Positions 1 to 32,000 of a DNA stretch of 32,000 nucleotides are shown here, piece after piece (positions within the stretch are counted from its first letter, which is position 1; every line of letters starts with the position of its first letter). The notes under the pieces were generated by a model. The model saw only the letters and a list, made by a program, of their open reading frames with translations, made no database searches and had not been told where the DNA came from. The DNA is from Candidatus Poseidoniaceae archaeon. Lineage in GTDB: Archaea; Thermoplasmatota; Poseidoniia; Poseidoniales; Poseidoniaceae. The stretch lies in contig CALSTM010000001.1 in NCBI GenBank assembly GCA_943789275.1, forward strand, positions 300,001 through 332,000, in the 5' to 3' direction. Made by a program: the position numbers and the translations under genes.

Positions 1-1
1 T

Positions 2-127
2 TTCGAAATAGTTCCCGCAATCTCGATGGTGGCATTGGCCGCAGCAGTTGCTGGCCGACGATTCATTGAAGACCGTGAAGAAGACGAAGAAAACGTCGTC
101 TGGTACGAATCTGCCCCTGGCCTGTGA
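2..127 (+). CDS. 3' end of a gene entering from the left edge: C-terminal hydrophobic anchor plus acidic tail (partial)
   Basis: Frame 2 is open from the window edge to TGA at 125-127. It reads FEIVPAISMVALAAAVAGRRFIEDREEDEENVVWYESAPGL*, a hydrophobic helix followed by RR and an acidic tail. The 590-aa, 3209-aa and 1504-aa surface proteins here have the same C-terminal layout. It is absent from the ORF track because it has no start in the window. Confidence 0.4.
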   Translation, partial: FEIVPAISMVALAAAVAGRRFIEDREEDEENVVWYESAPGL

Positions 128-227
128 CGGCACGAGAACAAACCTTCGACAATCCCGTCGAAGCATGCACTTGTAGGGGTCGCTTTGATAATCCCCTGCG
201 TTAAACGACCTCATAACAGGGATTGCT

Positions 228-1490
228 ATGAGTGGATTACTTGACAAAGCCAACGCATCGAAAACCGAATCTGAACCAACACAAGTGACAGTTGTTGCTG
301 AAAAGGTGACCATCGTTTCGCAGCAACCTACAGCACCAGCACTCTCCTCTGCAAGTTCAGGTGGGCCAGACACACCTCTCAAACTCACAATAGCAGGATG
401 GATTACGATTTTCATCGGAGGCCTTCTTGCCCTACAAGGTGGCGGAATGGGTATTCTTGTCGTACTTGGTGTTCTGGTTGTAGGAACAGGTCTCCTCGTT
501 CAGTCTGAACGAATGGCTGACCGAGAAATGAATACGGTCAAGCTTGGCATCTCAATTTTCATAGCAATCCTCGTTGCCGCTGGCCCGTATGCTGCTTTTT
601 ACCTCGTGCCTGCCGACACCTCAATGGCACTCACGGAAATTAATTTGAACGAAGAATCGGATGAACTTACTTTTTATGTCCGTGGTTCCTTCGATTCTGC
701 AACCGCATCGATAACGCTTGATGGTGAATCGTTGTGGTCAGACTCTTTGCAGTTAAACAACGATCGTGCGAAATTCAAAGTTCCTCTTACCGCCTTCTTT
801 GCTGGCAACGCTCAAGATTATCGTCTTGCATCAATGAATGAATACATGATTGAAGTCTCTTCGGGTGATGGTCAATCGAAGACTGCTGAAGTTACACCGG
901 CTCTTCTTAACCGCGAAGTGCTGAACTCTGGTGCTCGGATATCGGAGGTTCTTCGAACTCAAACCTCCGGCGGTGGAAGTCAAGCAACGACGACCACCAC
1001 TGTTGAAGGCGTGATTGTCGAATCCATAATGGGACTGTTTGGGCCAAGTGAAAGCGCTCAAGACAACGGAGAACATTCGATGACCAACCTCGCTCTCACA
1101 CCCGTTGCGTCTGATTACACCGTTCAACTTCGAGTTAAGAAAGGCAGTTCGACAGAATACAGTTCTCCGCTGATCGAAGTCAACGGTCTTGATGCAACAT
1201 GGACCAGTACCGTAGACGGCGCAAAAAGTGGAAAAACAAACGGATGGCTTGGCCTTCCAGGGACTGCAATGGACAACTGGGCAGGCGGTAGTGGTGCTAC
1301 AGAATTCCTCGACAAGGATTCATTCTATGACGGGGCAGGTTGCTATACATTTGAAATCGTCATCACCAACGTATTCTACGCAGGCATGAACGATGTCGAC
1401 TCTGATGCAACTGGAATTACTGTCAGCAGTAACTCTTGGGAACTCAACTTTGATGGCAATACCGAACAACGAGCCATGGAAGTTTGTTGA
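228..1490 (+). CDS. Hypothetical membrane protein: about 3 N-terminal TM helices followed by an extracellular domain
   Basis: 420-aa ORF with an ATG start and an AGGGA purine tract about 7-11 nt upstream. Hydrophobic segments are IAGWITIFIGGLLAL, ILVVLGVLVVGTGLLV and ISIFIAILVAAGPYAAFYLV. The rest is Thr/Ser/Asp-rich and I recognise no family. Confidence 0.7.
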   Translation: MSGLLDKANASKTESEPTQVTVVAEKVTIVSQQPTAPALSSASSGGPDTPLKLTIAGWITIFIGGLLALQGGGMGILVVLGVLVVGTGLLVQSERMADREMNTVKLGISIFIAILVAAGPYAAFYLVPADTSMALTEINLNEESDELTFYVRGSFDSATASITLDGESLWSDSLQLNNDRAKFKVPLTAFFAGNAQDYRLASMNEYMIEVSSGDGQSKTAEVTPALLNREVLNSGARISEVLRTQTSGGGSQATTTTTVEGVIVESIMGLFGPSESAQDNGEHSMTNLALTPVASDYTVQLRVKKGSSTEYSSPLIEVNGLDATWTSTVDGAKSGKTNGWLGLPGTAMDNWAGGSGATEFLDKDSFYDGAGCYTFEIVITNVFYAGMNDVDSDATGITVSSNSWELNFDGNTEQRAMEVC

Positions 1491-1564
1491 ACAACTCAAC
1501 TTTGTTGAAGAAAGTGAATCACGAACAACGGATGTTTGTTGAAGCAGTAATGGTGAACGACATC

Positions 1565-3337
1565 TTAGTCCTCTACCTCTTCGTCTTCCTCCGCTTCTGA
1601 ATCGTTCTCAGTGTCTTGGACCTGTTCTGATTCATCAGCAAGAACGATGGATTCTGCAACATCACCATATGTGGTGTCTTTCGATGATGCACGTAGAGAA
1701 AACATTGCACTGGCAGCTAAAATCAGCACTGCAAGTATTCCATAGATGACAAGAGGTTGGTCTTCAGTTTCATCTCCGAAGTACCATCCAACTTCTTGTG
1801 AGTTGCCACCCTCTGTATTTGTTATGTCGTCGGAAATAGACTTCAACACATTCGGAATCAGTGCTCGACAATTCAGTACTTGTGCACCATCGGTGTTGGC
1901 CCACCAGGAGACTGGAAGTTCCTTTTCTTCACCAGGTGCGAGCGTAGTTGTCAATGAGGTCGTATCGGTCAAATTGTCCGCTACATAGCACCAGATGTTC
2001 ACAGTAGCAGTAGAAAGCCCCGTGTTTCGAACGGTGACCATTGCTCCAATTTTCTTGTTGACTTCGGCAGTTGTATCTTCTGCATCAATTGAAACAACTT
2101 CGATGTACGGAAGCGGGATGTTGACTGTTGAATACGGTATTTTGGGGGCTGGTGTAGTGATCGCAAAATCTCCCCAGCCGGAGGAAAGTGTTAGCGTGAG
2201 TTCAGCATCTTCCGAATGGTATTCTCCGTTTTGATCAACCCATTCGACAATTCTTCTCCATTCGCTGCCACCAATGTCAATTTGACCGTTGGCGTCGGTG
2301 ATGTCATCACGGGTTGAGGAACCGTAGCCAATGCCTGTTTGGTGAACAGTGGCGTTCGGGGAATTGGTTTGGATGATCCGTTGCGAGAGCAAACGAATCC
2401 AGGCATCTGTGTTTCCTCCTGTCCCTTGTGAGTTGGTGTAGGTAATTTCAGCAAGGTCGTGGACGATGATGTCTTCATCGGTGCGGCTGCCTTGGATGAG
2501 GCTGGCGTTTACCGATAGACTCGAACCGTTTTCGACGTGGATTGGAGCGCTACCAATGATTTCACTGGATTCAATTTCACAGATTCCGGCGCACAGGATT
2601 TCAGCTCCGTAGATGGCACCATTATCGATTCGCATGTCGCCAAATACGCTCATTGAAAAGGAGGCATCGCTCCATGTGAGGCTTCCGTTCGAGTGGTTCA
2701 TTTGGTGAGCAGCAAGGATGGGCATCTCCCCACTGCCTGTGTGAAGGGCCTGTAGGGACGTAATCTGGATTGGGAATGCGTGATAGATGTGGAAGTCAAC
2801 AACAATATCTGTTCCATCAAGAGGAGCTTCTATCGATACAGTGTCTTGTCCTGCAGCGTCCACCGTTTGGTCTCCAACTGTGATGTTCATCATGGCGGAA
2901 GTGGATATTGTTTGGTCGAACGTGAACAGAAGGGTACCGGTTTCGGCCAGATCACCAAAGTTGAGGTGCAATTGACTCGAGTTCGTCAGAGTGAGAGCCG
3001 AGTTGATATCCTCTCCGATCAAGGAGCCGGTGAGGAAGAGTACTCCACCCTCTTCGACGGTAATGATGTTGTCCACTCCAACCGTCATGACAGCATCGAT
3101 GGTGAGTGTCGAACCGCTTTTGACCAGTACATCACCGTTCATTGGTTCAGAAACATTCCAGGTTTCATCAGCGTCAATAACCACGGCTACACCGTCAACG
3201 GGGGGTGCAGCATTGACGTTCATCATGCCTCCAAGGGAGGTAAAAATAAGCAGTATCATCAGTGACAAGGCTGTTCGCATGGACACAGTCATACTGTGGA
3301 GTGTTATAGCCTTCTCTCCCGAATCAATACGGGACAT
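1565..3337 (-). CDS. Secreted, C-terminally anchored surface protein with a CARDB-like module and an acidic tail
   Basis: 590-aa ORF. A signal-peptide-like MRTALSLMILLIFTSLGGMMNVNA-APP sits after a 19-aa N-extension, so ATG at 3292 or 3280 are alternative starts. A CARDB-like stretch reads GAMVTVRNTGLSTATVNIWCYV...LAPGEEKELPVSWWA. The C-terminal TM is LVIYGILAVLILAASAMFSL, followed by the tail ...DSEAEEDEEVED. The start overlaps the carS stop by 14 nt. Confidence 0.75.
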   Translation of the reverse strand: MSRIDSGEKAITLHSMTVSMRTALSLMILLIFTSLGGMMNVNAAPPVDGVAVVIDADETWNVSEPMNGDVLVKSGSTLTIDAVMTVGVDNIITVEEGGVLFLTGSLIGEDINSALTLTNSSQLHLNFGDLAETGTLLFTFDQTISTSAMMNITVGDQTVDAAGQDTVSIEAPLDGTDIVVDFHIYHAFPIQITSLQALHTGSGEMPILAAHQMNHSNGSLTWSDASFSMSVFGDMRIDNGAIYGAEILCAGICEIESSEIIGSAPIHVENGSSLSVNASLIQGSRTDEDIIVHDLAEITYTNSQGTGGNTDAWIRLLSQRIIQTNSPNATVHQTGIGYGSSTRDDITDANGQIDIGGSEWRRIVEWVDQNGEYHSEDAELTLTLSSGWGDFAITTPAPKIPYSTVNIPLPYIEVVSIDAEDTTAEVNKKIGAMVTVRNTGLSTATVNIWCYVADNLTDTTSLTTTLAPGEEKELPVSWWANTDGAQVLNCRALIPNVLKSISDDITNTEGGNSQEVGWYFGDETEDQPLVIYGILAVLILAASAMFSLRASSKDTTYGDVAESIVLADESEQVQDTENDSEAEEDEEVED

Positions 3338-3998
3338 CTTTCCAACCTAACTTGTATCCAAGTAGGTTGAAGGAGCGATGAAGTACAGGTGTAATTGCTA
3401 CCAATGCAACCATTGGCAGGAGAAGTTCTGAATCCGCAAGAATGGACGTGCCGAGGAAGAATTGTCCAGCTAAGAACACCATTATGGCAAACGGAAGGGT
3501 GTCCAAAAGCGGTGCTTTTGAGGAGATATCGCCTTCTCTTTTGAGTCCACGTCGGCGTTTGACAAAAGACCCGCTGCTGTCACCTACCAAGCAGAAAAAT
3601 CCGAGAAAGGTTCCGAGTATAAATGCGGTCATGAGATGACCACCGACATCGAACCAAGTACCTTCAGCACCTTGTAACGGGTGCGTAAATATTCCATTTT
3701 CGCCTATAGCTGTACTCGCTGCAGGAATGTCTCCCATCAGTGCAACAATGAGTACGCTGAGCAAACCAGAAGTCAACGAACCTCCAATCAGTCCATTCCA
3801 TGTTTTGCCGTCTCCAAGAATGCGATTTCCGTCTTTGAGCGTTCGCCCTCCATCAATCGGCCAGGGGCCATAACCGGTCTTGGGCAGCCACTTCCCCCAA
3901 AGCATTGCAAAGGTGTTTGCCAGGAATCCTGGCATGTACAGCCAGAGGGTTAGGATACAGAGTTGTAAAAATTGCATGAAGTTCACCAAGGCTTGCAC
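3324..3998 (-). CDS. carS: CDP-archaeol synthase (CDP-2,3-bis-O-geranylgeranyl-sn-glycerol synthase, CarS/DUF46 family)
   Basis: The motifs PIDGGRTLKDGNRILGDGKTWNGLIGG, GDSSGSFVKRRRG and the C-terminal ITPVLHRSFNLLGYKLGWKDVPY align with my recollection of Archaeoglobus CarS (ILGDGKTWRG, GDLCGSFIKRR, ...LNLKEVPW). The 3998 start is GTG. ATG at 3977, preceded by GGTGA with a 5-nt spacer, is an equally good start. Confidence 0.85.
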   Translation of the reverse strand: MQALVNFMQFLQLCILTLWLYMPGFLANTFAMLWGKWLPKTGYGPWPIDGGRTLKDGNRILGDGKTWNGLIGGSLTSGLLSVLIVALMGDIPAASTAIGENGIFTHPLQGAEGTWFDVGGHLMTAFILGTFLGFFCLVGDSSGSFVKRRRGLKREGDISSKAPLLDTLPFAIMVFLAGQFFLGTSILADSELLLPMVALVAITPVLHRSFNLLGYKLGWKDVPY

Positions 3999-4119
3999 CT
4001 TTACCTAAGCCGCTTAGAGGGCGGTCTTTGAAGCATCCCCTTCGTATGCGCCATTTTCTGTTAAATTCCCAACCATCTGCCACGATGAGATTATGTGATG
4101 GCATGGGTGGAGCACTAAC

Positions 4120-5394
4120 ATGGCTGATAAGGTCGTCCTTGTTGTTGGCGGTGGTGGGAGGGAACATGCTCTCTGTATGGGCCTTTCTGAATCGCAGCAC
4201 GTGACACAGATTCATTGTTCTCCAGGTAATGCGGGAACGGTCTCTCTGGCCATGAACCATTCCGTTCCTGCATCGGACATTGAAGGGTTGTTAAACCTTG
4301 CAAAAAAGGTGTCCGCAGACCTTGTTGTTGCTGGACCTGAAGCCCCATTGTGTGCTGGACTGGCTGACCGGCTTTCAGAGCAAGGCATACCCTGTTTTGG
4401 TCCTGTGGCGGCACTCGCTCACCTTGAAGGATCGAAACTTCATGCGAAGGAAGTCATGCGTGCAGCGGATGTTCCCACCGCAGCTTTTCACGTTCTTGAA
4501 AAAGGCAGTGACCTCGATGCGGCACTTGACGACTTCGCAGGACAGCCCTGGGTGGTCAAGCGAGATGTTCTTGCCGGTGGGAAGGGTGTTGTCGTCACCG
4601 CAGATCGAGTCGAAGCATTGGCATTTATTCGTTCATCTATCGAGTCCGATGGTCGAGTTTTGCTTGAACAATTTCTTCCGGGCGAAGAAGCCAGTATGCT
4701 GGTCGTCATGGACGGTTCTGGATTTGTCTGCCTTCCTGCAAGTCAAGACCACAAACGGGCATTTGACGGTGACAACGGTCCAAATACAGGTGGTATGGGT
4801 GCCTATTGTCCAGCACCCGTTGTGACCGAAGAGATTCGTGATTTGACAGTACAAACCATCATCGAACCTATGCATGCTTACTTGCGTGGCTTAGAACAAC
4901 CTTACCGGGGCGTCCTCTATGTTGGCCTCATGATTCCCAAATCAGGTCTTCCAAGCGTTGTTGAGTTCAATGTTCGATTTGGTGACCCCGAATGTCAAAT
5001 TACACTGCCATTAATCGAGTCTGATTTGTTTGAATTACTCCACGCTGCCGCAACCGATGGTCTTTCACAGATGAAGGTCCGTTTCAGTCACCTCCACGCT
5101 GCTACGGTGGTGCTGGCTGCAGAGGGATATCCGCAATCGCCTGTCAAAGGTCGACTCATTCGAGGCATGCCATCCGAGCGTCTTTCCTTCTCTGCTGGCG
5201 AAGCGTGGGTAAACCATGCAGGAACGGGTCAGAATGCAGATGGTGAGTTGATTTCGACGGGCGGACGTGTACTTTCATGCAGTGCCATTGGACCTACCCT
5301 TGAGGACGCAGTGGAGATGGCTTATGCTTTACTCAATACCATTGATTTGGAAGGTTCACATTTTCGAAAAGACATCGGATTCCGGGCTTTGTAA
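4120..5394 (+). CDS. purD: Phosphoribosylamine--glycine ligase (GAR synthetase)
   Basis: 424 aa, colinear with bacterial PurD. Matching segments are VLVVGGGGREHAL, GPEAPL, LEGSKLHAKE, SQDHKRAFDGDNGPNTGGMGAY, EFNVRFGDPE, TGGRVL and FRKDIGFRAL. A GGTGGAG Shine-Dalgarno-like tract lies 9-15 nt upstream of the ATG. Confidence 0.95.
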   Translation: MADKVVLVVGGGGREHALCMGLSESQHVTQIHCSPGNAGTVSLAMNHSVPASDIEGLLNLAKKVSADLVVAGPEAPLCAGLADRLSEQGIPCFGPVAALAHLEGSKLHAKEVMRAADVPTAAFHVLEKGSDLDAALDDFAGQPWVVKRDVLAGGKGVVVTADRVEALAFIRSSIESDGRVLLEQFLPGEEASMLVVMDGSGFVCLPASQDHKRAFDGDNGPNTGGMGAYCPAPVVTEEIRDLTVQTIIEPMHAYLRGLEQPYRGVLYVGLMIPKSGLPSVVEFNVRFGDPECQITLPLIESDLFELLHAAATDGLSQMKVRFSHLHAATVVLAAEGYPQSPVKGRLIRGMPSERLSFSAGEAWVNHAGTGQNADGELISTGGRVLSCSAIGPTLEDAVEMAYALLNTIDLEGSHFRKDIGFRAL

Positions 5395-5568
5395 GTCTGT
5401 TTGGAGCCCCTGTTAATCCGAGTTTTCAACATCTGTAAACCACCCTCAATGTAGTGCAGCAAGGCATTCATCTGTTGTCCGTTCAGCGGAGTCATTAAAA
5501 GAGGCTCTAAAGTGGCGAAGACGCTTCAGCCTTGCTGCTGTCGCGCAAACACCTTTGAGGGAAAAAAT

Positions 5569-8500
5569 ATGGAACAAATAACTGGCACAAAAACCACTGC
5601 GCCAGCAGCACCGTTGGGATGGCTTATCGCTCCCCTGGCAGTTCTGCTCGCACTCGCAGCGATCAAGCTCGTCGACATTGACTTCGAGCTTACCACAGAC
5701 AACCTGGCACCGATGTTGATCGTCGGCGTCGCTGGCATCTTGGGACTCGTCCCGTCGATGCTGAACCAATCTGAATCCGCTTCTGTTTCCAAGGCCACTC
5801 TTTCCCTCTCCACTTTGGCCGTGGCGCTTATCGGTGCTGAAGCCATTTACCTGAGCGACTACGGAGCATTTTCTGGTCTCTTGTTTGCCTTTGTCACCTT
5901 CGGCGTTCATTTCATGAGCAGCCGTGGGCGACACGAAATTGGAACCATCATTGTGTTTATCGCAATGGGTATCAACGTCGGAATGGTCGTTGCATCCGAT
6001 GCACTCAGTGCTGACTCTGCTCGACTGCTCCCCGATATTTTCAATTTGGCACCAGAGGGTGAACAACCAAGTTTAGTCTCCACACTCAACTTGAGAAACC
6101 AGGCCATCGGTTACCTCTTCTTTTCATCACTGACCATTTTCGCAATCGTCGGTACGCTTGTAGCAACATTGACACGTGGTATCCTTACACCGGTCGGAGA
6201 ATCCGGTTGGTTCAGTTTCTTGAACGACGACAGCAGTTCTGCTTTCAACAAGAACAACCTTCCACTTCAAATCGCATTGGTCGTTTGGGCTTTGGCTCAT
6301 ATTGGCAGCCTTTGGAACTTTGAGACCGCTGGCATGGCCGACAAACTCGCCATCACCACTGCTGCTGACTACCATGGAGTCGTAGGCTACTGGCAAGCTT
6401 TCTTTACTGGAATGGTTGCTTTAATCGTTGCTGGAATGTTCTCGGAACGCTGGCATACCCGTGCCATGACGCTCGGCTCACTGTGGACGCTTTATGTCGT
6501 ATCGACATGGTTTGATGCAGGAATGGTTAGCTTGGATCTACTCGAAGGTAACTGGGGCAGTTTGATTTGGCTCGGCTTGACGTTCTTTATCGGCGTTGCC
6601 ATTTATTCGATTTCAACCCACGAGACGTGGGGTGGATGGGTGAACCGTGACGACCACGAATACTCCGGCGCTCGACAATTTTGGAATCAGCACTGGTCCA
6701 GTGTGATGATTGGTCTCGCTTTCTTCTTCGGTCTGGTCATCCGTACTCAATGGTATGTTGTACCATCCATGAACGCTTTCGGAACTGGAAACTGGGACAT
6801 GACCGGTGGTTCAGACCCGTGGTACATGAAGCGGGTTGTTGATTACATCCTTGCCAACAATGCTCACTTGATATTCGACGCAGACCGATTCTACCCGGTA
6901 GGCGGCATTAACCCTCGACCTCCGATCTTCACATGGTCAATTGCAGTTGTTGCAACACTTCTTGAACCGTTCTTTAACAACGGTGACGCAGTTTGGTGGG
7001 CCATTCTTTCCCTCCCTGCTGTTTACGGAACTTTGACGATTCTTCCTGTTGCTTACATTGCCCGTGAACACATCAACGAAAAGGCTGCAGTTGTGGCTGC
7101 GTGGTTGATTGCGTTCATGCCGGCCCACGTGAGTCACACGACTTGGGCACTGGCTGACCACGATGCTTTCATCATGCTTTTCATCACACTTGGATTCATG
7201 TTCTGGCTCCGTGCAGTGAAGTACGCTGGCAGTGAAAGATTGATGCGTACATCCTCTCCATCACTCCTGTCGTTTATTGCTGCATTCAAGGCCGTAGCAC
7301 AAGAACGTCGAGCCGCCTTCTCAGCAGCAGTCCTTGCTGGTGTGAGTTTCGGTATCGTTTCGCTTGGCTGGAAAGGTTTCGTTGTTGGTCCATCGATTCT
7401 TTTCTTGGCATACGCTGCCCAAGTTGCCCTCAACATGTTCCGCCGCCGTGATTCAACAACACTCAATGTCTTGTTCCTCACCATGCTCGCAGTGAACTTT
7501 TTGATGGCTCTACCGTTTTATGGACATCCACAAATCGACCTCATTTTGAACGGAACTGGTCTTCAACCGTTCTTGTTCATTGCTGTCTTCGCTATCGCCA
7601 TTAGTTTCGTAACCACTGGGTTCCGTGACAAGCCTTGGTTGCTCGTCCTCGGTGTTCTGGCCGGTGCCGGAACCGTATTCTTCATTGTGCTTTGGCTCCT
7701 CAAGGAAGCAAACATTTCCAATGCTTGGGATGTACTTTTCACTGGAAGTGGCTATTTCACCAAGACCAAGATTTTCGGCACGGTTGCTGAAGCAAATGCT
7801 CCAAACCGTGGACAATTGTTCGCACAATTTGGCCCGATTACATTTGTCCTATCATTGATTATGGGAGTTCTATGCCTTTGGTCTGCTCTGCGCGAACGAA
7901 AGCAAACTAAACTCGTGTTCGGTGTTTGGATTATTGCGGCTTCGTTTATGGCTTGGACAGCAGCCCGATTCATGTTCAATGCAACACCTGCCATCGCAGT
8001 TCTCGGTGCTTGGGGAATAGTCTCGCTTTGGAAGTGGGCAAACTGGGAAGGTATGGTCAAAGCTTGGAAGAAGATGGGTATTCGTTCTCCAGAAGACCGT
8101 ATTCGTGGTGCACGAAAGGCACTTTGGCGCACACCTTCGTTCTCTGCCATCATGCTCGTTATGATCATGTTGTTCGGACAACAATTCACCTACGGTTTGG
8201 ATGCTGCTATTCCATCCAGCAACAATGCAGAGGATGACCTCGATGAAACCATTTACAACCTCATTCCAGATGCATTCCGCTGGGAAATCGGTGGGTTTTC
8301 ACTGCTTGACGACAGCAACTACGACGGAAACTGGTACCTCGGTTCCTTTGGTTCCGGTTTCAACGACAACGGTTGGAACTCTGCCTATGAGTGGCTCGCT
8401 GAACAGGACCAAGAGATGGCATATTCGGAACGACCTGCTTTCGTTTCTTGGTGGGACTATGGTTTCCAAGCGCTTGACACCGGTGAACACCCGTCTGTAT

Positions 8501-11500
8501 CTGATAACTTCCAGTCCGGAATCCCCGCTACCGGTAACATGTTGCTGGCTCGCAGTCAAGAAGACCTCGTATCCATGTTCATATTCCAACTCGGTCAAGG
8601 TGACTTGTCTTACAACGAGGCGAACGCTGGTGACCGCGAATTTACTAACGGCTATCAGAACATCGTCGACTCATACCTCACCGCAGAACAGATGGACCTC
8701 TTCGAGAAGATTACTCTTAGTGTTGACATCGATGAAATGGTTTCGTTTACGAAATTGAACAGTTACGAAGTGTACCGAACCAACGATGACACAGTCTTGG
8801 CCAGAGGATACCATCAGACCGATGGTGTGTTCGATGATTCGGCGCAATACTGGAGAGTCTACGACGAAGGTGAACGTCTACTTTGTACCGATTCGCTTTC
8901 CACAACTTGTGTTGACGGTGATTGGTCCTCAGAAGCAGAAGCTGAAAACACCTTTTCCAACAACATTCGAACGGGTAACGATAACATTGATGGCGTGACT
9001 CACTACATTATTGGAGACTACTGGTACACCGCCGATCTTGTCGAAGAATATGGCTCTGTTTCCACACAAATACACCGCCGTAATGCACAATTGGCACTTA
9101 CCGTCCAACTTCTTTCCAACAGCCTCGACTCCGATGACATCACCGACATGTACGATGACCTCATCAACATGGAAGGCTACTACAAAGTCCAAGACTACGA
9201 AGGTGCGCCCGGGGAAACGATTGAACGTGACCACGAAATCCGATACTACGCTATTGATAACCGACTGTACCCCCGTGCAGGACGTTACACTGCTGACATG
9301 AACTACAATCAAGGTCAGCCGATGGGTATCTTTGGAGCGCCAACAATTCTCAGCGGTCAAGACGTTTCAACCTACATGGATGAAGTCTACGAAACCATCC
9401 GTGGTGACTTCCCTGACGAAATGACCCGTGCAGAAGTAGACGAAGCCATTACTCAGGACTTCCTGAACCAACAATCTGGTGCGGATATTGACCCATTGCA
9501 AGTTGAAGATGTTCGAGTTGATCATAACTCGGCTTTCTTTGACACCATGCTGGCCCGTGCGTATGTTGGATACGGTGCCTCAACCCTCGGAGTTGATGCA
9601 GGTTCTTCCAATCCTCAACCAGCCCAGCATTTCGGCCAATCCGGTAGCCCGGGCAGTATTTTGAGTCAAGGCTTACCGTTGCCTGGTGCAATGACGAACC
9701 ACTTTGTTATCGCGAATTGGTACTCTCCTGAGGCAAACTCTTCGGTTACCGCTGAAGAGCAACAAGTAGGTATTTCCTCGACCAACACATTGGTTAAGAT
9801 TCTCAAGTACTACTCAGGTGCTGAAATCTCCGGTCAAGTCACGATGACTGATAACGGTCAGGCTTTGCCAGGTGTTCGCCTGCTCATTGAGCGAGACGCA
9901 TTCTCCGGCGAAGGGACAGAAGATTTGGATCCTGATACCTATTGGGTCCCAATTGGTTACACAGATGCTGATGAAAACGGTCATTGGTCATTCGATGCAC
10001 CTGCCGGTCGCATCCGTGTCAGCGCTTATGCTGGTGATTACAACCCTACCACCGCTCAGGACAACATTCGTTCAGGCGCATTCTCTCAAGGTCTTGGCGA
10101 CATCTTAACCGAAACCAACGAAGACCGACAAATCAACGATATCTCCGCGATTCTCGGTGAAGTGGCTAACATGAGCTGGCTTGGTGAAAACCAACAAAAC
10201 ATCACTGCTGAACAAGCAGACAGCAATGCCCCAGTAAGCGCCGACTTTGACATATCTGTCGAAAGCAGCGGTATCTCTGGTCAAGTGACATGGAGCGGAC
10301 ATGAATCCTTTGATGGCGACGCATTGGTCAGTACAGACTTCGTGCTGCGCAATATTTGGTCGTTGACTGAGAACTACACATTGACAACCACCAACGGTTC
10401 GTTCACCTCGACTGACAGTAGAATTCTACAAGGGTCTGGTGAAGTCACATTTACAGAAAACGGTACCTTTGAAAGCGAAGGTGTTGCGTTTGCAGATGGA
10501 TTTACTGGAACCTTTACCCGTTCGATTGGCGATAAGCGTGTTTACACGAGCAACGGTACATGGGATGGCAAGGGTACACTCGTCGCCTCATGGGTTGCTG
10601 AAGACAATGTCATGGATTGTTTAGACAATGAAACTGCGCCTATGCCAGAAAACTCAACGATTTGTGTACTTGATGCTACAACATCACCTCTCACCTACCT
10701 GTTGGATGGCGGCGTCGAAGCGAACGGTCGTTTGACTTCCGATGGTGTCTCAACACTCGTAACAGAACACGTTGGAGACTCGTTTGAGGCAACAGGTTCT
10801 TTCGAGGGTATTGGAACACTTAACGGCACTGGATTGTTTATCGGAATTGGAGACTTCTCTGGTGAAATGGTTCAGCCAGGTTCTTTCTACCTCACTGGTT
10901 TGATTCCAGGTGTATACAACATGATTGCACAACTGGATAACGGCAAGGAAGTTCTACTCCCTGACCCAGTCAATGTTGGTATCTCGCCTTCGTACGACCT
11001 TGCAATGAGTATGCCCGGTTCAATCTTTGAGGATACCTTGCAGGATTTCTATGAAGAAGCGTTTGCCAATGAGGTTATTGAACTGGTTGATGTGGACATC
11101 GGAATGGATTCATTGGTCGAAATTCACACGGATGAAGACGGAAATTTCTCATACGGACCTCTAGCAACAGGGGAATACTTCTACCGAGTGGACGTCGATA
11201 ACGACGGCTGGTACGAGTTGAATGAAACCATCTTTGCACGTGGAGAATCTGAAAATTTCTCACTTGCCATGGATGTACCGGAAATGTACGATGTTTCATT
11301 GCAGTTAACTTCTCCAGTTGACCCGCAAACTCAGACTCCTTATGCCGATGTGGCAGAACGCACAGTCACGTTTACCAACGACGACCCTCAACTCGCACCG
11401 CTTAACGCTACATCAGATGAGACTGGAATGGTTTACATTGAATTGCCGATGGGTGCTTACACGATTTCTGATGAATCCGGTGATGACTATATCCTGTTTG

Positions 11501-14500
11501 ACTACATTGTCGTCGAGCAAGAAGATGTTGCAATGAGCAGTGCTTATGCAATTGCGACTTGGGTCAATGGAAGCATTCGTGTTGTTGATGGCGGTCTGTT
11601 CGTTGGAGATTACACCTACGAAGATTGGGCTTCTCAGGAAGAGAACTTCAAGTTGGAACAGAGTCAACCTGCTGCAGGACTTGACATCAGTTTCGTTGCC
11701 AACGAACTCGCTTTTTCAGCAACCGTTGAAACGAGTGGAAACTTCAGTGTGCGTTTGCCGAGTGGAAATACCTTCCACATGACAGCACAAAGTTTGGTTT
11801 CACAGATGTCAGCCGGTCAACTGATCGAACTCACTGGCGACGCAGAAAAGAATCTCGGCCTCATGTACCTCGAACCGACTGTATCGACAACGGGTCTTGT
11901 CTTCCTTTACGATAACTCAACTTTGTGGGATTCTTTAGCGCCAGGATATGCAGCACAGGAAGTCATTGCTACCGATTCGACAGGTCTTGAATGGAGAACA
12001 ACCATCGACGATCAAGGTGGATTCATTTTCGACCTCCAAGCAGGAGACTGGGACTTTACTGTCGATGACGCTCTTCTCAACTCAACCACTGTAACCGATT
12101 ACGCTATTCTCACAGACACAGGCGCAGTGCCTACTCTGATTGAATTGTTCGTCAACCCGGAGCATCTTTCCATTGAGCTCAACATCTTCATGGATTCGGG
12201 CGCAGATGGTATCTTTGCAAATGGGACGGGCGTCTCACCCGCATTCTCATTGGTTCCACTGAACAACCATGGTCAACAATACAACTTCACTGCAGACGAT
12301 TATACCTCCGCAGGTAACATCACCGTTGTTCTTGAACCTGGTCTTTACAGCATTGATTTCAATGCAACCGAAGCCACGGATGAAAATGCAACCGACTATT
12401 ACTTGATTGGTGAGTCGTTCTTTGAAACACTGGTTGTTGGAATTGAAGCATACGAAGACTCCGTCTCGTATGCGCTACGCAACGAATTCCTTGTGACAGG
12501 TGTTCTCACGAACTCCTCAGGCGATGGAGTCGAAAAGCAGTTCCTGCTGCGTAATGCAGCAGATGATTTGTGGCACAACATTGCCTCTGATGTGAACGGT
12601 AGTTTTGCCTCTTATGTCCCTGCGGGTGACTGGGTTGCAATTGTTGCACCGTTCTCTGCCTCGAACGACAGTATGGAGACCTACCGTGAAGCCTTCACTG
12701 TAAGTGACGATGCTTCAATGCGAACGGGTCTCAACTTCTCTTCCATCGAAGTGGTTACCGTGAACTTCCAAGTTCAGGAATTGTACACAGACTCGAACAT
12801 GAGTGATGTTCGTATTACGCTTGTCAGTCACGATGGATTTGGAAACGTTACGCTATCGAAATCTGATGTGAACGGTAATGTAAGCGAAACCATCATGCCT
12901 GGTACTTGGAGTATGTTCCTGAACCAAACAGAACCTCAACGCCAGTGGAGCCTCGACACTTTTGATGCCCCATTCTCAACCGAAGATGCTGTTGATGGTG
13001 TTCTCAATCTTGGTATTGTTTCACCAGTTCTCAATGTAGAAATTGGCGGAAAGGTCTTCTGGGACCTTGATGATAACGATCTACCCGGTGGCACTGAAGG
13101 CGTTTCAAACACTACGGTTACAATCCTTGGCCTCAACAACACCGAAGTCGATACCAATGTGTCCACCGATGAATTTGGTGTTTGGTCGTTGTTTGTTCCT
13201 ATTCAAGATGAATACCAAGTGACCGTCTCGAAGGAAGGTTTCAGCACAGAAGTTTACAATGTGTCCAACACCAGCGCTTACCCTGTTTATTCGTCACCTG
13301 AATCGTACGATATCGAGATGACTGCAGGAAACGTTACTGTTTCTGGTAACGTCACTGATATCAACGATGCTGAACGCTTGAACGGGTCCGTTGTGAAGTT
13401 GTTCCCAAGCTCGGGCATGGCTGGTGAACCGATTGTGGTTTCCTCTCAATACGCAAACGAACAATTGACATGGTCGTCGGATATTTCCCCAGGTGAATGG
13501 ATTGTTGTCGTTACCGAAGCAAACGCTGGCGAAAACGGCGGTGGAGTTGCGATCGGTCTTCTCGATGCAAGCATCTCAGATGGTGCTACACTTGATTTGG
13601 AAATGTCGCTTGGAGGTTGGCTTGACCTTACAACAACATGGACCGATATCCAACTTGATGAATACCATGCAGGTTCAGCCAGTAATGGTTCAATCTACAT
13701 GAACGAAACTGCAGTTGTAACGATTGCCATTGGTGAGGAACTCGAATGGGACTTGCCAGTTGGTGCTGATGGGACAATTAGCGTACTCATGCCTGCCTCA
13801 GAAGTCGAAATGGACTCATCGTTTATTACCATCCAGCACGATTTGGAACTGGAAATGGAATACATTGGTGGTGCAGTAACAACCATTGCTGAAGGACGCT
13901 CTCCAGTATCCCTATCCTACACTCGAAGCATCAATTCTGATACATCGATCGCTATGGTTGAAGGCAGCGCTGTGAACGCAACTGTTGACGGTGAATTGGC
14001 TTTCACCGCTGTTGAAGAAGGCGAAGGATACCAACATATTGAATTCGATCTCGAACTTAATTATGAAGGAACAGAAACCGTCCAAGTCTTCGATGTTCTC
14101 GGCCAAATTGTCGTTTCACCGGATGAAGCGGATTGGAAGATCGAGTTCAAGAACGGTTCAACCTATGAGGACGCATACCAAGTTTCCCTTGGAATCGGTA
14201 ACAGCAGCGAAGATACATCGGTTCAGTCTTCTGTAACCGTTGGCATTCGAATCACTGTGGCCAATCAGTCCACTGCTTGGCACCTTGAAGAGCCTCACAC
14301 ACTGAAGGTACGTATGCTTACTGACAACACGCCTTCGAGTGAAATCGCAGTTACGGTTCAAGTGCCACAAATCTATGACTTTGAAACTTCTGATGAAGAC
14401 GAGTCAATAGGAATTGGTGCAGGTGGTAACAGTATGTTTGGATTTGTTCTCGAAAACACCGGTAATGGTGATGATTCCTATACCGTTGAACTCTCGGATA

Positions 14501-15141
14501 ACATTCCTGAGGGATGGGAAATCACCCCAATGAGTTCAGTTATCACCATCGCTAAGGGAGATACACGCTCTCAGATGTTTACGGCATTTGCTCCTGAAGA
14601 CTTTGACTCGGGTTCAAAGGTAATCACCGTCATCATCACAAGTGAAGACGGAGTGAAAACGGATTCCTTCGATGTGGAAATCGTCACGGCTGATATCAAT
14701 CTCATGGTCGACCAGGGTGAGATCGCAACACTCTCGGATAACATTGCAAACAGAGCCGGAAAGTTGGTTATACCAATCAAGAACTCTGGCTTCTTGGGCA
14801 GTGACGATATCGTTGTTTCTGCGAGTATCCAAGGCGGCCGAAGCTTAGGTTCCCAAACAGTTTCGATTGAACCTGAGGGGACGACAAACGTCACATTCGA
14901 CTTGGAAGCATCCGATGCTGCAGGTACAGTTCGATACGATGTGCGTATTGAAATCGTGGGCGAGGACAGTGCTTTCACTGACAAAGCAGTTGATGAGTTC
15001 GATTTCAAAATTGAATACTACATCGATGAAACCAGTGATGAAAGCCCACTTTTCACGATTCTTATCGTCGTCCTTGGAGCCTTAGTTCTCTACGGTGGAG
15101 TTCGTATTTCACGACGAAGCAGCAAGGGCTCACGTTTCTGA
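5569..15141 (+). CDS. aglB: Giant AglB/STT3-type oligosaccharyltransferase fusion: extra polytopic N-domain, OST core, about 1,780-aa beta-sandwich ectodomain and a C-terminal TM anchor
   Basis: One ORF with no stop from 5512 (GTG) to 15141. ATG at 5569, with GAGG 9 nt upstream, is the likelier start. OST motifs are GSDPWYMKR (D codon 6814-6816), ADHDAF (7156-7164), GTVAEANAP (E codon 7789-7791, TIXE/SVSE type) and WWDYG (8449-8463) followed by SVSDNFQSG. Downstream there are CarboxypepD_reg-like stretches (ISGQVTMTDNGQALPGVRLLIERD) and a NEW3/CARDB-like stretch (FVLENTGNGDDSYTVELSDNIPEGWEI). The terminal TM is LFTILIVVLGALVLYGG, followed by RISRRSSKGSRF. Confidence 0.9.
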   Translation: MEQITGTKTTAPAAPLGWLIAPLAVLLALAAIKLVDIDFELTTDNLAPMLIVGVAGILGLVPSMLNQSESASVSKATLSLSTLAVALIGAEAIYLSDYGAFSGLLFAFVTFGVHFMSSRGRHEIGTIIVFIAMGINVGMVVASDALSADSARLLPDIFNLAPEGEQPSLVSTLNLRNQAIGYLFFSSLTIFAIVGTLVATLTRGILTPVGESGWFSFLNDDSSSAFNKNNLPLQIALVVWALAHIGSLWNFETAGMADKLAITTAADYHGVVGYWQAFFTGMVALIVAGMFSERWHTRAMTLGSLWTLYVVSTWFDAGMVSLDLLEGNWGSLIWLGLTFFIGVAIYSISTHETWGGWVNRDDHEYSGARQFWNQHWSSVMIGLAFFFGLVIRTQWYVVPSMNAFGTGNWDMTGGSDPWYMKRVVDYILANNAHLIFDADRFYPVGGINPRPPIFTWSIAVVATLLEPFFNNGDAVWWAILSLPAVYGTLTILPVAYIAREHINEKAAVVAAWLIAFMPAHVSHTTWALADHDAFIMLFITLGFMFWLRAVKYAGSERLMRTSSPSLLSFIAAFKAVAQERRAAFSAAVLAGVSFGIVSLGWKGFVVGPSILFLAYAAQVALNMFRRRDSTTLNVLFLTMLAVNFLMALPFYGHPQIDLILNGTGLQPFLFIAVFAIAISFVTTGFRDKPWLLVLGVLAGAGTVFFIVLWLLKEANISNAWDVLFTGSGYFTKTKIFGTVAEANAPNRGQLFAQFGPITFVLSLIMGVLCLWSALRERKQTKLVFGVWIIAASFMAWTAARFMFNATPAIAVLGAWGIVSLWKWANWEGMVKAWKKMGIRSPEDRIRGARKALWRTPSFSAIMLVMIMLFGQQFTYGLDAAIPSSNNAEDDLDETIYNLIPDAFRWEIGGFSLLDDSNYDGNWYLGSFGSGFNDNGWNSAYEWLAEQDQEMAYSERPAFVSWWDYGFQALDTGEHPSVSDNFQSGIPATGNMLLARSQEDLVSMFIFQLGQGDLSYNEANAGDREFTNGYQNIVDSYLTAEQMDLFEKITLSVDIDEMVSFTKLNSYEVYRTNDDTVLARGYHQTDGVFDDSAQYWRVYDEGERLLCTDSLSTTCVDGDWSSEAEAENTFSNNIRTGNDNIDGVTHYIIGDYWYTADLVEEYGSVSTQIHRRNAQLALTVQLLSNSLDSDDITDMYDDLINMEGYYKVQDYEGAPGETIERDHEIRYYAIDNRLYPRAGRYTADMNYNQGQPMGIFGAPTILSGQDVSTYMDEVYETIRGDFPDEMTRAEVDEAITQDFLNQQSGADIDPLQVEDVRVDHNSAFFDTMLARAYVGYGASTLGVDAGSSNPQPAQHFGQSGSPGSILSQGLPLPGAMTNHFVIANWYSPEANSSVTAEEQQVGISSTNTLVKILKYYSGAEISGQVTMTDNGQALPGVRLLIERDAFSGEGTEDLDPDTYWVPIGYTDADENGHWSFDAPAGRIRVSAYAGDYNPTTAQDNIRSGAFSQGLGDILTETNEDRQINDISAILGEVANMSWLGENQQNITAEQADSNAPVSADFDISVESSGISGQVTWSGHESFDGDALVSTDFVLRNIWSLTENYTLTTTNGSFTSTDSRILQGSGEVTFTENGTFESEGVAFADGFTGTFTRSIGDKRVYTSNGTWDGKGTLVASWVAEDNVMDCLDNETAPMPENSTICVLDATTSPLTYLLDGGVEANGRLTSDGVSTLVTEHVGDSFEATGSFEGIGTLNGTGLFIGIGDFSGEMVQPGSFYLTGLIPGVYNMIAQLDNGKEVLLPDPVNVGISPSYDLAMSMPGSIFEDTLQDFYEEAFANEVIELVDVDIGMDSLVEIHTDEDGNFSYGPLATGEYFYRVDVDNDGWYELNETIFARGESENFSLAMDVPEMYDVSLQLTSPVDPQTQTPYADVAERTVTFTNDDPQLAPLNATSDETGMVYIELPMGAYTISDESGDDYILFDYIVVEQEDVAMSSAYAIATWVNGSIRVVDGGLFVGDYTYEDWASQEENFKLEQSQPAAGLDISFVANELAFSATVETSGNFSVRLPSGNTFHMTAQSLVSQMSAGQLIELTGDAEKNLGLMYLEPTVSTTGLVFLYDNSTLWDSLAPGYAAQEVIATDSTGLEWRTTIDDQGGFIFDLQAGDWDFTVDDALLNSTTVTDYAILTDTGAVPTLIELFVNPEHLSIELNIFMDSGADGIFANGTGVSPAFSLVPLNNHGQQYNFTADDYTSAGNITVVLEPGLYSIDFNATEATDENATDYYLIGESFFETLVVGIEAYEDSVSYALRNEFLVTGVLTNSSGDGVEKQFLLRNAADDLWHNIASDVNGSFASYVPAGDWVAIVAPFSASNDSMETYREAFTVSDDASMRTGLNFSSIEVVTVNFQVQELYTDSNMSDVRITLVSHDGFGNVTLSKSDVNGNVSETIMPGTWSMFLNQTEPQRQWSLDTFDAPFSTEDAVDGVLNLGIVSPVLNVEIGGKVFWDLDDNDLPGGTEGVSNTTVTILGLNNTEVDTNVSTDEFGVWSLFVPIQDEYQVTVSKEGFSTEVYNVSNTSAYPVYSSPESYDIEMTAGNVTVSGNVTDINDAERLNGSVVKLFPSSGMAGEPIVVSSQYANEQLTWSSDISPGEWIVVVTEANAGENGGGVAIGLLDASISDGATLDLEMSLGGWLDLTTTWTDIQLDEYHAGSASNGSIYMNETAVVTIAIGEELEWDLPVGADGTISVLMPASEVEMDSSFITIQHDLELEMEYIGGAVTTIAEGRSPVSLSYTRSINSDTSIAMVEGSAVNATVDGELAFTAVEEGEGYQHIEFDLELNYEGTETVQVFDVLGQIVVSPDEADWKIEFKNGSTYEDAYQVSLGIGNSSEDTSVQSSVTVGIRITVANQSTAWHLEEPHTLKVRMLTDNTPSSEIAVTVQVPQIYDFETSDEDESIGIGAGGNSMFGFVLENTGNGDDSYTVELSDNIPEGWEITPMSSVITIAKGDTRSQMFTAFAPEDFDSGSKVITVIITSEDGVKTDSFDVEIVTADINLMVDQGEIATLSDNIANRAGKLVIPIKNSGFLGSDDIVVSASIQGGRSLGSQTVSIEPEGTTNVTFDLEASDAAGTVRYDVRIEIVGEDSAFTDKAVDEFDFKIEYYIDETSDESPLFTILIVVLGALVLYGGVRISRRSSKGSRF

Positions 15142-15154
15142 TTTTAGACAACCC

Positions 15155-15161
15155 ATTATAT
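15155..15161 (+). promoter_or_regulatory. Candidate TATA box for the subtilase gene
   Basis: ATTATAT is centred about 41 nt upstream of ATG 15199. That would leave a short leader containing GGGGG (15187-15191, 7 nt before the ATG). The aglB stop is followed directly by TTTT (15142-15145), an archaeal-style oligo-T tract. This rests on sequence pattern only. Confidence 0.25.
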
Positions 15162-15198
15162 CCAGAGTTCGGAATGAACTCTCATAGGGGGCGTAGCA

Positions 15199-16419
15199 AT
15201 GGAAGGACTTGACGGCGTTGAATTTCTCCCTGAACCGGATGATTCACGAATCCTTTCGGTGATTGATTCATCTGCTGTGGGCTTTCAAGACAATTGGAGG
15301 TCAGAGGTTACCGGTTGGGCTCCAATGCAAGCGGTGCCAATTCCTCGCATGCGTCGCCGTAAGATACTCGTAACCAACGGTATTGTATTTTCAGTATTGG
15401 TTATTGTTATGCTCTACGTGTGGAACTCCGGGTTACTTTTCCTTGAAATACCACCACCCAAATCGGAATGGGCGGTGGAACAATCACAATTTGATGACTT
15501 ATCAGAAATGGGATTAACAGGGGAAGGTGTTCGAGTTTGTATGGTTGATACCGGTATTGATTTGAGTAATCCAGCTTTTTCGAATCTCCAAGTTACGTTC
15601 AAAGACATGATTGGGAACTCCAATGCTCCAGTCGATTACGGTTTTATTGCTCACGGAACGCTCATGGCCGGTATACTCGTTTCAAACAACCACCAAATTG
15701 GTGTGGCTCCAGGAGTTGAACTCGCCATGGTGGCTGCCTTGGGCGCTGATGAAGATGATCTGAACAGCGGTTCGGAGGATACTGTGGCACGATCAATTCG
15801 TTGGTGTCAAGACGAGTATCAAGCAGACATTATCTCCCTCTCGCTTGGAGGCGAACAAAACGTCGAAATGCATACAGAAGGGAGCAGCGTTTCTGCAGTC
15901 CGAAGGGCAGTTGACTCTGGCATCTTTGTAGTGGCTGCTGCGGGAAACGACGGTGGTAGTGCCGATGACGGTTTGGTGTCTGTGCCGGGTAATGTGCCAC
16001 GAGTCATCACAGTCGGGGCATCAACCGAGTCGCAGCAAGTTTGGGCAAACTCATCAGCCGGCTCTCAAACACTCCCTAACGACGACTTGCGTCAACATCC
16101 ACACATGAAGCCGGAAGTCATTGCCCCGGGTCAAAACATCATCAGTACTGGTATTGGAGATACATGGTTCTCGAGCAGCGGAACATCCGATTCTACGGTA
16201 TTTGTTACCGGCGCTCTCTCACTTCTCCTTGAAGCGTTTCCCGAATACAAGGCATCATCAAATTCAGACGGCACATGCATTGATGCGGTCAAAAATGCGC
16301 TGATGAATTCTGCTCTCAAATACGATGATTCGTCAATCCATGATGACCGATGGGGCTACGGTCAACTGCAGGCTATGGCGTGGTATTCTTCACTTGAATC
16401 GCAATCACCTACGTGCTGA
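15199..16419 (+). CDS. Membrane-anchored subtilisin-like serine protease (peptidase S8)
   Basis: The catalytic triad is in canonical order and context: VCMVDTGID (D codon 15547-15549), HGTLMAGIL (H codon 15652-15654) and SGTSDSTVFVTGALSLL (S codon 16186-16188). The oxyanion Asn lies in VAAAGNDGG. A single N-terminal TM (ILVTNGIVFSVLVIVMLYVW) follows an RMRRRK patch. Confidence 0.9.
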   Translation: MEGLDGVEFLPEPDDSRILSVIDSSAVGFQDNWRSEVTGWAPMQAVPIPRMRRRKILVTNGIVFSVLVIVMLYVWNSGLLFLEIPPPKSEWAVEQSQFDDLSEMGLTGEGVRVCMVDTGIDLSNPAFSNLQVTFKDMIGNSNAPVDYGFIAHGTLMAGILVSNNHQIGVAPGVELAMVAALGADEDDLNSGSEDTVARSIRWCQDEYQADIISLSLGGEQNVEMHTEGSSVSAVRRAVDSGIFVVAAAGNDGGSADDGLVSVPGNVPRVITVGASTESQQVWANSSAGSQTLPNDDLRQHPHMKPEVIAPGQNIISTGIGDTWFSSSGTSDSTVFVTGALSLLLEAFPEYKASSNSDGTCIDAVKNALMNSALKYDDSSIHDDRWGYGQLQAMAWYSSLESQSPTC

Positions 16420-16474
16420 TCTTGGATGCAAAAGCACGACACAACGGCATTGGCGGAGCCATTGCTCTTTGAAA

Positions 16475-16522
16475 ATATGATACTCTTAGGTGGGATATGA
16501 TATTTTAGTATGGGATATGATG
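16475..16522 (+). repeat. Three 20-bp-phased copies of ATATGAT(A/G) (two extend to TGGGATATGAT) in the AT-rich region upstream of the beta-helix gene
   Basis: atatgata occurs at 16475-16482 and 16495-16502, and atatgatg at 16515-16522. The longer repeat tgggatatgat occurs at 16491-16501 and 16511-21. Related atgatac copies lie at 16520-16526 and 16539-16545. The last phased copy is about 31-38 nt upstream of ATG 16553. Confidence 0.5.
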
Positions 16523-16552
16523 ATACTTTCGTTGTTGAATGATACATTAAAA

Positions 16553-19500
16553 ATGTCGACAGAGGCGCAGTATTATATTCGTGATAAGAATAGCAACGGA
16601 ACAGAGGCGTCTATTTTGAAGAACACTACATCTCACAAAAGCATATCGTTGGTTGCACTCCTTTTGCTCTCAACATTAACCGGTTTGATCGCTATTCCCA
16701 CTGCATCTGCCGTAAACGAAACGAAGTCAGGAATAATTACCGGAACTGAAACTTGGACCGGTACGATGAATCTTAACGGGGACGTCGTCGTTGCTGAAGG
16801 TGCTCAACTCATCGTCAATGCGGGAACCGTAATCAACATTCCTTACGGATATTACATCGACGTCGAGGGTGCAATTTGTATCGGTGACAGTGCATGCGGT
16901 GCAAGTTCAGGTTCATCTGGTAATCAGGCTCGCTTTGTCTGGTCTACACCTACTGACTATACTGCTCAAGGACGGTGTTACTCGAACAACACCAACAACC
17001 CAAACTACAACGCTGATACTGCTTGCGGCTCTGGAATGATTATTCGTTCAACCATTGACCAAGCAATCACTTCAATCAAGTTCGCTCATTTTGAGAATGC
17101 ATACGGCCACCCCTTTGAGACAAATCAAGTAAGTGGGAAACAATACGGCGCTCTTGTTTTCGATGGCTCGACGACAAACGCACAAGGACTCTCTTTTCAG
17201 AACATCAACACCTCCAATATTATGGCCATAGACCTTGCAGCACCAACAATTTCTGATTCTACCTTTACCTTGGGTGTTGACGGTAATGGATTCGATGCCG
17301 CAGCTGTCCGTGCTTACGGAGCAGGTGCTGGAATATTGGCAACAATGGAAGTATCGAATTCAGTGTTCACCGGGAACACGGAAGCGGAATGTGGAAACGA
17401 CGGTCGAAGTCTGGTCTACATTGAGAGTTCATATGTGGACTTTTCGAACCTTGATATTAAGGATAATTCGTATGGATTCTTTATGAAAGAAAGTTCCGGC
17501 TCCATTACAGACAGTACGATCAACGTCAAATGCAGCGGCATTGATACAAACTCACACAAGGTCACCGGCACGATTAACCACACCTTGACAATCAGCGATA
17601 ACACCATTACGACCGCAGATGGTTCCGGAATTACTGCTTACGACGGTGCGATTGTCGTTGCAGAACGTAATACGATATCGGGTGCAGCGGAGGGTTCCGG
17701 ATTTGGTATCCGTTCATCCACCGTTACGGCCAACAGCAACATTATTGGTCCAATTGGCGGTTGGAATGGTCTATGGATCTACGGTACATCCGATGTTGTT
17801 GCTGAAAACAATACCATCCAAGATACGGCAAAAGAAGCTGTTCTCATCGGAGAATACCACTATCTTGACCAAGGATGGAATGTTCCAACACCTACTGCAG
17901 CACGACTTTATTTGGCGAACAATCAGATTTCAAACAACACCGGTACATGCAACTCTCAAATGTACGGCGGTGACTTCCCATGTCCTGCAATTCATGTGTT
18001 CATGTCCTCAGCAACGCTCTACGATAACACAGTAACGAACAACGGCGGAGATGGAATGCGCATCAAGGCAAGTATCGTGAACGCTCAACGAAACACAATA
18101 GAAGTTTCAGGCTTTGCCGCAAACGTCTCGCTGTTCGACGATAACTACGGAAACAAGTACGGCTCAATCGCTTACTTCTCCGAAAACACATACACCAACG
18201 CCACTCAGGTCTACAACATTACCGAATCGCGTGTCACTGTACAGTCGGAATTCATCCCAGACGCAGGCGGTAACGAACTGTATCCAGTTCAATTGCGCTG
18301 GCTCGGCCCAGAATGCCCATACGTCCTCGACGAGTGTTTGCAGGTTCCTCCCACCGCCATCATGCCACCAGCGTTCATGCCATTGGCTCTTGAGGTCGTT
18401 GAAAACTCGACCGTATTCTCCTATGCGGACTTACAGAACTTCGATTCATCGAAGATTCATGTTCAGAACCAAAACTCTGCATGGGGCAGTCAAGTTCGAG
18501 AAGGTGAACTTGTCCGATATCAGGTGAAGGCTCAGAACAGCAATGTGGTGGACGCAACCGTCATCATACGTGATGCAACTGGATTGCCGCTCTACTCCCT
18601 CACAACCGATGCCTTTGGTTTCACGCCAGAAGTTTCACTTCCATCCGACTTTTTGCTTGACCGTAACTGGAACCATAATGTTGGTGAGACCAACGTTCAA
18701 ATCCCTGGTGAATTAGATGCACAAGGAAATCCAGTCTTTATTGATGAAAACTCATGTGCTGATGGATACGATAACGACGGCGACACCAAGGTCGACTCGG
18801 ATGACGCTGACTGTACCGGTGGCCGTGAACTTCCGTTCTACACCGTTGAAGCCTACAAGTTCGGTAAGGGTCAGAAAGATTTCAACTTCGTCCTCAGCGG
18901 CGGAATTGATGATGTCATCAATCTTGTGAACATGAAGCCGAGTGTTACCGTAACTCAAAATGATGGATTCTCGTTTGCTACAACTGCTTCGCTAAGCGGT
19001 AGTTCTTGGGATGGAATCTCAGGTCCATACGCTTTGGACCAAATTGCCTATGAGAACCAATTTGGTCTCATCAAGCGTGTAGAAGTTCAACCACCTGGTT
19101 CGACGGATTGGTATTCAGCAATCGATACCTCGGGAGCGAACGGTATGATCTCCAAATCGGTGCATCCGTTCAAGACATGGTCCTTTGAATGGGACTTGTC
19201 CGCTCACCCTGAAGGTGAAGGTGATGTCACATTCCGAGTTCGCTCTTACGACGGTCTGGATTACTCACCGGTTGAAGTTCGAAAGTACAAGTTGAACTTA
19301 GTTGCTCCAACAATGCTCGTCAATTCGCCTGCAGACGGTTCGTCTCATACCACCGGTAAAGTGACTTTTGCCGGTACTGCAAGCGACCCTTACACCGGTA
19401 CATGGGGCAGTGACATTCAATCGATATGGTTTGACATCAACGGTCCAAACGGCTACACCGCGAACTTCGAGGTTTCCGGCTCCACTGCATGGGCTTACGA

Positions 19501-21004
19501 TTGGATTTTCCAAGAATTGCAAACCGGGCAGTATGATTTCCGTATTTGGGCGTCTGACAGTGACTTCTGCAAGACGAAATCCAGTTGGGTTGATTGCGTA
19601 CATGAAACACGTAGCATCAACATCAACACCGACAACGCAATTCCATTCGTACAGCTTAGTGAACCGTTGAACTCTGATATTATCCGAGCGAGTGAAACGC
19701 AATTGATTCAAGGTGTCGCACTTGACAACGATGGATTGGTTACTCGCGTCGAGATATCAATCTTTGATCTTGCCAGCGGTGTGACGATTAACAACGGTCC
19801 AAACCCGGTTACGAACTTTGCACCAAACGGTGCTTGGTACACCACCTGGGACACTTCCGACCTCATTCACGACCAACAGTATGAACTGGTCATCAAGGCA
19901 TGGGACGGTAAGGACTTCTCGAACGAGGAGCGTATACGAATTACAATCGACAATCCAACCGATGCCGACAATCTGGTACCAGAGTTCAACTCGACAGGAT
20001 GGGCCAGTACAATCACCTTGTTCTGCGATTCAAACCCAACCAAACTCGACCGCTGTAACGGTGGAATCAGTATTGACCTCATGGAACACTTCTCCGATGC
20101 AGACGGTGCCGATGATGGTAAGACGAACGGATTGAGTTTCGATATTTTCGATGACCCTACCAACTTAGACGATGACTTCTACGGCGATTACCTCACCCTT
20201 TCAGACACGGGTGTTGTTCGCTATGATCCAGCGTTTGTGACTGGACTCTCGAACGAAGTATCCGAATGGTCCTTAGTCGGTCTCATGTTTGTAGCTCGTG
20301 ATGCTTATGATTCAGTTGCCTATTCCTACAAAGTCAATGTGGTCGTTGTCGAAGTGTCCTTCAGTGTTGTTCGAGACAACACTGGACTTTTGGGCCCAGA
20401 TTCACCAGCATACTTCAGTGGCCAAGGCTTGCCCAACAGTCTGGTTGAAGCGCGATTTGACAGCCTCAAGGGTGTTCGAATTAACCAAACACGGGTCAAT
20501 GCAGACGCAACATGGTCGATGGAAATTTCCAGCAGTCAACTTTCAGGAATGGAAGGTACGAGTAATATTATCTTTGAAATGGATGATCAAGTGTACACCG
20601 TTCCTGGTGAGAACAGTGACGCAGTATTCAAACTCAGCGTCAGTGATGGCTCTGAATCGAGTTCGAATCTCATGATGATTGTTGCTGCAGCGATTGGAGT
20701 CATCGTGTTGCTTGGTGCGGGAATGTTCTTCTTCCAAGTGGAGTATGATGACATGGATGAACTCACTGACATTGCTCAAGCGGAACAAGAGGTTGCATCA
20801 GCAGATCCTTACGCTTGGGCCAAGGCTCGTCAAGAACCAGTCAGTATCCCATCCACTGCTGTTGCTGAAACACCGGTTGCTGCTCAGCCAGTCGCGGCTG
20901 CTGTTCAACATGCAGCTCCACAATCCTCTCAACATCCCGGGTGGCTATGGGATTCTGAATCCAACAGTTGGGTTCCAGATCCAAACTTCACTCCAGAACA
21001 GTGA
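16553..21004 (+). CDS. Large secreted surface protein: right-handed beta-helix (PbH1/NosD-like) region, Cys-flanked DNDGD motif, Ig-like domains, C-terminal TM and a Pro/Ala-rich cytoplasmic tail
   Basis: The ORF is open from GTG 16490, but ATG 16553 lies downstream of the repeat/promoter-like region. The signal peptide is SISLVALLLLSTLTGLIAIPTASA-VNE. Beta-helix repeats include NTISGAAEGSGFGIRSSTVTANSNIIG...NNTIQDTAKEAVLIGE and NNQISNNTG...DNTVTNNGGDGMRI. CADGYDNDGDTKVDSDDADC lies at 18755-18814. Big-like units include SPADGSSHTTGKVTFAGTASDP. The TM is LMMIVAAAIGVIVLLGAGMFFF. Confidence 0.85.
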   Translation: MSTEAQYYIRDKNSNGTEASILKNTTSHKSISLVALLLLSTLTGLIAIPTASAVNETKSGIITGTETWTGTMNLNGDVVVAEGAQLIVNAGTVINIPYGYYIDVEGAICIGDSACGASSGSSGNQARFVWSTPTDYTAQGRCYSNNTNNPNYNADTACGSGMIIRSTIDQAITSIKFAHFENAYGHPFETNQVSGKQYGALVFDGSTTNAQGLSFQNINTSNIMAIDLAAPTISDSTFTLGVDGNGFDAAAVRAYGAGAGILATMEVSNSVFTGNTEAECGNDGRSLVYIESSYVDFSNLDIKDNSYGFFMKESSGSITDSTINVKCSGIDTNSHKVTGTINHTLTISDNTITTADGSGITAYDGAIVVAERNTISGAAEGSGFGIRSSTVTANSNIIGPIGGWNGLWIYGTSDVVAENNTIQDTAKEAVLIGEYHYLDQGWNVPTPTAARLYLANNQISNNTGTCNSQMYGGDFPCPAIHVFMSSATLYDNTVTNNGGDGMRIKASIVNAQRNTIEVSGFAANVSLFDDNYGNKYGSIAYFSENTYTNATQVYNITESRVTVQSEFIPDAGGNELYPVQLRWLGPECPYVLDECLQVPPTAIMPPAFMPLALEVVENSTVFSYADLQNFDSSKIHVQNQNSAWGSQVREGELVRYQVKAQNSNVVDATVIIRDATGLPLYSLTTDAFGFTPEVSLPSDFLLDRNWNHNVGETNVQIPGELDAQGNPVFIDENSCADGYDNDGDTKVDSDDADCTGGRELPFYTVEAYKFGKGQKDFNFVLSGGIDDVINLVNMKPSVTVTQNDGFSFATTASLSGSSWDGISGPYALDQIAYENQFGLIKRVEVQPPGSTDWYSAIDTSGANGMISKSVHPFKTWSFEWDLSAHPEGEGDVTFRVRSYDGLDYSPVEVRKYKLNLVAPTMLVNSPADGSSHTTGKVTFAGTASDPYTGTWGSDIQSIWFDINGPNGYTANFEVSGSTAWAYDWIFQELQTGQYDFRIWASDSDFCKTKSSWVDCVHETRSININTDNAIPFVQLSEPLNSDIIRASETQLIQGVALDNDGLVTRVEISIFDLASGVTINNGPNPVTNFAPNGAWYTTWDTSDLIHDQQYELVIKAWDGKDFSNEERIRITIDNPTDADNLVPEFNSTGWASTITLFCDSNPTKLDRCNGGISIDLMEHFSDADGADDGKTNGLSFDIFDDPTNLDDDFYGDYLTLSDTGVVRYDPAFVTGLSNEVSEWSLVGLMFVARDAYDSVAYSYKVNVVVVEVSFSVVRDNTGLLGPDSPAYFSGQGLPNSLVEARFDSLKGVRINQTRVNADATWSMEISSSQLSGMEGTSNIIFEMDDQVYTVPGENSDAVFKLSVSDGSESSSNLMMIVAAAIGVIVLLGAGMFFFQVEYDDMDELTDIAQAEQEVASADPYAWAKARQEPVSIPSTAVAETPVAAQPVAAAVQHAAPQSSQHPGWLWDSESNSWVPDPNFTPEQ

Positions 21005-21063
21005 TGCACCTTCTGCTCACATGGGCGGAAGTGTTGAAGAGTAGAAAAGTGCGAGGTGAGAAT

Positions 21064-23589
21064 ATGTCTGTTCAACCAAAGCCTGGGGTGCAAGAGCGAA
21101 TACTTCTGCATCTTCTTGATTATTCAGATTTCAAGAACAGCGTAGAAGTCCCCTTTGCACTCTCGCAGATGGGTATTGCGAACGCTGTAGCGATTGCCCG
21201 CTCCAATGTGCCTCGAGCGATTGCTGGACTCAAAGATCAGGGCTTGCTGATTGAACGGCAAGCACACGTCACAGGTGTTTCTCGTAAGCGCAAGGCGTAT
21301 TTTCTCACCGACCCTGGCATGAACGTTTCAGAAGATACGTGGGAGCGTCTGCGAAACTTCCAATTGCGCAGTATCATGGACGATGGGATGATTATCAATT
21401 CGACACTGGGAGAAATCAATGACCATCTCGAATTTTCTATGCGACCTGTCGACATTATTCGATACATGGACGATAACTGTGTTCTCGATACCCGTTCACT
21501 TTCTGCAGATTTAGTCGAGCGGGATTTGTCGAAACATGTGGAAAAACAACTGGTGACATCGCTTGGTGACTTACCACGGCTACGGCATTTCTACGGCCGT
21601 GAAAAAGAACTCGATAACATGGCAAATTTGATTGATGCTCGTGCAACAACACTTCTGATACCCGGTATTGCGGGCATTGGAAAAACAACGATTGCTTCAA
21701 AATTAATCGAGCGTTTCATGCACCGACGTAATCTGTTGTATCATCGTTGCCAAGATTGGGAAGGTTCCCGTTCGTTCTTTGAATCGATTGCTGATTGGTT
21801 GGCCAACATCGGTGATTCAACATTCGCTGACTACTTGGCAGCAACCCCTGTCCCACAACCCGCTGATGCAGCACGGCTTCTGGTAGATTCCCTCGAAGGT
21901 ACACCAAGTTTGATTGTCATCGATGACTTTCACAAAGTCGCCGATACCACGCTGCATCAGACCTTTCAAGCAATGTCGCTCGCATTGCTGGGCAGCGAAG
22001 AGGAAATCGGGCTTGTGATTTTCTCTCGTTCATTCAAACCTGTGGTTCCTACAAAAGACGCTGAAGGTCGAATTGCGAGTCTCGTTCTTCCTCTTGATGG
22101 TCTGGATTCGGATGCTGGGCGTCAACTCTTGAGCAGTTTTGAGAACTTGGGTGATGAACAATGGCTTCACATTCACGGATTATCAAGAGGTCACCCTCTG
22201 GTTCTTGAGTTGATCAACCGCGGTGCTTCTGCTGGTGCCTTCCATGAAACCCTTGAGAATTATGTTACCGTTGAAATCTTTTCGAAATTGAGCGGGGAAC
22301 AGAAGCGTGTGTTGTCTGCTCTTGCCATATACCGTGAGCCTGTCAATTTGTCTGCCCTTGCTGAGCAAGGACTCGATACAGATGAACTTGATTCTCTTGT
22401 TGAACAAGGTCTTGCTCGGCAAGGCGATGTGGATTTCTACGATGTCCACGATTTGATTCGAGAATTTTTAATTCGAAGCCTCGAAGAAAGTACAAAGCAA
22501 GAGTTTCACGCCAAGTGTTGCACTTGGTACGAGAAACAAACTTCTGCACCTGCTGTTTTGATTGAACATATATTCCATCTTATCCGTTCTGGAAAAGATG
22601 ATGCGGCGGCTGTACTCATTGCCGAGCAGGGAAGAGCACTGATTGCACAAGGGCACATGGAGTTACTCGGGTTGATGGAAGGTTTGACTTTTGATTCACT
22701 GGATGTAACAATTCATATGCGTGTTCGACAATTACACGGCGAATTGCTCGTTCTTCTTGGAAGGTTTTCGGAAGCCGAAGCAGTCTTTGTCTCAATCGCT
22801 AAACTGGATCCAAATTCGAAAGCCATTCGGTTGAGAGCGGAAGTACATTCAGCGCTTGCTGATCTTGCCCTGAAACAAGGTGATGCTGACAAGGCATTGG
22901 GTATGCACCGTGAAGCTTTAGAGAAATTCATTGAATGCGGTGATGCCAAAGGCGCTGCTCGTTCATACAATAACATGGGTTATTTGCTCCGGCGTAAAAA
23001 CGATTTTACCAAGGCCCTGGAAGCATATGGGGAAGTTGAAAAAATCCTCGATGAATCCGACGGTACAGAATTGGTTGGGACTCAGTTGACTCTTGCTCGT
23101 GCTTTCTTAGAACTTGATGAAATTGACCGTGCCCGAGACCATGCCATCCAAGCGTTCGAAGTGTCCGATGACGGTACCGATGTACTTCTTCACGCACGTG
23201 CACAGGCTGTTCTTGGCCGGTACTATGCCAAGGTTGGCGATGCTGACGTGGCATCTCACCACTATACCACTGCACTTGAGACGATGAGTGTCGCAGGTGA
23301 TTTACTTTCTCTGGTCGAGATAACTATTCTTCTCGGGGAAGTCTTGCAAGATGCTGGAAGAGCAGAGGACGCAATGGAACATTACCGTGAGGCTCTTGTC
23401 ATAGCCGAAGCCAACGATTTGCGAATGCAGATTGGAGAGTTGCTTTCTCGACTTGGCGGTGTGGCACCAGACAAGCGCCGTCGAATGGAATACCTCCAAA
23501 GAGCGCTTGCAGTATTCAGGGAACTGGGTGCAAAATCAAGAATGCGGGATGTTCAGGCACAGGTTCATGCAGCCGTTATGGGCCGCTGA
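21064..23589 (+). CDS. STAND NTPase (NB-ARC/AP-ATPase-like) with an N-terminal winged HTH and C-terminal TPR repeats; probable signal-sensing transcription regulator
   Basis: The wHTH is FALSQMGIANAVAIARSNVPRAIAGLKDQGLLIERQ...KRKAYFLTDPG. The P-loop is LLIPGIAGIGKTTIA (about 21661-21690). Walker B is SLIVIDDFHKV. GLVIFSRS is RNBS-B-like and SRGHPLVLELI is GLPL-like. TPR-like helical pairs include SYNNMGYLLRRKNDFTKALEAYGEV and AEDAMEHYREALVIAE. The 20968 start is TTG. I prefer ATG 21064 with AGGTGA 6-11 nt upstream. ATG 21004, which overlaps the previous stop as TGATG, is an alternative. Confidence 0.85.
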   Translation: MSVQPKPGVQERILLHLLDYSDFKNSVEVPFALSQMGIANAVAIARSNVPRAIAGLKDQGLLIERQAHVTGVSRKRKAYFLTDPGMNVSEDTWERLRNFQLRSIMDDGMIINSTLGEINDHLEFSMRPVDIIRYMDDNCVLDTRSLSADLVERDLSKHVEKQLVTSLGDLPRLRHFYGREKELDNMANLIDARATTLLIPGIAGIGKTTIASKLIERFMHRRNLLYHRCQDWEGSRSFFESIADWLANIGDSTFADYLAATPVPQPADAARLLVDSLEGTPSLIVIDDFHKVADTTLHQTFQAMSLALLGSEEEIGLVIFSRSFKPVVPTKDAEGRIASLVLPLDGLDSDAGRQLLSSFENLGDEQWLHIHGLSRGHPLVLELINRGASAGAFHETLENYVTVEIFSKLSGEQKRVLSALAIYREPVNLSALAEQGLDTDELDSLVEQGLARQGDVDFYDVHDLIREFLIRSLEESTKQEFHAKCCTWYEKQTSAPAVLIEHIFHLIRSGKDDAAAVLIAEQGRALIAQGHMELLGLMEGLTFDSLDVTIHMRVRQLHGELLVLLGRFSEAEAVFVSIAKLDPNSKAIRLRAEVHSALADLALKQGDADKALGMHREALEKFIECGDAKGAARSYNNMGYLLRRKNDFTKALEAYGEVEKILDESDGTELVGTQLTLARAFLELDEIDRARDHAIQAFEVSDDGTDVLLHARAQAVLGRYYAKVGDADVASHHYTTALETMSVAGDLLSLVEITILLGEVLQDAGRAEDAMEHYREALVIAEANDLRMQIGELLSRLGGVAPDKRRRMEYLQRALAVFRELGAKSRMRDVQAQVHAAVMGR

Positions 23590-23590
23590 A

Positions 23591-24067
23591 TTAATTGTAA
23601 GATTGCGGCCTGTCGTATTGCAATGAAGTTACACCGTCTGAGTAAACAATCCATACCGAAGTGACACCGGCAAGGACGACCGTCCCTTCGTGGGAACCTG
23701 CACCAGTTCCAGATAACGACACACTGGTATCAAGCGTCCCACCTTCGTGAATTAAATTAATCGAAGTATCTGTGAGTTCAAGCGTAATTCTCGATTCGTC
23801 TGCTTCGGTTAATCTCCAAGTCACTTTCTCCGCATATTCAACTGACCCCATTCGACTCGCCTCATCGGCTCGTTCAACAGCTGCAGCCAAGTCATCAAGG
23901 TTGGATTGAATTGCATTCTCGTTCCAACGTTCACGGGTTGCAGTTTCGATTTGATACGCCCAAATACTGAATGTAGTAAGCAACAAGACCCCTAAAAGAA
24001 AGGTAAAAATATAGCCGAGTTCAGTCGCAGCAGCGTGTTCATCTCTACGTAATTGTTTACTGTTCAA
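23591..24067 (-). CDS. Small class-III-signal (type IV pilin-like) protein, third gene of the pilin-like operon
   Basis: The N-terminus is MNSKQLRRDEHA-AATELGYIFTFLLGVLLLTTFSIWAY. Its leader motif is shared with the two upstream genes. The only start that keeps the hydrophobic helix is TTG at 24067, which overlaps the upstream TGA as TTGA. The first internal Met lies after the helix. Confidence 0.65.
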   Translation of the reverse strand: MNSKQLRRDEHAAATELGYIFTFLLGVLLLTTFSIWAYQIETATRERWNENAIQSNLDDLAAAVERADEASRMGSVEYAEKVTWRLTEADESRITLELTDTSINLIHEGGTLDTSVSLSGTGAGSHEGTVVLAGVTSVWIVYSDGVTSLQYDRPQSYN

Positions 24068-26274
24068 GATACCGCCTCCGTCATGTGTGCACTAAGATCA
24101 GCAATTTGAAGTGTAAATTGAATTGCTTCACCGTTGGTATGCCAAATTGCTTCGGATGTGCCGTATGATGGGTCAGGTACCCATCCAACATAGTCGTTGA
24201 GCAAATCAATACGGCCGGGGTAGACCGTCCAATCTTCACTCGCTTCAAGTCCATCCGCCGAGGATTGTGCAATGGCAACTCCGTAGGGGCTTGCCCATCC
24301 CCTTCGTACTTCATAAGCCTCAGCAGATGCTAAGGAGGAACGGTCTACCAACTCGATGTCGAGGTTCATATTGCCTGAACCACTGACGCTGTCTGCAGTA
24401 GGATGGAGGGAAGGTACAGTAGCTGCAAAGCGAGGTCCAGGTCCTCCTCGGTCTGAAGGTGAAACGACGATGTGAGGTTCAAACTCAGGGTGATTCGTGA
24501 CGACGGCTCCACCCGCATAGGCGACTTCCATGCCAGAAATTGAGGATTGGAATTCGTAACTGAGTCGTGAGAGATGGAATCCCCAAACTGTGCCCAAGGT
24601 GGCGTGGTTTGAAGCACCGTTCTCTCCAATTAAACTGATTTGCATACTTGCGGGATGGTTTCCTGCCCTCCACGCATTTTTCAGGTCAACTTGACTTCTT
24701 CCACTCATCGATTGCCAAGGGAGGTCTGCGCTGATCCAACCACTTGCTTGAATGTTCATCGGTAAACAACGTTGAGCGCCATCGTGCATGGCTTGAAGTA
24801 ATCCATTTTGACCTCGTATCGAATAAATCCGTAATGCATCGCCGTCTGTTACTCGGATTTGAGTTACGCCTTGACCAAGTTCAACGGTTTCATCATATGA
24901 ATCATCGAGGAACGTTCCGTTGGCCTCACTACTACCTGTCATGTTCCATTCTGTGTAGTGTCCTGTGTGTGTGATGTGGAGTCGATGGAGTCCAGCTTGG
25001 TCGTTCTGGATGGTGTGCAACTGGCCGGAGGATGCACCGGTATCATCTGCAGGTTCCATTTGGAGGCCGGAGCCGGAAGCATTCTTTCTCCATGTGACAA
25101 ATACATCCCCGTTCGCATCGAGCATTGGTGCCCCGTTGGTGTCGGCCGGTGGCCAAGGAAACACCGAACTTTGATTCGCTGGAACTGAAAGTCCACCTCC
25201 TCGCCAAGTAACCGTTACACTGTCCGTTCCGGGGTTCGAAAAGACGAGTTCGCCGTCAAAGGTTGGCGTCATGAATGAATGCCCAAGATGCTGTCCATTG
25301 ATGCTCGGCAATGCCATTTGCCCGACACTTGCGTTACTGTTCGTTTGTAGAATCAATCTCGATGGTGAACTTGTAGATACGTGGACGACTTCGGGAGATG
25401 TGAGGTTGAACTGGTGTGTAAAATCAACCCCAACTCGGTTTTGATTGGATGGTAGCGCATAGTAGGTGCTTGACGTATCGTTCCGAATTGTGATTTGGTT
25501 TGCCGACTCGCTAAGGACTTGAATCTTGTTTTCTCCAGCAGGTAATGGAATCGACCATGAGCTGCCGGTGGAGTCGACAGGACTTGGATCATTGGGTTGA
25601 ATCACGGCAGTACCGCCGTTGCCAACGGAGAACAAAAGATGCAATTGGTGGGATGAATGTATGATGGTTTCTCCAAGTCCACTCGCATCCAAAAGATGCA
25701 TGCCATCTACCATCAATTGGATTTCGGACAGCTTTTCACTGCCGTTCAACACTTCGACTTCGATTGGTCCGAGAGGTAAAGCCAGTCCTGGCGAGGCAGT
25801 AAGGAGCACTTCATCGACCCATTCAGGGATGGTGAAAATGTACGGGTTTGATGGCCCAAGACGCAAGTCATCGATGCATACCGCTGTATTCATTGATTCA
25901 GGATGGCGGATACGCAGTTCATCATCGTAGTCGAGGGCTCCTTGGACCCGGAATGACGTGTCATCGGCCCATGTAGCAGAGTACCACATGCTGCTTTGCA
26001 TCATGTTCCAGTTGAGGGTTCCGTCAACTGGAATGAGGTTGATTTCTGTAGAGTCTCCAGGCATGCCGGTTTCGCTTAGCGCTGAAGTTTGGTGCGCCAT
26101 CAGTGTCATTTGTGCCGACATATCGTGCCGTTCAATCGATCCTTCAAGCTCTTCAATCACTGGAATCAACGAGACCATCATCATGGCAATAATCGATAAT
26201 ACGCCGCCGAAAAGAAGCACGGTTGCAACTGCAGCCGAGACCGCCTCTTCGTCCCGCTGGAGCATTGAGTTCAT
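24064..26274 (-). CDS. Large (736 aa) class-III-signal (type IV pilin-like) surface protein
   Basis: The N-terminus is MNSMLQRDEEA-VSAAVATVLLFGGVLSIIAMMMVSL. EAVSAA fits the FlaFind-style pattern [KRDE][GA][ALIFQMVED][ILMVTAS]x3. The start overlaps the upstream stop as ATGA (26271-26274). The remainder is Ser/Thr/Asn-rich with several N-X-S/T sequons and no family I recognise. Confidence 0.7.
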   Translation of the reverse strand: MNSMLQRDEEAVSAAVATVLLFGGVLSIIAMMMVSLIPVIEELEGSIERHDMSAQMTLMAHQTSALSETGMPGDSTEINLIPVDGTLNWNMMQSSMWYSATWADDTSFRVQGALDYDDELRIRHPESMNTAVCIDDLRLGPSNPYIFTIPEWVDEVLLTASPGLALPLGPIEVEVLNGSEKLSEIQLMVDGMHLLDASGLGETIIHSSHQLHLLFSVGNGGTAVIQPNDPSPVDSTGSSWSIPLPAGENKIQVLSESANQITIRNDTSSTYYALPSNQNRVGVDFTHQFNLTSPEVVHVSTSSPSRLILQTNSNASVGQMALPSINGQHLGHSFMTPTFDGELVFSNPGTDSVTVTWRGGGLSVPANQSSVFPWPPADTNGAPMLDANGDVFVTWRKNASGSGLQMEPADDTGASSGQLHTIQNDQAGLHRLHITHTGHYTEWNMTGSSEANGTFLDDSYDETVELGQGVTQIRVTDGDALRIYSIRGQNGLLQAMHDGAQRCLPMNIQASGWISADLPWQSMSGRSQVDLKNAWRAGNHPASMQISLIGENGASNHATLGTVWGFHLSRLSYEFQSSISGMEVAYAGGAVVTNHPEFEPHIVVSPSDRGGPGPRFAATVPSLHPTADSVSGSGNMNLDIELVDRSSLASAEAYEVRRGWASPYGVAIAQSSADGLEASEDWTVYPGRIDLLNDYVGWVPDPSYGTSEAIWHTNGEAIQFTLQIADLSAHMTEAVS

Positions 26275-27356
26275 CTCGAGACCTCCACACGTTTTACATC
26301 GACTTCCAGAATGAGTTGGCTCTGTTGAGTTTCGACGGTGAATCCATCCGCCCCACTGGCCCGAAGATATGGCGCATATCCAGTAAATGTGTCAAGTGTC
26401 CCTGAGGCTCGGTTCAGCGTGTGGTCTTCCAGCATCTTGTCATGGTATTGTGGGGTAATGAGGTCATTGAGTGCGTTTTCTACCGTGAACTTGAGATGGT
26501 AAGCATTGCCAGTAAAGAGCGTCTTTGGTCCAAGCGATACCATATTCATTCCAATATTTTCTCCCGAGCCAATGGAGCCGTTGATGGTGACGTCAGTGAG
26601 AACGATGGATAATCGTAGTTCTCCGGTCACAAGTGTGTCAAGTTCGATGTTTGGGAATTGCGAAACTTTCCAAGGCTCGTTCGGGAACTGTTCGGCACGT
26701 GCGTCGTTTACCAAAGCAATTTGATGCTCTCCCAAGCCGAGGGAGGTTGAGATTTGAATTCCAGATACAATGTAGGAGGCACTTCTGTGTAAGGCACGCT
26801 GGTCAGCATCGTAGACCGTAATTGTCATCCAATGGTCTTGCGACGATTGATGCTGTACAGGCACTTCATCGAAGGTTGCACCGAATACGTGCGTTTCAAT
26901 GCCCAACGGGCTTTCGATTGTGACGCTACGAGCGGTCTCATTGGCCGCTGTAATGCCTATTGCTGAGTTGTTAATGTTGCGTACCGTGATTCGATCATCA
27001 GGTGTTAAATCAGCAGCAATCGTCCAGGTTTCAACCTTGATGACTGGCTGAATCATGGTTGATTTGAGTGCGAGCGTGTGACGGATGCCAGTGCCTTCAG
27101 GTGCGCTTCCAGCGACATCAATTCTGTCTTCAAATCGGTCGGCTATCCCGTTTGCACTGTTCCAATTGGTGTTGTCTTCAAAATCGGAAATGTACGGGTT
27201 GAGGAAAATCCACACACCGCCCATGATTGTAACGACCATGGCTAACATCATGACAACACCTAGAACTTCGCTGACTGCCCTTTGGTCTCGGCGTAGAGAC
27301 GGGCGAAGTACAGTGGGGTGGTGTGCGTTCACAGGTAGCACAACCTTTGGTATCAT
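26271..27356 (-). CDS. Class-III-signal (archaeal type IV pilin N-terminal domain-like) protein, 361 aa
   Basis: ...SLRRDQRA-VSEVLGVVMMLAMVVTIMGGVWIF resembles the archaeal Pilin_N/DUF1628-type consensus as I recall it (RAVSPVIGVILMVAITV...). It follows a 24-aa basic leader. Confidence 0.7.
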   Translation of the reverse strand: MIPKVVLPVNAHHPTVLRPSLRRDQRAVSEVLGVVMMLAMVVTIMGGVWIFLNPYISDFEDNTNWNSANGIADRFEDRIDVAGSAPEGTGIRHTLALKSTMIQPVIKVETWTIAADLTPDDRITVRNINNSAIGITAANETARSVTIESPLGIETHVFGATFDEVPVQHQSSQDHWMTITVYDADQRALHRSASYIVSGIQISTSLGLGEHQIALVNDARAEQFPNEPWKVSQFPNIELDTLVTGELRLSIVLTDVTINGSIGSGENIGMNMVSLGPKTLFTGNAYHLKFTVENALNDLITPQYHDKMLEDHTLNRASGTLDTFTGYAPYLRASGADGFTVETQQSQLILEVDVKRVEVSR

Positions 27357-27373
27357 TTAGCCATTGACCTTGC

Positions 27374-27393
27374 CACCCCCCCGAAGGGGGGTG
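27374..27393 (-). other. Intercistronic RNA stem-loop: 8-bp G/C stem closed by a C(UUCG)G tetraloop
   Basis: The minus strand reads CACCCCCC-TTCG-GGGGGGTG with perfect complementarity. It lies 10 nt after the MBL stop (27404) and 17 nt before the pilin-like ATG (27356). No U-tract follows it. Confidence 0.6.
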
Positions 27394-27403
27394 ATTTAGC
27401 GGT

Positions 27404-28222
27404 TTACCGAACCGTCGAATGAACGTGTGATGCATCAGATTCCTCGGCAGTTCGACCGATGTAGTGTGAATGCTCAGGTCCATCTTGGAGTGAGATGGAA
27501 ATATCTCCACTAAAGATCTCATCGATGTGGTACAGAACAGTGGATTCGGCGAGATGCGGCTGGTTGTTTTTTTCCGATAAATGCGTCAGAGAAATACTAC
27601 GAGTGGCCGGTGTGCAAACTTGTGCGAGAAATTCTCCAGTTTGGTCGTTTGAAAGGTGCCCCCCACGGCCGCTGATACGGTCTTTCAAAGAGAATGGATA
27701 CGGCCCATTCATCAAGCGGTTATGGTCGTAATTCGCTTCAATAGCAATATGTTCACACCCACGTACATGGGTCACAAGTTCATCGGTCCATGAGCCAAGA
27801 TCGGTAATAACTGCAGCACGTTGACCGTTATGGCTTGCGACAAAGGCCACATTGTCTGCTCCCGAATGAGGTACTGGGACAGGCAAAACCGATAAATCAT
27901 CGCTGACTTTAACCAGATCTAATGAATCAAAGTAGTGGGTGAGTTCGGGTTGAAGGCCCAATTCTTCAGCAGTACGGTGGTTGGCTTGGACTTTCATTTT
28001 CCAGCGCTTTTGGGCGACCAATGCGCCACCCCCATGATCGCCATGGTGATGGCTGATGAAGATGAAATCAATTTCAGTTGGGTGTATGTTGAGTCGAGCA
28101 AGTCGTTTTTCCAACTGTGCACCGCTAAAGCCTTGGTCAATGAGCACTTTGGCATGTTCGGTCTCGAGCAAAGTCGCATTCCCGCGACTGCCGGTTCCGA
28201 GGTGCGTGAGTACCATCGTCAT
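27404..28222 (-). CDS. MBL-fold metallo-hydrolase (YycJ/WalJ-like)
   Basis: It carries the HxHxDH motif FISHHHGDHGGG (about 28029-28058), an N-terminus TMVLTHLGTGSRGNATLLE typical of this subfamily, and GGHLSNDQ near the C-terminus. The maximal ORF start at 28282 is TTG. ATG at 28222 (or 28216) matches family N-termini better. Confidence 0.85.
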   Translation of the reverse strand: MTMVLTHLGTGSRGNATLLETEHAKVLIDQGFSGAQLEKRLARLNIHPTEIDFIFISHHHGDHGGGALVAQKRWKMKVQANHRTAEELGLQPELTHYFDSLDLVKVSDDLSVLPVPVPHSGADNVAFVASHNGQRAAVITDLGSWTDELVTHVRGCEHIAIEANYDHNRLMNGPYPFSLKDRISGRGGHLSNDQTGEFLAQVCTPATRSISLTHLSEKNNQPHLAESTVLYHIDEIFSGDISISLQDGPEHSHYIGRTAEESDASHVHSTVR

Positions 28223-28409
28223 CTCAATCGGAACCGACTGGTCGCGAGCGGCCTTTGAAGACACCGCTTGAGTTGGTTGCAATGCTGCTCTTTTTCTCGT
28301 TCAACTGACTTCTCCACTTGAATTTGAGAAAGAAAAAAGCGGCGATTCAACGGTTCATTATTCCGCGTCTGTCCGAACATCGCTCCATCATCCTCATAAG
28401 TGTCTTGAG

Positions 28410-28438
28410 AAGCATACGAACTTGCGAAGCGTATGCTT
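28410..28438. promoter_or_regulatory. 9-bp perfect inverted repeat (AAGCATACG-N11-CGTATGCTT) 18 nt upstream of the TSP3-repeat gene
   Basis: aagcatacg at 28410-28418 and cgtatgctt at 28430-28438 are exact reverse complements. The repeat lies in the 233-bp divergent region between the MBL gene and the 28456 ORF. Confidence 0.45.
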
Positions 28439-28455
28439 TGTAGGCTGGTCTCCAA

Positions 28456-31400
28456 ATGCGACGAAGTTTAACCACTCTTCTCACCACGCTTGCTGTTGTT
28501 GCAAGTTTGCTTTTCATGTCCCAATTTCCGGCTGTATCCTCGGTTTCGAACCTTCATCCGGACACAACCGACGGTTCCAAGCCTCCTTCAACGGATACCG
28601 ACGGCGATAAAATCCCAGACGTCCACGAAAACCTGTTTGAAGAATGGATGAATTGGAGTGCCGTTGACGGCCGAGCAGTTTCGATTGAAGGGATGGACAG
28701 CAACGATGCATCCGATGCATTGTTGGATCTCGACAAAGACGGGTTGAACGCCACAGAAGAATATTGTTGGCCTTATCCGGCGAATTGTACAGAACCTGGT
28801 TTCCCCCGTGGACTCACCGGTAAGGTAGACGGTGAAGGAGAGCGCTCATACCTCGACCCTCGAATCTCAGACACAGATGGCGACGGAATGCCTGATGGCT
28901 ACGAAGCTTACATGTGTGAACGTGTAGGTGGTTACAATGTCTTCACGTTCAAATACGAATGCAATACCTTTGACCCTCTCAATGCATCGGATTTGTACGA
29001 CGACCCTGATGAAGACGGGTTTGACGTCAATCGAGATGGAGTTTTATCCATCACTGAACGGTTTTCTTCACCGGAAGAATACATCCAAGGAGCACCTACA
29101 AACCACACAAACGAACTGGACGGACTTTGGTGCTCAGCCACATTACCTGAAGGGTCTGTCTTCGAAAATTGGCCGTTCATTCCAACTGGAGCCAATGCCA
29201 CATTCCAAAACTTACTTTCTGCATGTACTGAAAACGCAACCATGGTCATCGACGAAGACATTTGGCTCGGTACCGACCCGTTGCTTGCTGACTCGGACCG
29301 TTACCATTGGGACGGGTATTCTATTCGTCGCCTGTTCCCATCTTTCGGGGATGGAATCCCTGACGGTTGGGAAGTTCATTTTGGTCTTGAGCCTCTGAAT
29401 CGTACCAATGCTTTACTCGACCCAGATAACGATGGATGGGACGCCAACCGTGATGGAGGTGTGTCGCCAGACGTCAGTCGAACACGAACGGCTCTGGCTC
29501 TTGGTGAATCGCTCTCGACGCTGGAGGAATATTTCGTCCACAACGATAACGGAAACTCTGTCCTACCGGGTATGAAAACAGCCTTACTTGGTACGCAGGA
29601 TAACAGCGTCGAATACATGCCTCTCAGTTTTGATGCGCCTGCCGATGAAATGAGTTTGATTCACTATGATTTACGTGATTTAGATACTGATGATTTACAC
29701 GCTTATGCAACCACGAAATATGGCCTTACGGTCTTCGACTATGAGCAAATGGTAAGTTACGATCACTGGATGCCTGAGGGCATCGAATTGCATTCTTCAC
29801 TGCTCCTTTCGCAAGAAGACTCTCTCTTCGCACTCGCAGTTGCAACCAGCGCAGGTCTTGCCGTAGCACCGCTTCAGGCAGATGGAAATCTTGGACCTTT
29901 GAGTTCCTGGTCCTGGTCGCTTTCCGACGAACTGTTCGCGCTCACCATGCTCACCATCGACGGCCAGAACACACTTTTACTTGGATTGGGTAATGCAGGT
30001 GACGGTTCAGTGTTCGAAATTTCTTCGTCCGCTGAGATTATCGATCAATATCCAATTTCTGAGGATTTAGAGACCGCTCTGCGTCAATCCAATGCATCCG
30101 TGACTGAATTGGCCCATGGGCCCGCAGGTGGCGGAGCAAACATGCTTTTCGTAGGTACAGACCGAGGTCTGCTCACTGCAGAAACCACAACTGCTCGTGA
30201 TGAGTTCGAGCCGAGTTGGAGATTTTACTACACTCCCGAAACCACTCCCTTCCCCACTTCAATTGATGAACTCCGTTCACTCTCGTTGGGAATGGTCGCC
30301 AATCCTGCTGAAGTCCGGACGATGATTCTTGATGGGCCGAATGCAGCCAATGCTCAAGTTTTATGGTTTGGTACGCCATCTGGAGTCCACATGTTGAATT
30401 TGGTAGAGAACTCCATTTCTCACAGTGGCCTGTTGGAGCATCCCGGTGTTGAAGGCCGATATGTTCGCGAATACAACAACATTCACGCTTTGCATGTGAC
30501 CGGTGATGAAGTCTTGGTCGGTTCAATAAAAGGCATGTGGGCTATTTCTGGAGATTATTCAGCTGTTTATGGCTTCCAAGAACAAGAAACCATTTATGGT
30601 GAAATTGTGACGATACAGTCGCTGTTGATTGATGGTAACACAACAATTTTGACTGGTTCTTCTCCAGGTAAATACGCAAACATTGAGCTCATCAATCCAG
30701 GTGCGAACGATTCTGACAACGACGGAATGCCCGATGGATGGGAAGTCGCTAACGGCCTTGATCCAACCGATCCCTGGGATTCTCTGTTCGATGCAGACAG
30801 CGACGGCCTTGATCTTGACCAAGCCGAAGACGGATTCTTGGAACGACTTTGGACCAACCTTGATGAATACCGGTTTGTATCTCAATCTTTGAACGGCTAC
30901 AACTCGACCAACCCCAAAGTTGGCGACACTGACGGTGATGGATTAGGCGATGGAAGCGAATACTTCGGGTTCTTCTATGAAACATCGAACCTTTGGTGCC
31001 ACTACACTGTCCAGATGCAGTACGTCTGCGATGATGCAGCAGGACAGGCTGCCAATGCGACCTACCTTGGATTGTCAAGCACCGACCGTGGGACTGACCC
31101 GACGAATTTCGACAGTGACGGTGACGGAATGCCTGATGGCTGGGAGATTGAGCACAGGAGATGGATTGGTTCCTCGTTCACCGGCGGCAACAATTGGACA
31201 CTGGACCCCAACCGTGCTGATGATGCAAACTGGGACGCAGACAGCGATGGACTGCCTAACCTTTGCGAGTACCAATGGTCTGTCGTTCGCAGTGCAGCAG
31301 TCGACGGCTTGTTGTATGAATCTCATGGAGAATCAGTGAACTCCAGTTTGGAATGGTTTGAAGCAGACCCGAACAACATCGATTCAGATGGAGACTCTCT

Positions 31401-32000
31401 ACCTGATGGCTGGGAGTCCGGGGGCTCATGCACATGGGATCCCTCTCGACAAGGCGTAAACCCGCTCAATGCTTCAGATTTGTACCAAAACCCTGATGGC
31501 GATGGATACGATATCAACCACAATGGTATACTGGAAGAAAATGAAGCATTCGTAAACTATCTCGAATTCCACGTCCGTTCGGACTTGTTCAACGGTAACC
31601 AAACCTTCACCGGCGAGTCATTGCCTAACGGTTTTTCCACTGACTTGTTCACCAACATCAGTCTCAACGGCGCCCCTGAAGCGTCATTCGGTGACCGTGC
31701 ATCAGGCTCTGTAACCGCCCTGCAATCGGCCACAAGTGTCGGCTCTTCCAATCCTTTGAGTGCCGACTCGGACGCTGATGGAATGCCAGATGGATGGGAA
31801 GTTTGGTTTGCTCGTTGGAATATTCTTGATGATGCTTGGACCCTGAATCCTTTGGATTCTTCAGACCGTTGGCAAGACGCAGATGATGATGGAATGGCGA
31901 ACTGGGAGGAATACAATTCCATCGCTCCAGAATATTCAGAAACCGACCAAAATCGTTCCTCACCTCAATGGTTTGTAACCACGGTTGGCTCGGCTTTTGC
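28456..32000 (+). CDS. Large secreted Ca-binding protein: thrombospondin type-3-like repeats flanking a beta-propeller-like core (5' partial, runs off the window)
   Basis: This ORF is not in the supplied track. I translated it by hand. There is an in-frame TAG at 28441-28443, an ATG at 28456, and no stop through 32000 (1,181 codons). The signal peptide is MRRSLTTLLTTLAVVASLLFMSQFPAVSS. There are at least 15 D-x-D-x-D-G-type repeats, for example DTDGDGMPDGYE, DSDNDGMPDGWE, DSDGDGMPDGWE and DSDADGMPDGWE. The central region (about 29570-30700) has Reg_prop-like blades: MLFVGTDRGLLTAE, VLWFGTPSGVHMLN and EVLVGSIKGMWAISG. Confidence 0.85.
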   Translation, partial: MRRSLTTLLTTLAVVASLLFMSQFPAVSSVSNLHPDTTDGSKPPSTDTDGDKIPDVHENLFEEWMNWSAVDGRAVSIEGMDSNDASDALLDLDKDGLNATEEYCWPYPANCTEPGFPRGLTGKVDGEGERSYLDPRISDTDGDGMPDGYEAYMCERVGGYNVFTFKYECNTFDPLNASDLYDDPDEDGFDVNRDGVLSITERFSSPEEYIQGAPTNHTNELDGLWCSATLPEGSVFENWPFIPTGANATFQNLLSACTENATMVIDEDIWLGTDPLLADSDRYHWDGYSIRRLFPSFGDGIPDGWEVHFGLEPLNRTNALLDPDNDGWDANRDGGVSPDVSRTRTALALGESLSTLEEYFVHNDNGNSVLPGMKTALLGTQDNSVEYMPLSFDAPADEMSLIHYDLRDLDTDDLHAYATTKYGLTVFDYEQMVSYDHWMPEGIELHSSLLLSQEDSLFALAVATSAGLAVAPLQADGNLGPLSSWSWSLSDELFALTMLTIDGQNTLLLGLGNAGDGSVFEISSSAEIIDQYPISEDLETALRQSNASVTELAHGPAGGGANMLFVGTDRGLLTAETTTARDEFEPSWRFYYTPETTPFPTSIDELRSLSLGMVANPAEVRTMILDGPNAANAQVLWFGTPSGVHMLNLVENSISHSGLLEHPGVEGRYVREYNNIHALHVTGDEVLVGSIKGMWAISGDYSAVYGFQEQETIYGEIVTIQSLLIDGNTTILTGSSPGKYANIELINPGANDSDNDGMPDGWEVANGLDPTDPWDSLFDADSDGLDLDQAEDGFLERLWTNLDEYRFVSQSLNGYNSTNPKVGDTDGDGLGDGSEYFGFFYETSNLWCHYTVQMQYVCDDAAGQAANATYLGLSSTDRGTDPTNFDSDGDGMPDGWEIEHRRWIGSSFTGGNNWTLDPNRADDANWDADSDGLPNLCEYQWSVVRSAAVDGLLYESHGESVNSSLEWFEADPNNIDSDGDSLPDGWESGGSCTWDPSRQGVNPLNASDLYQNPDGDGYDINHNGILEENEAFVNYLEFHVRSDLFNGNQTFTGESLPNGFSTDLFTNISLNGAPEASFGDRASGSVTALQSATSVGSSNPLSADSDADGMPDGWEVWFARWNILDDAWTLNPLDSSDRWQDADDDGMANWEEYNSIAPEYSETDQNRSSPQWFVTTVGSAF

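Follow-up and report, generated by a model that had tools for sequence, protein, structure and literature searches.

The 32,000-nucleotide stretch of Candidatus Poseidoniaceae DNA that was analysed (the window) contains an intact open reading frame on the + strand, which opens at position 5512 (GTG) or 5569 (ATG) and ends at 15141. A frame of 3,209 codons cannot arise by chance in DNA of 49% GC. The true start is likely the ATG at 5569, because the sequence GAGGG lies 8 nt upstream of it in a conserved leader and the identical database cluster P0001 begins at the same methionine. The leader also harbours a TATA-like ATTAAAAGAGG and a CAGCC..GCTG inverted repeat, the latter being degenerate in the window copy. 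Rfam and tRNA scans of the window gave no matches. The predicted 3,190-aa product consists of four parts: a 10-helix N-terminal extension, a core of the AglB/STT3 oligosaccharyltransferase (OST) type, an acidic ectodomain of beta-sandwich modules (1,745 aa) and an anchor at the C-terminus (Table 1).

Table 1. Features of the giant aglB gene and its predicted product (positions are those of the window; TM, transmembrane; AF2, AlphaFold2).
Feature	Coordinates	Strand	Basis
Conserved 5′ leader	5494..5568	+	Upstream alignment, 15 Poseidoniaceae loci
Giant aglB gene, 3,190 codons + stop	5569..15141	+	Database cluster P0001 (100% identical), 120 clusters of full-length homologues
N-terminal extension, aa 1-370, ten predicted TM helices, N-terminus inside	5569..6678	+	Hydropathy, AF2
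OST (STT3/AglB) TM domain, aa 371-870	6679..8178	+	Pfam STT3, TIGR04154, phmmer
GSDPWY, external loop 1, aa 414	6808..6825	+	D416 aligned to GGNDPWY Asp of A. fulgidus AglB
DHD, aa 530-532	7156..7164	+	Aligned to DHH of A. fulgidus AglB (ADHD vs NDHH)
TVAE (TIXE-type), aa 738-741	7780..7791	+	Invariant in family alignment
Predicted extracellular catalytic/globular OST region, aa 871-1410	8179..9798	+	Matches AglB C-terminal domain chains
WWDYG, aa 961-965	8449..8463	+	Aligned to WWDYG of 3WAJ
DNFQSG, aa 979-984	8503..8520	+	Aligned to ANPFQAG of A. fulgidus AglB
Highly conserved block, aa ~1153-1524	9025..10140	+	Conservation 0.7-0.9
Predicted ectodomain, aa 1411-3155, 188 kDa, pI 4.05, 45 sequons	9799..15033	+	Composition and sequon counts
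Transthyretin-like (CarboxypepD_reg / NOMO-like) module, aa ~1837-1875	11077..11193	+	Pfam
CarboxypepD_reg module, aa 2510-2566, best stretch	13096..13266	+	Pfam
NEW3 / FixG_C-like Ig module, aa 2961-3023	14449..14637	+	Pfam, below cut-off in window protein
CARDB-like module, aa 3051-3127	14719..14949	+	Below Pfam cut-off here, above in relatives
Predicted C-terminal TM anchor (aa 3160-3178) and basic cytoplasmic tail RISRRSSKGSRF	15046..15138	+	Hydropathy

Furthermore, we searched related archaeal genomes for the same fusion, as the initial annotation had proposed, and found the full-length gene as one intact frame in >100 independent assemblies from many studies. The homologues form 120 protein clusters of ~3,170-3,230 aa with 50-100% identity and 100% coverage each. 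In about 75 Poseidoniales loci from Poseidoniaceae genomes, both the intact frame and the gene order were kept. A gene for an S8 peptidase directly follows aglB in all Poseidoniaceae loci, and the order including this gene and that of a 1,504-aa beta-helix/Big_7 protein is conserved across the Poseidoniaceae.

The initial annotation had described every OST hallmark in the right order within one frame, and all of these motifs were found where it had placed them. D416, DHD530-532, TVAE738-741, WWDYG961-965 and DNFQSG are all invariant in the family alignment; the full-length relatives that were scanned likewise carry WWDYG, except for one with WWDFG. In the suggested search, the Pfam STT3 model (PF02516, GT-C fold) matched aa 404-674 with 55.4 bits (cut-off 24.5). 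The NCBIfam model TIGR04154 (oligosaccharyl transferase, archaeosortase A system-associated) aligned to aa 380-998 with 166.7 bits, below its cut-off of 450, and indicates the best-matching subfamily only. Using phmmer, aa 373-814 were aligned with residues 9-440 of A. fulgidus AglB (3WAJ), the structures 3WAJ and 5GMY being matched at E 9e-9. By hydropathy, the membrane domain has some 12-13 segments from aa 379 to 869. An AlphaFold2 model of aa 371-1560 from a 12-sequence alignment is unusable for local detail (pLDDT 45.8, pTM 0.34). When this low-confidence model was submitted to Foldseek, the top 7 matches were AglB, STT3 and PglB only (probability 1.00), with A. fulgidus AglB as the best. 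The DK/MI motif (Ser/Thr pocket) was not located by eye downstream of WWDYG, a region covered by the same model of pLDDT 45.8. The identity as an AglB/STT3 oligosaccharyltransferase is well supported, because the STT3 match lies above its cut-off, the alignment to A. fulgidus AglB extends to the residue level, the motifs are invariant and Foldseek ranked this family first.

Within the globular region that follows, aa 935-1002 matched the AglB C-terminal domain chains 3VGP and 3VU0. The region is poor in N-X-S/T sequons (1 observed, 4.8 expected). The conserved block at aa ~1153-1524 has no match to any Pfam family and is homologous, in BLASTP searches, to the post-core region of Thermoplasmatota AglBs of 2,100-2,700 aa. 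Its active-site-like conservation hints that this part of the extension may belong to the enzyme machinery and not to a coat. A weakly conserved linker with many indels (~aa 1376-1400) divides the conserved region from the sequon-rich part.

At the other end of the protein, the description of about 370 aa with roughly ten hydrophobic segments ahead of the OST proved accurate: hydropathy gave 9-10 segments within aa 19-348, and the AlphaFold2 model has 10 helices (pLDDT 75, pTM 0.75). The extension has no Pfam or NCBIfam match and its model has no Foldseek match in the PDB; homologues were found only within the family of ~3,150-3,230-aa AglBs. We considered a duplicated OST membrane domain and rejected it, as hhalign gave a probability of 0.3% and there is no internal homology to the core. 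Two apparent stand-alone genes for the extension (P0296 and P0299) were also rejected; they are frameshift artefacts from contigs on which PurD or S8 is likewise split.

The ectodomain was matched in two stretches by CarboxypepD_reg (PF13620), with a whole-protein score of 59.6 bits against a cut-off of 32.3. For NEW3 (PF10633) and CARDB (PF07705), the window protein reached 16.5-20.4 against 24.4 and 10.8-17.8 against 22.7, respectively, and NCBIfam choice_anch_T gave a sub-threshold match at aa 2922-3034. Among the relatives, P0162 passes CARDB with 50.1 bits and P0148 passes NEW3 with 25.4 against 24.4; P0139 is sub-threshold for NEW3 with 22.3. A NEW3/CARDB-type fold is likely in the window protein, with family membership below the cut-offs. 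Hence, of the modules first proposed for this part, CarboxypepD_reg and the second membrane anchor stand, whereas NEW3 and CARDB do not reach their cut-offs. HMMs built from the family for four ectodomain modules each matched only themselves, and the modules are too divergent in sequence to be counted as repeats. A PDB sequence search with the ectodomain gave no match, and in its 1,745 aa no known domain for binding or catalysis was detected. The stretch aa 1900-3155 is the least conserved part of the protein (0.37-0.55 identity).

The predicted anchor has a mean hydropathy of 2.35 (aa 3160-3178) and is followed directly by the basic tail, an arrangement present in nearly all relatives. The C-terminus of the window protein has no match to a CTERM model for archaeosortase-type sorting at E<=1. 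Two distant relatives reach the cut-offs for Loki-CTERM or Heimdall-CTERM, and several show sub-threshold PGF-CTERM matches. Among the Pfam and NCBIfam matches of the window protein there is no S-layer family model.

Next to these modules, the ectodomain is distinguished by its sequons. We counted 45 N-X-S/T motifs; shuffling with preserved composition gave 16.8±3.4 (z about 8), and of the reversed motif S/T-x-N there are just 17. Among the asparagines of the ectodomain, 41% lie within sequons, against 20-22% in equivalent Gln or Asp contexts. The family mean is similar, with 45 sequons observed and 19.6 expected. Moreover, across 118 homologues, 28 alignment columns are occupied by a sequon in 60% or more of the sequences, and 8 columns in 96% or more. 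The earlier hand counts of ~46 for the ectodomain and 1 for PurD are in close agreement with ours; the STAND protein has 4 instead of the claimed 3. It had also been considered that the ectodomain might be no denser in sequons than other secreted proteins of the genome. However, the ectodomain is enriched 2.3-2.7x over expectation, at a density of 2.6 per 100 aa, whereas other predicted surface proteins at the same locus in about 50 species reach 0.8-1.4x. At the sequence level, these data demonstrate selection for predicted glycosylation sites in the ectodomain. The enrichment points to glycosylation like that of surface proteins; it does not follow that forming a coat is the ectodomain's job.

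When searching beyond the Poseidoniaceae, AglBs that measure 2,060-2,775 aa and likewise combine an ectodomain with a C-terminal anchor were found across the Thermoplasmatota. Cultured carriers are Thermoplasma volcanium, Oxyplasma, Cuniculiplasma and Aciduliprofundum, complete genomes included. Examples are T. volcanium GSS1 TVG1271204 (2,076 aa), Oxyplasma meridianum (2,113 aa), Aciduliprofundum sp. MAR08-339 (2,081 aa) and Ferroplasma sp. WP_309214711.1 (2,056 aa). Proteins of this size class are already annotated as AglB/STT3. They share with the window protein an OST core of 29-36% identity, the homologous post-core block, a sequon-rich ectodomain of CarboxypepD_reg/NEW3/CARDB type and a C-terminal helix followed by a basic tail; for those of 2,100-2,700 aa the similarity is collinear and continues beyond the OST core. 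In contrast to the window protein, they have no N-terminal extension, so that the OST begins at residue ~10-140, their ectodomain is 350-700 aa shorter, and some of their C-termini carry archaeosortase-type signals. Between lineages, the length of the ectodomain ranges from ~1,050 to ~1,850 aa, and the fusion to the OST is kept in every lineage examined.

The OST-ectodomain fusion is thus common to the phylum Thermoplasmatota and appears to be ancient, and only the 10-helix N-terminal extension and the added length of the ectodomain set the Poseidoniaceae-type branch apart. The initial annotation had called the architecture unusual; this is true in comparison with the characterised AglBs, but across the Thermoplasmatota it is the norm at 2,060-2,775 aa. 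Full-text literature searches yielded no mention of a giant or fused AglB.

In the three lineages examined for gene context (Thermoplasma, Oxyplasma and Aciduliprofundum), aglB is followed by a translationally coupled gene for a sequon-rich membrane protein of ~260 aa, with a CARDB match in two of the three. This partner was rejected as a piece that became fused into the window protein, since there is no similarity between them; it also has no counterpart in the window. The neighbours of aglB in these lineages differ from those in the Poseidoniaceae, and the Thermoplasmatales genes have no S8 gene beside them.

Compared to A. fulgidus AglB-L (PDB 3WAJ, 5GMY and 7E9S), the window protein has the same motifs in the same order: GGxDPWY, DHx, a TIxE-type motif and WWDYG...FQxG. 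However, identity is low (phmmer E 9e-9), and the A. fulgidus enzyme, 875 residues as crystallised, starts at the helix that corresponds to residue ~379 here and ends after the globular domain, without a 10-helix extension, a 1,745-aa ectodomain or a second anchor. The ectodomain itself resembles archaeal S-layer glycoproteins in being large, acidic, beta-rich and dense in sequons and in having a membrane or lipid anchor at the C-terminus. The S-layer glycoprotein SLG of Haloferax volcanii, for instance, carries a PGF-CTERM. Sulfolobus acidocaldarius SlaA has 31 sequons (PMC2948927), a density in the range of that found here. Unlike these proteins, the ectodomain is continuous with an enzyme, is predicted to be tethered at two ends and lacks a match to an S-layer model. 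With the eukaryotic OST complex, the window protein shares a homologous catalytic subunit (STT3A, Stt3 and PglB were matched) and, by analogy only, the general idea of luminal beta-sandwich domains and extra helices around STT3. The extras of that complex, ribophorin I/Ost1 and OST48/Wbp1, are in contrast separate subunits with no detectable similarity to the extensions of the window protein.

We favour, with a rough probability of 0.55, the reading that the protein is an active OST whose fused ectodomain serves as a heavily N-glycosylated surface-coat module. The predicted topology is one 24-helix chain of 3,190 residues, with ten N-terminal helices, a 13-helix STT3-type domain, the globular domain, the ectodomain and a final helix. 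The ectodomain would form a 188-kDa acidic array of beta-sandwich modules outside the cell before the chain re-enters the membrane via the last helix and the basic tail. By homology with A. fulgidus AglB and PglB, D416, D530/D532 and E741 would coordinate the metal and activate the Asn of the acceptor, and WWDYG would bind the +2 Ser/Thr. The ~45 ectodomain sequons, 28 of them positionally conserved, would be glycosylated by the protein's own enzyme, in trans by neighbouring copies or on the nascent chain; we infer that the enzyme is fused to its own substrate. The outcome would be a surface-coat glycoprotein tethered at two ends, with the enzyme itself as anchor.

S-layers are mostly absent from the Thermoplasmatota. 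Cuniculiplasma and Oxyplasma lack an S-layer and have an unordered exterior glycoprotein layer of ~20 nm whose composition is not known (PMC12448462). Both carry an AglB of ~2,100 aa, in agreement with the coat role, and in members without an S-layer the ectodomain may join this disordered layer. The surface-type modules CarboxypepD_reg, NEW3 and CARDB, the pI of 4.05 and the sorting signals in some relatives are likewise consistent with a coat. On the other hand, fusing the enzyme to its substrate brings no obvious kinetic gain, because AglB glycosylates many proteins in trans. The conservation of the block at aa 1153-1524, as strong as that of the active site, and the lack of an S-layer match and of an archaeosortase signal in the window protein also argue against this role.

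The idea can be taken further, although we consider the extended form doubtful: the giant AglB might be a principal envelope building block in the Thermoplasmatota, with glycosylating enzyme, anchor and coat polypeptide in one molecule. The coat would then be the ~20-nm exterior layer of Cuniculiplasma and Oxyplasma and presumably also the marine group II envelope; a link of marine group II to such a layer may exist by extrapolation from these distant relatives. The N-terminal extension would add a membrane function, e.g. handling of lipid-linked glycans or docking to the translocon.

An unlikely alternative to the coat role, drawn by analogy, is that the OST uses the ectodomain and the C-terminal helix as built-in functional parts, comparable to the eukaryotic ribophorin I and OST48/Wbp1. 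They would recruit or hold unfolded substrates or place the enzyme beside the Sec translocon, and the glycans would only stabilise the domain. The block after the core, conserved like the catalytic site and common to distant relatives, fits such a role, as do the retention of the fusion in all lineages examined, the outline of beta-sandwiches with a terminal helix and the weak NOMO-like transthyretin matches. However, Pfam, NCBIfam and PDB searches found no sequence similarity to OST accessory subunits. Both the low conservation of aa 1900-3155, as expected of exposed structural modules, and the variable ectodomain length argue against it, and in A. fulgidus and P. furiosus, AglB acts as a single subunit that has no domains of this kind.

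It seems improbable that the ectodomain serves attachment to particles or substrates as an adhesin or polymer-binding module, unrelated to glycosylation and placed on a convenient abundant anchor; in marine group II it would act jointly with the subtilase and the beta-helix surface protein encoded nearby. CARDB, NEW3 and CarboxypepD_reg often occur in adhesins and in surface proteins active on carbohydrates, and the gene order with the S8 peptidase and the beta-helix/Big_7 protein is conserved in the Poseidoniaceae. However, the fusion predates and outlives that gene order, as the different neighbours in Thermoplasma, Oxyplasma and Aciduliprofundum indicate. No known binding or catalytic domain was detected in the 1,745 aa, and tethering at two ends is atypical of adhesins.

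We give a similarly small chance to a polyprotein that is cleaved after insertion, e.g. in the linker at about aa 1376-1400 and perhaps by the S8 protease encoded next to it, into an AglB of normal size and a separate membrane-anchored surface glycoprotein. The position of this indel-rich, weakly conserved linker before the sequon-rich part and the S8 peptidase gene next to aglB in all Poseidoniaceae loci would suit such processing. Yang and Haug (1979; cited in PMC2952790) reportedly described a dominant membrane glycoprotein of ~150 kDa in Thermoplasma acidophilum, which would roughly match the size of the Thermoplasma ectodomain. Against cleavage, a conserved cleavage motif was not identified and the Thermoplasmatales genes have no adjacent S8; processing of this kind is in any case compatible with the coat role and not opposed to it. 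Finally, an assembly chimera or a missed frameshift or stop joining two or three separate genes is already refuted by the comparative data: aglB is split in a few loci (L019, L055, L046, L073, L064, L076 and L077), but at differing positions and with PurD and S8 also broken in L076, L077 and L064, as is typical of sequencing indels, while composition is uniform across the junctions and the frame is intact in the independent assemblies described above.

To our knowledge, no enzyme of archaeal N-glycosylation other than AglB is universal, and its biochemistry and structures all come from versions of ~800-1,050 residues. The AglBs of the Thermoplasmatota, including the abundant marine group II and cultured Thermoplasma, are two to three times larger and fused to a sequon-rich surface domain. 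The N-terminal extension, without detectable relatives or a fold match, is a separate question specific to marine group II. Since cultured relatives share the architecture of the fusion, its role is directly testable. The fusion points to a coupling of the glycosylation machinery with envelope building in archaea without an S-layer, and in the ectodomain there would be a specific candidate for the exterior glycoprotein layer that was described in 2025.

The giant gene is one uninterrupted reading frame on the + strand of the window, from 5512 (GTG) or 5569 (ATG) to 15141. We consider the ATG at 5569 the probable start, because a GAGGG lies 8 nt before it, the leader around it is conserved and an identical database protein of 3,190 aa (P0001) has its first residue there. 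In the leader, a TATA-like ATTAAAAGAGG is followed by CAGCCT-NN-AGGCTG, GAGGG and the ATG. In many relatives CAGCCT-NN-AGGCTG forms a perfect palindrome of 14 bp, which is degenerate in the window (CAGCCTTGCTGCTG). This element may be an operator or a 5′-UTR hairpin; its stem is invariant and therefore gives no covariation evidence.

Features of the window and catalytic motifs of the giant AglB
Feature	Position	Strand	Remarks
CARDB membrane protein	1565-3337	−	590 aa; precedes PurD
Leader	5494-5568		upstream of giant gene; ~70 nt, conserved across Poseidoniaceae
GSDPWY	aa 414		window protein
DHD	aa 530		window protein
TVAE	aa 738		window protein
WWDYG	aa 961		window protein
DNFQSG	aa 979		window protein
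S8 subtilase	15199-16419		directly after giant gene; near-universal in Poseidoniaceae loci examined
Beta-helix/Big_7 surface protein	16490-21004		1,504 aa; after S8; near-universal in Poseidoniaceae loci examined
STAND-type NTPase	20968-23589	+	AAA_16/nSTAND6 and TPR repeats, weak N-terminal HTH
Three consecutive pilin-like genes	23591-27356	−	158, 736, 361 aa
TSP3 protein gene	28444-32000	+	>1,181 codons, runs past window end

All oligosaccharyltransferase (OST) motifs reported in the initial annotation were found in place and in canonical order, and membership of the STT3 family was borne out by a Pfam STT3 match above the cut-off (55.4 versus 24.5 bits). The archaeal STT3 subfamily model TIGR04154 (NCBIfam) aligned to aa 380-998 with 166.7, well under its cut-off of 450, and the AglB_core match was under the Pfam cut-off. 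In a residue-level phmmer alignment with the crystallised Archaeoglobus fulgidus AglB, GGSDPWY was paired with GGNDPWY, ADHD with NDHH and SWWDYG...DNFQSGI with SWWDYG...ANPFQAGI. From motif conservation and homology it is well supported that the window protein is a catalytically competent AglB, and we infer OST activity. Within the OST membrane domain, an FNATP sequon (N-X-S/T; aa 804-806, window ~7978-7986) is kept in 97-100% of 118 homologues, among which the remaining core sequons are not conserved. It may be an outward-facing self-glycosylation site or merely a structural motif.

To find homologues, 5.8 billion proteins were searched. Among the matches listed, at least 120 clusters share 50-100% identity with the window protein; they measure 3,125-3,227 aa except for two truncated entries (2,829 and 2,904 aa), and query coverage is 99-100% for nearly all. 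Scanning one genome per species gave 75 loci, 74 of them titled Poseidoniales, Poseidoniaceae, Poseidonia or other archaeal MAGs (marine group II), in the order orf228, CARDB protein (−), [CDP-archaeol synthase (−)], PurD, giant gene, S8 peptidase and beta-helix protein. The frame is intact in nearly all 75 loci, so that these relatives speak against the chimera or missed frameshift considered initially. The few split genes break at different sites, several of them on contigs with other broken genes, and composition is uniform over the domain junctions; together these data exclude an assembly artefact. In L076 (887 kb) and L077 (696 kb) the giant gene lies in three pieces and PurD or S8 is fragmented too, a pattern typical of uncorrected indel errors. 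Such split entries therefore appear in protein databases as spurious 'stand-alone' N-extension or ectodomain proteins. One locus titled 'Verrucomicrobiales bacterium isolate ARS100' (L020, NZEQ01000036.1) holds the complete archaeal set (CARDB protein, PurD, giant AglB, S8 and beta-helix, ~54-65% identity to the window proteins) and is almost certainly a Poseidoniaceae contig mis-binned into a bacterial MAG.

Further downstream in the window, the last 37 nt of the beta-helix gene lie within the STAND NTPase gene. The 158-, 736- and 361-aa proteins start with RRDEHAAATELGYIFTF, QRDEEAVSAAVATVLLF and RRDQRAVSEVLGVVMML, respectively, resembling archaeal type IV pilin (class III) signal peptides; two of the three match DUF7289 or Pilin_N weakly, and their genes probably form a pilin-like surface-structure operon.

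Kyte-Doolittle analysis placed 9-10 hydrophobic segments in aa 19-348, OST helix 1 at aa 379-397, the final OST helix near aa 851-869 and a single strong segment at aa 3160-3178, with RISRRSSKGSRF after it. For aa 1-372, AlphaFold2 modelled ten long helices (pLDDT 75, pTM 0.75). Both the N-terminal extension of about ten segments and the second membrane anchor proposed initially were thus recovered. The predicted layout is 10 + ~13 + 1 helices, and the ~2,290 residues separating the OST membrane domain from the final helix are predicted to be extracellular. In the N-extension, acidic loops take turns with Arg-rich ones, from which we infer that the chain starts inside the cell and that the helices before the OST are even in number, as they must be for the OST to keep its normal orientation. 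No Pfam or NCBIfam family, PDB fold match or homologue outside the giant AglBs of this size class was found for the N-extension, and its HMM matched only these proteins. Similarity to the OST membrane domain was also searched, and none was found.

Used as the query of an exhaustive HMMER search, aa 371-1410 matched 787 representatives, which form two tiers. Those of tier 1 (3,146-3,228 aa, 44-68% identity) have the OST from residue ~335-399 and therefore possess the N-extension. Tier 2 comprises ~100 representatives of 2,060-2,775 aa (29-36% identity) with the OST from residue ~10-140; its named members are Thermoplasmatota in every case and include cultured organisms with complete genomes, such as Thermoplasma volcanium GSS1 (TVG1271204, 2,076 aa, UniRef name dolichyl-phosphooligosaccharide-protein glycotransferase), Oxyplasma meridianum (2,113 aa), Cuniculiplasma (2,091-2,111 aa), Caldiplasma (2,093 aa), Aciduliprofundum sp. 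MAR08-339 (2,081 aa) and Ferroplasma sp. (2,056 aa). WWDYG is present in all except one (WWDFG), a C-terminal helix and basic tail in nearly all, and the ectodomain is sequon-enriched in most. The named members share one Pfam architecture: STT3, AglB_core, several CarboxypepD_reg, then NEW3/CARDB. In BLASTP against tier 2, similarity extends past the OST core through a block at aa ~1153-1524, and is weak but collinear in the ectodomain and C-terminal modules. Because of this collinearity past the core, we take the fusion to be ancient and vertically inherited.

Acidiplasma sp. (P0322) and relatives have AglBs of 1,425-1,442 aa, covering 59% of the ~2,060-aa Ferroplasma form, which suggests secondary ectodomain truncation in one lineage. 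In T. volcanium, O. meridianum and Aciduliprofundum (L078 14228-15007, L079 14339-15148 and L080 14243-15016), a conserved gene for a ~260-aa protein starts with a 4-nt overlap with the giant aglB stop codon. The product, a type-I membrane protein, starts with a signal peptide and contains many sequons; its C-terminal helix ends ...PKWKK, and two of the three give a weak CARDB match. It may serve as a dedicated partner or substrate; no counterpart was found within the window.

The A. fulgidus AglB, 875 residues as crystallised, is far smaller and begins at the helix equal to residue ~379 of the window protein. AglBs of Haloferax, Pyrococcus and Methanococcus have about 900-1,050 residues. The architecture had been called unusual, which holds relative to characterised AglBs but not within Thermoplasmatota, where the fusion is phylum-wide. 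The giant form has been public since the Thermoplasma genomes, annotated as STT3, AglB or GT39, and no remark on its size or fusion was found in the papers covered by the literature search. Judged by sequence, it is a genuine AglB whose ectodomain fusion is phylum-wide and undescribed, and to which marine group II adds an unexplained 10-helix N-terminal part.

The ectodomain (aa 1411-3155) is a 188-kDa chain with a pI of 4.05, and all domain matches detected in it are of beta-sandwich type. Of the modules first proposed, CarboxypepD_reg was confirmed (59.6 bits versus a cut-off of 32.3), whereas NEW3 and CARDB matches were under the Pfam cut-offs. About 46 sequons had been estimated; we counted 45, versus 16.8±3.4 in shuffles, and only one in the catalytic extracellular domain (aa 871-1410; 4.8 in shuffles). 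The means over 118 full-length homologues are 45 versus 19.6 expected and ~1.5 versus 4.5, respectively. Read in reverse, as S/T-x-N, the motif is found 17 times in the ectodomain, 41% of its Asn lie in sequons compared to 20-22% of Gln or Asp in the equivalent context, and N-x-T is favoured over N-x-S. A sequon is present in at least 60% of homologues in 28 alignment columns and in at least 96% in eight, in a region of only ~50% average identity. Enrichment is far lower in the other predicted surface proteins encoded at the locus (means over ~50 species: CARDB protein 1.41x, S8 1.22x, beta-helix 0.79x) and in the TSP3 protein (19 versus 11.6 expected), which carries thrombospondin-3 calcium-binding repeats of bacterial type behind a signal peptide. 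The motif and context counts, conserved columns and low enrichment of neighbours therefore show selection for the sequon itself. A sequon density no higher than in other secreted proteins, named initially as a refuting outcome, was thus not observed.

We read the predicted ectodomain, with its two-end tether and dozens of conserved sites, as a glycoprotein coat module, which would be glycosylated by the enzyme population. The extension may instead, wholly or partly, be enzyme machinery, in line with the block at aa 1153-1524, which is conserved to active-site level. The product may also be cleaved into an ordinary AglB and a separate glycoprotein. An adhesin that accompanies the S8 protease and beta-helix protein encoded nearby may be considered, but that gene order is specific to Poseidoniaceae, the CARDB/PurD/S8/beta-helix arrangement being absent around Thermoplasmatales giant AglBs.

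S-layer glycoproteins carry archaeosortase-type sorting signals, as do some distant AglB relatives at their far end, whereas none was found at the C-terminus of the window protein. S-layers are absent from most Thermoplasmatales. Cryo-tomography of Cuniculiplasma divulgatum and O. meridianum in 2025 revealed a dense, unordered exterior glycoprotein layer of ~20 nm (PMC12448462), and both organisms encode giant AglBs of ~2,100 aa. We hypothesise that the ectodomain is part of this layer. The truncation suggested for Acidiplasma would be a natural experiment on the dispensability of the ectodomain.

Follow-up and report, generated by a model that had tools for sequence, protein, structure and literature searches.

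Marine Group II, an uncultured group, belongs to the most abundant archaea of the plankton. In a representative of the Poseidoniaceae, i.e., Marine Group II a (MGIIa) within the Poseidoniales, four consecutive genes (here A–D) encode a giant oligosaccharyltransferase, a membrane-tethered protease, a large surface protein, and a regulator, which raises the question whether they constitute a dedicated system for the glycosylation, proteolysis, and display of surface proteins, as put forward in a preliminary description of this DNA. Our analysis of the window (the whole stretch of 32,000 nucleotides) favors, with a probability of roughly 55 %, a conserved stretch of the Poseidoniales core genome with cell-envelope functions over a self-contained dedicated system, while the latter is neither demonstrated nor excluded. 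The block comprises the following features:

5495–5562, + strand: region upstream of aglB, conserved within Poseidoniaceae and, in part, order-wide
5569–15141, + strand: gene A, AglB/STT3 oligosaccharyltransferase of 3,190 aa (Pfam, PDB alignment, orthologues)
15155–15161, + strand: TATA-like ATTATAT, 38 nt upstream of the B start, identical within the window's clade
15199–16419, + strand: gene B, membrane-tethered subtilase (S8) of 406 aa (Pfam, 11 orthologues)
16478–16546, + strand: TGATAY direct repeats (starts at 16478, 16498, 16521, and 16540), pairs spaced 19–20 nt
16562–16581, + strand: invariant 20-nt element GAGGCGCAGTATTATATTCG, identical in all Poseidoniaceae loci (51–91 % S8 identity)
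16616–21004, + strand: gene C, anchored surface protein of 1,462 aa (Pfam, comparative start)
21005–21063, + strand: C–D spacer of 59 nt with GAGGTGA before ATG, without a TATA-like box
21064–23589, + strand: gene D, cytoplasmic regulator of 841 aa (Pfam, NCBIfam, orthologues)

The four consecutive + strand open reading frames on which the proposal was built are indeed present (5512/5569–15141, 15199–16419, 16490/16553–21004, and 20968/21064–23589), and gaps of 57, 133 or 70, and 59 nt can be read from the sequence as described; however, the B–C gap in fact amounts to 196 nt, because C starts at TTG 16616. This start is indicated by stop codons that lie between the 20-nt element and the start in several related loci (L001, L004, L011, and L014) and by an ATG at the aligned position in distant relatives. 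The start of A at 5569 is backed by orthologues and a Shine-Dalgarno-like site, and that of D at ATG 21064 follows a Shine-Dalgarno-like GAGGTGA, with all orthologues aligning from residue 1. The TGATG overlap that had been suggested for the C/D junction exists at 21001–21006 but is unused. In compact archaeal genomes, co-directional genes commonly lie close together, which by itself is not above chance.

Comparison with relatives revealed the order A–B–C–D in 22/22 related loci, in every locus long enough to show it, from both families of the Poseidoniales, MGIIa and MGIIb (the sample comprised 15 genome loci, L018, L019, L024/25, L026, L028, and SIMO Bin 19-2; the P0132 cluster carries the label Thalassarchaeaceae, i.e., MGIIb). 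The synteny test proposed in the preliminary description accordingly gave a divided answer: the four genes are adjacent and co-directional in all loci, but their flanks are equally conserved, so that the synteny is unspecific. CARDB–carS–purD upstream as well as an MBL gene and a giant repeat protein gene downstream served as flanking control and are just as syntenic, and the adjacency of purD and aglB is as conserved as A–B–C–D itself. Co-occurrence was thus found, but neither an excess over background gene-order conservation nor recurrence elsewhere. In three giant AglB loci of other Thermoplasmatota, no S8, C, or D neighbors were detected and the neighboring genes are unrelated; an MGIII-like AglB locus (L027) lies on a contig broken up by frameshifts. 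The edges of the block are rearranged, with an inversion of carS and three pilin-like genes after D that are present or absent, and the survival of A–B–C–D adjacency and orientation despite these changes could reflect selection on the block.

The designation of A as a glycosylating enzyme held up, as the protein matches the Pfam families STT3 (9.9e-15; 55.4 bits against a cut-off of 24.5 for PF02516) and CarboxypepD_reg (3.9e-16). The match to TIGR04154 (archaeo_STT3) reaches 8.4e-49, yet lies under the subfamily cut-off. In the PDB, AglB-L of A. fulgidus (3WAJ) came out as the best relative, and SDPWY (D47), ADHD (D161/H163), and SWWDYG all align with it; WWDYG is retained in 13/13 giant AglB relatives. 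Judged by these residues, A is a catalytically intact AglB/STT3 that resembles AglB-L in its multi-TM STT3 core, the aligned metal-binding and catalytic residues, the WWDYG motif, and a single copy in the genome. In contrast to the usual AglB of about 600–1,000 aa, however, it measures 3,190 aa. It also departs from AglB-L by an extra N-terminal membrane domain of ~375 aa that precedes the STT3 core with its WWDYG, a sequon-enriched extracellular beta-sandwich extension of ~2,000 aa that follows the core, and a second TM anchor (aa 3160–3178 in a TM scan), after which the protein ends in a basic tail with F as last residue. The extension carries 46 sequons (20.5 expected), an enrichment of 2–3 fold that recurs in 9/10 lineages. 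For the N-terminal 400 aa, no Pfam match was obtained, and an AlphaFold2 model (pLDDT 72.8, ~ten helices) had no fold match in the PDB (best E 0.5, TM <0.25). The extension and C-terminal anchor are common to the 2,100–2,800-aa AglBs of other Thermoplasmatota, the N-terminal domain is not.

In SIMO Bin 19-2, a published MGIIb MAG, COG1287/K07151 occurs only once, and because AglB is single-copy there, A would be the general rather than a dedicated oligosaccharyltransferase of the cell. We propose that A acts as the single general N-oligosaccharyltransferase and that its giant extension may itself be the sequon-rich glycoprotein, held by the second membrane anchor. The giant AglB can then be read as a putative doubly anchored, self-glycosylated "enzyme plus glycocalyx" protein common to Thermoplasmatota, an architecture of which no description was found in the literature searched. 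The region upstream of aglB presumably comprises promoter and leader: it contains a TATA-like TTAAAA (5495–5500), a small hairpin CAGC-CTTGCT-GCTG (5527–5540, read by eye), for which L026 has the compensatory variant CAGTC...GACTG, and a Shine-Dalgarno-like GAGGGA (5557–5562).

Gene B likewise matches its description as an S8 protease, with a full-length Peptidase_S8 domain (PF00082, 4.5e-36, 125 bits, profile positions 1–288) and one TM helix (aa 56–74). Across 11 orthologues from MGIIa and MGIIb, the catalytic D/H/N/S residues, i.e., the Asp-His-Ser triad and the oxyanion Asn (VDTG, HGT, AAAGN, and SGTSD), do not vary. A 55-aa cytoplasmic N-terminus is followed by the TM helix, a linker of ~10 aa, and the catalytic domain, and the outward orientation claimed for the latter is plausible (N-in/C-out), with RMRRRK preceding the helix. 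The alignment to mature subtilisin BPN' begins at residue 91, ~15 residues past the TM helix, and residues 1–107 gave no Pfam match, so that an I9-type propeptide, as is typical of secreted subtilisins, was not found. Moreover, the cytoplasmic N-terminus bears the motif L..VE[YFL]LPEPxD, which is kept across MGIIa and MGIIb. B would be an active subtilase held about 10 residues off the outer membrane face, with membrane-proximal or surface proteins, or captured peptides, as probable substrates.

The best NCBIfam model for B is the T7SS mycosin TIGR03921 (2.4e-34). With 119 bits against an equivalog cut-off of 278.75 and no ESX genes in the window, an assignment as T7SS mycosin was nevertheless rejected. 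B shares with mycosin (MycP) the membrane tether, the outward S8 catalytic domain, and a gene position beside the genes of a large envelope machine, but differs in its N-terminal instead of C-terminal anchor, the absence of T7SS genes, and the archaeal host. Its place beside aglB is kept across ~40 % sequence identity. SIMO Bin 19-2 holds about seven arCOG00702 genes, and S8 subtilisins of MGII have been described as extracellular nutritional peptidases with 1–4 copies per MAG (PMC6864105; PMC9723583). ATTATAT at 15155–15161 might be a weak candidate for a promoter element of B; AT-rich boxes (TCTATAT and AATATAT) also occur 35–45 nt before B in L019 and L024, and none is evident in L007/L010 and L018.

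The protein encoded by C was confirmed as a large beta-helix protein (Beta_helix 6.6e-15, Big_7 4e-9 in Pfam), although its length of ~1,480 aa had to be corrected to 1,462 aa. It begins with a Sec signal peptide (cleavage at ...ASA|VNET), continues with a right-handed beta-helix, an acidic Ca-binding-like repeat, and Big_7 Ig domains, and ends in a TM anchor (encoded at ~20678–20734) with a cytoplasmic tail of ~90 aa. The attribute "sequon-rich" does not apply to C, whose 15–16 sequons compare with an expectation of 18.5 for the window; enrichment is seen in 0/10 lineages. Every orthologue from MGIIa and MGIIb retains DPYAWAK (from 20804) and the terminal HPGWLWD-x6-WVPDP (from 20936) in this tail, and elsewhere in the loci retrieved these motifs were not found. 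No Pfam match was found for the tail, and a protein search with the last 70 aa of C returned 24 short fragments of C itself, one of which was checked and stems from a split C gene (L028). A and C differ at their C-termini, the former having a plain TM helix and basic tail, the latter a TM helix and the 90-aa tail, and neither matched a CTERM-sorting signal of the archaeosortase/PGF-CTERM type in NCBIfam at E ≤ 0.01. The cleavage motif near both anchors that the preliminary description had envisaged was not found either; these regions share only non-specific acidic stretches.

Within 200 nt after B, GATAY occurs six times on the + strand (0.41 expected, P = 5e-6), and an excess after B, always on the + strand, was found in 17/19 loci, the exceptions without repeats being L019 and L024. 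Of 38 GATAY-N14-GATAY matches within 565 kb, 27 lie upstream of C, and the distance between the proximal repeat and the invariant 20-nt element is a constant 23 nt in MGIIa. This element includes a TATA-like TATTATAT (16571–16578) and is non-coding in several loci, where stops or frame changes intervene; a Shine-Dalgarno-like GAGG follows at 16604–16607. From its position ~42 nt before the start, the element is a candidate BRE/TATA core promoter of C, and the GATAY repeats are candidate upstream activating sites. C is a secreted, C-terminally anchored beta-helix/Ig surface protein that would have its own promoter, possibly activated via the repeats.

D is the best-conserved protein of the block, with identities of 69–98 % within MGIIa and 52–57 % to MGIIb. 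It belongs to arCOG03047 and is single-copy in SIMO Bin 19-2. Its earlier description as a wHTH/NB-ARC/TPR protein stands for the HTH, AAA_16/nSTAND, and TPR parts, but NB-ARC is absent among its 23 Pfam matches at E ≤ 0.01. The layout consists of an N-terminal winged HTH, a STAND-type P-loop NTPase with an invariant Walker A motif (GIAGIGKT), and C-terminal TPRs (Pfam matches to TPR_12 with 7e-21, 74.6 bits, and 3 stretches; AAA_16 with 2.9e-9; nSTAND6; TPR_MalT; and HTH_Crp_2). The NTPase qualifies as STAND type with AAA_16 at 38.1 (cut-off 32.6) and AAA_22 at 27.7 (cut-off 27). A TPR sensor was found as well, TPR_MalT scoring 42.5 and thus slightly under the cut-off of 45. The putative DNA-binding domain, which is nearly invariant across the order, reaches 21.5–23 bits with HTH_Crp_2, under the cut-off of 27, while PadR, MarR, and HTH_36 are weaker.

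In NCBIfam, D matches MalT (7.6e-11) and also AfsR, which is built as SARP–NB-ARC–TPR. Like these regulators, it has a STAND NTPase followed by a TPR sensor, and the order of DNA-binding domain, NTPase, and TPRs is that of AfsR. AfsR-type activators bind direct repeats upstream of promoters, and direct repeats are likewise found upstream of the putative promoter neighboring D. In contrast to MalT/AfsR, the scores of D fall far under the equivalog cut-offs, NB-ARC is not matched, the promoter context is of the archaeal BRE/TATA type, and the putative DNA-binding domain is a Crp/MarR/PadR-like wHTH (under the Pfam cut-off) rather than SARP or LuxR. Covariation between the wHTH and the GATAY repeats was not observed, as the wHTH is unchanged in both lineages without repeats (L019 and L024). 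D is probably a MalT/AfsR-like wHTH–STAND–TPR transcription factor, most likely encoded on the transcript of C. The C–D spacer is small and shrinks to 20–26 nt in L007, L010, L011, and L015 and to 22–34 nt in L024 and L019; as a promoter of its own would not fit there, D is most likely co-transcribed with C.

A single A–B–C–D operon was rejected, considering the BRE/TATA-like element and repeats in the 196-nt B–C spacer and the TATA-like boxes before A and B. The block is instead predicted to consist of at least two or three transcription units, in which C would have its own promoter and so, probably, would A and presumably B. A T7 run follows B in L019. One metatranscriptome study recorded a joint increase of aglB (+2.05 log2) and C (+1.9) in O1-active samples, and D (gene 308) showed no co-variation with C in that one data set. 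We infer promoter function and the co-transcription of C and D from the sequence, and any physical or regulatory link among the four products is putative. Order-wide cytoplasmic motifs in B and C, together with TPRs of a peptide-binding type in D, hint at an interaction of B, C, and D that mere neighborhood would leave unexplained.

How the four products might cooperate can be viewed in different ways. Dedicated assembly of surface glycoproteins, in which AglB glycosylates, B matures or sheds A and/or C, and D regulates display, would agree with the adjacency and orientation conserved across the order, with the joint rise of aglB and C, and with the C-terminal anchoring and acidic juxtamembrane segments of both A and C. 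An active site near the membrane without a propeptide is also reminiscent of processing subtilases such as mycosin. A precedent is furthermore known from Staphylothermus marinus, where the subtilase STABLE is bound to the S-layer protein tetrabrachion and has been proposed to process the surface glycoprotein, possibly by cleavage of its precursor, or to feed the cell (PMC5744192). The present locus resembles this pair in that a very large anchored archaeal surface protein is combined with a surface subtilase; however, C is a beta-helix/Ig protein instead of a coiled-coil stalk with no sequence relationship seen, and B is membrane-tethered rather than stalk-bound, its association with C being hypothetical. 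We nonetheless consider such an assembly system unlikely: a single-copy AglB points to a general enzyme, giant AglBs occur elsewhere without these partners, and purD and carS are syntenic to the same degree. Sequon enrichment of C in no lineage, separate putative promoters, which at the least C and probably also A and B would have, the lack of a conserved motif common to both anchors, and the failure of D to co-vary with C in one data set add to this.

Leaving out A, one may picture a trans-envelope sensing circuit in which C serves as surface sensor or adhesin, the TPRs of D read its W-rich cytoplasmic tail, B, tethered next to C, clips or sheds it, and D, once activated, binds GATAY to drive the C–D promoter in a positive feedback. 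The motifs in the tail of C and at the N-terminus of B, both far better kept than their surroundings in MGIIa and MGIIb, the AfsR-type wHTH–NTPase–TPR order of D, the near exclusivity of GATAY pairs to the region upstream of C at a constant distance to its core promoter, and a C–D spacing that implies co-transcription all fit this picture. It is rendered improbable by the essentially same wHTH of D where the GATAY repeats are missing (L019 and L024) and by the metatranscriptome data, in which D did not follow C; moreover, other cytoplasmic binding partners are equally conceivable for the motifs. At the other extreme, B might be one of several extracellular S8 peptidases that degrade environmental protein to sustain heterotrophic growth, C an unrelated adhesin, and D a global regulator, their adjacency being nothing but inherited order. 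The nutritional role assigned to S8 peptidases in the MGII literature (PMC6864105; PMC9723583), the about seven arCOG00702 genes in SIMO Bin 19-2, the equally syntenic flanking housekeeping genes, and a wHTH that is invariant whatever the local cis-elements speak for such independence. Yet a catalytic domain ~10 residues off the membrane, combined with a conserved cytoplasmic motif, would be odd for bulk digestion, the C–D spacing suggests a shared transcript, and B keeps its place beside aglB across ~40 % sequence identity, which leaves a complete lack of functional links doubtful.

In any case, the locus supplies testable envelope parts, namely a sequon-enriched oligosaccharyltransferase and putative glycoprotein of ~3,200 aa anchored at both ends, a tethered subtilase as its invariant neighbor, an anchored beta-helix protein with a sharply conserved promoter-like region and repeats, and a nearly invariant STAND regulator. 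If B, C, and D are coupled, they would represent a new kind of archaeal circuit for surface sensing or surface maturation; if they are not, the locus would illustrate that order-level synteny without a control by flanking genes over-calls "systems" in collinear genomes. The giant sequon-rich AglB across Thermoplasmatota may conceivably explain how a glycocalyx is built in these largely wall-less archaea.

As for the remainder of the window, no RNA genes were found by an Rfam scan at gathering thresholds and ARAGORN, and PADLOC assigned no defence system, returning only weak TPR and subtilase matches. A gene-free stretch of 3.7 kb at the end of the window was considered and rejected, as an open reading frame running off the window is located there instead.

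The four consecutive + strand genes of this window, whose source is a Poseidoniaceae (Marine Group II a, MGIIa) archaeon, are best read as a conserved envelope gene neighbourhood in which the giant AglB is the general enzyme, the subtilase is tethered, the surface protein has its own promoter and the STAND regulator is co-transcribed, and we put the probability of this reading at about 55 %. The preliminary description, which had seen in them a candidate dedicated surface-glycoprotein assembly system, holds in part as an observation: the ORF listing contains the four frames as claimed, the quoted junction sequences are found in the window, and Pfam recovers STT3 and CarboxypepD_reg in AglB, a full-length Peptidase_S8 in the subtilase and Beta_helix and Big_7 in the surface protein; the composition proposed for the regulator is confirmed in part, with matches to HTH, AAA_16/nSTAND and TPR. 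The start of the surface protein gene, the gap preceding it and the richness of its product in sequons did not stand. The features concerned are:

228-3337: two further predicted envelope proteins, one of 420 aa (three TM helices, no family match) and a CARDB protein of 590 aa (signal/anchor; C-terminal TM helix with acidic tail)
3324-3998, − strand: carS (CDP-archaeol synthase), inverted relative to L018, L019, L024, L026 and SIMO Bin 19-2
5495-5562: aglB leader with TTAAAA, a 4-5-bp hairpin and a GAGGGA site, conserved
5569-15141, + strand: giant AglB; start ATG 5569, conserved GAGGGA ahead of it
15199-16419, + strand: tethered S8 subtilase
16616-21004, + strand: anchored beta-helix/Ig surface protein; start TTG 16616
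20804-20990: tail motifs of the surface protein, DPYAWAK and terminal HPGWxWD-x6-WxxDP, conserved order-wide
21064-23589, + strand: wHTH-STAND-TPR regulator; start ATG 21064, all orthologues aligning from residue 1, GAGGTGA site conserved
23591-27356, − strand: three pilin-like genes of 158 aa, 736 aa (DUF7289) and 361 aa (DUF7289/archaeal type IV Pilin_N)
28456 to beyond 32000, + strand: giant repeat protein of at least 1,181 aa running past the window end, with signal peptide and DTDGD thrombospondin-type-3-like repeats

Surface proteins are unusually numerous in the window. TTG 16616 is the sole start of the surface protein gene common to all lineages (ATG at the aligned position in distant lineages); a Shine-Dalgarno-like GAGG/GGTG site stands before it, and it opens a standard signal peptide (...PTASA/VNET). 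Because of this start, the protein measures 1,462 aa and the gap after the subtilase gene 196 nt, not 133 (or 70) nt.

As an interpretation, the assembly system is supported in part: conserved synteny, the check proposed for the four genes, is borne out in relatives. With the subtilase as query, 15 loci were retrieved from Poseidoniaceae/Poseidoniales MAGs (51-91 % identity), and in these, as in every locus that is long enough, the genes adjoin and are co-directional. The same order recurs in four metagenomic lineages reached via divergent AglB representatives (L018, L019, L024/25, L026), in L028, and in SIMO Bin 19-2, a published MAG from MGIIb, as genes 305-308, whose top eggNOG matches carry successive locus tags in the original MG-II genome. 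Since the P0132 cluster is labelled Thalassarchaeaceae, both families of the order have the block. As a control, the flanks were compared: upstream, the genes for the CARDB protein, carS and purD keep their order, as do downstream those for the MBL hydrolase and the giant thrombospondin-repeat protein (the ORF from 28456 is homologous to the ~1,900-aa gene that follows MBL in MGIIb loci). The loci differ only in the inversion of carS, which keeps purD and the CARDB protein gene as its neighbours, and in the pilin-like genes, an insertion/deletion at the edge of the block: these follow the regulator in MGIIa loci and L026; L019, L024 and SIMO Bin 19-2 lack them, and there MBL comes directly after the regulator. 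Synteny at this depth thus fails to single out the four genes, because the purD-aglB adjacency is as old as that of aglB and the S8 gene. Within 10 kb of three giant AglB loci from other Thermoplasmatota, no homologues of the subtilase, surface protein or regulator were found, and the neighbours are unrelated.

When AglB is aligned to AglB-L of A. fulgidus (3WAJ), the metal-site residues (SDPWY for D47, ADHD for D161/H163) and SWWDYG are conserved, and the enzyme should therefore be an active OST. Its N-terminus carries ~375 extra residues with roughly ten extra helices (5569-6700) that match nothing in Pfam or among PDB folds (AF2 model, pLDDT 72.8); this domain is a feature of Poseidoniales AglB that giant AglBs elsewhere in Thermoplasmatota lack. 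The STT3 part is followed by beta-sandwich domains, ~2,000 extracellular residues in all (extension at 8600-15141), and a final TM helix with basic tail. Judged against composition-preserving shuffles in 10 lineages, N-X-S/T sequons in the allegedly sequon-rich surface protein are enriched in none (p > 0.1 in 10/10; 16 versus 18.5 expected in the window), whereas those of the AglB extension are enriched 2-3-fold in 9/10 (46 versus 20.5). Within the block, the heavily glycosylatable protein is thus the OST itself rather than the “adhesin”. As COG1287/K07151 is present once in the SIMO Bin 19-2 annotation table, no other OST is recognisable in the cell and AglB must serve every N-glycoprotein, which leaves a dedicated OST unsupported.

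Across Thermoplasmatota, AglBs are as a rule of 2,100-3,200 aa: 246 clusters (50 % identity) match at E < 1e-30, and the full-length ones among these are mostly giant. Among 13 examined from outside Poseidoniales, WWDYG is intact in all, the extension is 1.5-4-fold enriched in N-X-S/T, and 12 end in a TM helix with basic tail. Carriers (P0138-P0222) include members labelled MGIII, Thermoplasmata and Methanomethylophilaceae.

An operon-like arrangement is likewise unsupported, the block having at least two and probably three predicted promoters. TATA-like TTAAAA lies 65-70 nt upstream of aglB and is conserved order-wide; the leader hairpin shows one compensatory variant (CAGTC/GACTG in L026), and no Rfam model matches the leader at gathering score. 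For the subtilase gene, several lineages show a TATA-like box 35-45 nt ahead of the start, and others do not. In the spacer after it, the BRE/TATA-like 20-nt element GAGGCGCAGTATTATATTCG (16562-16581), ~42 nt ahead of the surface protein start, is identical in nine lineages; stop codons separate it from the reading frame in L001, L004, L011 and L014, and it lies in another frame in the L010 clade. Upstream, TGATAY direct repeats (16478-16546) form pairs spaced 19-20 nt on the + strand only, with the proximal repeat at a fixed 23 nt before the element in MGIIa. Such GATAY pairs are strongly over-represented there, with per-locus P values as low as 7e-9. Of all 38 GATAY-N14-GATAY matches in 565 kb, 27 lie ahead of the surface protein gene, and 17/19 loci have the pairs, MGIIb-like L018 and L026 included; they are absent in L019, which has a T7 run after the subtilase gene, and L024. 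The spacer ahead of the regulator is short (59 nt in the window, 20-34 nt in other lineages compared) and free of TATA-like boxes, so this gene is probably co-transcribed with that of the surface protein. In one published data set, coverage is similarly low for all four genes; the log2 changes with the genus active, too weak to be decisive, are +2.05 for aglB, +1.9 for the surface protein and −0.05 for the regulator.

A true assembly system would accord with the retained order; however, the flanks are kept equally well and its dedicated, sequon-rich and operon-like character finds no support, which makes it improbable. Purely inherited adjacency with a nutritional protease is likewise a reading of low probability; S8 enzymes are read as nutritional exoproteases in MGII papers (PMC9723583, PMC6864105), and the S8 arCOG has about seven genes in the SIMO Bin 19-2 table.

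The subtilase has a single TM helix just behind RMRRRK, its catalytic domain begins ~10-15 residues past the membrane without a propeptide, and the catalytic Asp/His/Asn/Ser are invariant in 11 aligned orthologues. Its cytoplasmic N-terminus (15199-15365) shares an invariant L..[VL]E[YFL][LM]PEPxD...D....G across MGIIa and MGIIb, suggesting a conserved cytoplasmic partner. The regulator, MalT/AfsR-like by curated protein models and present once (arCOG03047) in SIMO Bin 19-2, shows 69-98 % identity within MGIIa and 52-57 % to MGIIb; no other protein of the block is as well conserved.

A signalling circuit of subtilase, surface protein and regulator, a reading of low probability, would draw on the cytoplasmic motif of the subtilase and on further hints. 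In all orthologues, MGIIa and MGIIb alike, the cytoplasmic tail of the surface protein ends in HPGW[LIK]WD-x6-W[VA]xDP, and most also carry DPYAWAK; neither these motifs nor that of the subtilase match Pfam. DPYAWAK is missing in exactly L019 and L024, the same two lineages that lack the GATAY repeats. TPR folds often bind short peptides, and those of the regulator, together with the two sets of motifs, would permit a sensing or shedding circuit; the regulator's wHTH is almost invariant and does not covary with presence or absence of the repeats.

Each component falls into a known family (AglB, S8, STAND regulators), and no description of the block or of giant AglBs was found in open-access papers. 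The nearest analogies to the pairing are the mycosin of T7SS loci, also the top curated model for the subtilase with a score well under cut-off, and tetrabrachion, an S-layer protein to which the STABLE subtilase is bound (PMC5744192).

Follow-up and report, generated by a model that had tools for sequence, protein, structure and literature searches.

What do three overlapping minus-strand genes from a Ca. Poseidoniaceae (Marine Group IIa, MGIIa) archaeon encode, and do their products belong to a type IV filament system? The genes, designated P1, P2 and P3, lie in a window of 32,000 nucleotides, which is the whole stretch of DNA that was analysed. An earlier note described them as an orphan cluster of unusually large type IV pilin-like proteins with overlapping genes. 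The ORF check bore out the ORFs, their minus-strand coordinates and the sizes of 361 and 736 aa, and both overlaps are present in the sequence. The features of the gene layout are as follows.

26271..27356, minus strand: P1 gene, type IV pilin-like protein (ORF, 361 aa, ATG start)
24064..26274, minus strand: P2 gene, large modular pilin-like protein (ORF, 736 aa, ATG start)
23591..24067, minus strand: P3 gene, small pilin-like protein (ORF, 158 aa, TTG start)
26271..26274, minus strand: ATGA overlap of the P1 stop and P2 start (-4 nt in 83/83 loci)
24064..24067, minus strand: TTGA overlap of the P2 stop and P3 TTG start (-4 nt in 76/82 loci)
26282..26286, minus strand: GGAGG Shine-Dalgarno-like site 5' of the P2 start (sequence reading)
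24075..24079, minus strand: GGAGG Shine-Dalgarno-like site 5' of the P3 start (sequence reading)
27349..27371, minus strand: 23-nt conserved element AAGGTCAATGGCTAA/ATGATACC across the P1 start, with an AGGT(C/G)A Shine-Dalgarno-like core (sequence, related loci)
27374..27393, minus strand: G+C hairpin CACCCCCCTTCGGGGGGGTG between P1 and the upstream gene of an MBL-fold hydrolase (folding and comparison of loci)

The GGAGG sites are located 8-9 nt upstream of the two internal starts. The TTG start of P3, which the earlier note had deduced from the overlap, is supported by the orthologues, since they start at the same -4 position (ATG in 62, GTG in 8 and TTG in 6). The 23-nt element is kept in nearly all loci, even where the ATG is out of the P1 frame. 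The hairpin belongs to a 49-nt stretch with a folding energy of about -20 kcal/mol; an invariant stem with a variable loop is seen in the closer relatives only.

Each of the three proteins has an acidic pI and one hydrophobic segment, which is N-terminal. The six frames of the window contain 181 ORFs of 50 aa or more. These were scanned, over their first 50 residues, for [RKQ]Dxx[AG] and, after it, 16 hydrophobic residues in a row without a charge; only the adjacent P1, P2 and P3 carried the motif, and thus it is not a chance resemblance. The trio, with its overlaps and A or G at residue -1, recurs in 92 related loci, including those of Thalassarchaeaceae (MGIIb). The motif that had been noticed before the hydrophobic helix generalises in all three families to L(-7)xR(-5)D(-4)xx[AG](-1), with A or G at -1 in 84/84 P1, 89/92 P2 and 90/90 P3 sequences (263/266 in total). 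Information content is about 1-3 bits over the leader and steps up sharply at +1, after which it stays at about 4.3 bits, although conservation at +1 to +9 is inflated by the choice of orthologues with regular expressions for the mature N-terminus. In hhalign comparisons between the families, P1 and P2 were related over 43 columns (A1-A2, E=2.9e-4), and the other pairs were not significant. The N-terminus is the sole part common to the three families, which is how different pilins belonging to a single set would look. No enrichment of N-glycosylation sequons was found in P1-P3, which counts against the pilin reading.

The similarity to known pilins is clearest in P1, for which the following parts can be distinguished.

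27276..27356, minus strand: P1 leader, residues 1-27, basic, poorly conserved, ending in RRDQRA (orthologue alignment)
27201..27275, minus strand: P1 mature N-terminal hydrophobic helix, residues 28-52 (VSEVLGVVMMLAMVVTIMGGVWIFL), invariant Glu at +3 (near-invariant columns; pilin alignment)
26274..27104, minus strand: P1 globular part, residues 85-361, beta-sandwich domains (AlphaFold2 strands 90-294 and 326-360; pLDDT mostly >85)

The P1 leader is 27 aa long in 63/83 orthologues (range 19-48), and its information content is low up to -5. The best PDB sequence matches of P1 are solved archaeal pilins, with an alignment that covers the leader and helix: the junction RRDQRA/VSEVLGVVMMLAMVV (the slash marks the leader boundary) aligns with DEERAVSPVIGVILMVAITVIL of 8gi2 and NDDSAVSPVIGVILMVAITVIL of 8fj5, both haloarchaeal. 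Within residues 26-80, the P1 protein of the window matches Pfam DUF7289 (E=5e-5) and Pilin_N (E=6e-4). Neither match attains its curated cut-off (23.3 vs. 27 bits and 21.1 vs. 25.2 bits, respectively), and the Pilin_N shortfall speaks against a pilin assignment; at E <= 0.01, however, Pilin_N is matched by 101 and DUF7289 by 103 of the 107 family members. The AlphaFold2 model (pLDDT 85.9) consists of a 63-residue helix at positions 22-84 followed by beta-sandwiches, a predicted pilin "lollipop" shape. A Foldseek search of the globular part against PDB gave generic Ig-like matches only, none at E <= 1e-3. The alignments, family matches and model make a convincing case that P1 is an archaeal type IV pilin-like protein.

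P2 and P3 can be divided in a similar way.

26242..26274, minus strand: P2 leader, residues 1-11 (MNSMLQRDEEA) (orthologue alignment)
26164..26241, minus strand: P2 mature N-terminal hydrophobic helix, residues 12-37 (VSAAVATVLLFGGVLSIIAMMMVSLI) (orthologue alignment)
24574..25977, minus strand: P2 beta-sandwich/jelly-roll array, residues 100-567, with an invariant pair Cys133 and Cys503 (AlphaFold2 pLDDT about 80-93)
24067..24573, minus strand: P2 C-terminal domain, residues 568-736, the most conserved part (invariant columns; AlphaFold2 pLDDT about 30)
24032..24067, minus strand: P3 leader, residues 1-12 (MNSKQLRRDEHA) (orthologue alignment)
23960..24031, minus strand: P3 mature N-terminal hydrophobic segment, residues 13-36 (AATELGYIFTFLLGVLLLTTFSIW), invariant Glu at +4 (orthologue alignment)

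The P2 leader is 11 aa long in 82/83 orthologues, with conserved R(-5) and D(-4); the P3 leader is 12-13 aa long in 80/82, and 72 of the 74 distinct P3 N-termini have D at -4. The first acidic residue of mature P2 does not occur before +30. P2 reaches the DUF7289 cut-off of 27 with 27.3 bits through residues 11-89 only, which correspond to the first 78 of 238 profile positions. This is its only match to a pilin model, which tells against the pilin assignment, and 10 of 15 diverse P2 members match the same model. The P3 protein of the window matches no pilin model, a further point against, and 15/78 P3 members show a weak match to DUF7266. Thus, the class III signal layout that the earlier note had assigned to all three proteins holds well for P1, while for P2 and P3 the model matches are marginal or missing; as judged from their sequences, these two share with pilins only the N-terminal layout.

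The globular parts, as had been stated, belong to no recognisable family: past the N-terminus, no Pfam or NCBIfam domain and no PDB sequence match was found, and Foldseek matches were generic beta-sandwiches. For the P2 array these were jelly-roll or CBM-like folds with a TM-score of about 0.1. The P2 model is of low confidence at the N-terminal 95 and C-terminal 170 residues, which weighs against the pilin reading. The C-terminal domain, for which neither a Pfam nor a PDB match was obtained, contains the motifs GGAVVTNHPE, DRGGPGPRFAAT, VRRGW..PYG and DYVGWVPDP, and the invariant cysteine pair of the array would fit an extracellular site.

The cluster is not an orphan. At E <= 0.001, there are 181, 515 and 1017 homologous protein clusters for P1, P2 and P3, respectively. 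The P2 family is a narrow one, to which 135 representatives belong in a set of 1.84 billion proteins; a P2 relative is encoded in 336 GTDB species genomes. Gene order and the 4-nt coupling are kept down to 31-33% protein identity. The trio is an order-wide core cluster of Poseidoniales with rigid synteny; a position kept throughout the order marks it as real and as probably of importance to these microbes, which abound in the ocean.

The trio is flanked by two genes of other kinds.

27404..28282, minus strand: MBL-fold hydrolase gene, directly upstream of P1 (Lactamase_B_2, E=8e-15)
20968..23589, plus strand: HTH-STAND(AAA_16)-TPR regulator gene, convergent, ending 1 nt from the P3 stop (Pfam matches)

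The MBL gene adjoins P1 in 55/55 full-flank loci according to tblastn (in locus L090 it has no gene call), and the regulator gene is present and convergent in 91/92 loci. In the same 55/55 full-flank loci, the trio is part of a block of nine collinear genes that also codes for giant surface proteins, an S8 protease, a giant with an STT3 domain and the STAND/TPR regulator. This surface-protein block occupies the flanks. The earlier note had seen no PilB, PilC or prepilin peptidase gene in the window, and Pfam scans of all large ORFs likewise revealed none; within 10 kb of the trio in the 92 loci, no type IV ATPase, platform or peptidase gene was found, which argues against a pilin complex.

Such machinery is known elsewhere in MGIIa genomes, where flaB/H/I/J are present in all genera or subclades and FlaK is annotated in 83/92 MAGs (PMC6461757, PMC6336850, PMC6864105). 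In MGIIb, archaellum genes and FlaK are found in only about 16-29% of MAGs (PMC6336850, PMC6864105). The archaellum FlaH/I/J set is the only type IV machinery reported for Poseidoniaceae, and the trio is neither in nor beside the fla operon, since Tully's operon contigs differ from the trio-bearing ones. The earlier note held that a genome without any prepilin peptidase or filament ATPase would refute the pilin reading. According to the literature MGIIa genomes do have them; most MGIIb genomes may lack them, and the trio nevertheless persists in Thalassarchaeaceae with an intact A or G at -1, which weighs against the pilin reading. However, the absence of FlaK was concluded from KEGG annotation of incomplete MAGs (about 55-85% complete) and is weak evidence for true absence.

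On balance, we lean towards the view that P1, P2 and P3 are archaeal type IV pilin-like proteins with class III signals, made as a set of fixed stoichiometry, that is, a minor or "modular" pilin complex whose machinery is encoded in trans. A class III signal peptidase of the FlaK/ArlK or PibD type, encoded elsewhere in the genome, would cut off the leaders on the cytoplasmic side, and the mature proteins would bundle via their hydrophobic N-terminal helices to give a 1:1:1 complex that works in the manner of a minor-pilin or "modular pilin" unit. This complex may prime or cap a type IV filament, which an ATPase and platform acting in trans would build, or may remain a short membrane-anchored stalk. 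Either way, P2 would expose its large, adhesin-like beta-sandwich ectodomain, along with the conserved C-terminal domain, at the cell surface, where its most likely role is adhesion or ligand capture. P2, the largest subunit and the only one without an acidic residue near the mature N-terminus, may be placed at the distal end by analogy with bacterial GspK/PilX. Three steps are thus inferred for P1-P3: removal of the leaders, assembly into a complex and association with a filament.

Another explanation, which we regard as rather unlikely yet worth serious attention, is a pilin-derived envelope complex independent of type IV machinery: the proteins would be Sec-inserted and N-terminally anchored, cleaved or not, without a type IV ATPase or filament, and, with the giant surface proteins encoded next to them, would be a constant component of the cell envelope in Poseidoniales. 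The order-wide occurrence of the trio, including Thalassarchaeaceae, compared with the mainly MGIIa distribution of archaellum genes and FlaK, the collinear surface-protein block and the lack of machinery genes near every locus are consistent with it. So is position -2 of P2, acidic in most orthologues, which also counts against the pilin complex: in characterised FlaK/PibD substrates this position is usually K or R. On the other hand, the conservation boundary lies exactly at -1/+1 and A or G at -1 is near-universal in all three families, in MGIIb too, so that the junction looks like a maintained cleavage site, for which a simple signal anchor would have no evident use. Moreover, the N-terminal pattern of P1 is essentially identical to that of pilins in solved filaments, and the KEGG-based absence of FlaK, as said, carries little weight.

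It is improbable that the three proteins are archaellum accessories, either minor archaellins or ArlF/ArlG-like stator or anchor parts encoded away from the fla operon. Automatic JGI names of the P1 homologues P0135, P0147, P0161 and P0175 ("flagellin-like protein", "FlaG/FlaF family") point in this direction, and in MGIIa no type IV-like machine other than the archaellum has been reported. However, no archaellin or FlaF/FlaG model of Pfam or NCBIfam was matched, the only related match being to the generic N-terminal TIGR02537 with 15.1 bits (cut-off 20), the trio is kept away from the fla operon and in Thalassarchaeaceae, most of which are reported without archaellum genes, and 361 and 736 aa are far from the size of ArlF/ArlG, about 150 aa. 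Finally, ordinary unrelated membrane proteins with coincidentally similar signal anchors and no joint function, which would suit the lack of kinship between the globular parts and of a significant pilin-model match for P3, were already disfavoured and are hardly credible, given a motif confined to three adjacent ORFs, coupling and gene order conserved among divergent proteins, and L(-7), R(-5), D(-4) and A or G at -1 common to three families.

How does the preferred pilin-like complex compare with known systems? Among Pfam families, DUF7289 (PF23960) matches P1 and P2 over its N-terminal 55-78 positions, at least 160 other profile positions being unmatched, and its cut-off is reached only by P2, by 0.3 bit; DUF7266 (PF23928) gives the weak P3 matches mentioned above. 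In bacteria, GspI-GspJ-GspK of the T2SS and PilV/W/X with PilY1 of type IV pili are sets of several different pilin-like proteins with coupled genes, in which the largest subunit is without the N-terminal Glu conserved in the others and probably caps the fibre. The trio resembles them in presumed working only, with Glu at +3 in P1, at +4 in P3 and none before +30 in P2; PDB sequence searches and Foldseek detected no sequence or fold similarity, the signal is of the archaeal class III type instead of G/F-x-x-x-E, and the trio heterotrimer is putative. Modular type IV pilins, e.g., PilB/PilC of Streptococcus sanguinis, combine a pilin module and an adhesion module in one chain. P2, with an N-terminal pilin module and a multi-domain beta-sandwich/jelly-roll array, may work alike; no vWA or lectin domain was recognised in it, and ligand binding would be purely a matter of analogy. 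The Sulfolobus bindosome comprises the pilin-like proteins BasABC and sugar-binding proteins with class III signals (described in part in PMC4858521); like the trio, it has three pilin-like proteins and non-filament surface proteins with such signals, but the Bas locus has its own ATPase and membrane protein (BasE/F), BasABC are small, and a solute-binding domain is not seen in P1-P3.

Haloarchaeal PilA/Pilin_N pilins (8gi2, Natrinema PilA2; 8fj5; 9myg) align with P1 as D-x-R-A/V-S-E-V-L-G-V-V-M-x-L-A-M-V and share its architecture, an N-terminal helix followed by a beta-rich domain. They differ in being 145-165 aa long, as against 361 aa in P1 and 736 aa in P2, and in having Pro at +3, where P1 has Glu; P1 also remains under the curated Pilin_N cut-off. 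Nothing suggests that P1-P3 are major filament subunits. By description, euryarchaeal minor pilins, arCOG02911 among them, and the pilin sets of PilB3/PilB4-type loci (PMC4858521) are similar: they have a FlaFind-type signal and an all-beta Ig-like body of 250-550 aa, a range that P2 exceeds, and several different pilin-like genes stand in a row. The trio is beside an ATPase in 0/92 loci and lies in a surface-protein block instead; the PilB3/PilB4-type pilin sets, for their part, can be separate from, and swapped between, ATPase/TadC modules. Pilin sets apart from such a module and FlaFind-positive all-beta minor pilins of 250-550 aa have both been described in Euryarchaeota (Makarova et al. 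2016, PMC4858521), so that the arrangement is less exceptional than first thought. The trio is a new family of a known kind, not a new kind of system.

The three genes under study, designated P1, P2 and P3 (together, the trio), overlap one another on the minus strand:

26271-27356, minus strand: P1, 361 aa, ATG start
24064-26274, minus strand: P2, 736 aa, ATG start
23591-24067, minus strand: P3, 158 aa, TTG start
26271-26274, minus strand: P1/P2 overlap, sequence ATGA
24064-24067, minus strand: P2/P3 overlap, sequence TTGA

Both internal starts (P2 and P3) have a GGAGG sequence 8-9 nt on their 5' side. All three proteins are acidic (pI 4.5-5.0) and have a single hydrophobic segment, which is N-terminal. 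The class III layout, in which a short charged leader ending in Gly or Ala is followed by ~20 hydrophobic residues at the extreme N-terminus, is present in each of them. Six-frame translation of the window gives 181 ORFs with a length of 50 aa or more, and screening these for [RKQ]Dxx[AG] with a 16-residue uncharged hydrophobic run in the first 50 residues returned P1, P2 and P3 only; therefore, the three-gene observation is real and not a chance pattern. The anatomy proposed in the earlier note, including the ORF coordinates, the 4-nt overlaps, the N-terminal motif and the TTG start of P3, was borne out.

Several DNA features can be noted upstream of P1. Nearly all loci share the DNA sequence of a 23-nt element, AAGGTCAATGGCTAA-ATGATACC (27349-27371, minus strand), that extends across the P1 start. 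The element is kept even where its ATG is out of frame and P1 begins at a downstream GTG, as in the 357-aa variants of L053, L055, L066, L076 and L086, among others, which suggests a role in translation initiation or regulation and not a coding constraint. Between P1 and the gene of an MBL-fold hydrolase lies a perfect G+C hairpin, CACCCCCCTTCGGGGGGGTG (27374-27393, minus strand), the enclosing 49-nt stretch of which has a folding energy of ~-20 kcal/mol. Relatives with a P2 identity of ~71% or more nearly always have the same stem but differ in the loop (TTCG, TAAG, TATG, TGTG, TACG); the hairpin is absent from the more distant loci compared. An upstream three-codon mini-ORF (ATG GCT AAA TGA) was considered as a gene coupled to P1 and rejected, since its ATG is replaced by ATA, ATT, ACT or AGG in other loci.

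Comparison of 92 related loci indicated that the gene coupling is a constant feature. The P1-P2 overlap is 4 nt in all 83 loci where it could be scored, and the P2-P3 overlap is 4 nt in 76 of 82. Ala or Gly occupies position -1, directly before the predicted cleavage site, in 263 of 266 orthologue N-termini (P1, 84/84; P2, 89/92; P3, 90/90). The predicted leaders are 27 aa long in P1 (range 19-48), 11 aa in P2 and 12-13 aa in P3. The leader motif was expected to be conserved across homologues, and indeed L at -7, R at -5, D at -4 and A/G at -1 are common to all three families. Information per position rises from ~1-3 bits within the leaders to ~4.3 bits from +1, with the step at -1/+1, and Glu is invariant at +3 in P1 and at +4 in P3; conservation at +1 to +9 is inflated, however, because the orthologues were picked by regular expressions on the mature N-terminus, which matched for all three proteins in 80 of the 92 loci. 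P2 has no acidic residues before +30. The motif is also kept in MGIIb (Ca. Thalassarchaeaceae, the second family of the order Poseidoniales), where the N-termini read ..GHDSG/VSEILGV in P1, ..RDNEEA/VSAAVATV in P2 and ..QDNEA/ASTEIGYV in P3.

P1 is the clearest pilin case. Its match to Pilin_N (PF07790; E=6e-4, 21.1 bits, residues 26-80) is under the curated cut-off of 25.2, that to TIGR02537 (15.1 bits) is under the cut-off of 20, and that to DUF7289 (PF23960; E=5e-5, 23.3 bits, residues 26-80, profile positions 1-55) is under the cut-off of 27. At E <= 0.01, Pilin_N is matched by 101 of the 107 members of the P1 family (best 1e-4) and DUF7289 by 103. No protein of the trio reaches the Pilin_N cut-off; the sub-threshold signal of the P1 family is consistent. 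The best PDB sequence matches of P1 are solved archaeal pilins, and the alignment spans the leader and the helix: the P1 consensus ..rrdERAVSEVLGVVMLLAMVITI is set against ..SDEERAVSPVIGVILMVAITVIL of the Natrinema PilA2 filament (8gi2). By eye, this sequence alignment is convincing. In the AlphaFold2 model (pLDDT 85.9), a single helix (residues 22-84) is followed by beta-sandwich domains; the predicted structure is therefore a lollipop fold, that is, a long N-terminal alpha-helix and then a beta-rich globular domain. A Foldseek search of this model against the PDB gave generic Ig-like matches only and nothing specific. A tblastn search of P1 against PLSDB plasmids, aimed at the annotated haloarchaeal DUF7289 loci, gave no match.

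Many public P1 gene calls begin at Met36 (window position 27251) or Met37, within the hydrophobic helix, and yield 325- or 326-aa versions (homologues P0122-P0126, P0145, P0150 and P0202); the call in P0146 starts later still (317 aa). Since such calls start inside the helix, the signal peptide is deleted from them, and this probably accounts for the P1 family having gone unrecognised as pilin-like.

The case for the other two proteins is weaker. Overall, the interpretation in the earlier note is supported in part. Neither P2 nor P3 matches Pilin_N or TIGR02537. P2 matches DUF7289 with 27.3 bits, 0.3 above the gathering cut-off of 27, over profile positions 2-78 of 238 only; 10 of 15 diverse P2 members match this family (family-member thresholds of E <= 0.01-0.1). 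For P3, there are weak DUF7266 matches only, in 15 of 78 members. According to hhalign, the likeness among the three families is restricted to the N-terminus. Searches of the globular domains against Pfam, NCBIfam and PDB profiles, as well as hhalign between the families, revealed nothing past it; with Foldseek also giving no specific match, the earlier statement that the globular parts match no family holds. No paper on DUF7289, DUF7266 or related DUFs was present in the literature library searched.

The AlphaFold2 model of P2 has a confident all-beta core (residues 100-567) and helices at residues 9-69, in a region of low confidence; confidence is low over the N-terminal 95 and C-terminal 170 residues. 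Foldseek of this model against the PDB gave jelly-roll or CBM-like matches with TM-scores near 0.1 and nothing specific (over both the P1 and P2 models, TM-scores were ~0.1-0.2). Cys133 and Cys503 form an invariant pair, which fits an extracellular location. Conservation in P2 is highest in the C-terminal residues 568-736 (24067-24573, minus strand), dozens of which are invariant among homologues of 31-100% identity, and despite this conservation their pLDDT is ~30. This domain may fold only against a partner, whether P1, P3 or a neighbouring protein. In two loci, P2 is broken into ORFs of 383+368 aa (L005, 11083-13310) and 153+56+556 aa (L006, 11083-13313). Both are long-read, pilon-polished contigs of 0.58-1.87 Mb, and P2 is whole (742 aa) in the sister contig L004; these splits are probably uncorrected frameshift errors and not pseudogenes.

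At E <= 0.001, 181, 515 and 1017 homologous protein clusters were found for P1, P2 and P3, respectively. Among the matches listed, every one with a taxon name is assigned either to marine Poseidoniales or to an unclassified marine MAG of Euryarchaeota/Thermoplasmatota, and one divergent cluster carries the name Ca. Thalassarchaeaceae. An exhaustive P2 profile search of 1.84 billion representatives returned only 135 matches, ~13 of them full length, which makes the P2 family lineage-specific. In the GTDB species genomes scanned, 336 stretches encode a P2 relative. These numbers, together with the same gene order in every locus examined, contradict the description of the cluster as an orphan. 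The neighbours of the trio in the window are as follows:

28444-31998, plus strand: ORF with TSP3 repeats, at least 1185 aa, located past the MBL gene and running off the 3' end of the window
27404-28282, minus strand: MBL-fold hydrolase, directly 5' of the trio on the same strand
20968-23589, plus strand (convergent): HTH-STAND(AAA_16)-TPR regulator, 3' of the trio
5512-15141, plus strand: STT3 giant, 3209 aa, with the STT3 (oligosaccharyltransferase) domain at residues 423-693
neighbouring gene: beta-helix/Big_7 surface protein, 1504 aa
neighbouring gene: S8 subtilase

A CDP-archaeol synthase is also encoded in the window, and database proteins almost identical to those studied here bear the name Candidatus Poseidoniaceae, which makes the organism a member of MGIIa; tRNA and Rfam scans of the window gave nothing. 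The order of giant surface proteins, MBL, P1, P2, P3, convergent STAND/TPR, beta-helix protein, S8 protease and STT3 giant is constant in every locus examined, including those of MGIIb (L087-L089) and of the most divergent homologues, with 31-33% identity (L090-L092). Where the full 10-kb flanks were available (55 loci, from both Poseidoniales families), tblastn recovered all nine genes in collinear order in 55 of 55.

The nine-gene block begins with the TSP3 giant and spans ~5500-32000 of the window; such rigid synteny is notable for mostly giant surface proteins. The TSP3 ORF, which combines bacterial-type TSP3 (thrombospondin type 3) repeats with an N-terminus resembling a signal sequence, probably belongs to the MGII "thrombospondin" adhesion genes noted by Rinke et al. 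The STT3 giant carries an STT3/AglB N-terminal domain and CarboxypepD_reg-like repeats, and orthologues of 3146-3204 aa occupy the same place in all related loci, MGIIb included; it is unusual for an oligosaccharyltransferase to be joined to a giant extracellular region. A link of the trio to this protein through N-glycosylation was rejected because sequons are unenriched (3, 8 and 0 found against ~3, 6 and 1 expected). The 3' ends of STAND/TPR and P3 are 1 nt apart (23589-23591) and in the MGIIb locus L087 overlap by 4 nt (12708-12711); each of the two transcripts must therefore end inside the gene of the other. L047 (NZEQ01000036.1), titled "Verrucomicrobiales bacterium isolate ARS100", holds a complete Poseidoniales block with P2 at 56% identity and is most likely a mis-binned or mislabelled contig.

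As the earlier note had stated, the window contains no PilB/FlaI ATPase, PilC/FlaJ platform protein or A24 peptidase; type IV ATPase and platform genes are also absent within 10 kb of the trio in the 92 loci. The A24 peptidases (FlaK/ArlK, PibD, EppA) are membrane aspartyl proteases. The MBL hydrolase, the subtilase and the STAND protein were considered as the missing peptidase or ATPase and rejected as members of the wrong families; the STAND protein carries an HTH and TPR repeats, typical of MalT-like regulators. In published genomes, the archaellum genes flaB/H/I/J occur in all genera or subclades of MGIIa, the group of the window's organism, and in few MGIIb (PMC6461757, PMC6336850, PMC6864105). 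The Tully pangenome table (PMC6336850, Supplementary Data 10) lists FlaK for 83 of the 92 MAGs of MGIIa and for 26 of the 158 of MGIIb, the absences being soft evidence because the MAGs are incomplete and the annotation is KEGG-based. A genome devoid of prepilin peptidase or type IV ATPase, which the earlier note held to count against the pilin reading, is not what these three surveys describe for the window's organism, since they place flaB/H/I/J and FlaK in MGIIa.

The explanation towards which we lean, if only slightly, is a complex processed by the class III pathway. The peptidase would remove the leaders of P1-P3, the three N-terminal helices would bundle into a 1:1:1 complex, and the P2 ectodomain would be displayed on a short stalk or at the tip of a filament, while an ATPase and a platform protein would be provided in trans. 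A pilin-derived anchor independent of this machinery is rather unlikely; the main argument for it is the persistence of the trio in MGIIb, where archaellum genes and FlaK are seldom reported. More doubtful is a fuller version, in which the trio is an envelope complex needing no type IV machinery and a core, order-wide part of a rigidly conserved ~30-kb surface/glycosylation block (giant surface proteins, S8 protease, 3200-aa STT3-domain protein, STAND regulator), with the "cleavage-site" motif intact even in many Thalassarchaeaceae without an archaellum, annotated class III peptidase or type IV ATPase. If true, class III-type proteins would be processed and assembled by a novel route, or the N-terminal module of pilins would have a new use outside filaments, as an anchor in the envelope of the most abundant archaea of the ocean plankton. 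An accessory role in the archaellum is improbable: archaellin and FlaF/FlaG (ArlF/ArlG) models in Pfam and NCBIfam are unmatched at E <= 1, the trio adjoins an MBL gene and a STAND regulator and not fla genes, and the trio lies on contigs other than those for which Tully lists fla operons. That the N-terminal resemblance is a coincidence is very improbable, with the motif confined to the trio among the ORFs of the window.

Marine Group II, which ranks with the most abundant archaea of the plankton, is still uncultured. Only the genes for the archaellum, thrombospondin and flotillin have served to infer how these archaea attach to particles and algae (PMC6461757). The trio, annotated almost everywhere as "hypothetical protein" and with P1 often called without its signal peptide, is a concrete candidate, present throughout the order, for a complex that mediates adhesion or anchoring at the cell surface, and it adds three new families to censuses of archaeal type IV pilins. 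Because it also occurs in lineages reported to lack archaella, a pointed question arises that can be tested, namely on which peptidase and ATPase, if on any, the trio depends.

Clusters of pilins alone, with large subunits among them, belong to a kind already known, because Makarova, Koonin and Albers (PMC4858521) describe for Euryarchaeota pilin sets in trans to ATPase/TadC modules, numerous class III signals in stand-alone genes, and FlaFind-positive all-beta minor pilins of 250-550 aa (arCOG02911). New are the three families themselves, the globular parts of which have no described family match, the 736-aa modular subunit P2 with its acidic -2 residue, the invariant triple coupling of P1-P2-P3 and the fixed place inside a surface-protein and STT3 block across the whole order. 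The closest functional analogies are the bacterial minor-pilin tip complexes (GspI/J/K, PilV/W/X) and modular adhesive pilins. PDB sequence and Foldseek searches detected no homology with GspIJK, PilVWX or the modular pilins, so there is resemblance only; like the tip complexes, however, the trio consists of distinct pilin-like proteins encoded by coupled genes, the largest of which, P2, is without the N-terminal Glu. By this analogy, P1, P2 and P3 may form a heteromeric complex at a filament tip.
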